In this document: positions 1 through 64,000 of the stretch, piece after piece
Layout: the number at the start of each line of letters is the position of its first letter
Position numbering within the stretch: position 1 is the first letter of the stretch
Virus record (IMG/VR): IMGVR_UViG_3300028800_000001
Coordinates: 62,001-126,000 of that record
DNA: 64,000 nt
Strand: one strand, 5' to 3'
Translations under genes and position numbers: made by a program
Notes under the pieces: generated by a model
What the model saw: only the letters and a program-made list of their open reading frames with translations
What the model was told of the DNA's origin: nothing
The model's database searches: none

Positions 1-95
1 ACGAAGGATCGCACGCATTTGTAAAAGATAGGGCGGTATAACGCGGCATGCAGTGATAGTTACCTCAAGGTCTGTGACCTGTTCTGCGCGACTCT

Positions 96-566
96 TCATC
101 TGTTACTCAGCGTGTAAAGTTTGTGAAAAAGCGCACCCTGTGCAAAGCCCATGAGATACTGCAACTCTTTGCGTGTGAGCCGCGCCGTTGGCTGATAAGG
201 AATATCCCATGCACCAAAAAGTTTCATTGCGGCTGCGAAAAAACACTCTGCCTGTTCTTGTTTACAATGAAACGCCAGCATATCGTAAGGAGCCAGATCG
301 CGCATTACTGTTGCTTTGCGCCGCTCTTCTGCCCCTGTTGTAATGGCGCACTCAATAAGTTCTTCTGCTTGCAACAAGGTTAGCTTGTTGTACTCAGGAA
401 AACTAAGATGCGCGTGTCCCTTGACGCTTGCGCGTGGCAAGAAGAAACTGAGCGCTGCATGTCCCTCGTTTAAACAATACTCTTGCCAACGCCAGTGAAG
501 TTGTCTATCTCCAGTGCCACGAAAGATGGCGTAGCCTCGCTGTATTGATGCCTCAAGCGGTTCCAT
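96..566 (-). CDS. hypothetical protein
   Basis: 156-aa ORF, co-oriented with neighbours. Confidence 0.7.
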   Translation of the reverse strand: MEPLEASIQRGYAIFRGTGDRQLHWRWQEYCLNEGHAALSFFLPRASVKGHAHLSFPEYNKLTLLQAEELIECAITTGAEERRKATVMRDLAPYDMLAFHCKQEQAECFFAAAMKLFGAWDIPYQPTARLTRKELQYLMGFAQGALFHKLYTLSNR

Positions 567-595
567 TTTTCTACTTTCTATGCTATACTTTAAAT

Positions 596-793
596 ATGAA
601 AAGAAAAGATGCCCTGGTAAGTCGCCTGGAGGCCAACCCTAAAATGGATTGGGCACTCCGAGCATATATATTACACAATCAAGGATATACCAACAGGGGA
701 GGCAATTGGCATCCAGGCCCAGGCGCTCCCAGTTGGACGCCAAAGCCAACTAAGCCTCATCATAAGCAGAATACATCGCACGCAGACGCGTAA
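596..793 (+). CDS. possible leaderless small protein (65 aa)
   Basis: Extended -10 TGCTATACT at 581-589, ATG 6 nt later; fills the 567-749 gap. Confidence 0.4.
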   Translation: MKRKDALVSRLEANPKMDWALRAYILHNQGYTNRGGNWHPGPGAPSWTPKPTKPHHKQNTSHADA

Positions 794-1484
794 ACTGCTC
801 TGCCTTTTTCTCTTCTTGCGCTTTGGTCACGGCCTCTAACATATATTCAGCATAATACGGATGCTCCCGATCAAGGTGTCGTACATAGTATCCATAGCCA
901 CCTCTCTCCTCACATATAGCCGTCACGACACCGTAGGTGCCTTCATCATCCACATAGACAATTTGCCCCTCTTGAAACTTCGCAACAGGCTTGAGTATTT
1001 CTTTGGTACGCAGCCTTTTGATGCATTCTTTCCACTCATCGGTCAGCGCCTCCCACAAGATGTCCTCATCAAAGAGTGCCTCCGGCAGGTACAACCCTTT
1101 CTTTGTCTTGCTCTCGTTGGATTGCAGCGAAAACTCTGCATTGCCTTCATAGACGTAGGCCAGTGGATTTGTCCAGACGCCACGTACATTCAAATGCTCT
1201 AAATCCATTTGTGCTAGCCACCATACATGTTGAAATTTCTCATCAAGATAGCGAATACCTTCGGACACCCGCGCTGGAATACTCTCCAGAAATTCCATCT
1301 TGGCATACGCATACTCTAACTCTTTCATCAGCCCTACTGCCTCACCAAGCGCAGGCGACACTTTTCCAAAGGCAAAACAGGCAAGTAATACCTCACCCTT
1401 TGACGCATCATACTTTTCTGCTAGCTGCGTTATCTCGTCAAACGTCTTTTCGTCAGGGACATCAATTTCAATTCTTTTCATCAT
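750..1484 (-). CDS. hypothetical protein, RHH-like N-terminus and SH3/KOW-like C-terminus
   Basis: MKRIEIDVPDEKTFDEITQLAEKYDASKGEV; KFQEGQIVYV..GVV. Confidence 0.7.
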   Translation of the reverse strand: MMKRIEIDVPDEKTFDEITQLAEKYDASKGEVLLACFAFGKVSPALGEAVGLMKELEYAYAKMEFLESIPARVSEGIRYLDEKFQHVWWLAQMDLEHLNVRGVWTNPLAYVYEGNAEFSLQSNESKTKKGLYLPEALFDEDILWEALTDEWKECIKRLRTKEILKPVAKFQEGQIVYVDDEGTYGVVTAICEERGGYGYYVRHLDREHPYYAEYMLEAVTKAQEEKKAEQFTRLRAMYSAYDEA

Positions 1485-2253
1485 TTTCCTTCAAAAAATT
1501 ATTCCAATGCCAGTAATCAGTAAATTGACCAATGGCTACGGGAAACGGTACGACAAGGTTGAGGGTATAACGATCATGCAGTGGTGAACTATATTCCGGT
1601 AGCGCATACCCATCAAGCGGAGTGAGTATCTTCTGCCAACGCGCCTGCTCTTCGCTGAAGTGCTCGTATTCGGTCACATCGTTGCAGTCTTCAAACTCGT
1701 ATTCAATGGTGGCGCACAGCCATTTCTTGTCCTGCCAGAGCACGCTATAACCCAGGCGAAGAATGCCGTTCTTTATTGTTCTAAAGCCGTTGGCCGCAAT
1801 GAGGCGTTCCTCTTGCTGTGTGAGTGGATACGGTCCGTACGGACCATCTTTTTGATACGAGAGTCCCAGGCGTTCAAACTGAAGCGGTGTCCAGTGTTCA
1901 GTACTCTCACACAGCCCATTGGTGAGGAACCAGAGCGGCCCCTGTTCGGTCACAACAAAGGGATCATGATCCACAAGCAGATAGCCCTGATTTTTTGCTG
2001 CGAGGAGTGCGTTCTCGACCGCCGCTTCCTCTGAAGGCGCATAGTACACGTCCACTGGATCAGCGTCCTCTACCCACGCCTCAAAGCTCTCCGCATCAAT
2101 CTCCGCTTGTAGACGAAGATAGGCTTTGATACCTTCCGCATCTAGCTCGTAGAGTGAAACGCCGTAGGCTTTGCCGTTACCATCGCAACTTCCACAATCG
2201 CATCCACTGCCGTGTCGATCATGATCAAGAAGGCATTCATCTAAGTAGTACAT
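1468..2253 (-). CDS. hypothetical protein
   Basis: Start MYYLDE after AAGGGA SD. Confidence 0.75.
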   Translation of the reverse strand: MYYLDECLLDHDRHGSGCDCGSCDGNGKAYGVSLYELDAEGIKAYLRLQAEIDAESFEAWVEDADPVDVYYAPSEEAAVENALLAAKNQGYLLVDHDPFVVTEQGPLWFLTNGLCESTEHWTPLQFERLGLSYQKDGPYGPYPLTQQEERLIAANGFRTIKNGILRLGYSVLWQDKKWLCATIEYEFEDCNDVTEYEHFSEEQARWQKILTPLDGYALPEYSSPLHDRYTLNLVVPFPVAIGQFTDYWHWNNFLKENDEKN

Positions 2254-2254
2254 G

Positions 2255-2719
2255 CTACATCCCTTCCTTAAAATGTTTATCGAGCTCACGGCGAAACGCC
2301 GCATCACTATAGAGAAAAGCGTTTTCCTCGCGTTCTTTTTGCATTGTCTTTAACTCTTCTCGTACAATCTCTAGCGTTGCTGGCTCTGCACCACGCCTGG
2401 AGAGACGCATAAGTGCAACCAGGAAATCTGTCTTGCTACAGGAAAGATGCTCAGCAATGTTAGTAAGTTGTGCAACGCGTTCTTTATCGACCACACTATC
2501 TATGCGGTTTACGATTTCTTCAGTGTCTCGAAAGAGAGTGCGGCTTGCCCCTTCTTCCTGGCGTATTTTTTGTAGTTCTTCTTCGATTTGTTCTACTTCG
2601 GGGTCTTGTATGCCCCGCTCAAACAAACGTCTCGCCACTAAAATGATCGTGGCTTTACTCGTTTCAAAGTATTCAGCAAGCTTCTGAAGATGTTGTTGCT
2701 GTTGTTTATTTAATTCCAT
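2255..2719 (-). CDS. hypothetical protein with two internal RHH-like repeats
   Basis: LQKLAEYFETSKATIILVARRLFERG / LTNIAEHLSCSKTDFLVALMRLSRRG. Confidence 0.7.
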   Translation of the reverse strand: MELNKQQQQHLQKLAEYFETSKATIILVARRLFERGIQDPEVEQIEEELQKIRQEEGASRTLFRDTEEIVNRIDSVVDKERVAQLTNIAEHLSCSKTDFLVALMRLSRRGAEPATLEIVREELKTMQKEREENAFLYSDAAFRRELDKHFKEGM

Positions 2720-2723
2720 AGGT

Positions 2724-3140
2724 CTAACTCCACTGCGAAACTAATTCATACTCTAATGCGCTCTTCACGTGAAACCATGCCCTTACTATCCACCCTTCCG
2801 CAGGAGCCGTTGTGCCCCACCAACGACTGCTGTAGAGAATTGCCCCATCACTGCGAGTGTGCCACTCTGGAAGAATGTGATGTGCCTTCAAATGAAGCTC
2901 CCATAAGCGATATCCGCCACACAACGTTCTTGGGGGTATCCAAAGCTCTTTTGGCTTTTCCCCAATTTCCTCCAGGTAGCCGTCCAACTGATACGGGGCA
3001 ATAGAAAAATCTTGCTCGTCAGCGCGCCGCTCAACCAGACTATAAATGTTGCAGCCAAGAGGTGTGCACGCTTTGGCAATACGTACCTGCTCCGCTAGAA
3101 ATGCTCGCTCTTCATCAATAAGCCGCATTACGGTTCTCAC
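2724..3140 (-). CDS. hypothetical protein
   Basis: ORF tiling. Confidence 0.7.
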   Translation of the reverse strand: MRTVMRLIDEERAFLAEQVRIAKACTPLGCNIYSLVERRADEQDFSIAPYQLDGYLEEIGEKPKELWIPPRTLCGGYRLWELHLKAHHILPEWHTRSDGAILYSSRWWGTTAPAEGWIVRAWFHVKSALEYELVSQWS

Positions 3141-3150
3141 TGTTCTACCG

Positions 3151-3723
3151 CTAGAACGGTATTTTGCTATAGGTCACTTTTAGGTAGAGATACTTCCCAA
3201 CGTAGCTGGTGAGCTCTTCGATCAAATCGTGTCCACCAACTTTTAATTCTTCGTCCGTCCAGAGATAGCCCGTAATCTCGCTGTAGCGAATGTCAAAATC
3301 CACTTCACCTAAGCCATCCAGGCGTCCAAGAAATGCCTCTTGAAGCTCGTCCTCGTCGGTCACTGACTGATCTGTGATATAGTAGGAAACCGAAAGGTAC
3401 TTCCCGTATTCATCTCTGCCCTCTTGAACAGTCCGAGCAAGTGGCTCGCCGTTCACAAGAAGAATGCCGTCTAGCTCATCGTCATAATGCTCTCCAAGGC
3501 TTAATTTTCCTGTATAGACTTCTGTCGGTCGCTCGAAGAGCTCTTTGAACGAGATTTTCGCTTCGTGCAAGTTTAGTTTTGTGCGATGGCGCAAGGCAAT
3601 CTTGAGCACCTCACCATTACTATGTACCTGCTCTACGCGCCATGACTTTGCAAACTTATTAAAGAGAACAGTTACGGCCTCCTCTACGATTTTCTCTACT
3701 TGGCGTTCGTTGTAATATTCCAT
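3151..3723 (-). CDS. hypothetical protein, paralog of 3747-4316
   Basis: Shared YGKYLSVSYYI and YSEITGYL-x-T-x-EELKVGGHDLI-x-ELTSYVGKYLYLKV. Confidence 0.85.
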   Translation of the reverse strand: MEYYNERQVEKIVEEAVTVLFNKFAKSWRVEQVHSNGEVLKIALRHRTKLNLHEAKISFKELFERPTEVYTGKLSLGEHYDDELDGILLVNGEPLARTVQEGRDEYGKYLSVSYYITDQSVTDEDELQEAFLGRLDGLGEVDFDIRYSEITGYLWTDEELKVGGHDLIEELTSYVGKYLYLKVTYSKIPF

Positions 3724-3746
3724 GATAATTCCTATTCTCGATACCG

Positions 3747-4316
3747 TTATGCCGCTATACTACTATAGTGGACTTTGAGGTAAAGATACTTTCCGACATA
3801 ACTGGTGAGCTCACGAATAAGATCATGCCCACCCACTTTCAGTTCTTCAGTGGTATAGAGATAGCCAGTGATTTCGCTATAGCACACGGCGTACTGCACA
3901 TCGCTATCGCCGTCCAGAGCACGCAAGAAGGAATTCTGCAACTTCTCTTCGCTCTCCATGCGTTCATCGCTGATATAATAAGAAACCGAGAGGTATTTCC
4001 CGTAGCGCTCACGATCCCAGCGTACCCGCTGTGCCAAAGGTTCGTCATCAAGCAGCAAGATACCTTCATGCTCTTCAGGCCAGCGCCCTCCAAGAGTGAG
4101 GCGACCATGATAGACAGTGGAAGGGAACAAATCATCGTAATACGCGTAACCATTGTGCCATTTTATCTTTTCGCGGTGCTTAATGGCGACGTTAAAAGAA
4201 TATTCGTCAAACGTGGCTTCCTGTACAAACCAGGGCTTATCCATATCACGCAAAAGATCCTGTGTTACCGCCCCTAAGATTTTGCAGACTTCTTCTTTGG
4301 TATAAAAATTCTTCAT
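3747..4316 (-). CDS. hypothetical protein, paralog of 3151-3723
   Basis: Tandem duplicate. Confidence 0.85.
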   Translation of the reverse strand: MKNFYTKEEVCKILGAVTQDLLRDMDKPWFVQEATFDEYSFNVAIKHREKIKWHNGYAYYDDLFPSTVYHGRLTLGGRWPEEHEGILLLDDEPLAQRVRWDRERYGKYLSVSYYISDERMESEEKLQNSFLRALDGDSDVQYAVCYSEITGYLYTTEELKVGGHDLIRELTSYVGKYLYLKVHYSSIAA

Positions 4317-4672
4317 GCTAATTCCTCCTTGATCGGAAAGAGCCGATTATAGTATTGCATGCCCAGCTTCCCGCTCATGCAATCAGCCTGCCATTCCTGG
4401 CGTGTGACGTAGGAAAAGTAATTCAGACTAATTCCTGCGAGACGCACCAGCTTTTCGAGTGTTGGTGCGCTCAGAAGATATTCGCTGGTAACCTCTTTGC
4501 CAAAATGCCCCTGCTTCTCATGGAAGCAATGCAGTTCAAAGCGTGGATGAATACCATGTGGCGGATCATCAAAGATATAAAGATTGCCCAAGACCAGGAC
4601 GCCCCAATCGTAATCGGTCAACATCGCCTCAATTTCTTCTATGCTGTGTTTTTGTCCAACGCGTTCAATCAC
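4313..4672 (-). CDS. hypothetical protein
   Basis: 4-nt overlaps with both neighbours. Confidence 0.75.
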   Translation of the reverse strand: MIERVGQKHSIEEIEAMLTDYDWGVLVLGNLYIFDDPPHGIHPRFELHCFHEKQGHFGKEVTSEYLLSAPTLEKLVRLAGISLNYFSYVTRQEWQADCMSGKLGMQYYNRLFPIKEELA

Positions 4673-5163
4673 GGCTCGTCTCCAAAGAAGTCTTCACACT
4701 TCAGTACCAAACGATTCAAAAACAGGTAATACTCTTCTGCTGCATCGACCTCTAGCTCAATACCAACGGCACGCCGCAAGAGCTCTATACGCCTTGATCG
4801 ATCATTCTTTGTTTCTTCTAGTTGCGCAGCCGACAAATACTTCTGTATTTCGTCATCAATAATATCGTGGCAAAAGTGCGCGTTTAATTGCCCCTGGCGT
4901 GCTGTCCAGGTCTCTTCAGCCTTTTTACGCTCACTTTTAAGCAACTCTGAAACCTGCCGCATCACCGCGTTTGGCTCACGCAGCCCATTGGTCTCAATAC
5001 CCTCGTCCTCATCAAATTCGGCAAGGATAGTGCCAGTTTCCTCGTTGAAGAGCATGCCCCAATCTGCTCCTTGCTCTTTGAGAAGAAAGTATTGGAACGC
5101 TGCATACTTTTTATTTTCGTGCTTGTATAATATCGTTTTTCCATCAATAACTAGTGTAAACAT
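4669..5163 (-). CDS. hypothetical protein
   Basis: SD GAGG, ORF tiling. Confidence 0.75.
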   Translation of the reverse strand: MFTLVIDGKTILYKHENKKYAAFQYFLLKEQGADWGMLFNEETGTILAEFDEDEGIETNGLREPNAVMRQVSELLKSERKKAEETWTARQGQLNAHFCHDIIDDEIQKYLSAAQLEETKNDRSRRIELLRRAVGIELEVDAAEEYYLFLNRLVLKCEDFFGDEP

Positions 5164-5165
5164 TT

Positions 5166-5423
5166 TTACCTCTGTACTCTCGTTTCTTTAAAAACATGCT
5201 CGTACGCCGCCATCAGCAATCGGTGCGCGGCCTCTTCTGTAAGCGCTCCTGGCATAAACTGCATGCGTTTGCGCACGTCTTCAACAATAAAGATGGCAGG
5301 CATAAATGCTGCTGCCACCAATTCTCGTTCCAAAACAATGCCGCTATCCATCAGATTACGCACCATTATTTGCATGCGCCACTGTGGGTCATAGGCATCA
5401 TGTGTTGCTGGCATCTTTACCAC
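5166..5423 (-). CDS. hypothetical protein
   Basis: ORF tiling. Confidence 0.65.
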   Translation of the reverse strand: MVKMPATHDAYDPQWRMQIMVRNLMDSGIVLERELVAAAFMPAIFIVEDVRKRMQFMPGALTEEAAHRLLMAAYEHVFKETRVQR

Positions 5424-5875
5424 CGTCCTTCCAGGATCATATGCTCACGCGCAGCAAAGCGAAACAGGCGCGTAAGATCAACAACTTCTTCCTGCGTGAT
5501 CCCATCTTCGAGCGTTTGAATACACGTATCGCCAAACCACGCTCGACTACTTTGTTCGTTGTGATCGCGTTCATGTTCAAGAAACCAGGGCAGAGCCGAC
5601 GCAGCAATTTGTACATCAGGCTCATCTCCCCACAAGGGAAGACTCTCGATAAGCGCGGTAAGCTTTCCCGCCATCAATGCAACCTGCTCCTCTGAAATGG
5701 TCTCTTGATAGAGGCTTTGCCCCGTCACATCTTCAATGAATTGATCATAGACTTTCCCACGAAGCCATCCAGGGTCAGTGGCAAGCATGCCACGCGTAAT
5801 ACTACTGGCATTGGGCCATGCAATGACCTTATCCTTTACTGGAGCACGCCTTGCAAAGTAGTTATCAAGCCCCAT
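5417..5875 (-). CDS. conserved phage protein, MGLD-start family
   Basis: MGLDNYF N-terminus, W C-terminus; similar architecture to 21643-22128. Confidence 0.75.
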   Translation of the reverse strand: MGLDNYFARRAPVKDKVIAWPNASSITRGMLATDPGWLRGKVYDQFIEDVTGQSLYQETISEEQVALMAGKLTALIESLPLWGDEPDVQIAASALPWFLEHERDHNEQSSRAWFGDTCIQTLEDGITQEEVVDLTRLFRFAAREHMILEGRW

Positions 5876-6068
5876 TTCTTTCCTCCTGTAGTTTCTTTTT
5901 GTTCCACTGGCGCTGCTTACGAATCTGCATCTGGTGCATCACCCGATTTTGAACGCTACTCGTAGCCATCAACTTCGGATAGGCACTTCGGCCATACTTT
6001 TTTGAATAGTTTCTAGGCATACGCTTATCAAATGGATACGTATGCCGCGAATGCGATCCGCCGTTCAA

Positions 6069-7076
6069 TTACACCTCCTGGTAATCACTCTTCTCGCCAA
6101 AAAGATAAGTATCACCAACATATTTAAGGACAACACGCCCCACCTTTGGGTCTGTGCGCTCCTGCAACGGTTTGACCACCACGCCCTCACGCATATGAGC
6201 GTTCTGCTCCATCAGCATTGTCTTTCCTTCGCTGTAGGCTTTAACGGTCTCCAGACTATAAGGAATGCGTGCAAGCTCTGGTACCGTCTCAATACCGTTC
6301 AAATGGCACACCGTCAGCAGGCTGTCCCAATCCAGGTAGTGCCCATCAACATAGATGTCAAAGACACGGTATCCTAGTCCTTTGACGCCGTACTGAAGGC
6401 TCTGCACACCAGGGCCATAAATCTCACCGTAAAAGATGACTTGACGATGCAATTCTGCTGCACGCTCAAGATAGGTGCGCACCGGCTCTAGCGAAAGCGG
6501 ATACCAATAGAGATTGCGGCTGTAGTCCGTTGGCTCTTTGCGCCGCATCGCATGCGAGCCTGCCATAAATTGCCCATTGATAATTCCCACGCGACTGTTA
6601 CTGCCGTGCAGCTTTTCAGTAATTACCACTTCTTCGCCAGGATGAAAAATGGTTGGGAAATTGCGCATGTTCTCGATTTCGGTATATTTCGTAAACAATG
6701 GATCATCCACCTCGTAATCAGCGACACCAGCGCGTACCGGTGGAAAGTATTTTTCCGCACCATAGAAGTCAGCGACGTTCTCGCCCACTTCCCACTCTTG
6801 ATCTGGTGGAATGGCAAGACCGAAGGACGGCTCGCCGCGTAGTCGTGCGCAACGAATACGCTGTTTGGATAAGTATTTGGTCACGTTTAACTTCTCAGAA
6901 AGTTCAAACGGTAAAATGGTGTCTATAGGGAAGTACACCACACGATCCCCTACCTGATACTCCCCTTTTCTGACGACAAGCTGCCAACCAAGAACGGTGG
7001 CGAGCTCTAGCGCATCAGCGTTGGTGTGTGGACGCAGTGACTCAATCGTGGCGACCGGAACAAGTAAACTACTCAT
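6069..7076 (-). CDS. RNA ligase, Rnl2-like (DRB0094 family) with N-terminal OB domain
   Basis: HTNADALELATVLGWQLVV, motif I TEKLHGSN, YGEIYGPG, VFDI, REGVVVK, LKYV. Confidence 0.9.
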   Translation of the reverse strand: MSSLLVPVATIESLRPHTNADALELATVLGWQLVVRKGEYQVGDRVVYFPIDTILPFELSEKLNVTKYLSKQRIRCARLRGEPSFGLAIPPDQEWEVGENVADFYGAEKYFPPVRAGVADYEVDDPLFTKYTEIENMRNFPTIFHPGEEVVITEKLHGSNSRVGIINGQFMAGSHAMRRKEPTDYSRNLYWYPLSLEPVRTYLERAAELHRQVIFYGEIYGPGVQSLQYGVKGLGYRVFDIYVDGHYLDWDSLLTVCHLNGIETVPELARIPYSLETVKAYSEGKTMLMEQNAHMREGVVVKPLQERTDPKVGRVVLKYVGDTYLFGEKSDYQEV

Positions 7077-7091
7077 AGATTTTCCTTCTTT

Positions 7092-7271
7092 CTATTTGAG
7101 GAAACAAAAAATAATGCCAAGAATAAGCAGCAAAGAAAAAAGAACAAGCGCGCAAATATGTGGGATGGCGCGTGTCTTTATCGCAAACGCGGGGTGCCGC
7201 TTCGTCCACCAGACAAGCCAATTTAGAAGCAGCACACTAAGGAAAATGAAGGTTACCCCAAGAGGCGTCAT
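7092..7271 (-). CDS. small membrane protein (59 aa, not in ORF track)
   Basis: MTPLGVTFIFLSVLLLNWLVWW...; two hydrophobic segments; ATGA overlap. Confidence 0.65.
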   Translation of the reverse strand: MTPLGVTFIFLSVLLLNWLVWWTKRHPAFAIKTRAIPHICALVLFSLLLILGIIFCFLK

Positions 7272-7597
7272 AGCGCCCTCATCAGGGTAACGTCGCCTGC
7301 GTGTGTGAAGCCACCATCAGGAGCCTCGTAGGGCTCTTCTTCCCATCCGCAATGGCTACAATAGGAAGCTCCAACAGAAAGCAGTTTACGCTCAAAACAA
7401 TAGGGGCACTGCTCTTCTTGCAGTTTTACGAGCAATGTTTCTGGCATCGTTTTGAGTTCACCGCAAGACGCGATTGCGTACCAGTTGCGCTGCTCACCGT
7501 TTGGGAGCACCTCTGGCTCCAGCACATTGATGACGTGCGCCAGAATGCGTTCGTTGTAGTTTGACTTTATAGTGACCAGATCGTTGAGATTAAGCAT
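7268..7597 (-). CDS. hypothetical protein with zinc ribbon
   Basis: CPYC...CSHC. Confidence 0.7.
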   Translation of the reverse strand: MLNLNDLVTIKSNYNERILAHVINVLEPEVLPNGEQRNWYAIASCGELKTMPETLLVKLQEEQCPYCFERKLLSVGASYCSHCGWEEEPYEAPDGGFTHAGDVTLMRAL

Positions 7598-7832
7598 TAT
7601 TTTTCTCCTCTTTCAACGCGTCATATTTTGCCTGTAAATCCTCACCAGGAAATAACACCTCTAACTGTTTGCGCACCCGCGACGCGATACAATTCTCACC
7701 ACACACCACATGCTCGCACACGTCTTCGGTAGACGCTGGACAATAAATGCATTCATTTCCCTCGTAGTCACCCAACACCTGCTCGTGATTGCATACCAAC
7801 GCTAACATTGCTTCTATTGCTATATCGTTCAT
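7590..7832 (-). CDS. hypothetical protein
   Basis: TTCAAGGAG leader downstream of promoter P1. Confidence 0.75.
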   Translation of the reverse strand: MNDIAIEAMLALVCNHEQVLGDYEGNECIYCPASTEDVCEHVVCGENCIASRVRKQLEVLFPGEDLQAKYDALKEEKNNA

Positions 7833-7864
7833 CTTCTTTTCTCCTTGAATTTTCTTACAAGGGA

Positions 7865-7918
7865 AGCATAGCGTAAAATACAGAAAACGTCAAGCGTTTT
7901 TTCTCTGTATTTTCAGAA
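7865..7918 (-). promoter_or_regulatory. promoter module P1
   Basis: TTCTGAAAATAC...TTGACG-N17-TATGCT. Confidence 0.85.
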
Positions 7919-8498
7919 GATACTGGCGTACTCGGCACACGTCCTTTGGCGCAATAACCAGCAAAAGATCAGGATGACGATCCCTTTTCAAGCTATCGCA
8001 CTCGTCACAGGCCGGAACACAATTATCCCAGGTGGTGCCACCCCCTTTCGATATCGGAACGAAATGATCCATGCGTTTCCACGGTCGCCTTTGGCAATAG
8101 GCACACTGCTGTGCGAAGTAGTCCAGCGTTTCTCTCCACTCTGTGAGCGTCAAGGTTGCTGGCGTTCCAGCTTTGAGCGCACGTTGTCTTTGACGCTGAA
8201 TATACGCCTTTGACGCATGCATTGGGAGCGGCTCAAGTTCTTGCGGCTGTTCTTCTATCTCAGGCGTCAAGTTGGTAAGAAATTCGCTATAGACTTGTTG
8301 CTGGTAGAGCGAGGTTGCAGAGGAAAGCAGCGCATGCCCCTCTGCAACCAGATCACATTCTGGTCTTCGTAGTAGTTTTAGAAGGTATTCGTGTGCCTGA
8401 TATTTTTCAGAGAACGCAATGGAGGCGTCAGGATGTGCCTCCATGTAGCGTTTTCCCAGGCGCATGAGCCCTGTATAATAGGCAATCAACTCTTTCAT
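7890..8498 (-). CDS. HNH endonuclease
   Basis: CAYC, DHFVPISKGGGTTWDNCVPACDECD. Confidence 0.85.
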   Translation of the reverse strand: MKELIAYYTGLMRLGKRYMEAHPDASIAFSEKYQAHEYLLKLLRRPECDLVAEGHALLSSATSLYQQQVYSEFLTNLTPEIEEQPQELEPLPMHASKAYIQRQRQRALKAGTPATLTLTEWRETLDYFAQQCAYCQRRPWKRMDHFVPISKGGGTTWDNCVPACDECDSLKRDRHPDLLLVIAPKDVCRVRQYLLKIQRKNA

Positions 8499-9070
8499 TT
8501 TTTACTTTGTAAGTACGTTTGTACTCTCGCTAGATCATCTGCCGGAAGGCCAATGCCTTCACTGAGCAGCTTCACACCTTTCTCCTGATCACAATACGAA
8601 CAAGCTGGAACACAGTTGTCCCAGGCCGTTCCCCCACCACGCGTAATAGGGATAAAGTGTTCTAGACATTCCCACAGCGCACGCTGACAATACGCACAGC
8701 GGTGATGAAAGTATTCTAACGTCTCTTTCCATTGTTCAACAGTGAGAGTGGCAGCGCGCCCTGCACGCTTCGCACGCAAATTATGCCAGAGAATATAGGC
8801 ATCTACATCCGTATAACGCCCTCGCAGCAGCAAGAGTGATGGATTTTCAGCGCGTAGCGTCTCAAGAAAGGTAGTGTAGACATTTTTCTCTAATGACGAT
8901 TTTGCCTGAGAAAGAAGTCGCTCCCCTTCCATTTCCCAGGCGTCTTCGTTCTTCTTTAGAATGGTAAGGATGCTTGCATAAGCGTCTGCTTTTTGCTTGA
9001 GTACGCGATGACGCGTACTGTTTTGCAGCGCCACACCAAACAATTGCTCATAATGCGTATGCATATTCAT
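8495..9070 (-). CDS. HNH endonuclease, paralog of 7890-8498
   Basis: CAYC, EHFIPITRGGGTAWDNCVPACSYCD. Confidence 0.85.
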   Translation of the reverse strand: MNMHTHYEQLFGVALQNSTRHRVLKQKADAYASILTILKKNEDAWEMEGERLLSQAKSSLEKNVYTTFLETLRAENPSLLLLRGRYTDVDAYILWHNLRAKRAGRAATLTVEQWKETLEYFHHRCAYCQRALWECLEHFIPITRGGGTAWDNCVPACSYCDQEKGVKLLSEGIGLPADDLARVQTYLQSKK

Positions 9071-9077
9071 CTCTTAT

Positions 9078-9455
9078 TTATTCCTCTAACCAGAGCATGC
9101 CATCAGAATAGTAAAGCATATCCTTCGTTCTCGGCAGCAAGTAACAGTGAACATCCGCGCCAACTTTCCCTACTTCAGTGAGTGGGTTAAAACAATAATG
9201 CGTACAAAATTCGCTATCCATCCATGCGGTCACCATATTGTTGCGTAGCAATGAAGTGGGAACATTTTTATTTTGAAGGACACGAATGTCATACTCTCCT
9301 TCGGCAACAACCAGGATCTCAAATTCTTTTCCCCAGGTGCGCAACAGGCCACCAACTGCACTGTCAGCCGTAGCCGCACATTCCCAGCAACCAGGACGAC
9401 CATCAAAGTAGGCCATATAATCATCCTGTCTTTTTTGCACTCGAATAACGGTCAT
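9078..9455 (-). CDS. hypothetical protein, HicB-like N-terminus
   Basis: IRVQKRQDDYMAYFDGRPGCWECAATADSAV pattern. Confidence 0.6.
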   Translation of the reverse strand: MTVIRVQKRQDDYMAYFDGRPGCWECAATADSAVGGLLRTWGKEFEILVVAEGEYDIRVLQNKNVPTSLLRNNMVTAWMDSEFCTHYCFNPLTEVGKVGADVHCYLLPRTKDMLYYSDGMLWLEE

Positions 9456-10873
9456 TGTAATTCCTCCATCAGCAGCGCCATCAACGGAAAAGTAACCAGG
9501 AAACGTGAGCGCGACTGTTCTTCATCGCGCTTTACCAAAATGGCAAAGTTGGCTTTCGCCTGCCGTACCATTGGGCTGCTGTCAGAGAAACGTTCCAAGA
9601 CCTCCAACATGTCAGCATACGCGGCTTCTGTTTCCAGGCGAACGTAGAAACTTCCCTCCTTTTGAAGGTAGGGTGAGCAGGAGAAAAGCAAATCAGTAAG
9701 AAAACTCAGGTATTCTGCGTTGGTTGCCCCATAGTGGCGCGCATAGCGGTCGAAAAACGTTTGTTCATCCTCGTTGAGTAAAAGTACGGTTCCCTGCTCC
9801 ATATAGGCATAGACCTTTGGGAGTAAATGATCGCTCTTATAGATCTCAACATAGGTTGGCACATCACTGTAGTATGCTTTGCTCCATGGGATACTTTTCA
9901 TATCTACGTTGGCCCTTGCGCAGAGCGCCGCTGTACAGATCACGCTATTGCCGACGCCATACGGGTGCCCATCATCGTGATGCTCGAAGGCGATATTATA
10001 ACGCCATACAAAATGGCTGTGCCAGATATCTAGTGTGTAATAAATTGCGCTCTTGAGCAAATGAAACGAGCAGCAATGATTCATGCCATGAAACCAGAAC
10101 TTACAATTAGGAAGGCCACGCTGCCAGGGATCTGCATTTTCTATATGATGCACATAATCCGCAAAGTAGTCCTGCGGTGTGCTGTACTCCTGCGCAAGGT
10201 AGTGCTCAAGCAGTTTGACCATCGCATCATCATCAGGATGATCGTATTCCACCGGTTGATAGTGATCAGGCGTCTCATCAATTTCATTTTTGGTATGATT
10301 GTCAAAGTGCCCAATCTGATGCAGGTATTGCATGCGTGCTACACGTAGTAATCGGTGGCGTTCGCAGCATAGTAAGAAGGGGCGAAGCTCTGGAATGCAA
10401 TCAGCATAATAATGATCTTCGTTATAGGTAAGCGTAGAGTTGAGCCAATGACGATATTCATCAATGATCTCTTCTTTACTCGTTAAAAAGACGTGCCCAA
10501 CGTCACGGGCGGTAAAGTGGCGGTACTCTGCGTGTTGTGGTTCCAGACCAAGAATAAGCGCCTCGACAAAAGCCGCATCAAAAGACCAACTGATTGTGAA
10601 AAATTCGATGTCAGCAGAATAGCCAGAGACCATCGCCACCCGCCACTCTGAAGAAACGCCTTTGAATATTTTGGTGGGAAGACCACCTTGCATGTCGAGC
10701 GCTAAACGGAATTTGCGCTCATTGATCGGACGATGTGCCTCAATATGAAACATCACATCTTCATCCGAGATAGCAACCGCGTTGACCGTTTTCACATAAG
10801 GACGAATAGCCGTACAAAACTTCTTGGCGATAGTCATCACTTCGCCTTCGTATTTTCTGAGTGTGCTCATCAT
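9452..10873 (-). CDS. hypothetical protein (473 aa)
   Basis: Long ORF, AAAGGA SD. Confidence 0.85.
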   Translation of the reverse strand: MMSTLRKYEGEVMTIAKKFCTAIRPYVKTVNAVAISDEDVMFHIEAHRPINERKFRLALDMQGGLPTKIFKGVSSEWRVAMVSGYSADIEFFTISWSFDAAFVEALILGLEPQHAEYRHFTARDVGHVFLTSKEEIIDEYRHWLNSTLTYNEDHYYADCIPELRPFLLCCERHRLLRVARMQYLHQIGHFDNHTKNEIDETPDHYQPVEYDHPDDDAMVKLLEHYLAQEYSTPQDYFADYVHHIENADPWQRGLPNCKFWFHGMNHCCSFHLLKSAIYYTLDIWHSHFVWRYNIAFEHHDDGHPYGVGNSVICTAALCARANVDMKSIPWSKAYYSDVPTYVEIYKSDHLLPKVYAYMEQGTVLLLNEDEQTFFDRYARHYGATNAEYLSFLTDLLFSCSPYLQKEGSFYVRLETEAAYADMLEVLERFSDSSPMVRQAKANFAILVKRDEEQSRSRFLVTFPLMALLMEELQ

Positions 10874-10895
10874 TTTCCTTTCTAAAAAATGATTG

Positions 10896-10926
10896 AAAAA
10901 AAAGGAGCGCCGTACTTGACGCCCCC
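10896..10926 (-). terminator. intrinsic terminator
   Basis: GGGGGCGTC/GGCGCTCC stem followed by T8. Confidence 0.7.
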
Positions 10927-10928
10927 TC

Positions 10929-11060
10929 TTACCGACGCTCTTCTTGGCGTCGTTTCTCGCGCTCTTTTTCGCGTGCGCGCCGCTCTCGATCTAGCTCTGC
11001 AAACGTCTTGCCTACTTGTTCTGCTTTCTTGAGGTTCTGTATTGCCAGAAATGCATTCAT
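10929..11060 (-). CDS. small charged protein (43 aa, not in ORF track)
   Basis: MNAFLAIQNLKKAEQ...RR; ATGA overlap; followed by terminator. Confidence 0.55.
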   Translation of the reverse strand: MNAFLAIQNLKKAEQVGKTFAELDRERRAREKEREKRRQEERR

Positions 11061-11251
11061 TTTGGTGCTCTCTTTCCCAGATAACGAAAACTTTTTATCG
11101 AACTATTCACCGTCAAACCAGGATCAACGCGCACTGTCAGGTCAAGGATTTTGCCTTGTTTGTTCCGATAGATGTCCTCAATACGCCCAACGTAGTCTCG
11201 CGTCCCTCCTTCAAGAAGTTGCAAAGTATAAATCACATAATCACCAATCAT
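11057..11251 (-). CDS. hypothetical protein
   Basis: AGGAGG SD downstream of P2. Confidence 0.7.
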   Translation of the reverse strand: MIGDYVIYTLQLLEGGTRDYVGRIEDIYRNKQGKILDLTVRVDPGLTVNSSIKSFRYLGKRAPK

Positions 11252-11275
11252 TGTTTTGTTCTCCTCCTTTCTCTA

Positions 11276-11330
11276 AGTATAGGAAGTTTTTGGAGCCCCG
11301 TCAAGCGTTTCTTCTTTGTATTTTCAGAAA
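11276..11330 (-). promoter_or_regulatory. promoter module P2
   Basis: TTTCTGAAAATAC...TTGACG-N17-TATACT. Confidence 0.85.
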
Positions 11331-11397
11331 AACTTGCAGCCTCCTGCTATACTAAGAGCGTACCTTTCTACAAAAATGAGAGGACCGACCTTATACA

Positions 11398-11889
11398 TCA
11401 AGGCGTCCTCTTCAATTCATCACGCAGCCATTCAAGATATTCAAGGCGTGCTTCTTCCTCTGAGACTTCACGCGTTGCCATGTAAAAGTCTTCAAAATCA
11501 CCACGAAAAAGATCTTGCAGAGCACTGATTTGTTCCTGTTGGGCGTTCCAGGCGTCTTCAATTTCAGAAAGATGATACCAGGACTCGCCTCCAGGGGTGT
11601 CTTGCCGATACCCAATAAGATAGTCAGTTGCCCACACTGACCAGCGTTCGTATTCCCATGCGGTTATTTTCTCCAGGTTTTGTTGGAGGATCATATAGAG
11701 CGTAGGTACTTCATCAGGCGCGGCCTGATAGTCTAGATGCGCAAAGCCAAAGTTGCCACCTTCATCTTTATAATTAAACCCATAGAGAAAGCGAGTATCT
11801 TCTACGCTTATCAATTTGTAGGTCAGTGCCAACTGATCCATCTCATCAGGTGTGGTCTTCGCCATAATGAGGCCGTACAAACTACTCAT
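11398..11889 (-). CDS. hypothetical protein
   Basis: Start MSSLYG after GGAAGGA. Confidence 0.7.
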   Translation of the reverse strand: MSSLYGLIMAKTTPDEMDQLALTYKLISVEDTRFLYGFNYKDEGGNFGFAHLDYQAAPDEVPTLYMILQQNLEKITAWEYERWSVWATDYLIGYRQDTPGGESWYHLSEIEDAWNAQQEQISALQDLFRGDFEDFYMATREVSEEEARLEYLEWLRDELKRTP

Positions 11890-12085
11890 GTTCAAACATC
11901 CTTCCTGTCGCTGCGAACCGCGCAAGATATGGCAAGAGTTCCTGCATCTTTTTCTGAGTGAAAAGAATCGAGCCCAACCAAAGTTGCTCTTCAACAACCG
12001 ACGAGTTGCACACAACGTACTTTCTCTCGCGTGCGTCTACGTCCTCGATCAGCCCCAGGCCATTGTATTCTTGCTCTATTTTCAT
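11882..12085 (-). CDS. hypothetical protein
   Basis: ORF tiling. Confidence 0.65.
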   Translation of the reverse strand: MKIEQEYNGLGLIEDVDARERKYVVCNSSVVEEQLWLGSILFTQKKMQELLPYLARFAATGRMFEHE

Positions 12086-12175
12086 AATCTTTTACTTTCA
12101 GTGAATAAATATTCACATTTTTTATCACTTTGTTATCAAGTGTCGCTGCATTGTATAACATTTGTAAAAATGACC

Positions 12176-12205
12176 TTGCATATTCAGAATGCCCTCAGTT
12201 ATACT
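12176..12205 (+). promoter_or_regulatory. sigma70-type promoter for the + strand globin gene
   Basis: TTGCAT-N18-TATACT. Confidence 0.55.
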
Positions 12206-12233
12206 GGTTTTGTGATGTTTTTCTACTAGTTGA

Positions 12234-12947
12234 TTGGAGAGAAAACCTTTGCGCCCACCATCACTGATTCCGGCCATTCCATTTCGGCTCTTCTCAGAAC
12301 AACGCATTTGCGCGACGAAAACCAAAAGCGCTCCTACTATTTTGCATGCCTGTGCTTACGCAGATCACTGGAATGCGCAGACAAGAGAGATTTACGCCTT
12401 GCTTGACGGGATACGTACCAATGAGGATATTGCGCACCTGCTTGGACTCTCTGCGCTGGATGTTCGTCGCATTTTGAGTCTCTTTGCCATTATTGGCCTT
12501 GTTGACCTCTTTGACGAGAGCACCCAAAGCGTGCTAAGTTTTGATACCTATACCGTACGCAGAGCGGTTGACTTGCTCTACTTTGAACGCGATATTTTCC
12601 TGACACGCTTCTTTCAACTGCTCTTTCAAAACAGCGACTACACCATGCAGGAAAGCGCCGCGTTCTTTTCGTTTCTGCAATTCGTGGCGCGTGGCGGAAC
12701 CACGACCAAGCCCTTTTTTGCGGTCATTCAACAAGCAGGGCAAGAGCACCATGTCATGTCGCTTACCCAAGAGCAATGCGCGGCTATCAGCCTTGCCTTT
12801 TTTGTCGCGGCAGAACACACGCTGGGCTCCTGGTGGAACGAAACGCGTGCACACCACCTGCGCAACGCGTTCTTTCTCGTGACTGATACGCTCTTTACGC
12901 AAGAGTTAACCCAACAAGATTTTCATCACTTGCTCGCCGTATCGTAG
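12234..12947 (+). CDS. winged-HTH plus globin-like domain protein
   Basis: IYALLDGIRTNEDIAHLLGLSALDVRRIL (wHTH); FLTRFFQLLF, IQQAGQEH (F8 His), LGSWWN, AFFLV follow globin helix pattern. Confidence 0.65.
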   Translation: MERKPLRPPSLIPAIPFRLFSEQRICATKTKSAPTILHACAYADHWNAQTREIYALLDGIRTNEDIAHLLGLSALDVRRILSLFAIIGLVDLFDESTQSVLSFDTYTVRRAVDLLYFERDIFLTRFFQLLFQNSDYTMQESAAFFSFLQFVARGGTTTKPFFAVIQQAGQEHHVMSLTQEQCAAISLAFFVAAEHTLGSWWNETRAHHLRNAFFLVTDTLFTQELTQQDFHHLLAVS

Positions 12948-13253
12948 GCCACCAAGAGTCCAGTTATCTCCATCGCTGTAGCGAAGATAGGACAAGAAAC
13001 CTGCAAGGTTTGTCACCGTTTCGCAGTATTGTTTCAAGCGCATCTCTTTGCCCTGCAAGACGAAGAGATAATAGCCGCGTCCTTCAGCCGCACCGCGATA
13101 ATGCACAATAATCACCATGCCGTCTTGCGCTCTGTAAGCTACCTCTTGCGGATCATGCAAGAGTGCAAGAAGTAACCCATAGCGCTTTTCCTGTCGGACA
13201 TCAATATAATCTTTCGCATCACCAGAGTTTTGTCCTTCGGGGATACCACCCAT
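12906..13253 (-). CDS. hypothetical protein
   Basis: ORF tiling. Confidence 0.65.
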   Translation of the reverse strand: MGGIPEGQNSGDAKDYIDVRQEKRYGLLLALLHDPQEVAYRAQDGMVIIVHYRGAAEGRGYYLFVLQGKEMRLKQYCETVTNLAGFLSYLRYSDGDNWTLGGLRYGEQVMKILLG

Positions 13254-13279
13254 ACTATTTTCTCGCTTTCTCTTTCTCT

Positions 13280-13597
13280 TTAACGCCTTCGATAGGGACG
13301 TAATGACTCACGAATGGGATACCAGATCGTGTCATCCAAATCGTAGCCATGACGACTCACCTCTTCGGCAAACAGTTCTGACTCTTCATCGTTGTAACAG
13401 GCTTGCCAGACTGGCCGCTGCTGTAAACTTTCAAAGAGTGCAACCTCATAGTGGACGATAGCCTGACTCACGCCACGCTCGTCTTTTTGACACCCCATAT
13501 AATGCACTCGCACAATAAGCGTTTCCGCGCCTTCGCTATAACTTTCAATATTGTCAGCCTTGAACTCGGCTGCGGAAAATACCATTCCATCACTCAT
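13280..13597 (-). CDS. hypothetical protein
   Basis: ATGA overlap. Confidence 0.7.
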   Translation of the reverse strand: MSDGMVFSAAEFKADNIESYSEGAETLIVRVHYMGCQKDERGVSQAIVHYEVALFESLQQRPVWQACYNDEESELFAEEVSRHGYDLDDTIWYPIRESLRPYRRR

Positions 13598-14277
13598 TCT
13601 GGCTCTCCTAGTAAATTGACGTACATTTTCGTTTTCCTGTAGAACTCTTCTTTGCTTACCCCCTCAATTGCCATGCGATACTCTTCGATGAGATAGCGCT
13701 CCTTTAGAGCCCGATAAGTATCCAAGAGCACCTCTGGAAAATTGGAGGAATAGGCAACATTCGGAAGGGCACTGCGGTCAACAGGACCATACCCTTTTTT
13801 GCGCTCGTAGTAAATGGTCTCCCCAGGATGCACACTAAAAATCCCTTCTTCGCAGCGTATTGTCCCGAAATCTTTCTCGTTATCTCTCCAGTAGAGCGCG
13901 CCATCTATCTGATACCCCCAAAGGTTGAGAAAATGATCGCGAATGTACTCAAGCCACTGACGTATATATCCGCCGCCACTTGTACCATCCCACACGAGCG
14001 CATTCAAATCTTTATGATACTCAATATCGCACCATTCACTCGGCTGTCCAACAACAACTTCGTCATACTGCGGCCCACCGCGATCAATAAATGTTCCTGT
14101 AAAGTATGCACCCTGCACACCAAGTGGTAACCCAACTGCTTCGCGCAACGGATCTTTCCCCAGGTAGTTTTCGTCATGCCGTAAGTGCGAACGAGCAGAG
14201 AAGCTGTAAAGGTAATCAGATTGTGCTTTTGTTAGTTGCCCACGCAAATACATTGCACCATCATAGCGAAAGTCCAT
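13594..14277 (-). CDS. conserved phage hypothetical protein
   Basis: LPLGVQGAYF, QPSEWC, WDG motifs; AGGAGG SD. Confidence 0.8.
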   Translation of the reverse strand: MDFRYDGAMYLRGQLTKAQSDYLYSFSARSHLRHDENYLGKDPLREAVGLPLGVQGAYFTGTFIDRGGPQYDEVVVGQPSEWCDIEYHKDLNALVWDGTSGGGYIRQWLEYIRDHFLNLWGYQIDGALYWRDNEKDFGTIRCEEGIFSVHPGETIYYERKKGYGPVDRSALPNVAYSSNFPEVLLDTYRALKERYLIEEYRMAIEGVSKEEFYRKTKMYVNLLGEPE

Positions 14278-14309
14278 ACGCCCTCCTTTCTTTTTGAATT
14301 AATTATTTT

Positions 14310-14855
14310 TTAATTATTTCGTGGCTTTACTTTTTTAAAATTAATTAATTCTTGCACTTCTATGAAACGCCAGCGCAACCAGAGCACTGAGGCAACGTCC
14401 CATCCCCATAATCCTTCCGGTTCACTGTACTCTGTCGCATAAATACCCTTCCAGGTGACCGCAATACCGTCAAGACCAGCGCGTGCTGCTGCTTCAAAAT
14501 CAATCTTCTTTACATGAGGATCATAGCACTTCTTTAGTGGATAGGTTTGGGTCAGAAAGTGCAAATGCTCCTGGCTCTCAACGGTGTAGACACGTGCCTG
14601 CGGATCTGGCGTGAGTAACCAGAAACGCGCTAGACGCAGCGTGTTCAACTCATTTTCCTGCATATATTCTACCCAGGAAGAGGTCTCACGCGCTGCGTCA
14701 TATGGGGCTGTCCAAATTCCCCCTCTTGGCTTATTCAAAAAGCCATAACGATCATTTTCAATGGGCGCAAATAATTCAGGGATCACCTGCGCCATTGTTT
14801 TACTAACAAAGAGCTGCGGCTGGTTCCACATGCTCCTGGCTCTTTCGATAGGCAT
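14310..14855 (-). CDS. conserved phage protein (NKPxGGxWT family)
   Basis: NKPRGGIWTAP, IDFE, DGI, GWDVAS motifs. Confidence 0.8.
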   Translation of the reverse strand: MPIERARSMWNQPQLFVSKTMAQVIPELFAPIENDRYGFLNKPRGGIWTAPYDAARETSSWVEYMQENELNTLRLARFWLLTPDPQARVYTVESQEHLHFLTQTYPLKKCYDPHVKKIDFEAAARAGLDGIAVTWKGIYATEYSEPEGLWGWDVASVLWLRWRFIEVQELINFKKVKPRNN

Positions 14856-15150
14856 CCTGAAGCACTACGATAAGTGCTCCTGCCGTGATGCACAACGATA
14901 AGTCTTCTTGATCGTCAAGCGTGCCGAGCACTGCGGTGAGCTCTGGTTGGACGGTTGTGAGCACCGTCATTGGCCCAGCGCCTTCACGTGTATAAACGCA
15001 CCGATTGCTCGCCTTGTGGCCGCGAAAGTTTAGAACATCTCGGCTGTAAAGCATCAGGATATTTTGTGTAGGGTCGGAGAGATTGCGACAGGCCACCCGT
15101 TCTTTGGGCATTTTCTTTAACCAGGAGATGACATCAGTGTAGGTAATCAT
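14803..15150 (-). CDS. hypothetical protein
   Basis: GAGG SD. Confidence 0.7.
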   Translation of the reverse strand: MITYTDVISWLKKMPKERVACRNLSDPTQNILMLYSRDVLNFRGHKASNRCVYTREGAGPMTVLTTVQPELTAVLGTLDDQEDLSLCITAGALIVVLQDAYRKSQEHVEPAAALC

Positions 15151-15174
15151 GCAGTATTTTCCTCTTTCTTTCTC

Positions 15175-15246
15175 AATAAAATAAGAGCGGAAGAATATAT
15201 CTATTCGTTAATTCAAGGAGAATATAATATTTCTCCTTCCGCTCTT
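15175..15246 (-). ncRNA. candidate stem-loop sRNA/leader with anti-RBS loop
   Basis: Begins at P3 predicted +1; AAGAGCGGAAG/CTTCCGCTCTT stem, loop TTCTCCTTGAATTAA, T-rich tail. Confidence 0.5.
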
Positions 15247-15250
15247 TCTT

Positions 15251-15305
15251 AGTATAGCGCAGGCACGCTACAACGTCAAGGCTTTTTTCTCTGTATTTTC
15301 AGAAA
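15251..15305 (-). promoter_or_regulatory. promoter module P3
   Basis: TTTCTGAAAATAC...TTGACG-N17-TATACT. Confidence 0.85.
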
Positions 15306-15306
15306 A

Positions 15307-15519
15307 CTAGTGCTCTTCTTCGAGCAACAATTCTCGCTTCGCCATGTCAATCGGTTCTAAAACATAGCCTTGTCCACGCAAAGCAACGGTGTAGCCAAAC
15401 ATCGCCAGCAACGGGCGAAGATGGTGTGCATGAACATGCCCCATTTCTGGCTTTGCGGCATTGAGCGCCGCTAACTCTTCAGCAAACAAGTTTTGTACAT
15501 ACTCTAGTGGAGCGCTCAT
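15307..15519 (-). CDS. hypothetical protein
   Basis: TAATG overlap. Confidence 0.7.
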   Translation of the reverse strand: MSAPLEYVQNLFAEELAALNAAKPEMGHVHAHHLRPLLAMFGYTVALRGQGYVLEPIDMAKRELLLEEEH

Positions 15520-15932
15520 TATACGACCTCACTGCGTGTAACCACGCCTTTTTGAATTTTGACATCCTCAACACTGTCGCCGCTTTCCCAGACGAAAAGG
15601 CCGTCCAGGTCTCCCTGAAAACTTTCAAAGAGCGGAAGCAGAATGTCAGTAAACATATGGCCTGAGCCATCAGAAGACCAGGAAAGCTCTTTGGTCACCA
15701 GTTGATTGTCTTCAATCACGCCACTAAGCGACTGACCTCCAAAGCCCAATTCCCAGGTTTGCGCTGCTAAATCAACCAGGACACGATTTTTGCCTTGCAG
15801 GCACCACTTTTTGCCAACGTTATCATATTGTCGCTTATCAGGCTGCTCACGTAACCACGCCTGAAAGTCAAAGGTGAGAGGAAACACCAGAGAGAGGGAA
15901 CGGATTCTGTGATTGCTAATGTTATATGACAT
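15519..15932 (-). CDS. conserved phage hypothetical protein
   Basis: MSYNI...GSGH...VWESGDS. Confidence 0.75.
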   Translation of the reverse strand: MSYNISNHRIRSLSLVFPLTFDFQAWLREQPDKRQYDNVGKKWCLQGKNRVLVDLAAQTWELGFGGQSLSGVIEDNQLVTKELSWSSDGSGHMFTDILLPLFESFQGDLDGLFVWESGDSVEDVKIQKGVVTRSEVV

Positions 15933-15934
15933 AA

Positions 15935-16627
15935 TTATTTTCTCCCATCAAGTACTGAGATCGCGTCATGATCATAAGTCAGAAGAAACTTCTGTATTTC
16001 GTCTGCACACGTTGGATATTTCTCTGTAAGGCCGCAAGCCAAAAGGACGGCCATTCGTTCACAATATAAAATTCTCTCCGCCAGGAAGTCGCTACGTATC
16101 TTTTCCCTATTTCTCAAAGCGATCCCTTTGTTATACCAACCTTCCGGCAGCATGGCAAGGGCAGTGATGAGCGTCTGCTCTAGCATTACAATACGTTGGA
16201 TAAGCGTTTCTGGGACGTGGTACTCACCCCTATTGAAGAACCAGACCAGCGTCGAGACAAGCATCTCTACCTGTTCTGCCACCGTACAAAGCACCGTCTC
16301 GTCAAAAGCGTCTTCTGCATTTTCTTCTTCGGTCATCTCTTCGAAACAGCGCCCAAGCATCCAAAATGATTCTTCTTTCGAATAAAAGACCATGCCGGTA
16401 CAGCTAAATTCACCCCATACAACGCCTGCAAGCGATTCCTCTTCAATACAGTTGCAGGGAAGAGAAGAATTGAAAGAAACCTCTGGATAGAGGAGCCAGC
16501 GTGGCATTGCTTTCACAATAGGCGTTGTTTGCAACTCATCAAAACTGTTTATCCAGAGGGTGAGCATTTCCCCGTTCACAGCGTGTACAATGCCAGATAC
16601 AAAGAACATTGTTTCTGGATCAATCAT
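15935..16627 (-). CDS. hypothetical protein
   Basis: ORF tiling. Confidence 0.75.
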   Translation of the reverse strand: MIDPETMFFVSGIVHAVNGEMLTLWINSFDELQTTPIVKAMPRWLLYPEVSFNSSLPCNCIEEESLAGVVWGEFSCTGMVFYSKEESFWMLGRCFEEMTEEENAEDAFDETVLCTVAEQVEMLVSTLVWFFNRGEYHVPETLIQRIVMLEQTLITALAMLPEGWYNKGIALRNREKIRSDFLAERILYCERMAVLLACGLTEKYPTCADEIQKFLLTYDHDAISVLDGRK

Positions 16628-17145
16628 GAGGCTGCTTCCTGCGAAAGTATTTCAAATTCACGATTGGCCCAATTAGGAATGCGGTACTGCCTGCCCTGTC
16701 CATCACGAAACTCCAGGGTCTTTTTACCCTTGACTAAGAAGGTGCCAAGCCGCTGTCCATTCTCAAAGAGCAGTGGCTCTTTAAAGCGTACAATACATCC
16801 GTTTGATAGTTGACGTAGTTTCTCGTTACGCGTACGACAATTAGCGCGCCAGTTTAGTGCATTCTCGCTCTCTGTCGGTGTGAGCTGATCAAGAAATCGG
16901 TCAGGGCATTCAAAGTAATATGGCCCCATCGTCTCATCCATATCCTTATACCCAAAGTTGTAATAATCTTTACTTCGGTGTGAAAGCAGGCACACCACCA
17001 CGAATACATCTTCTCTCCGCTTGCAGAGCAAATAGGCCACATGCAAACTAGATACGGAGTCAAGCACCTCAAACGAAGAATATTCCGCCTGAAAGAACTC
17101 CTTGATACTCATTCCTTTTTCTTTTCTGGTAAATGTCCACCCCAT
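16624..17145 (-). CDS. DUF6927-like protein
   Basis: MGW start, FGYKDMDETMGPYYFECP, ALNWR. Confidence 0.7.
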   Translation of the reverse strand: MGWTFTRKEKGMSIKEFFQAEYSSFEVLDSVSSLHVAYLLCKRREDVFVVVCLLSHRSKDYYNFGYKDMDETMGPYYFECPDRFLDQLTPTESENALNWRANCRTRNEKLRQLSNGCIVRFKEPLLFENGQRLGTFLVKGKKTLEFRDGQGRQYRIPNWANREFEILSQEAAS

Positions 17146-17148
17146 TGT

Positions 17149-17514
17149 TTATATCCTTTCTAATAAAAATGTTCGTTCACGTACGATGACCTGACAAAAG
17201 CTGGTGTTTTCGTGCGTTTGCAGTGTGTTATTGCGGTACTCTAGCAAGAGCTCATATTTCTTCTGATAGGTCAGTTTGAGATACGCACCTATGCCCAGGC
17301 GAAAACAGGGAGTTGCGTAAAAAACCTTGTCATCGTCTTCTTCCTCGCGCCATTCCATCATGCGAGGATCAGCAAAAAGGTTGTCTCCACCAGAGATATA
17401 TTCAAGCGTTGTCTCTGTCGGTTCTTCATCGCTGCGCAATCGGCAAATGCGTTCAACCGGCTGTAGCTCCACGCGCCCCGTTGGGATCGTCGCATATTCT
17501 AATGTTATTTTCAC
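17149..17514 (-). CDS. hypothetical protein
   Basis: ORF tiling. Confidence 0.65.
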   Translation of the reverse strand: MKITLEYATIPTGRVELQPVERICRLRSDEEPTETTLEYISGGDNLFADPRMMEWREEEDDDKVFYATPCFRLGIGAYLKLTYQKKYELLLEYRNNTLQTHENTSFCQVIVRERTFLLERI

Positions 17515-17993
17515 ACAATACCCCGTTTCTTTTTTACTTTTTCAAACACGTCGCGAGAAACTAATTGATATGTTTTATACAGACCTTCCCACATTTCTTC
17601 CGTTTCTGCCTCTGTCGCAAGCCCACTGATAGCACGTACAAGCGTGCCGCGCATCAGCAAAAGTTGATACGTATGCGCTTGCCCATAGATACTTGCCAGA
17701 TCTCCTTCGGGGAGCGGTGCTTCTACTGGTTTGTCCGGCTCCAAGAGTCCTGCGCGAACACCCAGGCCATGCATTTGCGCCTTTGAACGTTCTGAGAACT
17801 CTTCAACGGGAAGTATTTCCACCCCAGGATAGTTTTGCTCAATATACTCCCTGGCCTGCTTTTTAGAAGCAAAGCCAGAAAGCAGTCGTGTCCAGTGCTC
17901 TCCCAGGAGCATCACTTGCATATAAATCATTGGGCCAGCACGTCCAATACACCCAAAGCCAGCAGTTTTTGTGGTCACAACAGTGGCCTCCAC
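17511..17993 (-). CDS. hypothetical protein
   Basis: ORF tiling. Confidence 0.7.
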   Translation of the reverse strand: MEATVVTTKTAGFGCIGRAGPMIYMQVMLLGEHWTRLLSGFASKKQAREYIEQNYPGVEILPVEEFSERSKAQMHGLGVRAGLLEPDKPVEAPLPEGDLASIYGQAHTYQLLLMRGTLVRAISGLATEAETEEMWEGLYKTYQLVSRDVFEKVKKKRGIV

Positions 17994-18310
17994 GACTCAT
18001 CTTCGAGTCCAAACACGCGCTCAAGAAAGCGCAGGCAATCGAATAAGGTATTTTTTAATTCTTCATTGGTGTTTCTGCTGAGTAGTGGCTCCACTTCGAA
18101 AAGCTTTTCTAGAAGTTGCCTACCAGTACCACTCTCTTCGTGTGGAAACACCTGGAGCGTCACCATACCACTTGGTGACTCGCCCTGCTCTGTTGCCGCT
18201 CCATTTTCTTGAAACACACGAAAGAGAAAGCCATCCTTGACGACTTCTGCCCCTGCATCAACATGCACATCTTCCGCATGCGAGAGTAAGATGGCTCCCT
18301 CTAATCTCAT
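17975..18310 (-). CDS. hypothetical protein
   Basis: ORF tiling. Confidence 0.7.
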   Translation of the reverse strand: MRLEGAILLSHAEDVHVDAGAEVVKDGFLFRVFQENGAATEQGESPSGMVTLQVFPHEESGTGRQLLEKLFEVEPLLSRNTNEELKNTLFDCLRFLERVFGLEDESWRPLL

Positions 18311-18783
18311 AACTTTTCTACCAATTCCAGATGCACTGTGCCATGAAAGTTTTCCTCGCAGAGCGCAGTGAACTCCTGCTCAGCAAGTTTGCTCAAAAAT
18401 TGGTCTTTATTAACTACTATGTCGCGGCCACCAAGATGACGAAGCGCTTCAGCAAGTTGGCCGTATAAAGACAGTGTTCGATCAGCGCGCCGCCATTCTT
18501 CGTAATGCTCGTAAATCGTGATCACATTTCCGTAGCGATACAACTTTGGCGTTTCCTCACCAAGAGAGAAACTGAAAGAAAGTAAATCGTCGCTGTGCAG
18601 TTCTGCTCGACTTGCTAGCAGCGCATAAAGCGTCTTCCACTCCTGTATGCGATAGGTATTGGTTGCAAGCTCTTCGCGTGCCTCTGACTCACGTGGCGAA
18701 ATCACCAGCACCGACTTCGTGTCACTGAAGTATTTGAGAATCGTCTCAAACTCGTCAGGATCAATAAAAAGTGTGCCAATCAT
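18307..18783 (-). CDS. hypothetical protein
   Basis: ORF tiling. Confidence 0.7.
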   Translation of the reverse strand: MIGTLFIDPDEFETILKYFSDTKSVLVISPRESEAREELATNTYRIQEWKTLYALLASRAELHSDDLLSFSFSLGEETPKLYRYGNVITIYEHYEEWRRADRTLSLYGQLAEALRHLGGRDIVVNKDQFLSKLAEQEFTALCEENFHGTVHLELVEKL

Positions 18784-19547
18784 GCGTCATCCCCATTCTC
18801 AGCTTCCGTGTAGCCAGCCACAAACAACGCCTCTTCACGACTATTGCCAAAGCCCATAAAGCGTGCATAGTCAACGGTAGTAAAACCTTCATGACGCTCT
18901 CGTGCCCCCAGGACTCCCAGACGATAGCCCTCGACCTGTACCGGATGACTGTGCTCTAAGGCGTAAGCCGCAACCAGTTCACAGGTATCACACTCACACC
19001 CATCACTGTCGTCAAAGAACTCTTCTTTGGTATCTTCGTTCACCAGAAAATCATTACAGGCGCAGCAGATCAGGCGTTCAACACCATCACTGTCCAGCGT
19101 CAGCGTCGTCACCGGTTGTTTTTCTTTCAGACATCCTTTGTGAAACACGTCGCCATCTTTTGTCTCCACGCCAAGCTCTAAACAATCCACATGGGCGTAA
19201 AAGCCACGAAAGTGATCATAATGCCCAGCATTGATATCAGTTTCAGGATCAAATCCTTCGTTGCAGAAGGGACAAATTGACTCGTAAACCGCGTGGCATT
19301 CACACTCTGGTGGGCACAAACGGCTCGTACATAATGGGCAATAGCGGGTGTGTAAGTAAAAATCGTGGCACCCCTCTAGAATTAGTTCTAGAGGTTCTTT
19401 TTGTCGATCAGGCACCTCTTTGCGCTCAATCTTTTTGACAAAATCAGTGAGATCTTCGTCCTCCATGCGAAAGTATTCTTTGAAGGCACAGCGCAGGCAG
19501 ATGACATCGTTATCAGCGATGACCGCTCGTGGCGTTCCGTAAGACAT
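18780..19547 (-). CDS. Cys-rich, probably zinc-binding protein
   Basis: Multiple CxxC/HxxC pairs; first gene after P4. Confidence 0.75.
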   Translation of the reverse strand: MSYGTPRAVIADNDVICLRCAFKEYFRMEDEDLTDFVKKIERKEVPDRQKEPLELILEGCHDFYLHTRYCPLCTSRLCPPECECHAVYESICPFCNEGFDPETDINAGHYDHFRGFYAHVDCLELGVETKDGDVFHKGCLKEKQPVTTLTLDSDGVERLICCACNDFLVNEDTKEEFFDDSDGCECDTCELVAAYALEHSHPVQVEGYRLGVLGARERHEGFTTVDYARFMGFGNSREEALFVAGYTEAENGDDA

Positions 19548-19576
19548 AGTAGTTTTTCCTTTCAGTACTTTACGTA

Positions 19577-19631
19577 AGTATACCGCTCTCCAGTTACGGC
19601 GTCAAGAAAATATTCATCGTATTTTCAGAAA
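19577..19631 (-). promoter_or_regulatory. promoter module P4
   Basis: TTTCTGAAAATAC...TTGACG-N17-TATACT. Confidence 0.85.
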
Positions 19632-19727
19632 TAAAAACGCGTGAGAAGAACGAGAGTTTTGAGACAGTGAATGTATCATCTCTTGCGCCTGAGAAGGTGC
19701 TACGCCCCTCTCCTCGCGTTTGCGTGG

Positions 19728-19940
19728 CTATTTTGCGGCTTTCTTCAGAAGCTCTTCGCGTGTTGCTTCGTCCAGAAAAAGGTAACAGGTGGATTGCTCA
19801 AAAGTGACATGGGCAATCCAGAAACGTGAGATGCTTTCGATCTTGCCCATCTGCACGCCCCAAAGCGTTTGAACCGGAAGCAAAAGCGGCAACGCCTTGT
19901 TGAGTTTTCGTAGTTGAAATGACTTTTTTAGCAGGTTCAA
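19728..19940 (-). CDS. hypothetical protein
   Basis: AGGTGAG SD, TTG start. Confidence 0.6.
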   Translation of the reverse strand: MNLLKKSFQLRKLNKALPLLLPVQTLWGVQMGKIESISRFWIAHVTFEQSTCYLFLDEATREELLKKAAK

Positions 19941-20057
19941 AACTCACCTAAATTTTCTTATAAAACCCTGATTTCTGAGGAATATAGCTTATAGAGCGCT
20001 GAAAAAAAGAAAAGAGTATATATAATATAACTATTACTTACTCTTCTATCTCTCTTC

Positions 20058-20591
20058 TTACTCTTGTTCCTCATACCCCTCTTGCCAGGGTCCGTCCTCT
20101 GGAAGATCACGCGTTGGAAACACAGACTGATACCACTCACGTGCCGGTACCCAATCACTATAGTCTCCATCGCTACTTACTTCACTCTTGGGAAAGTGGT
20201 GTTTGAGTAAGATCAAGACCGCGCATACTAAGAGATCATAAGGAAGTCGCCGCGTCTTACAAAAACTAAAGTAGCCACCCCTTTCTTTTGGTTCCCAGGT
20301 TTCAGGATGGTGCCAGCGATCCAGGCGAAAGGTCTCACAGGCCATGCGGTCATCCTCCCCTTTCACCTGCTGGTGCTGGTTGCCGTTGAAACCAATGGTA
20401 TCGTCGTTTAGTTCTGGTTCCCCTGTTCCATCCCAACCACGTATCTCTATGGCGGTATCGTTGTGATAACCTCCTGCGCTCTCGCTGTGTGCAGGAAGAC
20501 GTTGTAGTAAAAGACGTGTGTCGTTGACCAAACATAAAAAATCTGCCTTTTTTAGACGTGTGGGTCGTCGCCAATAATGAGTATAGCCGAT
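20058..20591 (-). CDS. conserved phage protein (MGYTHYW family) with ATC start
   Basis: GAGGAGG SD then ATC GGC TAT ACT CAT TAT TGG in frame; FCKTRRLPYD, SSDG motifs. Confidence 0.75.
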   Translation of the reverse strand: MGYTHYWRRPTRLKKADFLCLVNDTRLLLQRLPAHSESAGGYHNDTAIEIRGWDGTGEPELNDDTIGFNGNQHQQVKGEDDRMACETFRLDRWHHPETWEPKERGGYFSFCKTRRLPYDLLVCAVLILLKHHFPKSEVSSDGDYSDWVPAREWYQSVFPTRDLPEDGPWQEGYEEQE

Positions 20592-20658
20592 GGTAGTACC
20601 CTCCTCACGCGCTCATGCGTGATAAATCTAGAAGAGAACATCTTTGTCCTCTTTCTAA

Positions 20659-21075
20659 CTAGTCCATATATCCAATAAGTATCCAGCTCGCCGGATAGCT
20701 TTGTGCCACGCCAATGTCAAAGAAGAAGGACGCCAGATGATCATCGCACTCTTTGGTATCGCCAAATTCCGGTATTGCTTCGTAGGCAAAACTCTTGGCG
20801 CTGGTGGCATACTCTTTAGCGGTAAGAACATCAACTCCGCTGTAGCCAACAGTAAGCAGACTAACCTTATGGCGCTCCTGCTCCTCTTGAAAGCGCTCTT
20901 CAAAAGAGCGGTAGTCATCTCCCTCTTCTTCTAGCTCTTCGCTTTCTTTCTCTGGCTCTTCTAGTTTTTCGTTTCTGCGCTTTTCGTCAGCCTCTTCAAT
21001 GGCTGAAAACAAGGCTTCGGTTTCATCATCACGCAAGTACCCATAGATCAAATGTGCATTACAATACACGCCCAT
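20659..21075 (-). CDS. acidic hypothetical protein
   Basis: MGVYCNAHLIYG start. Confidence 0.75.
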   Translation of the reverse strand: MGVYCNAHLIYGYLRDDETEALFSAIEEADEKRRNEKLEEPEKESEELEEEGDDYRSFEERFQEEQERHKVSLLTVGYSGVDVLTAKEYATSAKSFAYEAIPEFGDTKECDDHLASFFFDIGVAQSYPASWILIGYMD

Positions 21076-21248
21076 TATTTTTGCTCTCTTTCTGGATGCA
21101 GGAATGCATCTACTTCTGCATCAAACTTCTTTCTGCGCCATCTATTTACGGCGTACGCGAGAAATGGCGTAATACAACTGAACGCCAGGACACCAAGGAT
21201 AAGCCACCCATACCAGTCGGGGTAATGCACAAGAACTACCTGTACCAT
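21075..21248 (-). CDS. small membrane protein (57 aa, not in ORF track)
   Basis: TAATG overlaps on both sides; one TM segment. Confidence 0.65.
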   Translation of the reverse strand: MVQVVLVHYPDWYGWLILGVLAFSCITPFLAYAVNRWRRKKFDAEVDAFLHPEREQK

Positions 21249-21586
21249 TACACTTCTCCTTGCGCTAAAGCGCGTAACCAGCGCTCAAAATGCGTCAGTT
21301 GTAATTCAGCCGCCTCACGACTTACGAAAAGTGTTTGCTGTCCTGGGAAGACGCGACTAATTGCGGTCGGTCGGTTTTGCCCCTCGTCATTCTCACGTAC
21401 ACCAACCACCTCCCAACGATATTTCTTGGAAAAGACCGCGCCATCAATCTTGACGCGATATCGTCCATATTCCTGTCGTAACGCCGCAAGCTCCTCAAGA
21501 CTAAAAGACGGCTGATGCGCCGTTAAGGGGAGATTACCCATCACAAACGCGGTTGCGCTCTCGTTTACGTGTTCGTCCATTTTCAT
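21248..21586 (-). CDS. hypothetical protein
   Basis: ORF tiling. Confidence 0.7.
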   Translation of the reverse strand: MKMDEHVNESATAFVMGNLPLTAHQPSFSLEELAALRQEYGRYRVKIDGAVFSKKYRWEVVGVRENDEGQNRPTAISRVFPGQQTLFVSREAAELQLTHFERWLRALAQGEV

Positions 21587-21642
21587 TTTCTTTCCAGCTT
21601 GAGAAAGTTACTTTTTGTTCGCTTTCTCAAGCTGTTGATTAC

Positions 21643-22128
21643 CTACCAGCTTGAATGATAATAATAGGATGCATCGCTATCTGATAGCGCACCCTCAAGA
21701 ATCCCTTTGGTGAGTTTTAGATCGTCAAGGTAGTATGAGTCATACTCTGTGCTTCCAAAGAAGAAACCAGAGCTCGTTGGAAGAAGTTCTTGCGCTATTG
21801 CAGCAGTAACAACTGTCTCACCTTGTAGCGCTGAATTCTCAAGGATGGTATTGACTGCTTGAAGAAGCTCTTTTAGCTCTTCTTCGCTCACATAGTAGTA
21901 ACCACAATCATCATTGCCGTCTTGAACATGATCAACAAACCATTGGTGAACGGCATTCGCCTTCCTCCAGTATCCTGCTTCCTCAACAATAAAGGTGATC
22001 TTTTTTGGATCAATCGAAGAAACAGGCTTCCCACCTTTGGTAACAGTCACGAGCGTACGATCCTCTGGTTTAAGAAAATCCCAATTCTTCACGTACGTTC
22101 TCTTCTCTAGATACATATCGAGTCCCAT
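21643..22128 (-). CDS. conserved phage protein, MGLDMYL family
   Basis: MGLDMYL, YWRKANAVHQWFV, LLPTSSGFFFGSTEYD, YYHSSW. Confidence 0.85.
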   Translation of the reverse strand: MGLDMYLEKRTYVKNWDFLKPEDRTLVTVTKGGKPVSSIDPKKITFIVEEAGYWRKANAVHQWFVDHVQDGNDDCGYYYVSEEELKELLQAVNTILENSALQGETVVTAAIAQELLPTSSGFFFGSTEYDSYYLDDLKLTKGILEGALSDSDASYYYHSSW

Positions 22129-22147
22129 TATTTACTCTCCCTTTCTT

Positions 22148-22489
22148 TTAACATGCTACTGCTTCCTCTTGCGCAACAGCGCGCCAAAGCGCAGCTTTGC
22201 GATCATACACAACTGGCTTCATTTCACGCCTGTGGTGGATAAAACCCATGAGCACGCCTTGCTCCATATAGGGCTTGTGTACCGTCATACGATCATTCTT
22301 GCGCACATCATGCAGCGCCTCCACATTCACTGATTGCGTCACGAGCTTTCTACATTCCAGCTCTGCGACTTCATGAATATATTGATTTGTATAGCGTTTG
22401 AGTGCGCGCTGTGCGTCCTCGCGATAAAAGTAGTTTTCTTTACACATGTATCCTGTTTTTAAGTTCATAATTTTATAGACTATGATCAA
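22148..22489 (-). CDS. hypothetical protein
   Basis: ORF tiling. Confidence 0.7.
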   Translation of the reverse strand: MIIVYKIMNLKTGYMCKENYFYREDAQRALKRYTNQYIHEVAELECRKLVTQSVNVEALHDVRKNDRMTVHKPYMEQGVLMGFIHHRREMKPVVYDRKAALWRAVAQEEAVAC

Positions 22490-22888
22490 TCATCTCACCC
22501 CCTTTCTATAGGTTTGAATATAATCATCAACAAAACTTACTTTCTGGTCAACATACAAAAGAAGATCACGACACGCGGCAACGATATGCACAGTGGTTTC
22601 ACCCAGCGAATCGTTTTTCCTGGCTTCATCAAAGTACCTTGCGATAGCTTCCCTCTCTATTTCGCCATCTCCCTTTCTTGCCAACAAGAGTATTGTTCCT
22701 CTCGTGAAAAACAAAATGTCTCCTGCCAGAAACTCCATCGTCATTGCCCTTATCGGCAACACCAGGGGAAGCGAAGAGTAATACCATTGTTCCTTCAATG
22801 ATTTGGTGTAACAGGTGTATCCTGCTTTGCGTATACGTTCTGCCCAAAGTTCGCCTCCAGGCAGGAACCAACATCTATCAGTCCTCAT
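22490..22888 (-). CDS. hypothetical protein
   Basis: ORF tiling. Confidence 0.7.
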   Translation of the reverse strand: MRTDRCWFLPGGELWAERIRKAGYTCYTKSLKEQWYYSSLPLVLPIRAMTMEFLAGDILFFTRGTILLLARKGDGEIEREAIARYFDEARKNDSLGETTVHIVAACRDLLLYVDQKVSFVDDYIQTYRKGVR

Positions 22889-23331
22889 ATCGTTCTCTCC
22901 TCGCGCACTTCTACCAAGCGCAGCGTTGTAATCTTCGTCTCAGGATTGAGTCGAATTGCTTTGCTATAGTTTTCTAGAATGTACTCGTCGGCTGTTGCCA
23001 CTGGCACATTGATCATATCCAACACTTGCTCGTTACGATCCAGCATGAGCAAAATGCGTCGCTTCTCAGGCTGTATTCCTGTCCAAACCAACGGGAAACT
23101 ACGCTGGACTCCATCGACTGACATCACGCCAACGGTTTGCCCGTGACGCGGAGTATGATCAAGAGGCCAGATACTTACGGTTGCAGGAACGTCAAGCAAA
23201 AGCGAAACAGTGCGGCCAAACTCTTTTGGTGTGATATAGATTGGATCGCGTGTTGTTTCGTCATCGAAGCCAATCTCAGGATATTCTTTCGCCAGCGCAA
23301 TGAGTATTTTTCGTAAAGTAGTATTAGGCAT
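22885..23331 (-). CDS. hypothetical protein
   Basis: AAGGAG SD before MPNTTL. Confidence 0.75.
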   Translation of the reverse strand: MPNTTLRKILIALAKEYPEIGFDDETTRDPIYITPKEFGRTVSLLLDVPATVSIWPLDHTPRHGQTVGVMSVDGVQRSFPLVWTGIQPEKRRILLMLDRNEQVLDMINVPVATADEYILENYSKAIRLNPETKITTLRLVEVREERTI

Positions 23332-24577
23332 GTTGTCTCCTTGCAAACCCAAAATCGCGTTGCAGCAGTTGCGCAACCGCGTAAGGGGTAATATCTTTTT
23401 CTTTAGTAAGCTTTTGAAAAAACTTTCTATAATCATCTAAAAACTGGAAATCTTGTTGGCGCATTTCAAGCTTCATCGTGATTTCTCCATCGTCAAACTG
23501 ATACCAGGAAAAGTCAAAGCGTACAAACTCTTCCCCATTTTCACCAGTCACCGTGACCTCAATTCCATCAATCCAGGTGGAGTAATAATTTTGTTTGACG
23601 CTTTTAATAATATCAAAGTGCACGTCTTGCGCAGCCCAGTGAAAAGAGCGTCCAATTTGTTTAGGGAGCACCCCATCGTAGCCAAGGGGAAGTTTCCCGT
23701 AGATGCGGTTCCCATCGGTATAAATGTCCACCGCATAAGAGACACCAGAATAGAGTTGCTCGTTGTAGCGCACGATTTTCCAGGCATACGCATTGGCGGT
23801 AATCGATTGCGCTCCCTCTGCGGTAAGTATTCCAATACACGCTGGAAAATCAATAATGCCTCCTGAGCCAAGAGGAAGTAGGATTCCAGTTTTGCGAAAC
23901 ATATCTGGATGTGCTACTTCATACGCAATGTCATCGCCCCTATTTTGGTAGTACACACGCTGGCCTGCCAGCTTTGGATAGCCAAGTTTGTCAGCTCCAG
24001 CTTTGGTGAGCATTCCCTGTTTTGTCTCCGGTTCCGGTTCCTTCGGGTTCACCAGTGCAAAGCGCCCAAAGGAAAGCCCCACTTCAAGCGTCCCTAACTC
24101 TAACGATATACTATCGTCTTCTGAGCACTGCGCAATCAGCTCCATCACGCTTGAACTGTCTTTGTCCGTGTGCTCAACCCAGGCGCGCTGATCATAAGAG
24201 GAATGAAAGACTCTGAGCTGTCTGCCACCGAGCATATCACGCGAAAATGCATCAGCAACTCTGCGCACCAACTTCTCACTAAACATGCGTTGGCCGTTCA
24301 CATAATCAACACCAAAGTTGACCTCTTCGCCTTGAAAGTTTTGATGTATGCGTTCTTTCATATCAGTTGAAGCGTCAAAGAACGCGCCCCGAAATTGCGC
24401 AAGTATTTTCTCAACTTGCGCTTCTGCGGGTCCGTCTGTCCAGGTGACATCGATACTTGAGCCCCCTGCATACTTGTTCGTTTTTACGCTAAAAAAGCGC
24501 CCCGATAGTTTCGGGAACGCTTCTTTTAAGGCTGCTCGCAGCGCCTTAGCGGTGTCTGTAGTCGTTATATATCGCAT
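23324..24577 (-). CDS. LPD29-like domain protein
   Basis: TDTAKALRAALKEAFP..FSVK..YAGGSSIDVTWTDGP..FDASTD. Confidence 0.75.
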   Translation of the reverse strand: MRYITTTDTAKALRAALKEAFPKLSGRFFSVKTNKYAGGSSIDVTWTDGPAEAQVEKILAQFRGAFFDASTDMKERIHQNFQGEEVNFGVDYVNGQRMFSEKLVRRVADAFSRDMLGGRQLRVFHSSYDQRAWVEHTDKDSSSVMELIAQCSEDDSISLELGTLEVGLSFGRFALVNPKEPEPETKQGMLTKAGADKLGYPKLAGQRVYYQNRGDDIAYEVAHPDMFRKTGILLPLGSGGIIDFPACIGILTAEGAQSITANAYAWKIVRYNEQLYSGVSYAVDIYTDGNRIYGKLPLGYDGVLPKQIGRSFHWAAQDVHFDIIKSVKQNYYSTWIDGIEVTVTGENGEEFVRFDFSWYQFDDGEITMKLEMRQQDFQFLDDYRKFFQKLTKEKDITPYAVAQLLQRDFGFARRQHA

Positions 24578-24807
24578 AATTTCTTTGCCCCATACCCACT
24601 ACGTATTTCGATCATCTGAAGAAGAGCAACGACGGTTGCCTTTCCCGCAGTCGTTGGCAGCAATTTGAAATCTTGTACCGACTCTACTGCCCAATACTGT
24701 GCCTCACGGCCTTCGCCTTCACTATACACACGACCTTCCAGATTATTCACCCACTCTGCAATTTCTTGTGCGGTCATTTCGGTCTTTGAAGCATGTGCTT
24801 TTTTCAT
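24565..24807 (-). CDS. hypothetical protein
   Basis: GAGGAG SD before MKKAHA, first gene after P5. Confidence 0.7.
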   Translation of the reverse strand: MKKAHASKTEMTAQEIAEWVNNLEGRVYSEGEGREAQYWAVESVQDFKLLPTTAGKATVVALLQMIEIRSGYGAKKLCDI

Positions 24808-24850
24808 CGTTTTTCTCCTCAAATAACTTTCGTTTATTTCTTCTAGAGGA

Positions 24851-24904
24851 AGTATACCTGAGCGGAGAAAAAACGTCAAGGGTTATTTCTCTGTATTTTC
24901 AGAA
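24851..24904 (-). promoter_or_regulatory. promoter module P5
   Basis: TTCTGAAAATAC...TTGACG-N17-TATACT. Confidence 0.85.
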
Positions 24905-25023
24905 GGTCTTTGTTCGGGAAGCTGATCTGATTGTTCTAATTTGTCGAGCAATCTACGCAGAGCGCGTAGTGCCTGGGGATCGCAAATGCTTTTGATATAG
25001 GCTTGCAGTTCTTCTTCGGTCAT
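24883..25023 (-). CDS. small protein (46 aa, not in ORF track)
   Basis: AAGGAG SD; MTEEELQAY...PSENTEK; stop inside P5. Confidence 0.65.
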   Translation of the reverse strand: MTEEELQAYIKSICDPQALRALRRLLDKLEQSDQLPEQRPSENTEK

Positions 25024-25042
25024 CTCTTTTTCTCCTTTCTTC

Positions 25043-25399
25043 TTATAAGAATTCTGGCTTGCTTGACCAGAACATAATAGCGGGACTGTAGGGACCGATC
25101 ACCAGCGGTTGCACGCGCCCATCATCGCGCTTGAGTAAAAAGGTAGCCGCTTGTCCACGAATACCGGTACGAAAGCGTCGGTAGTAGAGCGTTGTCTTTC
25201 CACCGCTTTGCCGGTCAATAGCGGCCATGAACTTTTGTATCCACGCGTTGAAGTCATCGTTATTTTGATTGAACAACAGCGAGAATGCCTCAAAGATACG
25301 ATCCTCTGAGATACCTGCAAACAGGGGCTCTTGAAATTCGGCAAGGCTTTGCGCTGCCAGGGCAAACACATCTTCATAATCGCTTAGTTCTTCTCTCAT
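25043..25399 (-). CDS. hypothetical protein
   Basis: ATGA overlap. Confidence 0.7.
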   Translation of the reverse strand: MREELSDYEDVFALAAQSLAEFQEPLFAGISEDRIFEAFSLLFNQNNDDFNAWIQKFMAAIDRQSGGKTTLYYRRFRTGIRGQAATFLLKRDDGRVQPLVIGPYSPAIMFWSSKPEFL

Positions 25400-25743
25400 G
25401 CCTCTTCTCCTTCAAAAAACGAATCAAGTAGTAACGTAAAAAACTTCTTGTTGTTGTCAGCGACATCCATCCGCTCTAGTATCAGCGTTTCACTACTCAA
25501 TTTTCTGCCAGCAATCACGCCAATAGGAACGCCTTTTGTCTCTGAATCTGGCGGATATAAAAGTATCCAGAACTCTTTTTCAAGCTCCACGATAAAATCG
25601 AGAGCCGCAATAACTTGCGCGAAATCAGCATTATCGCATGCTACAAAGTGTCCTTCTGCTGCGCGACTATCCAGCCGAAAGGTATAGTCGCTCGCGAACA
25701 CGTGACTTGCCGATCTTAGACCTGACGCAGTTCTCGCTTTCAT
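25396..25743 (-). CDS. hypothetical protein
   Basis: GGGAG SD before MKART. Confidence 0.7.
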   Translation of the reverse strand: MKARTASGLRSASHVFASDYTFRLDSRAAEGHFVACDNADFAQVIAALDFIVELEKEFWILLYPPDSETKGVPIGVIAGRKLSSETLILERMDVADNNKKFFTLLLDSFFEGEEA

Positions 25744-25744
25744 T

Positions 25745-26137
25745 TTAGTAATCTCCCTGAAAAAACTCAAAGAGAAGATTATAGATTCTTTCACGTAGCA
25801 TACTCTGCATACTTACGGTCTCAATCATGATTGTGTAAGGATTTCTTTTTTCAAGTAGCAGCGCGCCAAGCGCGTTCTTATACAGCTTTCCTAGCATTAC
25901 CTCTTCTCGCCAAACATGTAGCGAGAACACATCACCGACCGAAACACCAAAATCTATTACTGAGATGACTTCCCCAAAGTCCATGCGCTCACCCAAGACG
26001 ATAGCGCCCACACTTATCTCAAAGCCATACGTCTCTGGAAATTGCTCACTCGCCTTCGCCAGATTCTCACTCGTTCTCTCCAGCAACGGCTTCCTCCTCC
26101 CATATGAGCCCCATACGTACTGAGGTATCGTACTCAT
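25745..26137 (-). CDS. hypothetical protein (start uncertain)
   Basis: ORF tiling. Confidence 0.6.
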   Translation of the reverse strand: MSTIPQYVWGSYGRRKPLLERTSENLAKASEQFPETYGFEISVGAIVLGERMDFGEVISVIDFGVSVGDVFSLHVWREEVMLGKLYKNALGALLLEKRNPYTIMIETVSMQSMLRERIYNLLFEFFQGDY

Positions 26138-26801
26138 CGCGTGGCATCCAGGTCGTTGTTGCAGGGCTGAGCACCGCAAGCAGTTCATCCGTTTCTCTGT
26201 CGTGAATGCGTAGCACAATTTCGTTTTCAGCCACGCCCACTACGTCAAAGCGGCACCTGTTATCCTGTTTCCAGAGCCCATACTCTGCTAGCAGCGTGCA
26301 AGAAACCCCAAAGAGATAGACGCACTTACCATGCTCTTCGTCTTCGAAGTCAAAATGGACATACTGAATCTGATCGCCTTTTTTATCCACTCGCGCTAGT
26401 GAAGAACACTCGATTGTACCACCAACCAGCTTTTCATCATCTTTTGTCTGAGTGGCAGCGCGCTGCCAGAGCGAACGCACCTTGTGAATTTCCATATACT
26501 TTTCGTCCACTGGCGTTTGAACAATATTAAACACCCAACATACAAGCGTGACATTACTGGCGATGCGCTTGCTCAAAAAGTTCCCAAGCCAGCCATCTTT
26601 CCAGGCTTCCTCATAGTGCACTTTAAATGCGCATTTGGAATCTTCGCAGTAAATGATGCAGTCGAAGCTTTCCAGGTCATCGCTCAGACGCTCCGTGACA
26701 TGCGTCTCTTTGCTGTAGATATGCCCATGTTGCGGATCATTTGTCGGACAAAGCATATCTGCAATATGCGCCGCAATGCAGTGTTTTTGTTGCGAGTCCA
26801 T
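26067..26801 (-). CDS. hypothetical protein
   Basis: AAGGAG SD. Confidence 0.8.
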   Translation of the reverse strand: MDSQQKHCIAAHIADMLCPTNDPQHGHIYSKETHVTERLSDDLESFDCIIYCEDSKCAFKVHYEEAWKDGWLGNFLSKRIASNVTLVCWVFNIVQTPVDEKYMEIHKVRSLWQRAATQTKDDEKLVGGTIECSSLARVDKKGDQIQYVHFDFEDEEHGKCVYLFGVSCTLLAEYGLWKQDNRCRFDVVGVAENEIVLRIHDRETDELLAVLSPATTTWMPRDEYDTSVRMGLIWEEEAVAGENE

Positions 26802-26825
26802 ACCTTCTCCTTAAAAAAGGACAGA

Positions 26826-27104
26826 TTAGAGCCTGTCCCATATGATAAATGTTGAAATAAGCGCTTTAATGAGCAGCCGCTCAGCCCGTGGATCGCTCCA
26901 ACTATTCCCTTTTCTCCACAAGATATTACCCTCTTGTTGCGTAAAACTATAGCCACCAAGAAAGTTCTCCTGATCAGCTTTGCGCACATAGATAGTGAGT
27001 TCCTGATGTGCGCCGCTTTGAAGCTGGTTGATAATTTCTGCAATCGTAGCACCTGTTAAAACGCGTTGCTGGTTGTTTTTGAGATCAAATCGATAGTTTC
27101 TCAT
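26826..27104 (-). CDS. hypothetical protein
   Basis: AGGAG SD. Confidence 0.7.
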   Translation of the reverse strand: MRNYRFDLKNNQQRVLTGATIAEIINQLQSGAHQELTIYVRKADQENFLGGYSFTQQEGNILWRKGNSWSDPRAERLLIKALISTFIIWDRL

Positions 27105-27116
27105 CTTTATTCTCCT

Positions 27117-27151
27117 AAAAAATAAAGGGAAGGGCTTGCGCCGCTTCCCCT
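27117..27151 (-). terminator. intrinsic terminator
   Basis: GGGAAGCGGC-GCAA-GCCCTTCCC then TTTATTTTTT. Confidence 0.75.
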
Positions 27152-27157
27152 GGTGAA

Positions 27158-27823
27158 TTAATGAACTTTCTTAATGCACTCGCTTCCGTACCCTCGATTG
27201 AGCGAGACCGGATTAGTGAGCATCCGGTTGCAGCGTCGGCAGTTTCCGCTCTCGCTTGCGTAGAGGATACCAGCGGCTTCTGCGTTCTCACCGTCCAGCA
27301 GATAATTGACGGCTGCGATCTCCTGCTGGTACAGCGCGTAGCGTTTCCACACCGCAAGTTTGTTTCCGTTTAAGAATGCGAACGTTTGATAGCTCTTCTC
27401 GTTGGTGTTATCGGTGCCCAGGAACACGGCGACCATCTGCTTCCCTTCGCCAAAACGCCCCTGCTTACCGGTGAAGATGCGGAAGGTCTTATGACGCTGC
27501 TCACCGTCGAAATCGAAGACCACCGTGTAATAGCCGTCGTGTAAAGCGGGTGCGACTGGTGCCTGCGGAGCGCTCGCTGCGGTAACGCGTGCCATTCTGG
27601 CGTCTTTTTCTTTTTGCAAGAGATTCGCGGTGAACGCTGCGGTTGCGGCGAGTGACGCTTTATAATCGTGGCATTTCTGCGACAGATTATGCGCAATTTT
27701 ATGCTCTGTCGGATAGTAGAGAACCGGATCACCAGCCGCGATCTTTTGTCCACAAAATTTACAGGTACCAGCGTACAACGCGTTAATTTGTTTGAAAGCC
27801 GGAAGCGTTTTCGAAGTGATCAT
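27158..27823 (-). CDS. DUF6011-like zinc-finger protein
   Basis: YAGTCKFCG N-terminus; CRRCNRMLTNPVSLNRGYGSEC C-terminus. Confidence 0.75.
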   Translation of the reverse strand: MITSKTLPAFKQINALYAGTCKFCGQKIAAGDPVLYYPTEHKIAHNLSQKCHDYKASLAATAAFTANLLQKEKDARMARVTAASAPQAPVAPALHDGYYTVVFDFDGEQRHKTFRIFTGKQGRFGEGKQMVAVFLGTDNTNEKSYQTFAFLNGNKLAVWKRYALYQQEIAAVNYLLDGENAEAAGILYASESGNCRRCNRMLTNPVSLNRGYGSECIKKVH

Positions 27824-27867
27824 TTTTTCTTTCTCCTTGAATGTTTTCGTTTATTTCTTATACACGA

Positions 27868-27922
27868 ATGATACGTCATTCAAGGAGAAACGTCAAGTGT
27901 TTTTTCTATGAATATTCAGAAA
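27868..27922 (-). promoter_or_regulatory. promoter module P6
   Basis: TTTCTGAATATTC...TTGACG-N17-TATCAT. Confidence 0.8.
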
Positions 27923-28625
27923 TGAAAGTATTCAATTGCTCCAGCATATCTTGCTTGCATATGTCGAGCACATCACCTGAAAGATCTGCCAGCGGCAAGC
28001 TCGGAATGCGTGCGATAAACATGCGTGCCACTGGAACATATTTTCGTGCGAGCGATGCACGCCGCTTTTCGTTTCCAATGGCGTCTAAGAAGAGTGCGTT
28101 GCCCATGAAATCAGCAAGCTTAATTCTGGCTGCGCCATCATCCTTGATCAGCTCTTGTACATGCGCCTGATACATACTGTGCGTAAGCGCCTGATACTCA
28201 TCACGGTCTGCATACGTGATACCATGCGCCTGCAAGAGTGCGTCATAATCAGGATTGCTCAGCGCTGCCACCAGATTGCGTACCCGTATGCCAAAGTAAG
28301 ATTGCAGCACTTCGAGAGCGCTTTCGCGTATATTTGGAGCACCAGGACGCGCAAGTTTTGCGGCCTGATCTTCCACGCTATCATGTAGAAGTGCGGCAAT
28401 CACTTCATCAGCAGACTCACCAATAAGTTTGAGCGCAACTTCAAGCGGATGTTGTACATATTCGCTGCCATCAAAGCGTCGAGCTTGATCGCCGTGAAGC
28501 AGAATCATCAAGTCTAGCGCCTGCGTAATACGCAATTCGTCTTGCAGGCTGTACATCTTGATTTCTCGTAAAAACCCCTGTTTTCGATGCAAAAACGCGG
28601 GGGAAGCCCCTTCTAAAGCATTCAT
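27906..28625 (-). CDS. HD-domain hydrolase, RelA/SpoT hydrolase (Mesh1/SAH)-like
   Basis: HGDQARR, YVQHPLEVA, AALLHDSVED, IKLAD..N. Confidence 0.85.
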   Translation of the reverse strand: MNALEGASPAFLHRKQGFLREIKMYSLQDELRITQALDLMILLHGDQARRFDGSEYVQHPLEVALKLIGESADEVIAALLHDSVEDQAAKLARPGAPNIRESALEVLQSYFGIRVRNLVAALSNPDYDALLQAHGITYADRDEYQALTHSMYQAHVQELIKDDGAARIKLADFMGNALFLDAIGNEKRRASLARKYVPVARMFIARIPSLPLADLSGDVLDICKQDMLEQLNTFISEYS

Positions 28626-28689
28626 CTTTTTTCTCCTTGAATTAATTAATTATTTTGTAACAATTTCCAAAAACATTTTTCTAAAATTA

Positions 28690-28744
28690 ATTATAGCGCA
28701 GCTTTTTAGCGAAGACAAGTATTTCTTCTATAGATATTCAGAAA
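28690..28744 (-). promoter_or_regulatory. promoter module P7
   Basis: TTTCTGAATATC...TTGTCT-N17-TATAAT. Confidence 0.8.
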
Positions 28745-28778
28745 ATAAAAGGGAGCCTCTCGAAAGAAGCCCCCCCCC
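28742..28778 (-). terminator. intrinsic terminator abutting P7
   Basis: GGGGGCTTCT-TTCG-AGAGGCTCCC then TTTTATTTT. Confidence 0.75.
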
Positions 28779-28807
28779 TTCACCTTTAATCGTCGTAGTG
28801 CGACACG

Positions 28808-28996
28808 TTACTTTGTTACCTCTACGTCTCCCAGTAGCGCGTCCAAGGTTTTGCGGCGTATCCGGTAGCCCTGGCGCTCGTTGACGTGTGGTAGTACCAC
28901 TGCCTCTAGCGCCCCTTGTTTAACCCAGCGGCGTACCGTTGTGTCATCCACGCGCAGAATATCGGCAACTTCCGAAATTGTCAGTAAATCACTCAT
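28808..28996 (-). CDS. excisionase-like helix-turn-helix protein
   Basis: LLTISEVADILRVDDTTVRRWVKQGALEA...YRI. Confidence 0.85.
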   Translation of the reverse strand: MSDLLTISEVADILRVDDTTVRRWVKQGALEAVVLPHVNERQGYRIRRKTLDALLGDVEVTK

Positions 28997-29387
28997 ACCT
29001 ATTTCCTCCAAAATCATCAGGAAGGTCTTCCTCTTGTTCGATAAGATAGACCTCACTTAGCAGACGAATATTATACCAATATTTCACAGCTTTTAATCGG
29101 TGTCGCCAAAGAGTACTTGCCGCGCATTCGACACATAGTGCGGTCGGCATAATTTGTTTGCAAAAATCAGAATAAGCCATACAATGATACGTTGGTGCCG
29201 CAACAAACGTGTTATGCCCCGCACACCAGTTTTCCGATTTTTCCTCTACCAGTATTTCTTCTCGTGAAAGTTCAAGCATAAATGGGCTCCTCTTCAAAAA
29301 AGAAGCCATCGCTGTCTCTCCCGTTACAGCGTAGATGATGGCTTCTTTCGCATATAGTTTCCTTATTCTACCCGATCCCCACCACAC
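28989..29387 (-). CDS. hypothetical protein (start uncertain)
   Basis: ORF tiling. Confidence 0.55.
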   Translation of the reverse strand: MWWGSGRIRKLYAKEAIIYAVTGETAMASFLKRSPFMLELSREEILVEEKSENWCAGHNTFVAAPTYHCMAYSDFCKQIMPTALCVECAASTLWRHRLKAVKYWYNIRLLSEVYLIEQEEDLPDDFGGNRYE

Positions 29388-29406
29388 TTGTCAATGTTTT
29401 TTCTGT

Positions 29407-30543
29407 TTATCTTCTGAAGAAGTCACGCAACCCGCGTTTGCCCTCGCGTGCTTCCTGTTTCGTGAGTGGTTTATTCTCCATCACTTTGCCAAGAACAATT
29501 AGTGCATTGCCAACATTGGGCTCATTGGTGATTACCGCATCAGGGGAACAGAAGTGCGCGATGTCAGCGATAGCCCCAGGACCATCAGTGCGAAAGCGTG
29601 TGCGATCCCACTCGGCAACGTCTAGCGTGGTGAAGTGCTCAACAAAAGTGCGCATATTAATCCACGCGCCTTCATAGATGCCAACGCGACCATCCTGGTG
29701 ATACCAGCCCTGGTCAGCGATTTGCCCTGCGGCCAGCATAACTTGCTCATGCAGTCTTGGAGACGGTGAAAGTGGTGCCCAGTGCCAGGACTCATACACA
29801 GTGATGCTCTCAGGAATAGGCAGATCATTGCCTATCTCGTTGTATTCTTTGCCATGCCAGAGCTTCACAGAACGGCTATTCCAGTAGTGATCGTAGGTAT
29901 CACGTACCTCAATAACGTCTTCGTCGTTGCGTGGTTCCATAAAACCATGACGATGATAGGCCATCTTGAGCACCTCTTTGCCGTTACGCTCGATGCGTTC
30001 GTAGTGTGCGCTGTGACTATCCAGGTAACTTTGTGCCTCTTCGGCTGAGAAGCTTCGATAGCCCTTACGATTGTACTCCGCAACCTCTGGGTAGAGGTAG
30101 AGCCAGCCAGCATCCGCGTCCCACTCCTGAGCAGCCAGGACAAGTTCAGGATCAAAGATGCCTTGTCGCTCATTCTTAAATTGGAACTCAACGCGACTGC
30201 CGTCCTTAATATCCAGGTACAAGATTGCGCCACATTTCTCACAGGTGTGCCCATGATAGCGCGTGCCTACGGTTGAAATGTACTCTTGGCACGAACCGCA
30301 CACAGCGCGGTTAAGATCTTGCAACGAGCAGTACCAGAGATAGCCTCCTGGTGCTTTGAGCATTGCTTCGGTGCTTGAATAATGTTTGGTATGCTCAGGA
30401 TCTTCGCGCATACTTTGCACTTTGTACTCGCTGTCGCGAAGCTCTTGCAAGAAGGGCTCCAACGACTCTGGGGCTGTTACATAGGCATGGTTTCCCAGCC
30501 AGACAACGTTGGGTGTCTTAATTTTCAATAAATCAGTGCTCAT
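29407..30543 (-). CDS. hypothetical protein with zinc ribbon (378 aa)
   Basis: CGSC...CEKC. Confidence 0.85.
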   Translation of the reverse strand: MSTDLLKIKTPNVVWLGNHAYVTAPESLEPFLQELRDSEYKVQSMREDPEHTKHYSSTEAMLKAPGGYLWYCSLQDLNRAVCGSCQEYISTVGTRYHGHTCEKCGAILYLDIKDGSRVEFQFKNERQGIFDPELVLAAQEWDADAGWLYLYPEVAEYNRKGYRSFSAEEAQSYLDSHSAHYERIERNGKEVLKMAYHRHGFMEPRNDEDVIEVRDTYDHYWNSRSVKLWHGKEYNEIGNDLPIPESITVYESWHWAPLSPSPRLHEQVMLAAGQIADQGWYHQDGRVGIYEGAWINMRTFVEHFTTLDVAEWDRTRFRTDGPGAIADIAHFCSPDAVITNEPNVGNALIVLGKVMENKPLTKQEAREGKRGLRDFFRR

Positions 30544-30866
30544 TAAATTACCTCTCTTATTGGCTCTTCGTCGTCTTCGTCCGACCAGAGCGCTACAGGG
30601 TGTTCTCCGTTTGCCAGATACATATCGAAGCGAGTGTGTGCCTCAGTAAGGTCAAACGTTTCGTCTTCTGGTGCAAGCAGTTTGCCGTTCACCAGAACGC
30701 TATACTGTATGACTGGCTCTCCGGTAACAACGAAATGATAGTTGCCATCTTCGCCAGAGTCAGCGCCCGAAAGAAATTCTTTCTTCAGTTGCTTTGAAAT
30801 TTCTTCAACGGCGTAGTCTAAGTCTGAGAGCCGTTTGCCCTCAATATGAATACTCAAGGTGTACAT
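30543..30866 (-). CDS. hypothetical protein
   Basis: TAATG overlaps. Confidence 0.75.
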   Translation of the reverse strand: MYTLSIHIEGKRLSDLDYAVEEISKQLKKEFLSGADSGEDGNYHFVVTGEPVIQYSVLVNGKLLAPEDETFDLTEAHTRFDMYLANGEHPVALWSDEDDEEPIREVI

Positions 30867-31276
30867 TATTTCTCCATTATTGTTAAATTTAAGCCAAGCG
30901 CGGCAACTACTTCGTAGAGGCGTGCAAGGCTTGCAGCTTGATAATGGGTTGCTTCGTAGCGCTGTATTTGCTGCTCTTTGAGCCCTAATCGTTCTGCCAA
31001 TCCCTTTTGCGTGAGCCCTGCGGCAATACGCGTTGCAATAAGAAGGTGGGCAAGATTTTCAAAAGAGGTTTCCTCAATACGATTGATGCCATGAAGCAAT
31101 TCATCGTACTCTTTAAGTTCTTTGCACAGTTCAGCCAAAGAGCGCTCAAAGTTTGCAATCTCTTGCGCAAGTGCTTCACGCGATGGTTCAGCCAGCGCTT
31201 GCATCAACCCTAAGATATGTGCAAAGCCCTGATAGCGTGTCTTTGCGGCTCGATATTGTGCGGCGTTCGTAATCAT
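30866..31276 (-). CDS. XRE-family HTH transcriptional regulator
   Basis: MITNAAQY...LIATRIAAGLTQKGLAERLGLKEQQIQRYEA. Confidence 0.85.
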   Translation of the reverse strand: MITNAAQYRAAKTRYQGFAHILGLMQALAEPSREALAQEIANFERSLAELCKELKEYDELLHGINRIEETSFENLAHLLIATRIAAGLTQKGLAERLGLKEQQIQRYEATHYQAASLARLYEVVAALGLNLTIMEK

Positions 31277-31392
31277 TTGATGGTCACCTGAATTAGCCTT
31301 CCTGTCGTTGGACAGGTTACCAATTGCATAGAACCTTTTATTGCAGGGCGGATAGCGTGTATCTCTTTGCAGATCGGACAAGTATAAGTCAT
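31273..31392 (-). CDS. small zinc-finger-like protein (39 aa, not in ORF track)
   Basis: AGGAG SD; MTYTCPICKEIH...CPTTG; ATGA overlap with XRE gene. Confidence 0.6.
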   Translation of the reverse strand: MTYTCPICKEIHAIRPAIKGSMQLVTCPTTGRLIQVTIK

Positions 31393-31395
31393 GTG

Positions 31396-31749
31396 TTATT
31401 CTCCTAATTTCCAATCATTCCAACAGGGGAGCACCCCATACTCAGCAAGGGAATCTTTCCCTATGCTATCCAGGCCACCATATTCGGCAATCTCTGTAAG
31501 GATTGCTGTTGCATACTGCCTACCAAAGCGTTTAAAAAGTAACGCCGCAAGAAAGCGGTGTATTCCTACGAATTCGTGGTGATTATCATCTTCAGCGTTC
31601 TGGTCGCAAAGGTCGGCCAACTCTTCGAGCGTTGCATTGGGCACACTTTGATAGTTCTCACCCTCCACCAGATCTTGCGTGTCGTAATCCTCCAGGTAGG
31701 CCAGAAAGAAATTCCCGTCATCCTCAACTCGACATAGTGTCTTTTTCAT
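31396..31749 (-). CDS. hypothetical protein
   Basis: AAGGAG SD. Confidence 0.75.
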   Translation of the reverse strand: MKKTLCRVEDDGNFFLAYLEDYDTQDLVEGENYQSVPNATLEELADLCDQNAEDDNHHEFVGIHRFLAALLFKRFGRQYATAILTEIAEYGGLDSIGKDSLAEYGVLPCWNDWKLGE

Positions 31750-31759
31750 AATTTCTCCT

Positions 31760-32194
31760 TTATATAAATGACAGCGTTTTGCTCTCTTCTAAATCAATGG
31801 GCGCATCTAAAACGCCATAGAGCATATACGCAATGCTTTGCGCAACCCCGCTTGCGGAGTGCATTCGTAGTCTGCGGTAGGCTTGCGTGCTCTCTTCTAT
31901 AGCAAGGGTGATGCTACACGCCGGACATTCCAGCGTAATAATGTAGCGCCCCATCGTATGCAAGATGAGCAGCACGCCTTGTGCAAGTTTGGCTTCGCAG
32001 CCACCATACTGTCCTGCTTGCGCACGAAGCGTGGGATACCAGACCTCCTGCTCAAAGCGCAGAATAAGTTTGTGAAGCTTTACACGGTCAAGACGTACGG
32101 CAATGGCAAGCGTTTCGTCTTCAATCTCATTCATGCGCTCTGCGATAGAGAGACCGGTCGTAAACCAACCGTCCTTTTGATAGCGATTAAGCAT
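31760..32194 (-). CDS. hypothetical protein (start uncertain)
   Basis: ORF tiling. Confidence 0.6.
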   Translation of the reverse strand: MLNRYQKDGWFTTGLSIAERMNEIEDETLAIAVRLDRVKLHKLILRFEQEVWYPTLRAQAGQYGGCEAKLAQGVLLILHTMGRYIITLECPACSITLAIEESTQAYRRLRMHSASGVAQSIAYMLYGVLDAPIDLEESKTLSFI

Positions 32195-32576
32195 GGATTG
32201 GATGGAGTTGGTAGGTAGGCGATTTGAATTCTGCCGCTGCGTCCCAGGCGGATTGTCTGCTCGGAAATGGCGGTGAACTCTCTTTGCCTTCGTTGTACGA
32301 GATCGTGTAGGCAATATCTTCACTGGCGTAATCCAGCACGTCTGCCAGCGCGTCGCGCAATTTATAAGCGCTTGGTGTATCGAGCCCTCTTTGACACAAG
32401 CGCTCTTGCATCGTCTGAAATTGGCGCTCCATCAGCTCTATATAATCAAGAGCTGTATGCGTGGAGAGTAGTCTCAGTACAGAGAAAGAGACCACCTGCG
32501 CACCAGGATGACTCATATCACACGTGTAATTAAAAATGTCGGATAAATCTTTCAAAGGTTCCTCGCTTTCTTCCAT
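32187..32576 (-). CDS. hypothetical protein
   Basis: ORF tiling. Confidence 0.65.
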   Translation of the reverse strand: MEESEEPLKDLSDIFNYTCDMSHPGAQVVSFSVLRLLSTHTALDYIELMERQFQTMQERLCQRGLDTPSAYKLRDALADVLDYASEDIAYTISYNEGKESSPPFPSRQSAWDAAAEFKSPTYQLHPIHA

Positions 32577-32836
32577 GCGTTATAGATGGCGTCCTCCAGA
32601 TCTTCGCCAATGTCGAGATACCACCAATCGCATAAGGGACGTAATAACCGTATCCAGCCGCGCACCTGCCGTTCAGTCGCTAAACTATTCTCAAGGACAA
32701 GCTTTCCTGTTGCCAGATGCGTCACGACGTACTCCTGGCCTTGTTGGTGATAACTAAGACCACAGGGATGTGCAAGCGCTGTGCGCGTATAGTAGCCGTC
32801 TTTGCAGCGGATACGAATAACTTGCGGTTGATACAT
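32552..32836 (-). CDS. hypothetical protein
   Basis: YVVTHLATG motif; TAATG overlap. Confidence 0.7.
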   Translation of the reverse strand: MYQPQVIRIRCKDGYYTRTALAHPCGLSYHQQGQEYVVTHLATGKLVLENSLATERQVRGWIRLLRPLCDWWYLDIGEDLEDAIYNAWKKARNL

Positions 32837-33051
32837 TACGAAACAATTTTCTTCTTCAAACTTCCCTTCGGTTTGGGAAGCGGTTGTTTTTTCAGTAACG
32901 GTTCTGTAGGAAGGCTGTGCATATCCTCATTGGCGAAGAGCTCATTCCAGATAAAATCTTTATACTGGCGAAACTGCCAGCGCATATCAAGATAGGCAAG
33001 CGTCATGATAATCAAGAGTCCAGCGAGAACCGCAATAAGCAAAATCATCAC
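32836..33051 (-). CDS. small membrane-anchored protein
   Basis: N-terminal TM; GGAGG SD. Confidence 0.7.
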   Translation of the reverse strand: MMILLIAVLAGLLIIMTLAYLDMRWQFRQYKDFIWNELFANEDMHSLPTEPLLKKQPLPKPKGSLKKKIVS

Positions 33052-33068
33052 GGCCCTCCAATCCTTTT

Positions 33069-33713
33069 CTAGTCTTTGAGCTCATCGTAAAAGAAGAGCT
33101 CATGCGCACATATCCAGAGCTCAGCGGCCTCTGTCCAGACGAACCAGCCGCCAGCAGGAGCGCTGGTATGTACACGATCATTTTGATCAAGCAAACGAAA
33201 CTGTCGATCAAAACGTAGCGCGTGTACAGGCTCCCTCTTGATGTAGAGTTCAAATCCTTCTGCGTCACGGCTGTTTTCGACACGGTCATACGTGCGCTCA
33301 ACAAAATCTTTTTTCACAACCCACAGCTCACCTTGAGCACCACAGGCAAGATAGTCGCCTGGGACGGTAAAGGGATAATGTTTGGACTCCAGGCTGTGAA
33401 TGACGCCGCCAAAGGCGTGAAAGTCTTCATCGGTAAGCACCCGCAGTTTCGTTGGGATATTTTTACGATAGCGTTTTGCTGGACGATCACGTACATCTTC
33501 ATAGGTAAAAATGTGATCGTCCACAAGCGCGTGAAACGCCTGTGGCACCATGCCAAAGTCTTGCAGATGTACCGCCTCATCTAACGCCTCTTGTCCAAAC
33601 TTGCGCTCCTGAAGATAATTGAAGAGTGTGGTCACCAGATCAAGGTAACGAAAGTGGAGTTGTTCATCGATGTGTATTTTGCTTGCATCGCATTCTTTTC
33701 CATAGAAAGCCAT
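33069..33713 (-). CDS. hypothetical protein, PGDYG-like motif
   Basis: PGDYLACGAQGELWVVKKDFVERTY. Confidence 0.75.
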   Translation of the reverse strand: MAFYGKECDASKIHIDEQLHFRYLDLVTTLFNYLQERKFGQEALDEAVHLQDFGMVPQAFHALVDDHIFTYEDVRDRPAKRYRKNIPTKLRVLTDEDFHAFGGVIHSLESKHYPFTVPGDYLACGAQGELWVVKKDFVERTYDRVENSRDAEGFELYIKREPVHALRFDRQFRLLDQNDRVHTSAPAGGWFVWTEAAELWICAHELFFYDELKD

Positions 33714-33742
33714 ATATTCTCCTTTATTTTTAAGTAGTTTTT

Positions 33743-34069
33743 CTACACCAATTTTACGTAGTGGCGTAATCGTTCAAGGTCGGCAAGAAACGCAGGCGAA
33801 AGCGTTTCTTTGTGTGCTTCAAACCAAGCAAGCTCGTCTGCAAGAGAAGAAAGGTAGTGCTCAATCGCAACATCTACTTCTTCGCCATCTTCATAAATGT
33901 CGATAATATCGCTCGTCGCCAAAAAGAGTTCTCCATCTATCTGCACACGCAGAATAAACGCGGTAAGAACGCTCAGACATTTCTCTCCAATATAGAATAA
34001 AAGCCCCTCACGAAGGGGATAAAATCGATTTGTTGCCGCCGAGAAACGTTCTGGCATCATAAAATGCAT
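33743..34069 (-). CDS. HicB-like fold protein
   Basis: FLATSDIIDIYEDGEEVDVAIEHY...LSPAFLADLERLR; first gene after P8. Confidence 0.6.
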   Translation of the reverse strand: MHFMMPERFSAATNRFYPLREGLLFYIGEKCLSVLTAFILRVQIDGELFLATSDIIDIYEDGEEVDVAIEHYLSSLADELAWFEAHKETLSPAFLADLERLRHYVKLV

Positions 34070-34107
34070 TCTTTTTTCGACCTTTCCTTATTTTTCTGTC
34101 TACGGAA

Positions 34108-34162
34108 AGTATAGGCCATTTCTCACAGAACGTCAAGAATATTTTCATAGTATTTTCAGAAA
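34108..34162 (-). promoter_or_regulatory. promoter module P8
   Basis: TTTCTGAAAATAC...TTGACG-N17-TATACT. Confidence 0.85.
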
Positions 34163-34165
34163 AAG

Positions 34166-34199
34166 CAAAAGAGAGTAGGTTTTTTCCTACTCTCTTTTG
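34166..34199 (-). terminator. 14-bp perfect hairpin terminator abutting P8
   Basis: CAAAAGAGAGTAGG-N6-CCTACTCTCTTTTG. Confidence 0.75.
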
Positions 34200-34260
34200 A
34201 GAAAACTGTTTGTACGAAAAGCAAGGCTCCCGCTTTTTCTACGTTCAGACCACCAGTATA

Positions 34261-34599
34261 CTACAAAATGGCACGAGCAGAAACTCGTGTGGTTTCCCCT
34301 GGCAGTTGCTCTTGCGGTGGTGGCCCGTCGAAAATGATGATCGTGCTGTTTTCGTTCGTTGCTTGTATAAACCAACGAAGTATTCTCCAGGCGCGGCGCA
34401 TCAATTCCCCACGAGTAAGCACCGTTAAACGCTCAGCAACCCCATCAATCTCTGGCACTGTACTCAGTGGAAACACACTATCAATATGCTTCACCTTTGG
34501 CACAATAGTGCTGTCTTTACGTGATTTCTTGGGAGCGGCTTCGCCCTCAAGTCTTTGTACTGGCATTCTTGACTTCATGCGTGGCATTACGTCTGTCAT
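34261..34599 (-). CDS. RHH/CopG-like DNA-binding protein
   Basis: EIDGVAERLTVLTRGELMRRAWRILRW. Confidence 0.55.
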   Translation of the reverse strand: MTDVMPRMKSRMPVQRLEGEAAPKKSRKDSTIVPKVKHIDSVFPLSTVPEIDGVAERLTVLTRGELMRRAWRILRWFIQATNENSTIIIFDGPPPQEQLPGETTRVSARAIL

Positions 34600-34686
34600 A
34601 ATTATCCTTTCTCCAATTTCTCCTACACACTTCTGAATATACCAGGAACAGTGGTTCCTTGTCAACCAAAAATCGTGTGACGTGCC

Positions 34687-35079
34687 TCACACATTTTCAG
34701 CGATGCCCACAAATTGCAGCACAAACTCCACAAACAAGGCAAAGAGTGTCATAAAGAACTGACCGCCCTGTTTTGCAAGTGTTTGCATACCTTGCGCACA
34801 GCGCGTGGTATCTTTCTTTTGTACGACCGTCAGCAGCAGATAGACTCCACCGATAAAGAGAAGAAAGGTGAGAAAGAGAAAAAGAATGGCGGCTGAAACC
34901 AGCGCGCCAAGGAGGAGAAGAAGACTCATACACAGTCCAGTAAGGGCATATTGCAAAATACGCCGCTGCGTTGCAAACGGCGTGAGTGTTTTTGTGGGAC
35001 GTTTCCTCAAGAAAAATTGCAGCAGTCCATAGCAGAGGAATAGCGTTGCAAGACCGGCAAAGATAAAAAGATATGGCAT
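34687..35079 (-). CDS. membrane protein
   Basis: 3-4 hydrophobic segments. Confidence 0.75.
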   Translation of the reverse strand: MPYLFIFAGLATLFLCYGLLQFFLRKRPTKTLTPFATQRRILQYALTGLCMSLLLLLGALVSAAILFLFLTFLLFIGGVYLLLTVVQKKDTTRCAQGMQTLAKQGGQFFMTLFALFVEFVLQFVGIAENV

Positions 35080-35210
35080 AGTTTCCTTCTAAAAATTTCT
35101 CTTTCTTTTCAGAAACTATGCCATAAGATCACGCTTTTGTCAAGAGATTTCGCTCATGCTTATTTTGCGAAGCGTAAGCGACGAATGGTATCAGATTTGC
35201 CTAAAGTAAG

Positions 35211-35714
35211 TTAATCGGTTTCTCCTGGTCTCTCAAGAAACTCAAGGTCAACAAAGTACGTATCAATGCTCTTTATTTTTACTTTATGCCAGCCATGCGG
35301 TATCATTGAGAACGGACTATCGGGCACACCGTATTCCAGAACGGTTCCTTGCTGATAGGCATCCATCAAATCTACGATAGAGAGACTTTCAAACACCTCC
35401 ATAGATTGCCCACAATGTATATCGATACCCATTTGCGAATCAACAAAAGAGAAATCACAGAGCGTGCAGAAAGAGACACTGTATTTCTCATGCATACGAG
35501 CATAGCCAAATCTGCGCAAAGCCCCACAGCGCAAAAGCGTTTCTATCACTCTGGAAAAATTTTCTAGCTGCTCTATCTTGTTGATCTCATAGAGGTAGCA
35601 AGCCGTCTCTTCGTCGCTAAAAACCTCACGCGTCCAGCCAAATCCTGACAAACGCAAAAGCTCTAGCGATTCGTTGAGTGTTCGCTTTGAGAGCACTACT
35701 TCGAACTTGCTCAC
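35211..35714 (-). CDS. hypothetical protein
   Basis: GTGA overlap. Confidence 0.7.
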   Translation of the reverse strand: MSKFEVVLSKRTLNESLELLRLSGFGWTREVFSDEETACYLYEINKIEQLENFSRVIETLLRCGALRRFGYARMHEKYSVSFCTLCDFSFVDSQMGIDIHCGQSMEVFESLSIVDLMDAYQQGTVLEYGVPDSPFSMIPHGWHKVKIKSIDTYFVDLEFLERPGETD

Positions 35715-35968
35715 TCCTGTTCTTGCTCCATAGGATATCCCTGCTGGTAAGGCTGATATTTCTTGGGAGCCTCCACTTGTTTCTTCGCTATTTTATGATC
35801 AAGTTCAGCCTGTCTGGTGCGCTCTTTCTCTATCTGCAAACGATGTTCTAAAAAGGGCTCTGCAAGCTTGTGGACAAAGGTCACAAATCCCTTATGAAAT
35901 ATCCACGCAATAATCACCAGATCCCAAAGATGGTCGCTGAAAAATTGTGCCCAGGTCATTGCATTCAT
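35711..35968 (-). CDS. membrane-anchored coiled-coil protein
   Basis: N-terminal hydrophobic stretch, YQQGY tail. Confidence 0.7.
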   Translation of the reverse strand: MNAMTWAQFFSDHLWDLVIIAWIFHKGFVTFVHKLAEPFLEHRLQIEKERTRQAELDHKIAKKQVEAPKKYQPYQQGYPMEQEQE

Positions 35969-36024
35969 GAAAGTACCCCTTTATGTGAGAAAGGCCAGAG
36001 AGAAGTTCCCTGGCCCCTGGTTGG

Positions 36025-36204
36025 CTATCGATAATGGTGAATGATAATCGTGCGCTTAATCACCTTTGTATGTACGATAACATGCGAGGGTGAAGAGTAC
36101 GAAGGACTGGAGTAATAGGTGCTGCCACAGGCAGAAACCAGAAACATACAGGCCAACACTACTGTCAGCACTAGCGTACTCATAAAAATTCTTGTGCGAT
36201 TCAC
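36025..36204 (-). CDS. small lipoprotein (59 aa, not in ORF track)
   Basis: MNRTRIFMSTLVLTVVLACMFLVSA-CGS lipobox; GTGA overlap. Confidence 0.65.
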   Translation of the reverse strand: MNRTRIFMSTLVLTVVLACMFLVSACGSTYYSSPSYSSPSHVIVHTKVIKRTIIIHHYR

Positions 36205-36653
36205 TTTATATTTCCTTTTGGTTTTCGATAATAGCGAACAATGTCGCCATAGAACGTTGGCACCGCAAAGAGCGGATGCCGGTACACATGCGCATAGCCA
36301 AACTTTGATTCGATGAGCCCAGGACCGCGTACAACACCAAAGTGCTTTGGGCTTTTCTCAATGTCTTGATAATAGATCACCAGATCACCAGAAAGCGGCT
36401 CTTCGACCATCTCCCAATGCTCTTTCGCGTGCAGGTATGTCTCCCACATGTTTTGTATGTCAAGAGCAAAGATATCGTTGAAGACGTAACAGGAACAATC
36501 ACCAGCTACGTCTTGCATACTTTTTACAACGCAAATCCCTGGTAAATCTCCAACGGCATCAGGCTTTCGTTCTTGAAGCAGTCGGTCAATCTCGTTACGA
36601 ATAGTGTTCAAGGATTTGTTCCAAAGTCGCTTTTTGGTCTTCAATACATCCAT
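36201..36653 (-). CDS. papain/NlpC-P60-like fold protein (start uncertain)
   Basis: DCSCYVF...GDLVIYY...HFGVV...ESKFG. Confidence 0.55.
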   Translation of the reverse strand: MDVLKTKKRLWNKSLNTIRNEIDRLLQERKPDAVGDLPGICVVKSMQDVAGDCSCYVFNDIFALDIQNMWETYLHAKEHWEMVEEPLSGDLVIYYQDIEKSPKHFGVVRGPGLIESKFGYAHVYRHPLFAVPTFYGDIVRYYRKPKGNIK

Positions 36654-36969
36654 CAGCCTGCGTATAAGAAACGAAAAAATCAAACGCAAACTGCTCGAAG
36701 TCTTTATAATTACGTTCACCGATTTGAAACGTTAAATCAAGATGCCAGAGAAAATGCTCATAGTAACTCTCGCTGACCTGCGCGGCGTAAAAGAGTCCTT
36801 TGATGCCATGAAGTACCTGAAGAGTGTAGCTTTCTTGTTTGCGATACGCGGTAAGAAAGCGATTATTGCAAGTAAGCGCATATGCGCGCAATTCTTCCTC
36901 TTCATAGCGTACATCGTCAAGCGCTGCCACTTGCCTACCCATCCTTACCAATTGTGCATAGTTATTCAT
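36595..36969 (-). CDS. hypothetical protein
   Basis: GGGAG SD. Confidence 0.7.
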   Translation of the reverse strand: MNNYAQLVRMGRQVAALDDVRYEEEELRAYALTCNNRFLTAYRKQESYTLQVLHGIKGLFYAAQVSESYYEHFLWHLDLTFQIGERNYKDFEQFAFDFFVSYTQADGCIEDQKATLEQILEHYS

Positions 36970-37195
36970 GATCGTCTCCCAAAAGTTCTACTAAAATGGC
37001 TGCTTTTTCCTCGTCATCGGCCTGCGCAAAATGCTCTTTTGTGAAGCGCTCACTTGTCATACGCTCTTTGTGTTTGCGCATACGCGTGCGCATAGCTTTG
37101 CTGAATCTGCGCATGTCTTTCTGGTGCACGAAACTAAGAATTGTAAAACCCGTTCCGGCAAAGAGGAGTACCAATAGTAATAAGATGTCGTGCAT
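36962..37195 (-). CDS. small membrane-anchored protein
   Basis: TAATG overlap with PNK; N-terminal TM. Confidence 0.7.
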   Translation of the reverse strand: MHDILLLLVLLFAGTGFTILSFVHQKDMRRFSKAMRTRMRKHKERMTSERFTKEHFAQADDEEKAAILVELLGDDHE

Positions 37196-38046
37196 TAAAA
37201 ATCTCCCTCTGCGACTTGCAGACAGGTAAGTCCAAGCGACCGCCAAAGCCGCACTACTTGTGCGCGGTCATCAAGTGCGTACTTCACGTTGTATTTCCCT
37301 TCGATTTGCTCGTGATACATTTCTTCTTTGACGATGAAGTCTTTTCTGAAGTCACCATCTTTACGCATGAAGAGATCGTGTGCTTCGAAACAAAAACCAG
37401 CGGCTCGAAGCCATGTATAGGTCGCTTCACGAAATTTATCGTTACGTCCAGAGGTGAAGAGGATCGTGGTACCTTGACTGATTTCGCTAAAAACAAGTCC
37501 GGCCACGACACTATTGACGATGTCCTCAGAAAAATCACGATCATAGGGATTGGCATCTCCAAAGAGCGCAAGCGTCCCATCCAGATCTACAATAATTGCT
37601 TGCGGTGCGCCCTCAACAGGTGCAGGTGGAACTATCGGTTTTGCCAGATACCTGTTGTACATATCACGGATAACTTTTTCCCCGACATAGTTCTGGCGTT
37701 TTTTATCACGAGCAATACACTCATCCACCGTGACGTGTGTGAAGTCTTTTATTTCTAACTTCGCGTTATTCTTCTTGGCACACTCTTGCCACATTGTTTG
37801 CGCAGAAGGTGAAAGATTACAATCATCCACCACAATATTCCACCCCCTCGCAAAGAAATAGTCAGCATGCAACAATTCTAACGCTCGTATATCTTTTTCT
37901 TTTGACGAAGAGCTCTGCCCTGCATCCGTCATCTCACGGAGTAAATCCCTGTTTATTCTTTTATAGTGCTCGTCGTGCACCAACTGCTTTGCATAGGTAC
38001 TTTTCCCAGAGGCCGGTAAGCCCAAAGTTATGATGAGTGTCTTCAA
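37195..38046 (-). CDS. pseT: polynucleotide 5'-kinase/3'-phosphatase (T4 PseT-like)
   Basis: GLPASGKST, INRD, VDLDGT, TSGR, DDRAQVV, CLQVAEGDF. Confidence 0.92.
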   Translation of the reverse strand: MKTLIITLGLPASGKSTYAKQLVHDEHYKRINRDLLREMTDAGQSSSSKEKDIRALELLHADYFFARGWNIVVDDCNLSPSAQTMWQECAKKNNAKLEIKDFTHVTVDECIARDKKRQNYVGEKVIRDMYNRYLAKPIVPPAPVEGAPQAIIVDLDGTLALFGDANPYDRDFSEDIVNSVVAGLVFSEISQGTTILFTSGRNDKFREATYTWLRAAGFCFEAHDLFMRKDGDFRKDFIVKEEMYHEQIEGKYNVKYALDDRAQVVRLWRSLGLTCLQVAEGDF

Positions 38047-38058
38047 TTTTGTTTCTCC

Positions 38059-38433
38059 TTATCTATGAATGTTTACTTGATATTCTGGTATCATCGCCTG
38101 CGTAATCGGTGTTTCTTGATAGCACGTAAACGCTTTAATGCTCGCATCGAGGAAAGCAATCTTTTTCTCTACAACACCAACTTTTGCTTCAAACTTGTAA
38201 AAGAGATGTGCCGTTGCCTTCGCACGAAAATTCTTTGGAATACGTTGCAGGTTTTCTAACTCCGTGAGCGAGATCGCCTCCTGGCAATGCAGCAAAAAGA
38301 CATTTTCGTCCATCTTGATCACGGCCTGTTCGTACTGCTGTACCTCTGTAAGAATACGTTCTAACCTGCGCTCCAAGGTTGCTTTTTCTGTCTCTAAGCC
38401 CTGTAGGACTACTCTTATCGCTGTGCTGTACAT
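38059..38433 (-). CDS. coiled-coil hypothetical protein
   Basis: TAATG overlap. Confidence 0.7.
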   Translation of the reverse strand: MYSTAIRVVLQGLETEKATLERRLERILTEVQQYEQAVIKMDENVFLLHCQEAISLTELENLQRIPKNFRAKATAHLFYKFEAKVGVVEKKIAFLDASIKAFTCYQETPITQAMIPEYQVNIHR

Positions 38434-38798
38434 TACTTCTCCTCTTTTCCGTAGAGCGGCTCGTCCAGACCGCGAGTCGCGTAGTTGCGCAATGCGGAGA
38501 GCGTGGCTTGGAGAAATTCCCGCTTTTCTCGATAAAGCTCTGTGCGCTCTTCTGCCAGCGTGCAGACTACACGCAAGCGCTCATAATACTGTTTTTTCGG
38601 GTGTAGTGCACTGATACGTTCCAAAATGTCTTGTGGGATCATGCTCTCGCTTACTTGCACGAATTGTTCCTGGCTGAGTGCGTCCATCTCGTTCTCAAAC
38701 GCCTCTATCTCGTTACTCACTTCGCGCTCTCGTGCGTCCAGCGCTTCTAACTCCGTTGCAATCTGGCCCATAGCCTGTAAAATGTATGATTTCTCCAT
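38433..38798 (-). CDS. coiled-coil hypothetical protein
   Basis: AGGAGG SD. Confidence 0.75.
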   Translation of the reverse strand: MEKSYILQAMGQIATELEALDAREREVSNEIEAFENEMDALSQEQFVQVSESMIPQDILERISALHPKKQYYERLRVVCTLAEERTELYREKREFLQATLSALRNYATRGLDEPLYGKEEK

Positions 38799-38806
38799 GC
38801 GTCCTC

Positions 38807-39235
38807 CTAAAAATCTGGAAAGCTCTCAACGCTTGCCTCTTGTGGTTGAATACGTACTCTGATCACCTTGAGTGCTTCGCTATATTCGATACACCAGAGT
38901 GAGCCGTCACGACCGTCATCTGGACTGATCGGATCAAAAAAGAGATAGTGATTGCTTGGACAAATCCAGCAGGATGCCCCTGGCGTATAAATGTTTTTCT
39001 CGCAATCATCGTCACTCGCAATCCAGAAATTGACTGGCGAACGATAATTGCCGAAGCTGTGTGGCGCGGTGTAATAGCCTTGCGAAAGCTTGCCATCAAG
39101 CTCAATATATGTGTATTCTTGCCACTCTCGGTGCTCAAATGCATCGCAGAGGTAGCGTATACGGTTCGCCACAAAGGGTGGTAATCCCAGGCGTTCCGTC
39201 AAAGGACGCACCACGCCCGTTGGTAATCTGGTCAT
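38807..39235 (-). CDS. hypothetical protein
   Basis: GGGAG SD before MTRLPT, first gene after P9. Confidence 0.75.
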   Translation of the reverse strand: MTRLPTGVVRPLTERLGLPPFVANRIRYLCDAFEHREWQEYTYIELDGKLSQGYYTAPHSFGNYRSPVNFWIASDDDCEKNIYTPGASCWICPSNHYLFFDPISPDDGRDGSLWCIEYSEALKVIRVRIQPQEASVESFPDF

Positions 39236-39268
39236 GTTTTTCTCCCTGCATTCTTTTTCAATACAGGA

Positions 39269-39323
39269 AGTATAGGTCGAAATAAAAAAGAAGTCAAGCA
39301 TTTTTTCTCTGTATTTTCAGAAA
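39269..39323 (-). promoter_or_regulatory. promoter module P9
   Basis: TTTCTGAAAATAC...TTGACT-N17-TATACT. Confidence 0.85.
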
Positions 39324-39341
39324 CGCTTAACTTCTTTTACG

Positions 39342-39806
39342 TTACTCTTCGAGCAATCGCTCCAGTTTCTCTAGAGTGGTGCGTAACTCAGAGAGGACTG
39401 CGCGAATGCGCTGTGTACGTCCTGCATCCTTTGCTCCGTTCTCATAGAAACCGTTGAATATTTTACGATTCCGATCTTGGCGCTTTCTCCATTCCATCTC
39501 ATTCATTGCATCAATAATTGGTTGCTGCTCGATAAGACTTCGCATAGGAAGCTTTGGTGTCACTTCCTCGCGCCTTGGCGGCAAGATCAATCGGTATTTC
39601 ATTGCTTGGTAAAAATTACCAAAGATAACGGAACCAAAGGTATTGTACAGTTCTTCGATCACAGTCTCTTTAAGTTTTACCGACGCGTTAAAAGATTGGG
39701 CGGTAACCACCAGCATCTTGCGCAGATCCTCACTAGATGCCTCTGAAAGTTGTTGATACCACTCCTCGCGCACCGTTTTGTCTTCAAAGTGTTCTAGCAG
39801 TTCCAT
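39342..39806 (-). CDS. hypothetical protein, paralog of 57844-58416
   Basis: LKETVIEELYNTFGSVIFGNFYQAMKY...PKLPMRSL. Confidence 0.8.
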   Translation of the reverse strand: MELLEHFEDKTVREEWYQQLSEASSEDLRKMLVVTAQSFNASVKLKETVIEELYNTFGSVIFGNFYQAMKYRLILPPRREEVTPKLPMRSLIEQQPIIDAMNEMEWRKRQDRNRKIFNGFYENGAKDAGRTQRIRAVLSELRTTLEKLERLLEE

Positions 39807-39809
39807 ATT

Positions 39810-40856
39810 TTATCCTTCCTCGTCTACTGCAAAAGGTTTGGTGGCCGCTGGATAGAGCAATTTCCAGATAGCCTCTTGATAATTTTTGTGATCAAGCATT
39901 GAAAACACAATACCAGAGTACCGAGTTTTGACCACCACAAGCGCCTGCTCTTTGCGCGAAGGCAGATCTTGTACCTGCACCACGATTTGCGCGCATTCCT
40001 GCTCGATAGCCGCAAACTGCGCCAACAATTCAGCGTTAGTTTTCTTCACCCAGTTGTAAAATTCATCCGGTACCCGATCAAGGAATTGTTCTAACGACTG
40101 TCCGCTTTTGAGTATTTCCCAGATGGTACGAGCGTTACACTGAGTAAGCAGCCTATGAAGTCTCTTATACTCCTCCATCTTGATTTTCACGCGAAGCCCA
40201 GAGGAGAAGCGTACTACAAAGCCCTCTTTGTTGGCTTCCTGTATTCTTGAGAGCGCCGCCACATCAGCCACACCATCATAGTGCTTCACGACTGGAAACG
40301 GAATCTCTTTTAAAAATTCAGGATTGCGTATAAGGGAAAGATCGCGACCGGTCTCAGTTTTAATAATCGTTAGCAGCACCAGATCATCCATATCACCGTA
40401 ATCGACCACGATTCTGTTATTTTTGTAGATCACTTCAAAAAGATAAGTGTACCCTTCTTTGAAACAAAAATCGCCGTACTTTCTCGCTAAGACCTCAGTA
40501 CCATGGAGCGCCTGCTCAGACGCAAAGCTCCCACGGGTTGCGGTGATCACTTCACCTTTATAGAGACACGCGATGAACAAGGAGCCATCCATTTTCTCAG
40601 TCACCACAAATGGCTCAATTGGCAGTGGCTCGTTGATCTGCTCTGCGTTGAAGAATTTTTTGAAGGGCCGTCCGATCACTTCGCCTGCGGTATCAGTGAT
40701 GAGTCCACGAGCGGAGAGAGTGACCTCATCCCACATGTTGTCATATTGCGCTTTTGCGGTATAATTCCAGATCAGCAAATTATGCACTGGATGCTCTCGG
40801 CAAGTAATATAGCCATCAGCCTCGTGCTGACGGTATGCAGTCAAATCTATGTTCAT
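39810..40856 (-). CDS. RNA ligase, T4 Rnl1 (RnlA)-like
   Basis: SARGLI, RPFKKFFN, EKMDGS, TRGSF, FEVIY.NNRIVVDY, EGFVV, KIK..EY. Confidence 0.92.
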   Translation of the reverse strand: MNIDLTAYRQHEADGYITCREHPVHNLLIWNYTAKAQYDNMWDEVTLSARGLITDTAGEVIGRPFKKFFNAEQINEPLPIEPFVVTEKMDGSLFIACLYKGEVITATRGSFASEQALHGTEVLARKYGDFCFKEGYTYLFEVIYKNNRIVVDYGDMDDLVLLTIIKTETGRDLSLIRNPEFLKEIPFPVVKHYDGVADVAALSRIQEANKEGFVVRFSSGLRVKIKMEEYKRLHRLLTQCNARTIWEILKSGQSLEQFLDRVPDEFYNWVKKTNAELLAQFAAIEQECAQIVVQVQDLPSRKEQALVVVKTRYSGIVFSMLDHKNYQEAIWKLLYPAATKPFAVDEEG

Positions 40857-40870
40857 CGTTTTTCTCCTTT

Positions 40871-41218
40871 TTAGGTTAGCTCCATATGTTTAAATGCGCT
40901 CGGATCGTCCCAAACAAGCTCTCCGAGCGCCTGGACAATATCGGTTATTGGGAAGGGGTGCGGTGTTGTGATATAAAAGTCGTGCCCCTTCCCTTCTGTC
41001 AGGGTACGCGTCGCAGTCTCACAACTTGGTAAAATACCGTCAAGCGATACCAGATGATTATAGGCCACCATATAAAAACTGGCGTGTAACAACCGCGTGC
41101 GTTCCCAGATAATAGAATAGATCACGCTTCCCTTCGGCAGTTTTTCCTGCCACGCCTGCTTATAGAGCATCAAGTGCCTCCTGCATCGCCAATAATTCCG
41201 CTTTGCGATCAACCGCAT
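40871..41218 (-). CDS. hypothetical protein
   Basis: ORF tiling. Confidence 0.6.
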   Translation of the reverse strand: MRLIAKRNYWRCRRHLMLYKQAWQEKLPKGSVIYSIIWERTRLLHASFYMVAYNHLVSLDGILPSCETATRTLTEGKGHDFYITTPHPFPITDIVQALGELVWDDPSAFKHMELT

Positions 41219-41816
41219 GAAGTACTATGCGCTTTTGGTAGCGCGCTAAAACGACTGTCTCTATCTGCTCAGCCGAAAGACCAAGCGGTGTGGTCATTTC
41301 TTGCAAGCGGTCTTGATAAAACTCGTCCAAGAACGCAGATAAAAAGAGAATTTCTCCGGCGCTGTCCAGCAAGCGCAATGTTTCCATATGCACTGGGTGC
41401 AAGCTGGCGAGCAGTTCAAAGCGGTTCATGGCAAAGAGAAGATATTTTCCTGCCTGACTCGGTGTGTATGGTACTTCTCCGTGGATCGTAAAAAGCTCGT
41501 CTTTATGCTGCTGAAACCAGAGTTGAAGTGTGGTCATTTGTTCCTCTTTTGTCGTGATATAACGTGACAAATCAATACCGGTCGAGACCATTGCATCATG
41601 GAGCATCCTGTCCTGCCTCTGATCTCCCAGGTAATCTAATTGTCCTCTATACTGGCGTCCGAACGCCTCTACCACCTGCTCCACACTGCTATCGCAACGT
41701 AGCAACAGCCCCAGGATAAATTCCTCTGTGAGCGTCTTTTGAATGGCGTCACGATCTGGCACGCCGTTTGGTGCAAAACGCTTGAGCACCTGCTCGTACT
41801 GATTACTCGTATCCAT
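41160..41816 (-). CDS. hypothetical protein
   Basis: GGAGG SD before MDTSNQ. Confidence 0.75.
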   Translation of the reverse strand: MDTSNQYEQVLKRFAPNGVPDRDAIQKTLTEEFILGLLLRCDSSVEQVVEAFGRQYRGQLDYLGDQRQDRMLHDAMVSTGIDLSRYITTKEEQMTTLQLWFQQHKDELFTIHGEVPYTPSQAGKYLLFAMNRFELLASLHPVHMETLRLLDSAGEILFLSAFLDEFYQDRLQEMTTPLGLSAEQIETVVLARYQKRIVLHAVDRKAELLAMQEALDAL

Positions 41817-42066
41817 ATTCCTCCCATTGTGTGCGCCAAGCATGATCAACAATATCACTACGATCAAAACGCGCATTGAGATCATCGCAAATATCCTGCA
41901 CCCCAATGCATCCTGGTTCGGTGTAGATGAGTTGACGCCCACGATCCATTTCGAGCACGTCGCTGCGCAGGTAATCCCAGATAGAATACAAGCAGGGGAA
42001 ACCTGCCCAATCCTTTTCTACGTCTACGCGAAAGCGCTTGTAAGTGCGCCCATACTGATCAATCAT
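41803..42066 (-). CDS. hypothetical protein
   Basis: GAGGAAGAG SD before MIDQYG. Confidence 0.7.
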   Translation of the reverse strand: MIDQYGRTYKRFRVDVEKDWAGFPCLYSIWDYLRSDVLEMDRGRQLIYTEPGCIGVQDICDDLNARFDRSDIVDHAWRTQWEEYGYE

Positions 42067-42454
42067 CTCTTCCTCCTCGCATGCAGATGGCCGGAAGATG
42101 CGCCTCCGTGGCCGCTCCAATAGTGGTGGTCGTATTGACCTTTTGCGTAACCACTACTGGTTGGCGCGCAACCAGCGGCTTACGCGGCGTTAAGAGAAAT
42201 GTACGCTGCGCAACCGTTAAGCTGCGGATATAGCTGACAACGCACCCGATATGCGCACACATACTGCGGTGCTCGTAGCTTTTGCAGTCGCACGCGAAAC
42301 CGGAAGGCGTACAGACCACCGCGTGCTTGAGGAGATCGCGTGTCTGGCTATCCACCAGAAAAACACGCCGTCCTGCTTTATTGAAGCTCTTTGCGGTGTA
42401 AATACGCAATCCCAGGCGCTTAGCGCGAGCCATTGCCATCTCTAGTGTATACAT
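42059..42454 (-). CDS. SWIM zinc-finger protein
   Basis: CDCKSYEHRSMCAH (CxC-n-CxH). Confidence 0.75.
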   Translation of the reverse strand: MYTLEMAMARAKRLGLRIYTAKSFNKAGRRVFLVDSQTRDLLKHAVVCTPSGFACDCKSYEHRSMCAHIGCVVSYIRSLTVAQRTFLLTPRKPLVARQPVVVTQKVNTTTTIGAATEAHLPAICMRGGRDD

Positions 42455-42468
42455 TTCTTTTTCCTTTC

Positions 42469-42669
42469 TTAGCGCTGTCCACGCGGGGCTTTTTTCGCAG
42501 AAAACAAGACCTGATCAAAGGCGACCCAATCGACATCCTCGCCCTGCTCTGGCGTACATCCACACCAGAACACGCCACCGGCTTTCGCTTGCTTCGTCAG
42601 ATCAATCAGCTCAAAAGGCTTCTGGCATTCACAACAGATCACCGTATTCTCTAACGTTACTTCGTTCAT
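42469..42669 (-). CDS. small Cys-containing protein
   Basis: TTCAAGGAG leader, first gene after P10. Confidence 0.7.
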   Translation of the reverse strand: MNEVTLENTVICCECQKPFELIDLTKQAKAGGVFWCGCTPEQGEDVDWVAFDQVLFSAKKAPRGQR

Positions 42670-42730
42670 CGTGCTTCTCCTTGAATTAATTATTTTTTCT
42701 TTTCTTGACGAAATTCATTTTCTAAAATTA

Positions 42731-42785
42731 ATTATACGGCAGGAAACACGAAAAGACAAGCGTTTTTTCTATGAATATTCAGAAA
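42731..42785 (-). promoter_or_regulatory. promoter module P10
   Basis: TTTCTGAATATTC...TTGTCT-N17-TATAAT. Confidence 0.8.
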
Positions 42786-42822
42786 AATAAAAAGAGGAGA
42801 GAAGATGTTGCACTTCTCTCCT
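42783..42822 (-). terminator. intrinsic terminator abutting P10
   Basis: AGGAGAGAAG/CTTCTCTCCT stem then CTTTTTATTTTT. Confidence 0.75.
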
Positions 42823-42840
42823 GAGATAAAGGGGGATGAG

Positions 42841-43137
42841 TTACTCAGGTGCAATCGTAGCGGTCAACCCTGTACTTTGAATACGCTCTTGATAGAGTTC
42901 TGCAACCTCTTTCATACAGACCACCACGACGGCTTTGCCCTCTTTATGGGCGGTCGCCACAATAGTAGTTACATTTTGCAGTCCTGGGACTGCTTTCTTG
43001 ATCGCCTGAATAACATATTCAAATGTGTGATAATCATCATTATGAAGAAGCACCGCAAAGCGGCCAAAGAACATTTCTTTGTACTTCTCCATTACATCTG
43101 GTTTAATCAATACTTCGTTCAACGTCTCACCTTTCAA
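42841..43137 (-). CDS. clpS: ATP-dependent Clp protease adaptor ClpS
   Basis: VLLHNDDYHTFEYVI, AHKEGKAVV, EVAELY, GLTATI. Confidence 0.9.
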   Translation of the reverse strand: MKGETLNEVLIKPDVMEKYKEMFFGRFAVLLHNDDYHTFEYVIQAIKKAVPGLQNVTTIVATAHKEGKAVVVVCMKEVAELYQERIQSTGLTATIAPE

Positions 43138-43778
43138 AGGAGTTCATCGTATTCCTGCGCTTGCAACGCAGTTTCCTCTTCATCTGTCGCGGCGAGCGGT
43201 CTCGCACCCGAACAGACGAGATCAATATACCCATCTTCTAAGAGTTTAGCAACTGGCGAATAGCGCCACATCAACGGATAACTGTAAACAAGAAACGGCT
43301 CTTCCTCGCTCAGATCATCAGTGATCAGAAGCGCGTCCGTCATTCCAGCGTAGCCATCCACGCCGTTACGCATTTCACGCCAGCCGTTGCTCAGTTGATG
43401 CTCAATCACTTCCAAAAAACCAGCATCACTGCCCTGTGCGCGTGCAAAGATTTCTTCGACTTCGCGTCGGCTCCGTAGTGCCAACCGGTATCCATCTTCA
43501 GGACGCTTAATAAATTCCACCAAAGGATTATGGCCTTGCCAGATGTAGTAGCAAAAAAGCGAGAGCTTGACTAGCTCTGTATCCATCTGGAGTGCGCGTG
43601 ACAAACTGACACGGCGTCTCGGTAGTTCTTTGAGAGGAAAAGCGAGAGAACAGACCGTCCCGTCAACGCGGTAGAAACTGTCTATCGTATCAGCATTTCC
43701 CTCTCCGTCTCGCTCGTCATCGTAGAAGAGCGTTGAGAGGAGCTGTCCCTTATATTCATAAAATTGTGCGCTTCTCAT
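43134..43778 (-). CDS. hypothetical protein
   Basis: 4-nt overlaps. Confidence 0.75.
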   Translation of the reverse strand: MRSAQFYEYKGQLLSTLFYDDERDGEGNADTIDSFYRVDGTVCSLAFPLKELPRRRVSLSRALQMDTELVKLSLFCYYIWQGHNPLVEFIKRPEDGYRLALRSRREVEEIFARAQGSDAGFLEVIEHQLSNGWREMRNGVDGYAGMTDALLITDDLSEEEPFLVYSYPLMWRYSPVAKLLEDGYIDLVCSGARPLAATDEEETALQAQEYDELL

Positions 43779-44236
43779 GCGTTCTTCTCCTGCATTCTTT
43801 TGCGTTCCCGATTCCCCTGTACGATGTACCCACGCTGATACATGATAAAAGCCAGCGCGCTATAGAAGAGGATCAAAAATGCGCTTGGCTGAAGATTGCT
43901 GTGAAAAACAAAGCCAAAGACCAGACCAAGGCTGATCGGCAATGCATCATAAATGAAACGCATCGTGTTTGTTGCCGTGCCTCCACTTGGGAACAACACC
44001 ATCTGGCGCTTGCGAATCTTCGCCAATAAGTACGATACATCCACAAACAGGAAAATAGAAATAGCACTAAAAAGCGTGCTATACCATACCCCACTTGCAG
44101 TACGCGGAGCTATCCATACTGCAATAACGCTGGCAACAAAGCTTAACCACAAAAAATCAAAGAAGAGTTCTACACAAAATGTTTTTGTAAAAATTCCCCG
44201 ATTGTACCCCGTAATATCTTTGAGTGTCTCTTTCAT
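43775..44236 (-). CDS. membrane protein (about 4 TM)
   Basis: Four hydrophobic segments. Confidence 0.75.
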   Translation of the reverse strand: MKETLKDITGYNRGIFTKTFCVELFFDFLWLSFVASVIAVWIAPRTASGVWYSTLFSAISIFLFVDVSYLLAKIRKRQMVLFPSGGTATNTMRFIYDALPISLGLVFGFVFHSNLQPSAFLILFYSALAFIMYQRGYIVQGNRERKRMQEKNA

Positions 44237-44249
44237 TTTTTCTTGCTTT

Positions 44250-44642
44250 CTATAAAGGGAGCCAGAGATTGTCTTCTATCAACTGTTCCCATTCCTGCGG
44301 TATCCAGGTTGCGTACCCGCCCCAGAGAAAATCAGGAGCCCAGTGAGCGGGGAAGATTTCGTGAATATCAATCGTCTCTAGCCTCTCCTGATACGTCTCT
44401 TTGACCAGGGCAAACGCCTCCAGGGTACCTATCGAAAGGTAGTATCCATTGGTTTGCGAGGCACCATAAAGCTCGCTGCGAAATGCTTTATCGTATGGCT
44501 TTGCGGTCTCAAAATAGGCTTCCCCAAAATGAGACCCCTCTGTATGCTTCTCATGCTCAGGCGTATAAAAGCACATCTTGTCAATGCGCAAGTTAATCAT
44601 TTCCCCAGCGCTCATCGGCAGACCCCCAAACGCATACTTCAA
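44250..44642 (-). CDS. hypothetical protein (start uncertain)
   Basis: ORF tiling. Confidence 0.65.
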   Translation of the reverse strand: MKYAFGGLPMSAGEMINLRIDKMCFYTPEHEKHTEGSHFGEAYFETAKPYDKAFRSELYGASQTNGYYLSIGTLEAFALVKETYQERLETIDIHEIFPAHWAPDFLWGGYATWIPQEWEQLIEDNLWLPL

Positions 44643-44886
44643 AATGCTCTAAAATGACTTTTCGTTTCTCTTTTCCTACTTGCCATTCTATATAGGCATT
44701 GTTTCTTGTCTTCTGAAACAATGCCTCGATGATAAAATCAAATGCTTTTGTCGCGTCCTGGGCATTGCGAATGCTCTCATTAGCTTCAATAGCTGCGACG
44801 GTCGTGTCCACAAGTTCTTGTATTTCGTCACGTTTCTTTAAGTATTCACCCAGCTTGTCATACACAAAATTTACTCTGTCTTCCAT
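44593..44886 (-). CDS. hypothetical protein
   Basis: GAGGAAGG SD. Confidence 0.7.
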   Translation of the reverse strand: MEDRVNFVYDKLGEYLKKRDEIQELVDTTVAAIEANESIRNAQDATKAFDFIIEALFQKTRNNAYIEWQVGKEKRKVILEHFEVCVWGSADERWGND

Positions 44887-45287
44887 TCGCCTTCCTCTCC
44901 AATCTGATATGCATCTAAAATGTGTCCGTATTCCGCACGCGCTGATTCTGAAACATACGTGCGTAGAAACTGCTCACTTTGTGCTGCGCTAAACCCGTCT
45001 AAGAGACGGCGACCGCTGTAGGCCAAACAGAAATGAATAATGTGTAAGGCCAGCGGCTCTGTTGCTTGCTGCGAGCCATGAAGCTCCAACGTACCTTCGT
45101 AACGATAGTCGTCCTCGAAGATCACCGTAAAATCCACGTCGTCGGAACCACGCCCAACCGTGTCTTTCCAGGTGCGCAGTTTCGCTTCCGCCTGCTCCCA
45201 GATTTTTTCGCCTGTGAGGGTGACCTCACCCAATGTGGAAGTGAGGCCGGTCACCTTTTTGAGAATAATCTCTTTTGCTTTAAGCAT
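44871..45287 (-). CDS. hypothetical protein
   Basis: AAGGGG SD before MLKAKE. Confidence 0.7.
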   Translation of the reverse strand: MLKAKEIILKKVTGLTSTLGEVTLTGEKIWEQAEAKLRTWKDTVGRGSDDVDFTVIFEDDYRYEGTLELHGSQQATEPLALHIIHFCLAYSGRRLLDGFSAAQSEQFLRTYVSESARAEYGHILDAYQIGEEGEWKTE

Positions 45288-45615
45288 TTTGTACCCCTTC
45301 TTTTTCTTTCGGTGTTGCAAACGGATCGTAGCGCTCTTGCTTGTATCCTTTAAGCGCCCCTGCTTCGTATGCGGCCATCCGCGCCTCTGGGCACTCTGTG
45401 CAATAGCGATAGCAGCGCGCTGCACGCTCGAAAGCTGGACGAAATTGCTCATCCATGACCTCACCGTAGCGCCTTTTGTACCAGCGCCCAAATACCTCAC
45501 CATCCTGCACCGCAACCCCTTGAAAAAGAAGTTCCACCCAACGTGTCTGCTCTTCGCTAAAAGAGCAATCTTCTCCTGCTGTCACAAAGGTGTATCGTAC
45601 TTTCCAGCTTGCCAT
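45280..45615 (-). CDS. hypothetical protein
   Basis: TTCAAGGAG leader, first gene after P11. Confidence 0.75.
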   Translation of the reverse strand: MASWKVRYTFVTAGEDCSFSEEQTRWVELLFQGVAVQDGEVFGRWYKRRYGEVMDEQFRPAFERAARCYRYCTECPEARMAAYEAGALKGYKQERYDPFATPKEKEGVQNA

Positions 45616-45656
45616 TTCTTTTCTCCTTGAAATAAAACTTTCTTCTTTACATCCTA

Positions 45657-45711
45657 AGCATAGCCGGTTGCAAGAAGAAAGTCAATATATTTTTCTATGT
45701 ATTTTCAGAAA
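45657..45711 (-). promoter_or_regulatory. promoter module P11
   Basis: TTTCTGAAAATAC...TTGACT-N17-TATGCT. Confidence 0.85.
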
Positions 45712-45714
45712 TGA

Positions 45715-45972
45715 TTAATTCTCTTGCTTCTTTTTAAAAGAGCGTGCGAATTCATACATCAATTGCAAATTGCCAGAAAGGTTGAAGAGCTGCATAATAA
45801 TCACCACCATCACAGCAATGAGCACAGCAAGCGGAAAGGGCTCGCCCATGAGAAGCCCAAAGGAAGTGGAAGTTGGAACAACTAGCAGCGAGACGATGAA
45901 AAACTTGAGAGTGAAGAAGGAACGCGCAAAATCTTGCCAGCCATTCTTCCAATAGTTCAGAAAACGGTTCAT
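45715..45972 (-). CDS. small membrane protein (2 TM)
   Basis: AAGGAG SD before MNRFLN. Confidence 0.75.
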   Translation of the reverse strand: MNRFLNYWKNGWQDFARSFFTLKFFIVSLLVVPTSTSFGLLMGEPFPLAVLIAVMVVIIMQLFNLSGNLQLMYEFARSFKKKQEN

Positions 45973-46035
45973 AATATTCTCCTTCTCTATAAAAAAGCGA
46001 GAGCACACCGATACAAGCATGCTCTCGCGTGATCA

Positions 46036-46752
46036 CTAAGGTAGCACTGGCGTTGTGTACCCTTTGTCATAGCTGGTCGTCACTGCCTGATTGGTAATCA
46101 CTTCGCTCATGAGTGCAAATGCGGCTTTACCGTAGACTGGCTGCTCTGTCCCAACCTGGGCTGTGAGCGTGTCATCAGGAAAACCTCCGTACAGGAAGCC
46201 CCAAAATCCCTTTCGATCCTTGTTGAAGCGTCCGATCATAATGCTCATGTCTTGGCCGGTGGCAGAATAATTATCGTAGTAGCCGATCATAATCGCTTCT
46301 GCCTGTTTGTAGAAGTACGAAACGTTGCCGACATTAGGATAGGCGTTTGCCAGTTGGACATACACCTGATTGTTAATACTATTGAGGCCAGGAACGTTGC
46401 CAGTGCCTCCAACCATTGCAGGCTGTCGTGTGGCAACCGCGTTGATAATCGTGATCAGATCTTTGCTGTTCTCCTTGGCAATGCCGAGTGCGGCCTCAGA
46501 GTCCTGATAGTACTTACCCAAAGCACGCTGACAGGCAGCAAACTGTGTATTCATGTCAATCTCGTCACTGCTGATCGAGGCCATGATAGCTTGATGAGCA
46601 ACGAGCAGAAGAATGGCTACTGCCAGGACGCCGCAAATGGCTTTCCAATTGTTTGCAAAAATCCTATTCAAACTAAAGCCCTGTTGATTGCTGGGACGCA
46701 TCTTTCCCTCTGGGAAATCGTTGTTGGTTGGACGGTAATATTCTTGATTCAT
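46036..46752 (-). CDS. membrane-anchored helical protein, LemA-like
   Basis: N-terminal TM then helical body, AYPN motif, FP near C-terminus. Confidence 0.55.
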   Translation of the reverse strand: MNQEYYRPTNNDFPEGKMRPSNQQGFSLNRIFANNWKAICGVLAVAILLLVAHQAIMASISSDEIDMNTQFAACQRALGKYYQDSEAALGIAKENSKDLITIINAVATRQPAMVGGTGNVPGLNSINNQVYVQLANAYPNVGNVSYFYKQAEAIMIGYYDNYSATGQDMSIMIGRFNKDRKGFWGFLYGGFPDDTLTAQVGTEQPVYGKAAFALMSEVITNQAVTTSYDKGYTTPVLP

Positions 46753-46766
46753 GATTTGTTCTCCTT

Positions 46767-48197
46767 TTAATAACTATAACTGCTGCGGCCATCTCTCTTT
46801 ATAGGAGCGGCCAGCGCCGTTAGAATAAGCGTTACTACGCCTGATACAAGCAGGGCAACGACAAAGACGATAAGACAATACCAGAACGGAGGCCCACTTT
46901 TCATCCAGTCATAGCCAAGCGTTCCCGCATGATTACTGGTGATATGGGAGCGAGAAAATCCGTAGGTTGGATCAAAGATCAACTGCTCTAAGACCCCATG
47001 AGACGGGACGACACGGATCAACTGGTTATTGGCAACTTGCGCGTGCGGTGTACCAAGTAGGAGATCAGGGTTAACTCCAACGCCATTTGCGGCGCTCTCA
47101 TCTGGAACATGCACCCGCAATAATTGCCAGAGTTGATTGTTATCCGTATCAATTAGCGTGAAACCGAAAGCCCAGGTGATGCGTTGACCGTTGGTGCCCA
47201 TCACAAACACAGCCATGTTCTTTGGCAGTGTCCAGTGCCCAAAGGTAGATTGATCCTGCCAGTAGGCATTGAGTGCGTTGGTGTAACTGATTGACTGACT
47301 TTCCGGCACCTTTGTGTCATTCACCACGACCAGCTCGATATCAAAGCGCTTTGTCACCGGTTTTAAACTGCCTGACTCTTCGTTGAGGAGCCCTGCATCA
47401 CGCTGGTAGCGCTGGTACACACTTGCTGGTGGCGTAAAGCCTGCGAAGATGACTTTATTTGATTGATCGTAATCGAAGACGGTCTTGTTGATATTTGGTA
47501 GCACTCCCAGGCTCTTGTAATGCCCAACCTGATCAGAGGTAGCCGTCTTGTTGCCTGACCCGTTGATCGGGTTGTCGTACGACCCGATAGCGCTTGCCGC
47601 TCGTGGATATCCAGCATTGATAGCCTGCTGTGCTTGCACAGCCTCTCGTGGCTCTCCAATTCCTGCCTGTTGGGCTGCGTAGCGCAGATCACTCACAGAG
47701 ACTTCGTTATACTGCGTGTAGGCTATTCCTGGTTGCCAGTTAACCGGTACGACGTGGTCACCGACCGTTTGATCGCCAACGGTCGTATGAATAATCCAAC
47801 TGTCCTCTTCGTAAAAGAGGTCATCGTAGTAGTAACGGGTACAGGTATCATTTTCCGTGGTATAGGTCGTGTTCCCCTTTGAGTCGGTATGGCTCACCGT
47901 CTTTGGACAAGAGTATTGCTCGCTTCTCGTATACGTATGTTCACATCCACCCGTTTGAGCGCAGATGTAGCGCACCTGCTCGACCCCTGTCTCAGTTCCC
48001 GAATAGAACTGGTTATACGTATACTGGCCCATCCCCTGAAGCCAGAACATGAGCGTGCCAATGCCCAGGATAAGGCCAAGATTGACCAGCGATATCCAAA
48101 ACAGAGAGGTTTTACTTGACTCTGCTCCCATATTGAAGACAACCGCAATCACGGTAACGATGACGAAAGCGAGCCCAATAGTGACAATTTGTTCCAT
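46767..48197 (-). CDS. membrane protein with large extracytoplasmic Cys-containing domain
   Basis: 2 N-terminal TMs, CEHTY..SC..DTC, C-terminal TM. Confidence 0.8.
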   Translation of the reverse strand: MEQIVTIGLAFVIVTVIAVVFNMGAESSKTSLFWISLVNLGLILGIGTLMFWLQGMGQYTYNQFYSGTETGVEQVRYICAQTGGCEHTYTRSEQYSCPKTVSHTDSKGNTTYTTENDTCTRYYYDDLFYEEDSWIIHTTVGDQTVGDHVVPVNWQPGIAYTQYNEVSVSDLRYAAQQAGIGEPREAVQAQQAINAGYPRAASAIGSYDNPINGSGNKTATSDQVGHYKSLGVLPNINKTVFDYDQSNKVIFAGFTPPASVYQRYQRDAGLLNEESGSLKPVTKRFDIELVVVNDTKVPESQSISYTNALNAYWQDQSTFGHWTLPKNMAVFVMGTNGQRITWAFGFTLIDTDNNQLWQLLRVHVPDESAANGVGVNPDLLLGTPHAQVANNQLIRVVPSHGVLEQLIFDPTYGFSRSHITSNHAGTLGYDWMKSGPPFWYCLIVFVVALLVSGVVTLILTALAAPIKRDGRSSYSY

Positions 48198-48215
48198 GAA
48201 TATTTTCCTTTTTAC

Positions 48216-48539
48216 TTAGTTTTGAAAAAGTGGATGGCGGCTGAGACCGCACTGTTTTAATAGGTCTTCCCACTTCCCGTCGTTGCAGCCGCAAAATGAA
48301 CGGTCGCTAAAACTGTCGCTACGCGTCTTGGAAGCTTGCGTCATATACCAGAATTCGCTGTTGACGCTGCGTACATAATAATCGCCAAAGGCGGTATGTA
48401 GGACCGGAAGAACTTGATATGCAACCTGATTAAAACGAGTCATTTCGTCAGCAAGCGCTGCTCGTACTGCAAACATACGTGCTTTTTGTGCCTCTCGTGC
48501 TACGCGATTTGCGCGCTTTTCTGCCAGTGTGAGTGCCAT
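48216..48539 (-). CDS. hypothetical protein
   Basis: TTCAAGGAG leader, first gene after P12. Confidence 0.75.
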   Translation of the reverse strand: MALTLAEKRANRVAREAQKARMFAVRAALADEMTRFNQVAYQVLPVLHTAFGDYYVRSVNSEFWYMTQASKTRSDSFSDRSFCGCNDGKWEDLLKQCGLSRHPLFQN

Positions 48540-48592
48540 CTTTTTTCTCCTTGAAACGAAAGTTATTAAATTGTTTTTTCTTTACAAAAAGA

Positions 48593-48647
48593 AGTATAGG
48601 TCAGAGAAGAAAAGAAGTCAATAGTTTTTTCACTGTATTTTCAGAAA
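48593..48647 (-). promoter_or_regulatory. promoter module P12
   Basis: TTTCTGAAAATAC...TTGACT-N17-TATACT. Confidence 0.85.
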
Positions 48648-48703
48648 TGCTTTGACCTTTAAGAATACAGACGTAAAAGATGGGGAAATATCAAATGAGG
48701 GTG

Positions 48704-49051
48704 CTATTTAGCACCCTTTTGTAAAATGGTCAGAAACAGGGGGATCAGCGCGTGATCGTAGCCACGTGAGTTGGCAAGATACTCTTGGAGATGGCGCAGG
48801 AGCGCAGGGGCAACCTCTTCTTCGGTCACATCATCCTCTAAGATATACTCTTCTTCTGGAGAGACTTTCAGATCACCTTTTTTATGTTCACTATAAAGGA
48901 GCACGATTGTATGCTGTGTTGCGCTCTTGCTCCTTACTTTGACGTAAACACTCGCCTGCTCACGCCAACGATTGCCAGGACGACGATAGAGCAGTTTAAA
49001 ACTATCACTCTCTATCGTCACGCTATCAAGGACACCTGCTTTATAATTCAT
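48704..49051 (-). CDS. hypothetical protein
   Basis: ATG abuts the IS end. Confidence 0.65.
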   Translation of the reverse strand: MNYKAGVLDSVTIESDSFKLLYRRPGNRWREQASVYVKVRSKSATQHTIVLLYSEHKKGDLKVSPEEEYILEDDVTEEEVAPALLRHLQEYLANSRGYDHALIPLFLTILQKGAK

Positions 49052-49111
49052 ACAATTGCGGCAAGGAAACCCTGTGCTTTTAAGCCAGGGAGGAATTGCC
49101 GTCTCTCCTCT

Positions 49112-50395
49112 CTAATAACTATAGCCATCGATTTTGTACAACGACTGACAATATCTATAGCTAATTCCTTCAGTAACTCCGTTTTTCGTTGCAATATTAA
49201 AGCTTCCGGTAGAGCGTATTGCAACCTTTCCAATGTATGTACCCGTCTTTTTCCCTTTTGTGATAATGGCTTTTACGATGTCACCGGTTTGAAAACCATG
49301 CACAACCTTTGCTTGCTTTGGCCCTGTTCTTGGGAAGCCAAAGCAATTCATTCTGCACATTTGTCTCGATCCATGCCCAATAGCTTTTATATGCAAAGGT
49401 TGAATATCTCTAAGCGATAGTATTTCAGGGGTACTTTTGCCTACACATACCGCATCAATCCAATGTTCTTTTGAAAGTTGCCTCAAAGAACGATTGTATT
49501 TTGTTAGTCCACCAGAGCCAACTTCAACAGGCAATCCAGCTTTCTTTAATTCCTCATATAATCGCCACCTTGTACTATTCACCGCAGCCGCATCTTTGAG
49601 CGGCTTCTTTAGTTGCGCAAGAATCTTATCCAGTCGCTTCTTGTCATGTTGCAAGAAATCCTGAATATCTTTCGTGTCTTTCTTTTTATTGCATGGTTCG
49701 CAAGCCAAACAAAGATTAGAGATTCGATCCGAACCGCCCTTTGATCTTGCTACTACATGCTCAATCTCCAGAGGCACATTCTCAGCGTCACAGTAACCGC
49801 ATTTTCGCTCCCATTTTTCTAATAGGTACTCTCTAATCTCATAGCCTTGCAGTGTACCTTGTTGATATTCAAATCCTGATATTTCTGGATTTTCCATTTT
49901 TTGCAGATCAAAGCGAACCAATTCTTGCGAGATAGCAACAAGGTTGCAAAGCAATCTCAGCTTTCTCATCCACGTAAGGATATTTTGTATTCTGCTCTCA
50001 AGCGATGGCGCTATCCAACCTTTCTTCTTGTTCCTACGATTAAGAAAACGTGGCTGACGATATCTTGTTTTTCTTTGTCTACGCGACCTTCGAATCATTT
50101 TCCTATCGGCAAGCGCTTTTCCAATAGTGTTCCCACGATGTTCAAGTTCTACGCCAAAGACAACTTCACCCGACTGATCATTTACAATGGCGATACCGGT
50201 TGTCTTTGAACCAGGATCAAGCTTTATTCGCAATGGCTCAACAATTGGATTATTTACTTCTCGTTTTAAGACGATTGTAAACGGATATCTTTTAAAAACG
50301 GCTGCTTTTCCTGAAGAGAGCAATCTCCTTGCTTCCCCTGGATGTACCGGATTTAGAATCTGTTTCTTCGTATCTAATACAAACACTTTTAACAT
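49112..50395 (-). CDS. iscB: RNA-guided endonuclease IscB
   Basis: PLMP-like VFVLD..LNPVHPGEARRLL..YPFTI; RuvC-I LDPGSK; RRSRR bridge helix; RuvC-II QELVRFD; HNH EIEHVV..GGSDRISNL..CN; RuvC-III HWIDA. Confidence 0.95.
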   Translation of the reverse strand: MLKVFVLDTKKQILNPVHPGEARRLLSSGKAAVFKRYPFTIVLKREVNNPIVEPLRIKLDPGSKTTGIAIVNDQSGEVVFGVELEHRGNTIGKALADRKMIRRSRRQRKTRYRQPRFLNRRNKKKGWIAPSLESRIQNILTWMRKLRLLCNLVAISQELVRFDLQKMENPEISGFEYQQGTLQGYEIREYLLEKWERKCGYCDAENVPLEIEHVVARSKGGSDRISNLCLACEPCNKKKDTKDIQDFLQHDKKRLDKILAQLKKPLKDAAAVNSTRWRLYEELKKAGLPVEVGSGGLTKYNRSLRQLSKEHWIDAVCVGKSTPEILSLRDIQPLHIKAIGHGSRQMCRMNCFGFPRTGPKQAKVVHGFQTGDIVKAIITKGKKTGTYIGKVAIRSTGSFNIATKNGVTEGISYRYCQSLYKIDGYSY

Positions 50396-50645
50396 TTTTT
50401 GCTCTTTCAAGCCTCCGCTTTCGCGGGTAATGGTCAACTCGACAATGTTACAAAACGGTTTTGTATGATTACTACACTGGCTTTACCCTTCCGCCTGTTT
50501 AATAGTAATCCGCAGAGGATAAGACTGTTGAAGCATCCTATCGTGCCTATATATTCGCTTTTAACGTAGATTTTCTTTCAAATCTGAGTCTGGTCAAATT
50601 GGTGGGCTCTCACAAGCCCCTGTGTTTTAATCAGGGGTATTTGAC
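50396..50645 (-). ncRNA. omegaRNA (HEARO-type) scaffold
   Basis: GTCAAATACCCC...TTGACCAGACTCAG...CTACGTT...GGATGC...CTCTGCG...TTAAACAG...CATTGTCGAG directly upstream of iscB. Confidence 0.85.
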
Positions 50646-50672
50646 ACTTCTTCTGACTGCGCGCCCCTGCCA

Positions 50673-51149
50673 CTATCGTTGCGATGTCCATCCATCACCC
50701 TTCTCCATAGCAGCACGAGCAATGTCTTCCAAAAAATCTGGAAAAGTTGTTTCACCGCTTTCGTGCGAGTACCACCAATTCCGTAACACAGTGGATGCCC
50801 GTTGTTCGGATAAGCCACCCAAAGTTCGTTGATTTGCCTTACTGATATGAATCCAGTCTTTTTTGTCATAATATTTATATCTCCTCTCTCCCTCTTGAGA
50901 AAACCCTTCCTGCTCCAAAAGGGGCACGTAGACACTCTCCAGAATAGAATCTGTGTAATTAAGATAATTTGCAATCTTGGGATGATGCTTTTCTACATAC
51001 GCCTGCGCTTCACCTGCATAATGCACAAGTGTTTCGCGCCCTGGTATAAGGCAAACATTCCAGCTCAGATCGCGCCCTGGAAAAAAGGCATAAATATCAA
51101 TGCCTTGACCGCCCTGCGAATACATTGCTTCTGTAATTGTGTACTTCAT
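50673..51149 (-). CDS. hypothetical protein
   Basis: GAGGAG SD before MKYTIT. Confidence 0.75.
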   Translation of the reverse strand: MKYTITEAMYSQGGQGIDIYAFFPGRDLSWNVCLIPGRETLVHYAGEAQAYVEKHHPKIANYLNYTDSILESVYVPLLEQEGFSQEGERRYKYYDKKDWIHISKANQRTLGGLSEQRASTVLRNWWYSHESGETTFPDFLEDIARAAMEKGDGWTSQR

Positions 51150-51150
51150 G

Positions 51151-51627
51151 CTACTCCTCATCTTTCTTGAAAAAGCACGCTTCAACGAGCAGCGCTTCGT
51201 AGGCATCTGCATCGTTACTCCGTTTGTCTAAGAATGCCAGGATCTTTGGGTATTTGTCTTGCAAATACGCAATCGTTGCATCGTTGCCAAAGACCGCAAT
51301 AGTATGCCCAGGCAGAAAAGTCGTCGCCCAGGACATTTCTATCGTGTAAATTTCTGTCCTCGCAAAGAAGAAGATGCCGTGTTCGTCTTTTCGAAGCGTA
51401 TACCACTTCTTAATGAGCGAGAGCGGCATAAGTTCTCCTTCGCTCTCCGCAAGCTCCAAGCCGTCTAGAGTAAAGCGTACTGGCACATCCACGGTGTGTT
51501 CTTGCCCAAAGAAGTGCTCAAAATGATACACATCGCCGTAGCCAAAGTAGGCATGCACACCGGCTCTGCGAAGCGCCTCTCTTGCTTTGGGGTGAATGCT
51601 TGAAATGTTGGTCATGTTTGAATCCAA
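51151..51627 (-). CDS. hypothetical protein
   Basis: ORF tiling. Confidence 0.7.
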   Translation of the reverse strand: MDSNMTNISSIHPKAREALRRAGVHAYFGYGDVYHFEHFFGQEHTVDVPVRFTLDGLELAESEGELMPLSLIKKWYTLRKDEHGIFFFARTEIYTIEMSWATTFLPGHTIAVFGNDATIAYLQDKYPKILAFLDKRSNDADAYEALLVEACFFKKDEE

Positions 51628-51905
51628 TAATATTTGAATGGATGCTTGCCGTCATACCCATCAGGAACGCCGTTCACAAACATCTTGCCAGTAGAAAGTA
51701 TTGGGTAGTGCTCATCATTGAGAATGAAACGACTGTCGCCAGAATTTCCCTCAACAATCGAGAGCAACGTCTTGAGCGCAAATTGCTCCGAACAGCCAAA
51801 GCGGTTCGCCACCTCTTTTGTGGTCTCGCCATCAATCTCACCCTGCCAAACCGCATCGCAAATCGCTGTTTTGATGCGCGTTGCTTCTTCTCTGGAGAGT
51901 CTCAC
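51612..51905 (-). CDS. hypothetical protein, possible HTH
   Basis: TTKEVANRFGCSEQFALKTL; GGAGGTG SD. Confidence 0.7.
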   Translation of the reverse strand: MRLSREEATRIKTAICDAVWQGEIDGETTKEVANRFGCSEQFALKTLLSIVEGNSGDSRFILNDEHYPILSTGKMFVNGVPDGYDGKHPFKYYWIQT

Positions 51906-51913
51906 ATCACCTC

Positions 51914-52705
51914 CTATAAGAAGATATTACCGTTGTCGTCTTTGTAGGCCACAAAGCCATCATCCAGCATCTTGCGCCACTCTTCTTTGGTGGCTTTGAA
52001 GCTCCCAAAGGTCGTGCTATGAACTGCGCACCATGCGCAAAGCTCATCTAACGTGGCGAAAACAGGTGAACAAGGAGAACCTTCCGTGGTATCTTCCCAG
52101 AGCTGATACCCCTCACCTGTTGGCGGCTCTTCGGCTTCCCAGTTCTCGTAGCGTTCTTTATGTTCGGGCGTTGGAAACTGCGATCCATCGCCGCCACACT
52201 CAGGGCACAAATCGCTCTTGCCTTCACGTGCAAGTTTGGCTTTGATCACCGTGTGGCAATTAATGCTATCGTGTCCAATACCAATCTTTGCCCAATCATT
52301 GACCTCTTGAGGTGTTGGAATATATCCGTTCGTCTCTTTGAGCCAATAAGAGCTTTCCCCGCTCTTTTCCTGCTCTCGCAGCATTTCCCATTGTTCGTCT
52401 GTACGTGGGCGTCTGGTAAAATCGAAAAGCCTTCCATCATCAACAAGCGCTTGAATGTCGTCTTCGTCCAGGTGGTAGCACCACGCTTCGTCATTGTAGC
52501 GATACCCTTTTTCAATATACACCCAACGCGTGCGATCAAAGCCATGCCAACGATCACGCAGCGCTTTGCATTCAAGGCTCCACCCTTCGCCATCGCAGGC
52601 AGGACAATTGTACTCAGAGCTCCAATACTGATTAAGATACCCTTCCCAGGTCGTGTTTTGCGGCCAATCGAAATCCATCGGTACGCGTTTTAATAATCTT
52701 CCCAA
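51914..52705 (-). CDS. conserved phage protein with split DnaJ-like CxxCxGxG pair
   Basis: MGR..KRVPMDFDWP, CPACDGEG, CPECGGDG, GYQLWEDTTEGSPCSPVF. Confidence 0.8.
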   Translation of the reverse strand: MGRLLKRVPMDFDWPQNTTWEGYLNQYWSSEYNCPACDGEGWSLECKALRDRWHGFDRTRWVYIEKGYRYNDEAWCYHLDEDDIQALVDDGRLFDFTRRPRTDEQWEMLREQEKSGESSYWLKETNGYIPTPQEVNDWAKIGIGHDSINCHTVIKAKLAREGKSDLCPECGGDGSQFPTPEHKERYENWEAEEPPTGEGYQLWEDTTEGSPCSPVFATLDELCAWCAVHSTTFGSFKATKEEWRKMLDDGFVAYKDDNGNIFL

Positions 52706-52707
52706 AT

Positions 52708-52950
52708 TTATTCCTCAATTCGCAGTTTTGCAAGCGGAAATTTGACCGCTTCAAATTCGGTGGCAGTACAGATAAGTTCTGTCCCAATCTTTGCAAGTTC
52801 AACTTGTATGGCGTTTAAGCGTGGTGAATTTGTGCGCTCACCAGTAAGCCAGAGGTTGAGCGCTTCGTCAATGAGCGCATTGCGCTTACGCCAGTGGATA
52901 AAGGGAAAAAGCAACATTGTACCTCTCTTGAAAGCTATAAGTGGTCGCAT
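52708..52950 (-). CDS. hypothetical protein
   Basis: ORF tiling. Confidence 0.55.
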   Translation of the reverse strand: MRPLIAFKRGTMLLFPFIHWRKRNALIDEALNLWLTGERTNSPRLNAIQVELAKIGTELICTATEFEAVKFPLAKLRIEE

Positions 52951-53107
52951 ACGCTACACCATCGTTTTCCCAGGTGCCTGAAAGTTGTGCAACACCTGTG
53001 AGCGCTTGCTCTTTGGCATCTTCATCTTGTGAAAGCCAGAACAAGCGCGGAAACTTCTCGTAAAAATCGTGTACGAGCAAACTGAGTCCATGAAGTTCGC
53101 TATCCAT
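52886..53107 (-). CDS. hypothetical protein
   Basis: AAGGAGG SD before MDSELH. Confidence 0.6.
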   Translation of the reverse strand: MDSELHGLSLLVHDFYEKFPRLFWLSQDEDAKEQALTGVAQLSGTWENDGVAYATTYSFQERYNVAFSLYPLA

Positions 53108-53744
53108 TATATAATCCTCCTTCTTTACGTACTTGATTGCAGATGCAATCCCAAAACGGTGCGCCGTAATCCTCCGGCTCGTAGGCAACCCCACTACGCC
53201 AGGAACACTGACTACACCCGACATACTCCATGTCGTTCTCTACCTCCTCTACCAACGTCTTCGTTAGACACCAGGGGCAAAGGCTATAGAGGAGGCACGC
53301 TGTGCATTCGTTTTCATCCCATTCATCGCCGTAGCTGCTTTTCTCATATAAAATGCCTGTGCCACGACAGGTACGGCAATAATTGGGATGCGCGGCCTCA
53401 AAAGCCACTACTTCCTCCTTGCCATCCTGACATCCCTGGAGATGCTTCGCACATTCAATATCCATGCGAAAAGGAAACTCAAAGTGAACAGGAAGGTTAT
53501 AGCGCAGTGCAACCGCAACACAGTCATCCAGGTCACGCTCATCTCTGTTCACATCGCGCAGAAATTGTCGAATAAGTGCTGCGCGAGCACGTGTAAGCGT
53601 CTGATACGGAATTGCGACCCCCTCTTTTCGGTAGATGTACCAGACCTCCTGGCACGAGAAAAAGAGGTAATAGCACTGCGTAGGCGGATGATAAAAGGCA
53701 CGCCAGACCTCCGCCCACTCTCGAAACGCGACACCAATACTCAC
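53100..53744 (-). CDS. Cys-rich hypothetical protein
   Basis: CRTCRGTG, CTAC, CPWC, CSQC. Confidence 0.75.
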   Translation of the reverse strand: MSIGVAFREWAEVWRAFYHPPTQCYYLFFSCQEVWYIYRKEGVAIPYQTLTRARAALIRQFLRDVNRDERDLDDCVAVALRYNLPVHFEFPFRMDIECAKHLQGCQDGKEEVVAFEAAHPNYCRTCRGTGILYEKSSYGDEWDENECTACLLYSLCPWCLTKTLVEEVENDMEYVGCSQCSWRSGVAYEPEDYGAPFWDCICNQVRKEGGLYNG

Positions 53745-54133
53745 AGTTTTTCAATCCTGACGGCGTTCTCTGGAATACGCAGTTCACCATGCTTTTCCGA
53801 GAAGACAATAAGATAGCCGCGCTCCAGCAGCACGCCAGAAAGTGTCATCTGCTTGTCTGCGCGAATGAACAACGCCTTTCCTTCTGGCTTATGAAAGCTG
53901 ATGTCACGCAAGAAAGTCACCGTATGTGCGCCATCGGTATAATCAGGATCAACACACAGATGCCGGTCGTCTGGATGAATAAAGGAAAGGGACATCTCCC
54001 AATTCTCTTTGATATGCTCCACACCAGGATTGGTTGGAAGTAATCGCAGCGAAGCGCGCCTGCCACGTGTGAAAAGAAGTTCACAACGACGATAACGACC
54101 AGAGATTTTTGCGCGTACAATAGTGCTTTCCAT
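53741..54133 (-). CDS. hypothetical protein
   Basis: TTCAAGGAG leader, first gene after P13. Confidence 0.75.
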   Translation of the reverse strand: MESTIVRAKISGRYRRCELLFTRGRRASLRLLPTNPGVEHIKENWEMSLSFIHPDDRHLCVDPDYTDGAHTVTFLRDISFHKPEGKALFIRADKQMTLSGVLLERGYLIVFSEKHGELRIPENAVRIEKL

Positions 54134-54170
54134 TTTTTCTTTCTCCTTGAAAAATATATTTCTTTTCTAT

Positions 54171-54225
54171 AGTATAGGGCATTTACACTAACGCGTCAAG
54201 AATATTTTCACTGTATTTTCAGAAA
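54171..54225 (-). promoter_or_regulatory. promoter module P13
   Basis: TATTTTCTGAAAATAC...TTGACG-N17-TATACT. Confidence 0.85.
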
Positions 54226-54278
54226 ATAAAAAGAGAGAAGCGTTATGCCCCTCTCTTAATAAAACCCTTTCGGGGTTA
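54222..54278 (-). terminator. tandem hairpins/terminator abutting P13
   Basis: AACCC-CGAAA-GGGTT and AAGAGAGGGGC/GCTTCTCTCTT then TTTATTTT. Confidence 0.7.
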
Positions 54279-54992
54279 TTTAACTTCTTTGGCTTTCATA
54301 TCAAAATATGCGCCTGCTCGATAATATTTGCGCTCATCTTGTGCCTTTAAGAATTTCTCGTAGACCTCTTTGGCCTTTTGATACGACGTTGCCTCGATCA
54401 TCTGCTCTTCAAATTCCGGCTGCTTTTCGATAAAACAACGGAAGGTTTTGACCGGCTTTGGCGCTTTTTTGACGCGTGGGGTGGAAACCGTCTTTGGGGC
54501 TGGAATGGTGCGTCCTTCGCCAGCAGCGCGTGCCCATTCTACAACGCGCTGTTCCATCTCGACCAGATCCGCTTTTGCGAACCGGATGTTTCGCTCGTAT
54601 TCGTTAATCTTACCGCTGTGCGCGTATTCGTAGGTTCTTGGCATTCCAGAGGAGACGCGGTATCCGTAGCTCTTCGTGTCCAGGTCGGCTGGACGGTCGC
54701 ACACAATCTCTTTCCCTGACTGATAAGCGGATTTGTTAATCCACACGGAAAGCTGTGCAGGAGGATTGGCGACGAACTCTGCGAGTGCCTGTTCTTGAGC
54801 CGCGATGAAGTTTTTTACCACTTCGACAATCTCTTTTAAACGATCACAGGAGACCTGATACGGGACGTAACGCGCACCAGCGCAAGAAGCGGTCTGCCAT
54901 CCATACCCAGGACGGCTGTATCCGTGATGTGCAATCAGTCCACTCGCGGCGCGTACCGCTCTTCCGCATACCTGACAGGTTAACTTTTCCAT
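54276..54992 (-). CDS. conserved phage protein with N-terminal Zn-binding motif
   Basis: TCQVCGR..IAHHGY.RPG.GWQTASC.G. Confidence 0.8.
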   Translation of the reverse strand: MEKLTCQVCGRAVRAASGLIAHHGYSRPGYGWQTASCAGARYVPYQVSCDRLKEIVEVVKNFIAAQEQALAEFVANPPAQLSVWINKSAYQSGKEIVCDRPADLDTKSYGYRVSSGMPRTYEYAHSGKINEYERNIRFAKADLVEMEQRVVEWARAAGEGRTIPAPKTVSTPRVKKAPKPVKTFRCFIEKQPEFEEQMIEATSYQKAKEVYEKFLKAQDERKYYRAGAYFDMKAKEVK

Positions 54993-55038
54993 TTTCTTTC
55001 TCCTTGAATGTTTTTTTTCGTTTATTTCTTATACAGGA

Positions 55039-55093
55039 ATGATAGCGCATTCAGGGAGTGGCGTCAAGTGTTTTCTCTATGAGTTTTCAGAAA
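55039..55093 (-). promoter_or_regulatory. promoter module P14
   Basis: TTTCTGAAAACTC...TTGACG-N17-TATCAT; near copy of P6 and its leader. Confidence 0.8.
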
Positions 55094-55307
55094 GTGTCTC
55101 AACAACAGATTCAGCCCATGCCTCCTGGCAGGCAACGCAGTTCCAGCCACGCGGAGTATTGTTCCAACCGAGCACTTTAAGGATTTTACTTCCCTCTTCT
55201 ACGGTGAGTCTTCCTCCACGCTGAAAGACGGTCTGCGGTTTATCACACTCAAAACAAAAGGCAGTGAGCGAATGGGTAAAGGTTCCTGTATGAAATTTAT
55301 CTTTCAT
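55077..55307 (-). CDS. small zinc-finger-like protein
   Basis: CFEC...GWNCVAC; stop inside P14. Confidence 0.7.
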   Translation of the reverse strand: MKDKFHTGTFTHSLTAFCFECDKPQTVFQRGGRLTVEEGSKILKVLGWNNTPRGWNCVACQEAWAESVVETLSENS

Positions 55308-55668
55308 GTTTTTTCTCTTCTTTCACTAATTCATCAATGTCTGCGCCAAACATGCTGATCTCTTCGTACAAATACTCCAGCGTGTTGTCATATTCTTCTC
55401 TCAGGATAGCCGCAATAAGCGTCTCACGATTTGCTTTCACGAGAGACGGTTGTTCCTCCGTTTGATAACACACGCCAAGTTGCTTCGTTCGCTGTACCAG
55501 TGCTGCCCTACGCCATTTACGCAGCTCACTCAAACGTGAAACGCGTGCCACACATCTTGCGCTATATTCGAGCGTGAGGGTGACCAGACGAACGTAGCGC
55601 GTGCGTAGCACCTCTGGACTCTCGATGAGATCAAGATCACACTCACGATACGCCTCATAGTCAAACAT
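55297..55668 (-). CDS. hypothetical protein
   Basis: ORF tiling. Confidence 0.7.
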   Translation of the reverse strand: MFDYEAYRECDLDLIESPEVLRTRYVRLVTLTLEYSARCVARVSRLSELRKWRRAALVQRTKQLGVCYQTEEQPSLVKANRETLIAAILREEYDNTLEYLYEEISMFGADIDELVKEEKKHER

Positions 55669-55671
55669 CTC

Positions 55672-55971
55672 TTAATACCTCCAGGTATCGCTATTGTAGC
55701 ACGCCGCATGCAGAGGAAGGTGGTTGAGAAGTTCGCAGTGCCCGTTGTCCAGGTCGTGCGCTGAAGGGCAATTGGAAAAATCGCCATCACGGTGTTTTTG
55801 TTCGTCGGTGACTTTGGAAAGATCGGCAAAAATGTGATCTGGATGTAGATCTGCTGGACACGTCCAGACCGGCCCATCACCATCTTGCTCGCTCTCGTAG
55901 ACCAGTTGACCACAAGCAGGACAAATCCCAAGCGGCTCTTCTATGAGAATACCCTCTTCGTTTCGTTGCAT
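55672..55971 (-). CDS. Cys/His-rich hypothetical protein
   Basis: CPACG, WTCP, LPLHAAC; AAAGGA SD. Confidence 0.7.
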   Translation of the reverse strand: MQRNEEGILIEEPLGICPACGQLVYESEQDGDGPVWTCPADLHPDHIFADLSKVTDEQKHRDGDFSNCPSAHDLDNGHCELLNHLPLHAACYNSDTWRY

Positions 55972-55987
55972 AGTTCGTTCCTTTCAT

Positions 55988-56017
55988 AAAAATGCGGTAG
56001 GTTTTTGCCCCTACCGC
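55988..56017 (-). terminator. intrinsic terminator
   Basis: GCGGTAGG/CCTACCGC then ATTTTT. Confidence 0.65.
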
Positions 56018-56035
56018 TTGTTTGTTTTTTGGTTT

Positions 56036-56212
56036 CTAGCGCACACACTTCTTCACGATAAAACGAAAGCTATAAAAAAGAAGAGGTGCGACGACCAAAA
56101 TAATTGGGATAATCACAGTGCTGTCCAGATGTGTTCGCGTTGCCAGAAGAATAATAACAGGCGTCATGGCGAGAAAGGTGCTTCCGCCAGCGACATTGTT
56201 CAGATCAATCAT
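56036..56212 (-). CDS. small membrane protein
   Basis: TTCAAGGAG leader, first gene after P15. Confidence 0.7.
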   Translation of the reverse strand: MIDLNNVAGGSTFLAMTPVIILLATRTHLDSTVIIPIILVVAPLLFYSFRFIVKKCVR

Positions 56213-56249
56213 TTTCTTGCTCCTTGAATATTTTTCTTTCAATACAGCA

Positions 56250-56303
56250 AGTATAGAGCACATCTGCGTAAAAGACAAGTGTTTTTTCTATGTATTTTCA
56301 GAA
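56250..56303 (-). promoter_or_regulatory. promoter module P15
   Basis: TTCTGAAAATAC...TTGTCT-N17-TATACT. Confidence 0.8.
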
Positions 56304-56494
56304 CGCCTGAGTAAAGCCGTAATAGCGCGGCGTGAATAGCCTTGCTTGAGTAGAAACCGCTTGAGTGCCCGTGGACGTTGCATCAGTTGCTCTATTGCAC
56401 AGAAGAGACAAATGCCATGCGACGTGGCTGGATCAAAAAAGGGGGTTGTTGAAACAATGGGCGTCACTTCGTCGTGCCATGCACACGTAGTCAT
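56288..56494 (-). CDS. small zinc-finger-like protein
   Basis: CAWH...SHGICLFC; stop inside P15. Confidence 0.7.
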   Translation of the reverse strand: MTTCAWHDEVTPIVSTTPFFDPATSHGICLFCAIEQLMQRPRALKRFLLKQGYSRRAITALLRRSENT

Positions 56495-56506
56495 AAAGAA
56501 ACCTCC

Positions 56507-56541
56507 AAAAAGAAAACAACCCCAAAGTCGAGGTTGTTTTC
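56507..56541 (-). terminator. intrinsic terminator
   Basis: GAAAACAACC/GGTTGTTTTC then TTTTT. Confidence 0.7.
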
Positions 56542-56564
56542 ACGCGCAGGCACAGTTCTATGCG

Positions 56565-56765
56565 TCAGGGGCGTCTCTTTGCTCGTTCTCGTTCAAGACT
56601 AACAAGGTTATTCTCCGTTTTCGCAAGCTCGATGCGCTTACGCGCTGAGCGAACCATACCTGCAAAGTAACTCATTCCTAGTTCTTCATAATACTTTTCG
56701 AGCGCAAGTGCCTGCGCAATCTTTTGGTCTCTTTGTGCATTTGTTATTCTTTGTGCATTTGGCAT
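56565..56765 (-). CDS. hypothetical protein
   Basis: ORF tiling. Confidence 0.65.
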   Translation of the reverse strand: MPNAQRITNAQRDQKIAQALALEKYYEELGMSYFAGMVRSARKRIELAKTENNLVSLERERAKRRP

Positions 56766-56767
56766 TG

Positions 56768-57208
56768 TTACAGTTTCTCCTCATTGTCTACTCGCACACA
56801 ATTGACACCAGCCGCTTCAAGATATGCCTGCTGCGTTGGAAAGCCAAGTAAAGATATGCGAATATCATTATACGCTTTTTCGTAGTATACCATACTTATT
56901 CCAAAATTAATAAGGTGCTGGCAACAATGGACGCAAGGTGCGTGCGTACAATACAAAAAAGCGTCTCCCGTGTGCGGCCCCGCGAAAAGCAATGCGTTTG
57001 TTTCCGCATGCACACAGCGAATACAATGCCCATCATGCACCAGACAATTGTCCTGGGTGCAATGCGCCAGATGACGTGGCGCACCATTAAAACCGGTTGA
57101 AAGAATACGATCCTGTGCCACCAGGAGTGCGCCCACCTGCGCACGCTGACAGGTGGAACGCTGCGCAACACTGCGCGCCAAAGAAAGGTAATACGCGTGC
57201 CTATTCAT
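56768..57208 (-). CDS. dCMP deaminase (ComEB-like)
   Basis: RSTC.RAQVGA, TGFNGAP, HAETNA, APCVHC. Confidence 0.92.
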   Translation of the reverse strand: MNRHAYYLSLARSVAQRSTCQRAQVGALLVAQDRILSTGFNGAPRHLAHCTQDNCLVHDGHCIRCVHAETNALLFAGPHTGDAFLYCTHAPCVHCCQHLINFGISMVYYEKAYNDIRISLLGFPTQQAYLEAAGVNCVRVDNEEKL

Positions 57209-57783
57209 GCCGCTACCTCTTCGCATTCTTGATAAAGCAGATATTTACTTTGTGTGCGCTTGAGCATATTGAACACGGTCACCTGGGAGTACTTCTTCTC
57301 AAAACGTTTCGAAAGCGCTTTGGCGCACTCCGCTTGCGTACAATCAGGATGCTTCATACGGTAGACAATGAGGAAGTACTCATCGCGTTTCACCGTCGTC
57401 AAAAAGTGTTTGAACGTCTCCATAAATTCGATAGTTTCAAACGCGTCTTCTTCGTCTTGAAGCCACTCCTGGGCTCCTCCAAATTCTTCGCCTTCGACAA
57501 AGTCTACGCCACTTTCTTGCCCCTCTTGCAAAAGCGTTAAGCTCTCAATGCGTGACTGCTGATACTCTTCACCAATATAGGTGTTCATACGATTTTGAAT
57601 AGCGCGTATCGCATACGCAGCGAAGCCATTGCCCCGCTCTGGTTTATAGGTTCTCTCTGCCTCTACCAACGTAAGCGCGGCAACGGCCTCCAGATCTTGA
57701 TAATCATAGAGGCCGTTATATTTTTCTACATAGCGCTGGGCATGTTTACGAGCAAGAGGAAGATATTGTTCCGATAGTCTCAT
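57205..57783 (-). CDS. phage sigma70-family RNA polymerase sigma factor
   Basis: Region 2 YQDLEAVAALTLVEAERTYKPERGNGFAAYAIRAIQN; region 4-like TQAECAKAL..SQVTV. Confidence 0.8.
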   Translation of the reverse strand: MRLSEQYLPLARKHAQRYVEKYNGLYDYQDLEAVAALTLVEAERTYKPERGNGFAAYAIRAIQNRMNTYIGEEYQQSRIESLTLLQEGQESGVDFVEGEEFGGAQEWLQDEEDAFETIEFMETFKHFLTTVKRDEYFLIVYRMKHPDCTQAECAKALSKRFEKKYSQVTVFNMLKRTQSKYLLYQECEEVAA

Positions 57784-57843
57784 TCTATTCTCCAGAAAAA
57801 AAGTAATGGGCGTTTTTTCAAGGAACACCCGAAACCTGATGAG

Positions 57844-58416
57844 TTATTTTTTCTTATAAAGAGCATTTACCGTGTCGCGCATGCGGTCTGCACGAGAACG
57901 ATTACGTGACTCAATCTCAAGCGCGGCCTCCACCACATTCAACTGTACCAAGCTTTGCATTTGTAATTTTGGTGCATTTGGTTCATCGATACTGGCCCCA
58001 CTTGGCGTCATAATCTGATACTTGCACGCTTCGTAGAGATTGGCAATAATAATTTGCCCAAAGGTTCGATAGAGCTCGTCAACAAGAGCATCCTTGAGTT
58101 GCGGCATTGCCGTGAGTAGTGTTGAAGTTCCTACCAACATACTTTTGAGCATGTCTCCCTTTGCCTGGGAAAGCGCAACATACCATTGCCAACGCGCCTC
58201 GCTGGAGCTTAGGAACACCACGCGCATCATTTGCGTCACTTCGTGGTTATAGTGGATGCCCTGCATATGCATCACGCTAATCTCCTGGGCACGAGTGCTA
58301 AAGTTATTCATCACAGTACAATAAACATCATCATCTTCGTCAACGTGGCGATAGCAGGTGATGCCGCCAAGCACCACCGGCTCCACCATCAACTTATGTG
58401 GACAGGGAAATTGCAT
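57844..58416 (-). CDS. hypothetical protein, paralog of 39342-39806
   Basis: LKDALVDELYRTFGQIIIANLYEACKY...PKLQMQSL. Confidence 0.8.
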   Translation of the reverse strand: MQFPCPHKLMVEPVVLGGITCYRHVDEDDDVYCTVMNNFSTRAQEISVMHMQGIHYNHEVTQMMRVVFLSSSEARWQWYVALSQAKGDMLKSMLVGTSTLLTAMPQLKDALVDELYRTFGQIIIANLYEACKYQIMTPSGASIDEPNAPKLQMQSLVQLNVVEAALEIESRNRSRADRMRDTVNALYKKK

Positions 58417-58430
58417 CGTTGTTCTCCTTA

Positions 58431-59969
58431 TTAATAGCGCTCACGCAATCGCACTACTGTCTGATAGAGCACCTCTGTGATCTCCTCAATCTTGCAGTAA
58501 TACGCCCTACGACCAAGAATTTCCCGATTCCCTGAGAGATCATGTTCATAACCCGTCAAGTAAATGACCAGGACTTCATCAATATTTTGCTCCTCAATGA
58601 GTCGGTCGGCAAGCACTTTCGCCTTGTTACGATCCGCAAAGCCACCATCAGTGAGGATACACAATATCTTTTGCGCATGTCCAAAGTCAGCGGTTTCCAG
58701 TATTTCCATTGCTTTTGCGATTTGTGTGCCACCGTCCGTATACGGATAGAGCAAACTTTCCATCAACAGTTCATCTGGTAGTTTTACCACCTTTGCGCTG
58801 TCAGCAAAGTCAATTTGAGCGCTGCGCACCAGAGGAATATCCGTGAGCGCTGCATGAAGCATCACGCACGCCTCTGCGTATTCGTTCATATCATCACACG
58901 TGGAGTCAGAAACGTCGCGCACAATCCACATGGTGAGCGCTGGAACAATGCGTCGTGGCTCTGTGAAACTGGGCTCCTCATCATCACTAAAGGAACCAGC
59001 ATACGCTTCGACAAGATCGGCAATCTCACCGCAATCATCACGCGTGCGCGCCTCATCCCATCCTTCGCGTGTCTGGCGGAAAATGGTATGTAGTTCTTGA
59101 ATTTCTTGAGCGCGCTTCGTAATTGTTTGGCGACAAAAGGCGTTGGTCTTGTCTTCTAGCGTCAGATCATGATCGCTTTGTCCAATTTCCTTTGCTTTTT
59201 CTTTGCTTTCCGCTGTGTCGTTAACTTGCTCAACGAGCTCACGAATACCACTGTCAGCAACGCTCTGACCTTCGAGCACCTGCTCAATTTCTTCGTCTCC
59301 AATGCCGACCTTGACGACTTTTCCACTCCTCAAGCTCTTTTGGAGCTCTGCATCGCTATCGCATGCTTCCAAAATCCACAGATAAATCGGGGTGCAAGAT
59401 TCTAACAGGTTTTGTCGTTCATTCACAATTGCACTAAGCGTATAAGGAAGGAAGAACGAAACAAAATTCATGTCGTCTACTTTTTCGTCAATGACACCAA
59501 AGCGTGTCACACGAAAAAGCGTTTGTAAGAGCGCAATGACCTTGCTCTTCGTTTTTTCATCGCTTGATTTAATGCCTTCAAGCGTTGGTTTAATAGAGGC
59601 TAGTGTCCAGCGTAGCGGCCCCGCGTGCGCAGGATAATCATACCAGAGGCTATTTTCGATCCTGCTGTCGTCAATAACATTGTCAATGTAGTGAAAGAGC
59701 CCATCGTCAAAGCTCTTTACACCAGAGAAACTTTCCGAGCGGATGTGGCAGACTTCATGGGTGAGAAACCCCAGGCTGTAGTACTCCAGAGAAACAAAAT
59801 CATGTACCCACGACTCTTCATAGTGCTTTTTAATTTGCGCATCATTGAGTGTAATAAGATAGTCCTGCCCTTTGGGCTGTACCCAGGCAATATCTTTATT
59901 GTCAGGTCGCCAGATGTGCTTTATTTCGACGCTATGCTCCGGTATCAATTGTAATGGCTGAAAAGGCAT
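58431..59969 (-). CDS. VWA-domain protein with N-terminal HExxH (CobT-like)
   Basis: THEVCH, NVIDDSRIE, MIDAS DVSDS, GGT, LTDG. Confidence 0.85.
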   Translation of the reverse strand: MPFQPLQLIPEHSVEIKHIWRPDNKDIAWVQPKGQDYLITLNDAQIKKHYEESWVHDFVSLEYYSLGFLTHEVCHIRSESFSGVKSFDDGLFHYIDNVIDDSRIENSLWYDYPAHAGPLRWTLASIKPTLEGIKSSDEKTKSKVIALLQTLFRVTRFGVIDEKVDDMNFVSFFLPYTLSAIVNERQNLLESCTPIYLWILEACDSDAELQKSLRSGKVVKVGIGDEEIEQVLEGQSVADSGIRELVEQVNDTAESKEKAKEIGQSDHDLTLEDKTNAFCRQTITKRAQEIQELHTIFRQTREGWDEARTRDDCGEIADLVEAYAGSFSDDEEPSFTEPRRIVPALTMWIVRDVSDSTCDDMNEYAEACVMLHAALTDIPLVRSAQIDFADSAKVVKLPDELLMESLLYPYTDGGTQIAKAMEILETADFGHAQKILCILTDGGFADRNKAKVLADRLIEEQNIDEVLVIYLTGYEHDLSGNREILGRRAYYCKIEEITEVLYQTVVRLRERY

Positions 59970-60009
59970 AAGAATACACCTCCTTTTTGAGATGATTTTA
60001 AATGTAAGA

Positions 60010-60061
60010 GAGACAAACGCGTAAGGAGTGCAACGATGAGTATTTGGTACGCGTTTGTCTC
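60010..60061 (-). ncRNA. candidate stem-loop sRNA/leader with anti-RBS/anti-AUG loop
   Basis: 14-bp perfect stem starting at P16 predicted +1; 24-nt loop complementary to AGGAGTGCAACGATGAGTATTTGG. Confidence 0.45.
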
Positions 60062-60065
60062 CTTC

Positions 60066-60117
60066 AGTATACCTGCTTTCGCAAGAAATGTCAATAAATT
60101 TCTAAGTATTTTCAGAA
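60066..60117 (-). promoter_or_regulatory. promoter module P16
   Basis: TTCTGAAAATAC...TTGACA-N17-TATACT (upstream box 2 bp closer). Confidence 0.8.
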
Positions 60118-60118
60118 C

Positions 60119-61237
60119 TTACCAGAGTTTGCCTGCCAATTCATCTTTTACCGTTCGTCCGTGGACGCCTTGTCCGTCAATCGGCATGCCATGCCCTACA
60201 CTTGCCAAAATTTCGTTACGCACCTTTTGGCCGCCAATATAGCTGACGTATTTCTTCATCTCAATAACGCGTGGATCAGCCAGTTCATTACGAGACACGG
60301 CAGGGTTGTCACCATACATATAATCGTAGAGCCGTTTTGTAAGCGGAGCGACAGCCACCCCTGGCCCTTCGAATACATCATCCATCTTAATTGTTTTGGG
60401 ATCAAACGGAGTACGCTTATTCTTAAAGACGTAAGCGACCTGGGCACGTACAAGTGCCTGACTCATGTTACGAATGGAAAGCGGGTAACTCTCGGTACGT
60501 GCGGCGCGTACATAGCCGGTGACCAGACGTGCAAAACTTTCAGGAACGCTGAAGGGTTTGGGATTCCATACCTTCGGTGGATCGAGTGCCGCCCATTCTT
60601 CGCTCTTGAAGATTTGGCCGCGCTCGTACTTGTCAGAGGCCATCTGGATTGCAACAGCAAGCTCTGTCTCATAAAGCGGATAATCAAAGTTGTACGGATA
60701 GAAACGCTGGCCTGTGCTTTGTGGGATTTTGATATTGCCGACATGCTTGTCGTCATTACTACAAAACATGATGCGGAAGTACTTATTCGCTTCAACGAAC
60801 ATGTCACCGGTCGCTGTCACACTGTCCTCATCCAATACGGTGTTGTACATCGTAATGCCGGAAGCATCTCGTGCATGCGTAAGCTCGTCAATGATGACAG
60901 CCGCGCCTTCGCTCATCGCCGTCGCGACGATACCGAGCACATCTTGCGTGCTGCCAGCAATCAGACGGGTACCAGCAATCGCTTTCGTTTTGGTAACCTC
61001 TGGACTATTTTGAAAGTAGTAAAGATTGCAGCCTACGCGCTCACAATATTTCGCCATAACGAGCTTGGCGAAGTGTGTTTTGCCGGAGCCAGAGGGGCCA
61101 ATAAGATAGGGCACAAAGCCCATATAAATGAGCTCCAATATTTCTTCAGCCCGTTCTAAAAGGTCAACGCCGGTAATGCCCCGCTCCTTAATTTTTACTA
61201 AATCAAGCGGGGTGAACTTCTCTGCGGTAATAACCAT
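60119..61237 (-). CDS. MoxR/CobS-family AAA+ ATPase
   Basis: Walker A GPSGSGKT, Walker B IIDE, FCSN, RF; adjacent to VWA gene. Confidence 0.88.
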   Translation of the reverse strand: MVITAEKFTPLDLVKIKERGITGVDLLERAEEILELIYMGFVPYLIGPSGSGKTHFAKLVMAKYCERVGCNLYYFQNSPEVTKTKAIAGTRLIAGSTQDVLGIVATAMSEGAAVIIDELTHARDASGITMYNTVLDEDSVTATGDMFVEANKYFRIMFCSNDDKHVGNIKIPQSTGQRFYPYNFDYPLYETELAVAIQMASDKYERGQIFKSEEWAALDPPKVWNPKPFSVPESFARLVTGYVRAARTESYPLSIRNMSQALVRAQVAYVFKNKRTPFDPKTIKMDDVFEGPGVAVAPLTKRLYDYMYGDNPAVSRNELADPRVIEMKKYVSYIGGQKVRNEILASVGHGMPIDGQGVHGRTVKDELAGKLW

Positions 61238-61287
61238 GTAATTTTCTCTTTTCTTATTAAAATTTTTCAGGAACGCTGAACTTTATA

Positions 61288-61342
61288 ATAATAGCGCACA
61301 TCTTTGAAAGAAGTCAAGCATTTTTTCACTGTATTTTCAGAA
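61288..61342 (-). promoter_or_regulatory. promoter module P17
   Basis: TTCTGAAAATAC...TTGACT-N18-TATTAT. Confidence 0.75.
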
Positions 61343-61385
61343 GCTATTGGGGAAAAGAAACTCCCTTCCCCAACGCGACTAGGTG

Positions 61386-61868
61386 TTATGCAAAATCATC
61401 GTCATCATCGTCTTCAGGTTGATGATCCGTTGAGATGGCAAGTGGATACGTCTTGACCAACGCAAAAGCTTCCTGATCCTCTTGTGGATCAACACTGGCC
61501 TCCAGGCGCTTTGCCAAAATTTCTTTGTGCTTCTTCGAAGGACGCCCTGGCTTCGTACGCAACTCATTGGTCTCCTCATCAATCTCCAGTGTCTTGATTT
61601 CAGAGGGTACGCGACCACTTGGAAACGAATCGTGCTCTTCAAGGCTGCGAATGAGCTCCTGCTCAAGTTCAGAGCTCATGGACGCTGGTGTATCGGTATT
61701 ATGACTGAGTGCATACTCCAATTGATCCGCACTCAGAATACCAAGCGCTGCCTCAAGAATCTCTTCTTGCGAAGAGGTGATGAGATTGGGATAGAGCTGT
61801 GCCACGCGTGCGCGTTCAGCGCGGTTCTTTCCAGTTTTTAATTTTAAAACTTCTTTTACTGTCGTCAT
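61386..61868 (-). CDS. hypothetical protein with KPGRP motif and acidic tail
   Basis: RTKPGRPSKK; EDDDDDDFA. Confidence 0.75.
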   Translation of the reverse strand: MTTVKEVLKLKTGKNRAERARVAQLYPNLITSSQEEILEAALGILSADQLEYALSHNTDTPASMSSELEQELIRSLEEHDSFPSGRVPSEIKTLEIDEETNELRTKPGRPSKKHKEILAKRLEASVDPQEDQEAFALVKTYPLAISTDHQPEDDDDDDFA

Positions 61869-61884
61869 TTTCTTTCATTCCTTT

Positions 61885-62187
61885 TTATATTTCCGGTTCG
61901 AGGAGCCCCTCATCCTCAAAGAAGCGAATGAGCTCATCAATCACCTTCCTGACGGCACGCAGTCGTGTTTTGTCTTCAAGTTCTATTGCGCCCTTGAGAA
62001 AGATGTGGATGGGCTTCCCACCCGTTTCCGCCTCCACTTGCTGCGCAATAGCAACTTTTCCGTCATTACGCAGCGATCCTACGAGATAGGTTCCCTTTTT
62101 AATTTCTTCTCTGGCTATTTGTTGAAATTGAACCATACGGCCAGAACGTGCGGTAGAAGAGGAAGAGGTGGCATCATATTGTGTCAT
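61885..62187 (-). CDS. conserved phage hypothetical protein
   Basis: IAQQVE...IFLKGAI. Confidence 0.75.
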   Translation of the reverse strand: MTQYDATSSSSTARSGRMVQFQQIAREEIKKGTYLVGSLRNDGKVAIAQQVEAETGGKPIHIFLKGAIELEDKTRLRAVRKVIDELIRFFEDEGLLEPEI

Positions 62188-62193
62188 TTTGGT

Positions 62194-62550
62194 TTACACT
62201 TTCTTGAGTAATGAGAGTAGGAGATTGCGCTCCAATAATTGCTGAATTCTATCAACTGGCAATTTTAATTTGGTGATTGAAGATTTGAAGGTGAGCACTG
62301 TCACCTTGTCCTTTTTAACCGTCATGCGGTCATATTCCGCAAGTCCGATATTCTCCTGATAACGCACGCCGTCGTCATCTTCGTATCCAACACCTACGGC
62401 AAAGTCACCCTCAATAAAGAGAATAGCTTTCACCGCGTTCCCTAGCTCAAGTTCCGGCGTCTCGAAACGAAAGGTCGTTTCCCCTGTTTTTCCGTTCACG
62501 TCCAATCGAATGAACGTGACTTCCATCTCTAACTTTTCATAATTACTCAT
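62194..62550 (-). CDS. hypothetical protein
   Basis: ORF tiling. Confidence 0.75.
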   Translation of the reverse strand: MSNYEKLEMEVTFIRLDVNGKTGETTFRFETPELELGNAVKAILFIEGDFAVGVGYEDDDGVRYQENIGLAEYDRMTVKKDKVTVLTFKSSITKLKLPVDRIQQLLERNLLLSLLKKV

Positions 62551-62869
62551 TTAATTCTTCCTCGTTGGCATACATTTCTGCAAGCGCTGGCAGATGCTCA
62601 GGCCGTACACACACAAGCTGTACTCCACATATATCGATTAGAAAGGCTGGATGCTTGTGTAAAATTTTAGCGTTATGGCAAAGCATTAATATGTCGTCTA
62701 ACTTCATACTGATACTTTTGTTTTGGGTGGACTTGAGCTGATAGAGAAAACGCTCGTCCTCTCCATCCTCCGGTTCCACCCACGTATTGCCTGAACCGCG
62801 TGTCGGTTTGACGCCTAACGCGTTCAGGACTTGCTTTTCGTATTTAAACTCATTTCTCTTCGATGCCAT
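62543..62869 (-). CDS. Holliday junction resolvase-like PD-(D/E)xK nuclease
   Basis: YEKQV, GSG, ED, QLKST. Confidence 0.7.
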   Translation of the reverse strand: MASKRNEFKYEKQVLNALGVKPTRGSGNTWVEPEDGEDERFLYQLKSTQNKSISMKLDDILMLCHNAKILHKHPAFLIDICGVQLVCVRPEHLPALAEMYANEEELNE

Positions 62870-62977
62870 CTTTTTCCTCTTCTAAAAAGCGATCTCACTT
62901 ACTATATTGCCCAAACGAAGAGGGAATATAATATTTTTCAAACGAATTTTCTAAAAAAGAAAAAAGAAATTAATTAA

Positions 62978-63652
62978 TTACGCCGCAAGCATCTCGCCAG
63001 GAGAAAAGGTGGTTTTTCGTACCGTTCCTAGAAACGTCCAACTCTGCGCCTGTACCCCATAGAGTGCCAAGTAAGGAATGCCGAGCGCGTCCTGGTAAAA
63101 CACTAAAAGACGTGCCTCACCGGACGTTTGCGCAAGAATAGTGAGCCCATCGACACGATCAGGGACACAGGCAGGCAGACGCGCAGGAATGATTGTTACC
63201 TTCTCTTTGTCACCAGCAGCAACGACAGAAGTACCATGAGACGCAAGACAATGTTCACCATCCGTTATTACTACAGAGACGTTGAGTGCCACGCCAACGC
63301 CAGTATTACGCAAAGTAAGCGGTTGATGCGTCCATTCAGTGAGTTTGAGATGACCGTAAGGGGTTACGAGCGGAGTCGCAGTAAGCATACCAACAGATTC
63401 GATGTGACTGACGCCAGAGGAAAAGAGATCAGTCATTTGATCGAGCGTTTCGTTGATGAACTTTTTGCCATACACGTGTGTATATACCATAAGCCCTACA
63501 GAGAAGAGAAATAAGCAGCAGACGAAATACACCAGGAAACTAATGCTCCCAGCCATGTTAAGAACTGAAAGCGTGACGAGTAGAGACAGGAAAAAGGCAG
63601 CGAAGAAGCAAACGAACGTAATAAGTAACCGATCATTATTTGGTGCTTCCAT
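62978..63652 (-). CDS. membrane protein
   Basis: Two N-terminal TMs; NTGVGVALNV. Confidence 0.75.
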   Translation of the reverse strand: MEAPNNDRLLITFVCFFAAFFLSLLVTLSVLNMAGSISFLVYFVCCLFLFSVGLMVYTHVYGKKFINETLDQMTDLFSSGVSHIESVGMLTATPLVTPYGHLKLTEWTHQPLTLRNTGVGVALNVSVVITDGEHCLASHGTSVVAAGDKEKVTIIPARLPACVPDRVDGLTILAQTSGEARLLVFYQDALGIPYLALYGVQAQSWTFLGTVRKTTFSPGEMLAA

Positions 63653-63732
63653 TGATATTCTCCAGATGAAATTTACATACGATCACCTTTTACTTTCTTT
63701 TTAAAGACATGTACATTTAAGTGGAAAAGAAA

Positions 63733-64000
63733 CTACTTGGCTTGCTCTCGCGCCTGCCAGAGCCCAGCAAAGTATGCCAGTTCTCGAAATGCCTTGAAGA
63801 TCACCGCAGGGTTTGCCCCTGTTGATTTGCCTGCCTTACGCGGTAAATGCTTCACGCCCACCTCTGTGTAAGAATATCCAGCGCGGATAAACTTATAGAC
63901 CACTTCGGTAGACAGGAGCGCGCCCCGCGCCTCTATTTTCACTGATTGAAAATATTCGGTACGAAATAGTTTAAAGGCACAGTCAACATCTTTGATGGAG
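63733..64000 (-). CDS. glycosyltransferase family 2, C-terminal part (runs off window)
   Basis: DVDCAFKLFR...EVGVKHLPRKAGKSTGA. Confidence 0.85.
   Translation of the reverse strand, partial: SIKDVDCAFKLFRTEYFQSVKIEARGALLSTEVVYKFIRAGYSYTEVGVKHLPRKAGKSTGANPAVIFKAFRELAYFAGLWQAREQAK

What the first reader, a model, noticed from the sequence alone, without database searches (positions are those of the whole stretch)
24808..55062. Promoter spacers co-vary as anti-Shine-Dalgarno sequences for their own downstream gene
Seen: the -35/-10 spacer is complementary to the RBS 35-60 nt downstream. P6 has a perfect 14-bp match (27877-27890 vs 27830-27843). P14 has 10/11 (55048-55058 vs 55000-55010). P5 has CGUUUUUUCUCC vs GGAGAAAAACG (24864-24875 vs 24808-24818). 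P10 has UCGUGUUUC vs GAAGCACGA. P11 has UUUCUUCUUG vs CAAGGAGAAA. P12 has about 12 bp with a bulge. Spacers track leader-specific bases (CACGA in P10, AAACG in P5). Most of these lack an upstream terminator. Established: T4 e, soc, 49 and I-TevI are silenced on read-through RNA by hairpins absent from transcripts of the proximal promoter. Inference: each module is translationally insulated, so its first gene is made only from its own promoter, which suits a shuffled cassette array.
Basis: partly seen in the sequence, partly recalled or inferred. Interest (0 to 1): 0.8.

Follow-up and report, generated by a model that had tools for sequence, protein, structure and literature searches.

The report
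Phage promoters hiding their gene's ribosome site

Summary
The complementarity is real. Only some beat chance: P6 (perfect 14 bp) and P14 are robust, P5 and P11 marginal, and P10 and P12 match composition-matched shuffles.

The window lies in a 327,295-bp virus record with about 52 copies of one sigma-70-type promoter cassette. Among the 44 with a clear ribosome site, cognate promoter/ribosome-site pairing beats non-cognate pairing (permutation p about 0.001). Nine beat spacer shuffles at p<=0.01 (binomial 5e-10). Long perfect runs are 20-fold enriched over non-promoter genes.

The 3' arm prefers the Shine-Dalgarno/start region. A diverged relative phage has new promoters with the same pairing in different sequences.

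Predicted cost of opening the ribosome site is 6-21 kcal/mol in read-through RNA, against 1-8 in promoter-initiated RNA. About three quarters of promoters show nothing, so "each module is insulated" is too broad.

The logic matches T4 e/soc/49/I-TevI and IS10 fold-back inhibition. It differs from PeSL promoter-terminators, which the genome also has. No transcript or translation data exist. Verdict: new variant of a known kind, moderate interest.

The parts
27868..27896 (-). P6 promoter: -35 TTGACG 27891-27896, 17-nt spacer, -10 TATCAT 27868-27873. A UP-like motif lies directly upstream, and the stop codon of the upstream ORF lies 9 nt before the -35.
27877..27890 (-). P6 5' arm (anti-Shine-Dalgarno), entirely inside the -35/-10 spacer: UUUCUCCUUGAAUG.
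   Evidence: Perfect 14-bp inverted repeat I12. Spacer-shuffle p=0.001.
27830..27843 (-). P6 3' arm, CAUUCAAGGAGAAA, covering the Shine-Dalgarno sequence. The start codon is at 27821-27823 and the gene at 27158-27823 (221 aa, DUF6011 C-terminus).
55039..55067 (-). P14 promoter (-35 55062-55067, -10 55039-55044). The 5' arm is at 55048-55058 in the spacer.
   Evidence: Spacer-shuffle p=0.001.
55000..55010 (-). P14 3' arm over the Shine-Dalgarno sequence. Start codon 54990-54992, gene 54276-54992 (238 aa).
24851..24879 (-). P5 promoter (-35 24874-24879, -10 24851-24856). The 5' arm at 24857-24876 runs from the -35 edge through the spacer, and the fold extends it over the -10.
   Evidence: Spacer-shuffle p=0.03.
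24807..24829 (-). P5 3' arm: leader-specific bases plus GAGGAGAAAAACG, up to the A of the AUG (24805-24807). Gene 24565-24807 (80 aa).
35115..35143 (-). Its 5' arm at 35112-35125 is the end of the spacer, the -10 and 3 more nt.
   Evidence: I13, perfect 14 bp; long-RNA MFE -37.8, z -3.55
35072..35085 (-). 3' arm for the 35143 promoter. It covers the end of the Shine-Dalgarno sequence and the AUG of gene 34687-35079 (130 aa).
42731..42759 (-). P10 promoter (TTGTCT, 17 nt, TATAAT). The 5' arm core is at 42743-42751 and the 3' arm core at 42669-42677, reaching the A of the AUG. This is a weak case, and a real terminator lies upstream at 42795-42822.
   Evidence: Spacer-shuffle p=0.19.
45657..45685 (-). 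P11 promoter. Spacer bases 45671-45680 can pair with the Shine-Dalgarno region at 45620-45629, with one G.U. They pair perfectly (11 nt) with leader 45637-45647, so no closure of the ribosome site is predicted.
48593..48621 (-). P12 promoter. Pyrimidine-rich spacer 48600-48625 pairs with 48535-48555 through bulges and G.U pairs. This is not better than shuffles.
39242..39338 (-). P9 cassette. A composite terminator-promoter hairpin (39338-39321 with 39303-39286, U-run in the spacer) is combined with a second helix that closes the ribosome site. In that helix the 5' arm at 39270-39260 is the end of the -10 plus the discriminator, and the 3' arm at 39252-39242 is the Shine-Dalgarno region.
   Evidence: I3; z -4.8; z -4.9
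28747..28778 (-). Intrinsic terminator directly before P7 (28718). Similar terminators precede P8 (34166-34199) and P13 (54231-54257). These promoters have no anti-Shine-Dalgarno spacer.

Best explanation
This is translational insulation of a cassette's first gene from read-through transcription, present in a subset of cassettes. The phage carries about 50 copies of a strong sigma-70-type promoter cassette: a UP-like motif, TTGACN, 17 nt, TATACT, a short leader and an AAGGAG-type ribosome site. In about a quarter of them, the sequence just upstream of the predicted start site is the reverse complement of that cassette's own Shine-Dalgarno/start region. This sequence is usually the 17-nt spacer. 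It sometimes includes the -35, a few bases 5' of it, or the -10 and discriminator. RNA polymerase starting at the cassette's promoter makes an mRNA without the 5' arm, so the ribosome site is open. RNA made from an upstream promoter carries both arms and folds into a 9-20-bp helix that buries the site. The upstream ORF usually stops 3-19 nt before the -35 with no terminator. The first gene is therefore translated essentially only from its own promoter's transcripts. Shown here: the complementarity, its cognate specificity, its preference for the ribosome site, its occurrence in different sequences in a related phage, and the predicted folds. Inferred: promoter activity and start sites, the existence of read-through RNA, and the translational block itself. 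A possible extension, also inferred, is that the untranslated read-through RNA becomes a target for Rho-dependent termination, which would insulate the whole cassette.
For: Cognate against non-cognate duplex energies give z -3.3, p about 0.001, and five promoters are best in both the row and the column of the 44x44 matrix where about 0.5 is expected. Seven kinds of control are null, and 353 non-promoter genes show no cognate signal. Spacer shuffles: 9 of 44 at p<=0.01, binomial 5e-10. Perfect helices occur in unrelated sequences: 14 bp at genome 252900 and at P6, 13 bp at 60656 including the -35, 12 bp at 7289, 11 bp at 254640, 14-15 bp at window 35143. Bases 5' of the -35 pair with the start codon at 254640 and 221720. 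In an unbiased search of the whole downstream 100-160 nt, 7 of the 12 best partners overlap the Shine-Dalgarno core, against 1.95 expected (p 0.002). Mean ribosome-site opening cost is 7.3 kcal/mol in long RNA, 3.0 in short RNA and 5.5 in long RNA with a shuffled spacer region. With cognate upstream sequence it is 7.23, and with chimeric upstream sequence 5.72 (Wilcoxon 0.017). Of the 11 strongest cases, 10 lack an upstream terminator. Strong helices occur in 9 of 20 promoters abutted by an upstream ORF, against 2 of 24 others (Fisher 0.012, post hoc). A diverged relative in a sibling metagenome has new promoters with leader-specific helices, L028 at -17.5 and L030 at -20.5 kcal/mol, each at or near the best of 50 alternative partners. 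The orthologue of 60656 (L040, 86% identity) keeps its helix. The precedent is experimentally established for T4 e, soc, 49 and I-TevI (PMC3014915).
Against: There are no transcript, start-site or translation data, and no RNA run could be listed. About 30 of 44 promoters lack the feature, and many of these also lack a terminator, so insulation is not a general need. The either-terminator-or-helix pattern is not significant. G.U against A.C inside the helices is 4:4, giving no strand signal. Whole-segment MFE z-scores are unremarkable for P14, P10 and P5 at -0.5, -0.6 and -1.1. Two long helices end just upstream of the Shine-Dalgarno sequence, at 222725 and P11. Only the first gene would be affected, because later genes in a cassette have their own ribosome sites. 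The upstream promoters are of the same class, so the early/late rationale of T4 is missing. P6, 154050, 217321 and P14 have related spacers, so they are not four independent events.
Confidence: 0.55

Rival explanations
1. The hairpin acts on read-through RNA at the level of transcription or RNA fate, not translation. It would be a conditional terminator, attenuator or processing site that own-promoter transcripts escape because they lack the 5' arm. This is the PeSL logic of a composite promoter and stem-loop.
For: PeSL stem-loops overlapping sigma-70-like early promoters terminate upstream transcription in RB49/phi1 (PMC2839356). This genome has a clear composite terminator-promoter at P9. 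The 12-bp helix at genome 7289 is followed by a U-rich tail.
Against: In most strong cases the 3' arm is followed by an A-rich stretch and the AUG, not a U-run. Loops are 14-80 nt and contain the -10 and the start site, which is unlike intrinsic terminators. The 3' arm is placed on the Shine-Dalgarno/AUG far more often than chance, and a terminator would not require that. RB49 promoters show no spacer-to-ribosome-site pairing.
Confidence: 0.15
2. Chance plus composition: pyrimidine-rich spacers will pair with any purine-rich ribosome site, and the long matches are accidents or shared ancestry of duplicated cassettes.
For: Non-cognate spacer/ribosome-site energies (-9.2) are already stronger than those for upstream-shifted windows (-6.9 to -7.7). 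P10 and P12 are no better than shuffles. Chimeric upstream regions also raise the opening cost, to 5.7 against 3.0. Four spacers are homologous.
Against: The permutation test, the shuffle test and the Watson-Crick run tests all reject it for the class. Perfect 11-14-bp helices occur in unrelated sequences, and again in a relative.
Confidence: 0.1
3. A DNA-level feature: an inverted repeat bracketing the -10 and the start site that serves as a protein-binding or cruciform element, or a neutral product of template-switch (quasipalindrome) mutation.
For: G.U and A.C occur equally inside the helices (4:4), so nothing favours RNA of one strand. Several repeats are perfect, as template switching would make them.
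Against: The arm sequences differ between promoters, so no single DNA-binding protein could read them. One arm is consistently the ribosome site. Non-promoter genes lack such repeats.
Confidence: 0.1
4. Translational coupling: on read-through RNA the ribosome finishing the upstream ORF melts the 5' arm and so licenses translation of the next gene.
For: The upstream stop codon lies 3-19 nt before the -35 in 9 of the 11 strong cases. In four of them the 5' arm starts 7-8 nt after the stop, within reach of a terminating ribosome.
Against: In the others the arm starts 12-24 nt, and in one case 89 nt, after the stop. The ribosome site is 40-100 nt further on, so the helix would re-form. A promoter between the two genes is then unexplained.
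Confidence: 0.08

Closest known systems
T4 genes e, soc, 49 and I-TevI: ribosome-site hairpins on read-through transcripts, with a proximal promoter inside the region that encodes the 5' strand
   Same: A helix buries the Shine-Dalgarno sequence and/or the AUG on long RNA. The proximal promoter's transcripts start after the 5' arm and are translatable. For gene e the effect is about 100-fold (PMC3014915).
   Different: In T4 the proximal promoter is a late (or middle) promoter and the silenced RNA is early, so the device is a timer. Here both the proximal and the upstream promoters are of the same sigma-70-like class. The 5' arm sits in the -35/-10 spacer, which T4 late promoters do not have. 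The device recurs in at least 11 cassettes of one genome.
IS10/Tn10 fold-back inhibition (Davis, Simons and Kleckner 1985, Cell 43:379)
   Same: A mobile unit protects its first gene from outside transcription. Transcripts entering from outside contain a segment that pairs with the ribosome site, and transcripts from the resident promoter lack it. The mechanism as described here is from my own knowledge; the reference and the sequestration of translation signals are cited in PMC13181058.
   Different: That is a single transposase gene in an insertion sequence. Here there are many unrelated small phage genes behind a repeated promoter cassette, and mobility of the cassettes is not shown.
PeSLs (promoter-early stem-loops) of T4-like phages RB49, phi1, PST and nt-1
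   Same: Both are repeated strong sigma-70-like early promoters in front of ORFans, with a stem-loop overlapping the promoter. The proposed purpose is to stop distal promoters from over-expressing downstream genes (PMC2839356, PMC4122927). P9 in this window is a good PeSL-like composite terminator-promoter.
   Different: PeSL stems are compact, often G/C tracts, lie within the promoter and terminate transcription. The PeSL paper mentions neither translation nor ribosomes. Among 22 RB49 promoters I found no cognate spacer-to-ribosome-site pairing (z +0.8). Here the 3' arm is the ribosome site itself, 14-80 nt away, and usually has no U-run. The phage is not T4-like: its portal is 44% identical at best to portals of Bacillus-group siphophages.

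Membership tests
Promoter-in-hairpin translational silencing (T4 e/soc/49/I-TevI type) | An RNA helix includes the Shine-Dalgarno sequence and/or the start codon on the longer transcript. | tested here: met
   Predicted only. MFE and centroid folds contain the helix for P6, P14, P10, P5 and the 35143 promoter. Opening cost is raised 3- to 10-fold over short RNA in about 11 promoters.
Promoter-in-hairpin translational silencing (T4 e/soc/49/I-TevI type) | The proximal promoter is placed so that its transcripts lack the 5' arm. | tested here: inconclusive
   By sequence, the 5' arm ends before the -10, or within 3 nt after it, in all strong cases. Start sites are not mapped. P9 depends on the exact start site.
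Promoter-in-hairpin translational silencing (T4 e/soc/49/I-TevI type) | Upstream transcripts actually read through, and translation differs between long and short RNA. | not testable with these tools
   No RNA run was listed. Read-through is inferred from missing terminators in 10 of 11 strong cases.
Promoter-in-hairpin translational silencing (T4 e/soc/49/I-TevI type) | The two promoters belong to different temporal classes, so the device works as a timer. | tested here: not met
   The upstream neighbours are the same promoter family, for example P7 feeding into P6. Other promoter classes of this phage are unknown.
PeSL composite promoter-terminator | A repeated sigma-70-like early promoter sits upstream of ORFans in plastic regions. 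| tested here: met
   There are 52 copies genome-wide and 18 in the window, mostly before small genes without family matches. A relative shares the promoters but not the flanking genes.
PeSL composite promoter-terminator | A compact stem-loop lies within or beside the promoter and acts as a terminator. | tested here: not met
   This fails for the anti-Shine-Dalgarno cases: loops are 14-80 nt, the 3' arm is the ribosome site and the tail is A-rich. It is met for P9, and separate terminators precede P7, P8, P10 and P13.
IS10-type fold-back inhibition | The unit is a mobile element whose own promoter lies downstream of the inhibitory 5' segment. | tested here: inconclusive
   The geometry is met. 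Mobility of the cassettes was not tested; only about 76-86% identity between cassette copies was seen.
Intrinsic (Rho-independent) terminator | A G+C-rich hairpin with a short loop is followed immediately by a U-run. | tested here: not met
   None of the helices at P5, P6, P10, P14 or the 35143 promoter appears in the terminator scan. Only genome 7289 has a U-rich tail.

The most novel reading that the evidence does not exclude
The promoter cassettes of this phage lineage are self-insulating expression units. The 17 free bases of the -35/-10 spacer, or neighbouring bases upstream of the start site, are used as an evolvable anti-ribosome-site sequence. A cassette can then be dropped behind any transcribed gene without a terminator, and its first gene still answers only to its own promoter. 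Composite terminator-promoters (P9) and plain terminators are the alternative solutions in the same genome. If untranslated read-through RNA is then cut off by Rho, the whole cassette would be insulated. This would be a general design rule for ORFan cassette arrays in large phages, and it was not found in the PeSL archetype RB49.
Probability: 0.3. Interest if true: 0.7.

Novelty: new variant of a known kind. Interest (0 to 1): 0.5.

Why it matters
If the prediction holds, terminator-free arrays of strong early promoters can still give gene-by-gene control. Control would come from making translation, not transcription, depend on where the RNA started. That would extend a mechanism known from single T4 late genes and from IS10 to a repeated, cassette-borne device in a jumbo phage. 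It would also add a second solution, beside PeSL terminators, to the problem of cumulative read-through in ORFan arrays. It gives compact natural parts (promoter, anti-ribosome-site and ribosome-site within about 100 nt) that could be tested directly as genetic insulators. It also cautions annotators: in such genomes transcript abundance over a gene need not predict its translation.

Tried and rejected
1. Transcript evidence. No RNA run was listed. The DNA runs are rhizosphere metagenomes. Laying four of them on 24000-29999 gave only short low-depth contigs and cross-mapping from paralogous cassettes, with no informative variant in the P5 or P6 arms.

2. Relatives for covariation.
- Megablast against phages found nothing.
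- The IMG/VR pattern scan gave only 99.9%-identical fragments.
- A protein-based scan gave one 23%-identical locus that I did not use.
- The portal protein has no close cultured relative.
- The bacterial-genome scan gave three unrelated chance or MAG hits.
- Only the metagenome scan helped.

3. Strand of folding from G.U against A.C counts: 4:4, uninformative.

4. Raw duplex energies of promoters against windows upstream of non-promoter genes showed no difference. I set this aside as confounded by the higher G+C of coding windows. The cognate test and the run-length test on the same genes were the usable controls.

5. The pattern 'either a terminator or an anti-Shine-Dalgarno helix' has the right direction but is not significant.

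6. An antisense-strand terminator reading was rejected, because the T-run lies 9 nt from the stem and the loop is 33 nt.

7. RB49 was used as a test of PeSL identity. Its first 50 kb showed no signal; the rest of the genome was not scanned.

8. Two 13-bp repeats at genome 262140 and 263225 looked like further cases, but they are terminators of minus-strand genes.

Full report
CONTEXT

The window is bases 62001-126000 of a 327,295-bp IMG/VR virus record with direct terminal repeats (46.6% G+C), assembled from a rhizosphere metagenome. No cultured relative was found. Megablast against phage records found nothing. The 960-aa portal/head-morphogenesis fusion protein is at best 44% identical to portals of Bacillus-group phages. 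All genes in the window are on the minus strand, so every promoter, leader and arm below is read on that strand.

THE PROMOTER FAMILY

A conserved cassette recurs about 52 times in the genome and 18 times in the window. It consists of:
- a UP-like motif (TTCTGAAAATACAGAGAA or TTCTGAATATTCATAGAA);
- about 7 variable bases;
- TTGACN (sometimes TTGTCT);
- a 17-nt spacer;
- TATACT or a close variant;
- a 20-80-nt leader, which in one subfamily contains AAGAAATAAACG;
- a strong ribosome site, often ATTCAAGGAGAAA;
- the start codon.

The simple consensus scan finds the same sites.

CHECKING THE OBSERVATION

All six quoted matches exist at the quoted coordinates.
- P6 is a perfect 14-bp inverted repeat.
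- P14 is 10 of 11.
- P5 is 11 bp with a one-base bulge, and the fold extends the helix across the -10.
- P10 is 9 bp with one G.U.
- P11 is 10 bp with one G.U.
- P12 is a bulged pyrimidine/purine pairing.

The 17-nt spacer alone was shuffled 1000 times, and RNAduplex scored the promoter segment (from 6 nt 5' of the -35 to the spacer end) against the region from -22 to +6 around the start codon.

| Promoter | Shuffle p |
|---|---|
| P6 | 0.001 |
| P14 | 0.001 |
| P5 | 0.03 |
| P11 | 0.048 |
| P10 | 0.19 |
| P12 | 0.27 |

In full folds the P11 spacer prefers a perfect 11-nt partner earlier in its own leader, and its ribosome site stays open.

So two of the six are robust, two are marginal, and two are what a pyrimidine-rich spacer facing a purine-rich ribosome site gives by composition.

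THE CLASS-LEVEL TEST

I used the 44 promoters genome-wide that have a clear ribosome site and start codon within 90 nt.
- Cognate pairing averages -10.45 kcal/mol against -9.24 for non-cognate pairs (permutation z -3.3, p about 0.001).
- Five promoters are the best partner in both the row and the column of the 44x44 matrix, where about 0.5 is expected.
- No signal appears in any control: the direct-repeat analogue, the reversed partner, four windows inside the coding region, or promoter segments shifted 30, 60 or 90 nt upstream.
- Nine of 44 promoters beat their spacer shuffles at p<=0.01 (binomial 5e-10).
- 353 strong-ribosome-site genes without a promoter show no cognate signal at all (difference 0.04 kcal/mol). 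Only 2 of them have a contiguous Watson-Crick run of 9 or more, against 6 of 44 promoters (Fisher 3e-5).

The distribution is bimodal. About 11 cassettes have strong helices and about 30 have none.

The best cases lie outside the window and are clearly leader-specific:
- genome 252900, a perfect 14 bp with a 14-nt loop holding the -10;
- 60656, 13 bp that use the -35 hexamer itself and run up to the AUG;
- 217321, about 19 bp with two G.U and a bulge across an 80-nt loop;
- 254640 and 221720, where bases 5' of the -35 pair with the start codon;
- 7289, a perfect 12 bp.

P6 is not leader-specific. Its spacer is the complement of the family-consensus ribosome site. P6, 154050, 217321 and P14 have related spacers, so they are not independent events.

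WHERE THE 3' ARM FALLS

I searched the whole 100-160 nt downstream of each promoter without prior assumptions. Seven of the 12 best complementary segments overlap the Shine-Dalgarno core, against 1.95 expected (p 0.002). The exceptions are 222725 and P11, whose partners lie just upstream of the Shine-Dalgarno sequence.

The principle is not confined to spacers.
Its spacer end, -10 and three further bases form a perfect 14-15-bp helix with the end of the ribosome site and the AUG of gene 34687-35079. The long-RNA MFE is -37.8 kcal/mol, z -3.55.
- At P9 the end of the -10 plus the discriminator pairs with the ribosome site.
- At genome 18730 a perfect 12-nt anti-Shine-Dalgarno sequence lies upstream of the UP-like motif.

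PREDICTED CONSEQUENCE

The free energy needed to open positions -14 to +3 around the start codon was computed for three RNAs: one starting 60 nt upstream of the -35 (long), one starting at the predicted start site (short), and the long RNA with the promoter segment shuffled.

| Promoter | Long | Short | Long, shuffled |
|---|---|---|---|
| Mean of 44 | 7.3 | 3.0 | 5.5 |
| 60656 | 20.7 | 3.7 | 5.5 |
| 252900 | 15.9 | 2.6 | 5.1 |
| P6 | 13.4 | 2.2 | 3.6 |
| P10 | 9.6 | 2.3 | 4.9 |
| P5 | 7.7 | 2.1 | 5.2 |
| P14 | 5.8 | 0.9 | 2.4 |

All values are in kcal/mol. Long against shuffled differs at p 4e-4.

Replacing the upstream part with that of another promoter lowers the cost from 7.23 to 5.72 kcal/mol (Wilcoxon 0.017). 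MFE and centroid structures of the long RNAs contain the helix. The P6 short RNA is essentially unstructured. Whole-segment MFE z-scores are unremarkable except for P6 and the 35143 promoter, so the signal lies in the specific helix, not in general foldedness.

UPSTREAM CONTEXT

Ten of the 11 strongest cases have no upstream terminator. In nine of them the stop codon of the upstream ORF lies 3-19 nt before the -35, so RNA from the upstream gene must run into the cassette. For example, P7 feeds straight into P6.

Strong helices occur in 9 of 20 promoters abutted in this way, against 2 of 24 others (Fisher 0.012). That classification was made after seeing the data.

Nine promoters have compact terminators just before the UP-like motif, among them P7, P8, P10 and P13. 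Only P10 is among the strong-helix set, and this is not significant.

P9 carries a 17-bp hairpin that encloses the UP-like motif. Its 3' arm is the -35, and it is followed by the U-run of the spacer (z -4.8). This is a composite terminator-promoter of the PeSL kind.

The genome therefore shows three states: a terminator, an anti-ribosome-site helix, or neither.

INDEPENDENT REPLICATE

The metagenome scan recovered short contigs of a diverged relative from a sibling sample.
- L040 is 86% identical across the 60656 locus and keeps the helix, with a one-base insertion forming a bulge.
- L028 and L030 flank genes with no similarity to this genome, yet have leader-specific helices of 11 bp (-17.5 and -20.5 kcal/mol). 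L030 is the best of 50 alternative partners in both row and column; L028 is best in its row, with one better in its column.
- L042 is moderate.
- L024, L025 and L027 have none.

The fraction is about the same as in the main genome.

WHAT COULD NOT BE SETTLED

No RNA run was listed. The laid DNA contigs were uninformative. Promoter activity, start sites, read-through and translation are therefore all inferred. G.U and A.C occur equally inside the helices (4:4), so sequence alone does not show that the sense RNA is the folding species. That conclusion rests on where the arms sit relative to the start site and the ribosome site.

COMPARISON WITH KNOWN SYSTEMS

The logic is that of T4 e, soc, 49 and I-TevI. 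There the ribosome site is buried on longer transcripts, and a proximal late promoter lies in the region encoding the 5' strand, so late transcripts are translated. For gene e the difference is about 100-fold (PMC3014915).

It is also the logic of IS10 fold-back inhibition against outside transcription (Davis, Simons and Kleckner 1985, cited in PMC13181058). The mechanism itself is from my own knowledge.

It differs from T4 in three ways:
- both promoters are of one class, so it is not a timer;
- the 5' arm uses the -35/-10 spacer;
- the device is repeated across many unrelated small genes.

It shares setting and purpose with PeSLs, but not mechanism. PeSL stems are compact terminators, and the PeSL paper mentions neither translation nor ribosomes. 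Among 22 sigma-70-like promoters in the first 50 kb of RB49 I found no cognate pairing (z +0.8).

VERDICT

In the window that means P6, P14, the unlisted 35143 promoter and, more weakly, P5 and P9.

The best explanation is translational insulation of the first gene of a cassette from read-through RNA (confidence 0.55). The rivals and their confidences are:
- a conditional terminator or processing site, 0.15;
- composition or chance, 0.10 for the class, though likely for P10 to P12;
- a DNA-level repeat, 0.10;
- translational coupling, 0.08.

It is a new variant of a known kind, with interest 0.5.

Noticed in passing
window 49112-50645 (-): A HEARO RNA (Rfam RF02033, 136 bits, full length) lies at 50427-50645, directly upstream of a 441-aa ORF with RRXRR (1.9e-69) and HNH domains. 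This is an IscB/omega-RNA-like (HEARO) element inside a jumbo phage early region.
   Followed up: partly
window 15183-15246 (-) and 60009-60062 (-): The family promoters at 15279 and 60094 are followed not by a ribosome site but by strong structures. One is a 64-nt hairpin with a U-run (z -3.5) that contains UUCUCCUUGAAU, the complement of the common ribosome site. The other is a 15-bp 5' hairpin (z -5.9). These are candidate small RNAs or structured leaders.
   Followed up: partly
window 27900-27927, 42763-42790 and every family promoter: The conserved UP-like motif is itself an inverted repeat (TTCTG..CAGAA). It is a near-perfect 16-18-bp palindrome in the TTCTGAATATTCATAGAA variant. It could be the binding site of a dimeric regulator instead of, or as well as, a UP element.
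   Followed up: no
window 29285-29348 (-): The leader behind the 29394 promoter has a perfect 12-bp hairpin ending in a U-run, and an alternative hairpin that covers the GAGGAG ribosome site. It looks like a leader attenuator with two competing folds.
   Followed up: no
genome 153064-153140 (-), outside the window: A perfect 20-bp hairpin occludes a GAGGAG ribosome site just after a terminator. A 14-codon leader ORF starts in the 5' arm and stops inside the 3' arm, which suggests opening by leader-peptide translation.
   Followed up: no
window 7875-7913 (-): The P1 spacer is complementary (12 of 13) to P1's own UP-like motif, forming a hairpin with the -35 in the loop. This is another PeSL-like arrangement.
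   Followed up: no
window 28690-28718, 42731-42759; genome 264413, 302976: A promoter subfamily (TTGTCT, 17 nt, TATAAT) has a long AT-rich leader. Its 5' end (TAATTTTAG) pairs with AATAATTAATT next to the ribosome site on the promoter's own transcript. Three of the four copies have a terminator upstream.
   Followed up: no
genome 205274 and 209867 (-), outside the window: Two family promoters appear to drive tRNA-like sequences rather than proteins. This was read from the sequence only; no tRNA scan was run.
   Followed up: no

What the first reader, a model, noticed from the sequence alone, without database searches (positions are those of the whole stretch)
49047..50665. Intact IscB/omegaRNA element whose predicted TAM is the start codon of the next phage gene
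Seen: catalytic RuvC and HNH residues present; scaffold starts GTCAA at 50645; the flanking guide would be about GGCGCGCAGUCAGAAGAAGU (50665-50646). Removing 49052-50645 gives ...CAGAAGAAGT|ATGAATTAT, so the target is followed by ATGAA, the ATG of gene 48704-49051. Established: IscB guides derive from flanking DNA, TAMs are 3', and ATGA(A)-type TAMs are reported for some IscBs. Inference: insertion at a start codon spares the ORF, phage read-through from P13 supplies the guide, and IscB would cut element-free co-infecting phages like an RNA-guided homing endonuclease. TnpA must come in trans.
Basis: partly seen in the sequence, partly recalled or inferred. Interest (0 to 1): 0.65.

Follow-up and report, generated by a model that had tools for sequence, protein, structure and literature searches.

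The report
IscB guide-RNA transposon in jumbo phage
A 327-kb phage carries one intact copy of a small transposon that encodes the Cas9 ancestor IscB and its guide RNA, wedged exactly in front of the start codon of a phage gene; the element is of a known kind, but its position follows a wider rule, apparently not described before, that these elements sit between ribosome-binding site and start codon.

Summary
Window 49052-50645 (- strand) is a 1,594-bp non-autonomous IS200/IS605-family (ISC) element. It holds a full-length HEARO/omegaRNA (50427-50645, 136 bits) and an intact 427-aa IscB with all catalytic motifs. Both ends carry the same hairpin on the same strand. The host genome is a complete 327,295-bp phage with this single copy, no TnpA and no TnpB.

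The proposed junction (guide | GTCAA ... | ATGAA) could not be checked on this phage. All 6 contigs and 4 further runs hold the filled site, and no empty junction exists in the viral or metagenome collections. It is strongly supported by homology: the left-end terminus aligns with relatives whose N|ATGA junction is verified. These include two natural empty/filled pairs of Ralstonia phages that I found here, one exactly at an annotated start codon.

Across 32 related elements the TAM's ATG opens an ORF of at least 100 codons in 56% (control 17%). It does so with a Shine-Dalgarno motif in the guide in 34% (control 3%).

Guide expression, cleavage and phage-to-phage homing remain inference. The insertion keeps the ORF but removes its ribosome-binding site. 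Verdict: new member of a known kind, moderately interesting.

The parts
50646..50665 (-). Flanking DNA that would form the 5' guide of the omegaRNA. The 16 nt next to the scaffold are 50661-50646, CGCAGTCAGAAGAAGT. It lies 8-27 nt after the stop codon of the upstream gene.
   Evidence: Sequence. The guide lies outside the right end in IscB elements (Meers 2023). It is unique in the 327-kb genome.
50427..50645 (-). omegaRNA scaffold (HEARO), complete, starting GUCAA. Positions 50641-50645 are the right-end terminal motif (TTGAC on the + strand).
   Evidence: Rfam RF02033, 136.4 bits, model positions 1-211 of 211. It is the only HEARO match in the genome.
50617..50637 (+). Right-end subterminal hairpin (CCCCTG...CAGGGG), 8 nt from the end of the element.
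   Evidence: Alignment of the two ends and DNA folds.
49112..50395 (-). iscB gene, 427 aa, intact. The protein is identical in all contigs despite 3 synonymous SNPs.
49052..49111 (-). Left end of the element, 60 nt between the iscB stop codon and the TAM. On the + strand it holds an imperfect hairpin at 49059-49101, with an inner stem at 49070-49090 of the same sequence as the right-end hairpin. A GAGGAG motif (49102-49111) lies just 5' of the hairpin in the mRNA sense.
   Evidence: The terminal GGTTTCC...GC.GCAA...|ATGA aligns with left ends of relatives.
49047..49051 (-). Predicted TAM / TnpA target ATGAA (TTCAT on the + strand). Its ATG is the start codon of the next gene.
48704..49051 (-). 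Downstream phage gene, 115 aa, with no homologues outside this phage. It is the last gene of a long - strand unit.
   Evidence: A terminator-like hairpin at 48717-48698 and a promoter-like site at 48621-48593 follow it.
50673..51146 (-). Upstream co-oriented phage gene, 158 aa as called (the ORF is open to 51212). Transcription through it would have to supply the guide.

Best explanation
Window 49052-50645 is a non-autonomous IS200/IS605-superfamily (ISC-type) transposon carried by a jumbo phage.

Inferred history: a Y1 transposase (TnpA) supplied by a host cell placed it immediately 5' of an ATGA(A) motif that is the start codon of a phage gene.

Inferred action: transcription coming from the co-oriented upstream phage genes runs through the last ~16-20 nt of flanking DNA into the element. 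This makes an omegaRNA whose guide is that flank. IscB loaded with this RNA would cut any copy of the phage genome in which the guide sequence is followed directly by ATGAA, that is, the element-free allele. The filled site is protected because the guide is followed by GTCAA. Repair from an element-bearing genome would then restore or spread the element. This is retention after excision, and homing into element-free co-infecting relatives.

Shown: identity, integrity and anatomy of the element, a single copy, absence of TnpA, and fixation in all sampled genomes.

Inferred from relatives: the exact junction and the TAM.

Inferred only: guide expression, cleavage and homing.
For: Anatomy of the element:
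- Full HEARO match and RRXRR+HNH protein with catalytic residues.
- The left and right ends carry the same hairpin on the same strand, 18 nt and 8 nt from the ends, as in IS200/IS605 elements.
- The length of 1,594 bp is within the 1,341-1,707 bp reported for ISC elements.

Published support for the junction and mechanism:
- 5'-GTCA and N|ATGA junctions are reported with empty sites (PMC4810608).
- The GstIscB TAM is TTCAT, it cleaves the donor joint, and there is an orientation bias towards the upstream gene (10.1101/2023.03.14.532601).
- NTGA-type TAMs occur in IsrB (PMC9581776).

Evidence from relatives gathered here:
- In multi-copy relatives, similarity ends after an invariant ATGA at a fixed distance. 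In 10 Vreelandella insertions ATGA is invariant and the fifth base is A in 9.
- Natural phage empty/filled pairs for a 47%-identical IscB element give X|ATGA with the element starting GTCAA (Bakoly/Adzire, Gervaise/Claudette).

State of this copy:
- The IscB protein is identical in all contigs although 3 synonymous SNPs exist, and its 90% cluster has one member.
- The genome holds no TnpA and no TnpB.
Against: - No empty allele of this phage was found, so its own junction is not observed.
- There are no RNA data.
- No promoter could be assigned upstream.
- With the element fixed in every sampled genome, there may be no target left in nature.
- The closest named IscB relatives are Chloroflexota. 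For that phylum one paper reports a different junction type, GT|GG or GT|GA.
- The downstream gene has lost its ribosome-binding context, so the insertion may not be neutral.
Confidence: 0.72

Rival explanations
1. Same element, different junction. As reported for Ktedonobacter ISC families (GT|GG, GT|GA), the element would be 49050-50643 (CA...AT). The empty site would read ...AGAAGAAGTGT|GAATT. The pre-insertion start codon would then be GTG, and the TAM GTGAA rather than ATGAA.
For: The filled site fits both readings (GT|CA...AT|GA). Kapitonov 2016 reports this type from insertion-free repeat copies in K. racemifer. The phage IscB falls in a Chloroflexota-dominated clade.
Against: Every junction verified by true empty sites in elements with this left-end terminus is N|ATGA. 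These are Microcystis, Halomonas and Marinobacter and the two Ralstonia phage pairs found here. GstIscB donor joints and TAM mutagenesis give TTCAT/ATGAA.
Confidence: 0.1
2. A stranded passenger. The element entered once, is fixed, has no empty allele left to cut and no transposase. It persists as a still-intact but currently idle selfish gene, or has been co-opted by the phage for something other than homing.
For: All 6 contigs and all bridging contigs of 4 further runs are filled. There is a single copy and no TnpA. The guide matches nothing else in the genome, and only unrelated chance 19-mers in metagenomes.
Against: The ORF, catalytic residues and omegaRNA are all intact. Only synonymous changes are seen among strains, which argues for ongoing selection. 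The sample is small: 3 SNPs.
Confidence: 0.15
3. An ordinary free-standing HNH homing endonuclease of the phage that recognises its site through protein alone, with the upstream RNA match incidental.
For: Public annotation of homologues reads 'HNH endonuclease' or 'McrA'.
Against: The RRXRR/RuvC fold, a full-length HEARO match at 136 bits directly upstream on the same strand, and solved IscB-omegaRNA complexes as nearest structures.
Confidence: 0.02

Closest known systems
GstIscB element of Geobacillus stearothermophilus (Meers et al. 2023, 10.1101/2023.03.14.532601)
   Same: The omegaRNA lies upstream of iscB and is bounded by the right end. The guide comes from the flank. The TAM is TTCAT 5' of the left end, which is ATGAA in iscB sense. 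The right-end motif differs from the TAM at two positions. It is non-autonomous and co-oriented with the upstream gene.
   Different: That element is chromosomal, multi-copy, and has a cognate TnpA in the same genome. Here there is a single copy in a phage with no TnpA. No relation to start codons was reported there, as far as I could search.
ISC2/ISC1 families with the N|ATGA target (Kapitonov, Makarova, Koonin 2016, PMC4810608)
   Same: 5'-GTCA terminus, insertion directly 5' of ATGA, no target duplication, subterminal hairpins, size 1.3-1.7 kb, iscB as the only gene.
   Different: They were described in cyanobacterial and proteobacterial chromosomes. The phage IscB is only 48-61% identical to members of those groups recovered here.
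IscB element of Ralstonia phages (Adzire, Simangalove, Elie, Sarlave; Claudette, Alix; Heva, Dimitile), annotated as HNH endonuclease
   Same: It is phage-borne and has GTCAA...|ATGA ends. In Claudette and Alix it sits exactly at the annotated start codon of a phage gene. Element-free sister phages exist (Bakoly, Jenny, Gervaise).
   Different: 47% protein identity. Its iscB ORF runs to the very end of the element, and its stop codon (TG|A) overlaps the downstream ATG. In the window 60 nt with a hairpin separate the two. The same element lies at three sites in three phage genera, whereas here only one site is known.
OgeuIscB-omegaRNA (PDB 7xht, 7utn, 8csz)
   Same: Domain order and catalytic motifs align.
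   Different: About 30% identity. I recall its TAM as NWRRNA, but this is from memory and not checked here.
Free-standing homing endonucleases of T-even phages (SegF, SegB, Mob)
   Same: The proposed biological effect is the same: cutting the element-free allele of a co-infecting relative, followed by copying of the element.
   Different: Those enzymes read 14-40 bp through protein. Here specificity would come from an RNA guide plus a 4-5 nt TAM.

Membership tests
IscB (OMEGA RNA-guided nuclease) | N-terminal PLMP/RRXRR region with a split RuvC domain | tested here: met
   PF14239 E 1.9e-69, profile positions 1-174 of 174. D60, E158, H311 and D314 align with the RuvC motifs of solved IscBs.
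IscB (OMEGA RNA-guided nuclease) | HNH domain inserted in RuvC, with the catalytic His and zinc cysteines | tested here: met
   PF01844 E 2e-10. H213, N227/N236 and C199/C202/C232/C235 are present.
IscB (OMEGA RNA-guided nuclease) | Structured omegaRNA (HEARO) directly upstream on the same strand | tested here: met
   RF02033, 136.4 bits against a gathering score of 83, full length, ending 32 nt before the ATG.
IscB (OMEGA RNA-guided nuclease) | RNA-guided, TAM-dependent DNA cleavage | not testable with these tools
   Needs a biochemical or plasmid-interference assay.
IS200/IS605 superfamily, ISC group (non-autonomous) | Subterminal hairpins of like sequence on the same strand at both ends, with no inverted terminal repeats | tested here: met
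   CCCTGTG(C)TTTTAA..CAGGG occurs at 49070-49090 and 50617-50637, both on the + strand.
IS200/IS605 superfamily, ISC group (non-autonomous) | Insertion next to a fixed 4-5 nt target, without target duplication | tested here: inconclusive
   The flanks fit N|ATGA and show no duplication. The terminus is homologous to elements with verified N|ATGA junctions. The empty site of this phage itself was not found.
IS200/IS605 superfamily, ISC group (non-autonomous) | Y1 (HUH) transposase TnpA in the element or the genome | tested here: not met
   No PF01797 match in the complete genome. This is expected for non-autonomous ISC elements: about 1.5% of iscB genes lie near a tnpA. Mobility therefore depends on a host-encoded enzyme.
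Homing element of phages | Presence/absence polymorphism at one site among close relatives | tested here: not met
   All 6 contigs and the bridging contigs of 4 runs are filled. Such polymorphism is seen for the related Ralstonia phage element.

The most novel reading that the evidence does not exclude
IscB elements with the ATGA target are not scattered over ATGA sites. They are systematically kept between the Shine-Dalgarno sequence and the start codon of a co-oriented gene. Three things follow:
- The guide of the omegaRNA is the gene's own ribosome-binding region, so it is transcribed whenever the gene is.
- The TAM is the start codon plus the common A at position +4.
- Translation of the displaced gene is rescued by the element itself. 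Cyanobacterial copies carry a GGAGG in the left end. The Ralstonia phage copies have a TG|ATG stop-start overlap. In this phage, a GAGGAG may be brought next to the ATG by the left-end hairpin.

In phages such elements would act as RNA-guided homing endonucleases between co-infecting relatives. The Ralstonia pairs Adzire/Bakoly and Claudette/Gervaise are ready-made test systems.
Probability: 0.35. Interest if true: 0.65.

Novelty: new member of a known kind. Interest (0 to 1): 0.5.

Why it matters
It adds a complete, apparently functional IscB/omegaRNA unit to the very few known in phages: 30 of 50,697 phage records have an IscB-like gene.

It also led to two points that seem not to have been written down:
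- This group of elements sits at translation start sites far more often than chance allows, so the guide RNA is the ribosome-binding region of the next gene.
- Cultured Ralstonia phages exist as element-bearing and element-free pairs, in which RNA-guided homing between viruses could be tested directly.

For genome-editing work, the protein is a compact (427 aa) IscB with a short predicted ATGA(A) TAM.

Tried and rejected
- Relatives of the phage: none found by DNA or by the flanking proteins, in the phage collection, viral contigs or the 5.8-billion-protein set. No related phage with an empty site could therefore be used.
- Contigs carrying the identical IscB: 6 were read and 4 shown; all are the same phage at 99.5-100% identity and all are filled.
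- Reads: only Logan contigs of DNA runs were on offer. Four runs with partial shares were laid on 5,401 bases. They gave no joints, and their contigs bridge both element ends. No RNA run holds the stretch.
- Exact junction searches: guide+ATGAATT gave 0 hits in viral contigs and 0 in metagenome contigs. The guide 19-mer followed by a non-G gave 5 hits, all unrelated GC-rich contigs with no other similarity, so chance matches, and 0 in viral contigs. The alternative junction (guide+GTGAATT) gave 0 in viral contigs.
- Promoter and terminator scan: hits are at the level of shuffled sequence, so no promoter can be named for the guide.
- The RNA fold of the left-end region is not more stable than shuffles (z -0.75). 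The 'split ribosome-binding site' idea is therefore only a suggestion.
- I tried to derive the TnpA guide/cleavage-site pairing rule for the ends from memory of IS608. I could not do so reliably and left it out.
- Papers not held: Altae-Tran 2021 and Weinberg 2009. TAMs quoted from the former are from memory and are marked so.
- The 'careful' tree did not finish in time. The quick tree was used, with SH-aLRT support only.

Full report
**Where the window lies.** The window is bases 62001-126000 of a single 327,295-bp viral record with direct terminal repeats, rated complete. Near-identical contigs come from rhizosphere metagenomes. Genes around the finding all run on the - strand and include a sigma-70-like factor, a dCMP deaminase and a T4-type RNA ligase. 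The phage has no detectable relatives in the phage collection, in IMG/VR or among 5.8 billion proteins, apart from copies of itself.

**Checking the observation.**
- The ORF 49112-50395 (-) encodes 427 aa with the Pfam RRXRR domain (E 1.9e-69, full profile) and HNH (2e-10).
- Its nearest solved structures are IscB-omegaRNA complexes. In the alignments the RuvC Asp (D60), Glu (E158) and His/Asp (H311, D314), the HNH His (H213) and Asn residues, and the four zinc cysteines are all present.
- Directly upstream on the same strand, Rfam's HEARO model matches 50427-50645 over its full length at 136 bits (gathering score 83). The match starts with GUCAA at 50645.

**Anatomy of the element.**
- On the + strand the two ends carry the same hairpin, CCCTGTG(C)TTTTAA..CAGGG. 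It lies 18 nt inside the end next to TTCAT (49070-49090) and 8 nt inside the end that finishes with TTGAC (50617-50637). Like hairpins on one strand, without inverted terminal repeats, are the signature of IS200/IS605 ends.
- By the convention of Meers et al., the omegaRNA side is the right end and the iscB 3' side is the left end.
- The element is 1,594 bp, within the 1,341-1,707 bp given for ISC elements.
- The genome holds one IscB, one HEARO, no Y1 transposase and no TnpB. The element is therefore non-autonomous, as are about 98% of iscB loci.

**The junction and the TAM.** The empty allele of this phage could not be found.
- Six contigs carrying the identical protein were read; the four shown are the same phage (99.5-100% identity) and have the element.
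- Contigs from four further runs bridge both ends, and no joint was reported.
- The exact predicted junction is absent from IMG/VR and from the JGI metagenome collection.
- The guide 19-mer followed by a base other than G occurs only in five unrelated contigs, by chance.

The junction therefore rests on comparison, and that comparison is strong.
1. Kapitonov et al. showed with true empty sites that ISC elements of cyanobacteria and proteobacteria begin 5'-GT(CA) and insert at N|ATGA.
2. Meers et al. showed by excision assays, TAM mutagenesis, ChIP-seq and a TAM library that GstIscB uses TTCAT 5' of the left end. That is ATGAA in iscB sense, the very motif at 49051-49047. They also showed that the right-end motif differs from the TAM at two positions. 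Here GTCAA versus ATGAA also differ at two positions.
3. In relatives fetched here, the left end finishes with a homologous GGTTTCC-(11 to 13 nt, GC.GCAA-like) stretch followed by ATGA. In ten independent Vreelandella insertions ATGA is invariant at a fixed distance, the fifth base is A in nine, and similarity then stops.
4. I found natural empty and filled alleles of a 47%-identical IscB element in cultured Ralstonia phages.
   - Bakoly reads ...GGTGT|ATGAGAAAA, where Adzire has ...GGTGT|GTCAACC...GACTG|ATGAGAAAA.
   - Gervaise reads ...GCCACT|ATGAAACAC, where Claudette has the element.
   - Both give N|ATGA with the element starting GTCAA.

A different junction type (GT|GG, GT|GA; element CA...AT) is reported for Ktedonobacter, and the phage IscB groups with Chloroflexota sequences. 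That reading, which would make the pre-insertion start codon GTG and the TAM GTGAA, is kept as a rival at about 10%.

**The start codon.** The ATG of the TAM opens the 115-aa ORF 48704-49051, which gene callers call. A terminator-like hairpin and then a good promoter-like site follow it, so the element sits before the last gene of a long unit. The placement is not a one-off. For 32 related elements with both ends defined (the right end by Rfam), I rebuilt the empty site and compared the target ATGA with all 1,244 other ATGA sites in the same loci:

| Feature at the ATGA site | Target sites | Control sites | Fisher p |
|---|---|---|---|
| ATG opens an ORF of at least 100 codons | 56% | 17% | 1e-6 |
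| Same, with no upstream in-frame ATG | 41% | 4.7% | 3e-9 |
| Same, with a Shine-Dalgarno core 4-17 nt upstream (inside the guide) | 34% | 3.2% | 9e-9 |

In phage Claudette the TAM's ATG is the annotated start of a DksA-like gene, and the element-free phage Gervaise has the same start. Full-text searches for IscB with 'start codon', 'Shine-Dalgarno' or 'downstream gene' did not find this stated. Meers et al. report only the orientation bias towards the upstream gene, which they explain by the need for outside transcription of the guide.

**A qualification to 'spares the ORF'.** Nearly every gene in this part of the phage has an AAGGAG-type motif 6-12 nt before its start. Gene 49051 now has only left-end sequence there and no such motif within 25 nt. 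The rebuilt empty site has only a purine run (AGAAGAAG) right against the ATG. Relatives deal with this in different ways. Cyanobacterial left ends carry GGAGG or GAGG 6-9 nt before the TAM. In the Ralstonia phage element the iscB stop codon is completed by the TAM (TG|A) and overlaps the ATG, the classic arrangement for translational coupling. In the window, a GAGGAG lies just 5' of the left-end hairpin, which could bring it next to the ATG. The fold is not better than shuffles, so this is only a suggestion.

**Is the element alive?** Among strains there are three SNPs in iscB, all synonymous. There is also a 3-nt indel (50603-50605) in a variable part of the omegaRNA. The protein's 90% cluster has a single member. 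This points to purifying selection, on few events. Guide expression could not be tested because no RNA run holds the stretch. Co-orientation and the lack of a convincing terminator between the upstream gene and 50665 make read-through plausible.

**Mechanism proposed.** It is the published one for IscB elements: the guide comes from the flank, IscB cuts the donor joint or any empty allele, and repair from a filled copy follows. Here it is applied to phage genomes replicating together in one cell. For this phage that remains inference, because no empty allele is known and the element looks fixed. The Ralstonia phages show that such elements do move among phages: the same element, at least 98.8% identical, lies at three different N|ATGA sites in three genera, and close relatives lack it.

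**Verdict.** This is a correct and careful first-stage finding. The element is a new member of a known kind. Interest is moderate (0.5). It is raised by the start-site rule and by the phage pairs that make RNA-guided homing between viruses testable. It is lowered because identity, TAM type and mechanism are already established for the family.

Noticed in passing
window 50603-50605: A 3-nt indel (CCA, in a CCACCA repeat) inside the omegaRNA distinguishes strains. It is absent in three of four other contigs and in contigs of three runs. It lies in the variable small hairpin/junction before the closing stem.
   Followed up: partly
window 48500-48730: A cluster of strain SNPs (18 in about 1 kb) begins 320 nt downstream of the element. 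It includes 6 in the last 9 codons of gene 48704-49051 and in the terminator-like hairpin. By contrast, no SNP was seen for about 5 kb upstream of the element (49,900-55,000). The asymmetry could reflect co-conversion or simply local constraint.
   Followed up: no
window 48593-48717: A terminator-like hairpin (48717-48698, 8 pairs) is followed by the best sigma-70-like site of the region (TTGACT-17-TATACT, 48621-48593), both on the - strand. This marks an operon boundary just after the gene that follows the element.
   Followed up: partly
L104 (Ralstonia phage Claudette) 3228-3232; L095 (Adzire) 2917-2921: In the Ralstonia phage element the iscB ORF runs to the last base of the element. Its stop codon TGA is completed by the first A of the TAM and overlaps the downstream ATG by one base.
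   Followed up: partly
L104 3230-3244 versus L106 903-914: After the shared ATGA, Claudette (filled) has one extra codon (GCA) compared with Gervaise (empty) at the start of the DksA-like gene. This is either strain variation or a trace of the insertion or repair.
   Followed up: no
L096 (Nodularia phage vB_NspS-kac68v162) 1-3152: A 53%-identical IscB lies in a nest of mobile-element genes: an IS607-family transposase, a second 'transposase' upstream and another downstream.
   Followed up: no
L004 (IMGVR_UViG_3300031238_000012) about 3750-5300: The sister of the phage IscB in the quick tree is on another viral contig. Its guide ends with AGGAGAGGATC. An ATGG 32 nt after the iscB stop opens a 96-codon ORF, so it may be another start-site insertion, with an ATGG TAM.
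   Followed up: partly
L043 621-973 and 2155-2435: In a Planctomycetota MAG the IscB element lies 1.2 kb downstream of the tmRNA gene.
   Followed up: no
window 39000-60400 (L013 gene list): The surrounding - strand block encodes an AAA_5 ATPase, a sigma-70 region-2 protein, a dCMP deaminase and a T4-type RNA ligase among many genes with no known homologues. Strong AAGGAG-type ribosome-binding sites suggest a host that relies on Shine-Dalgarno pairing.
   Followed up: no
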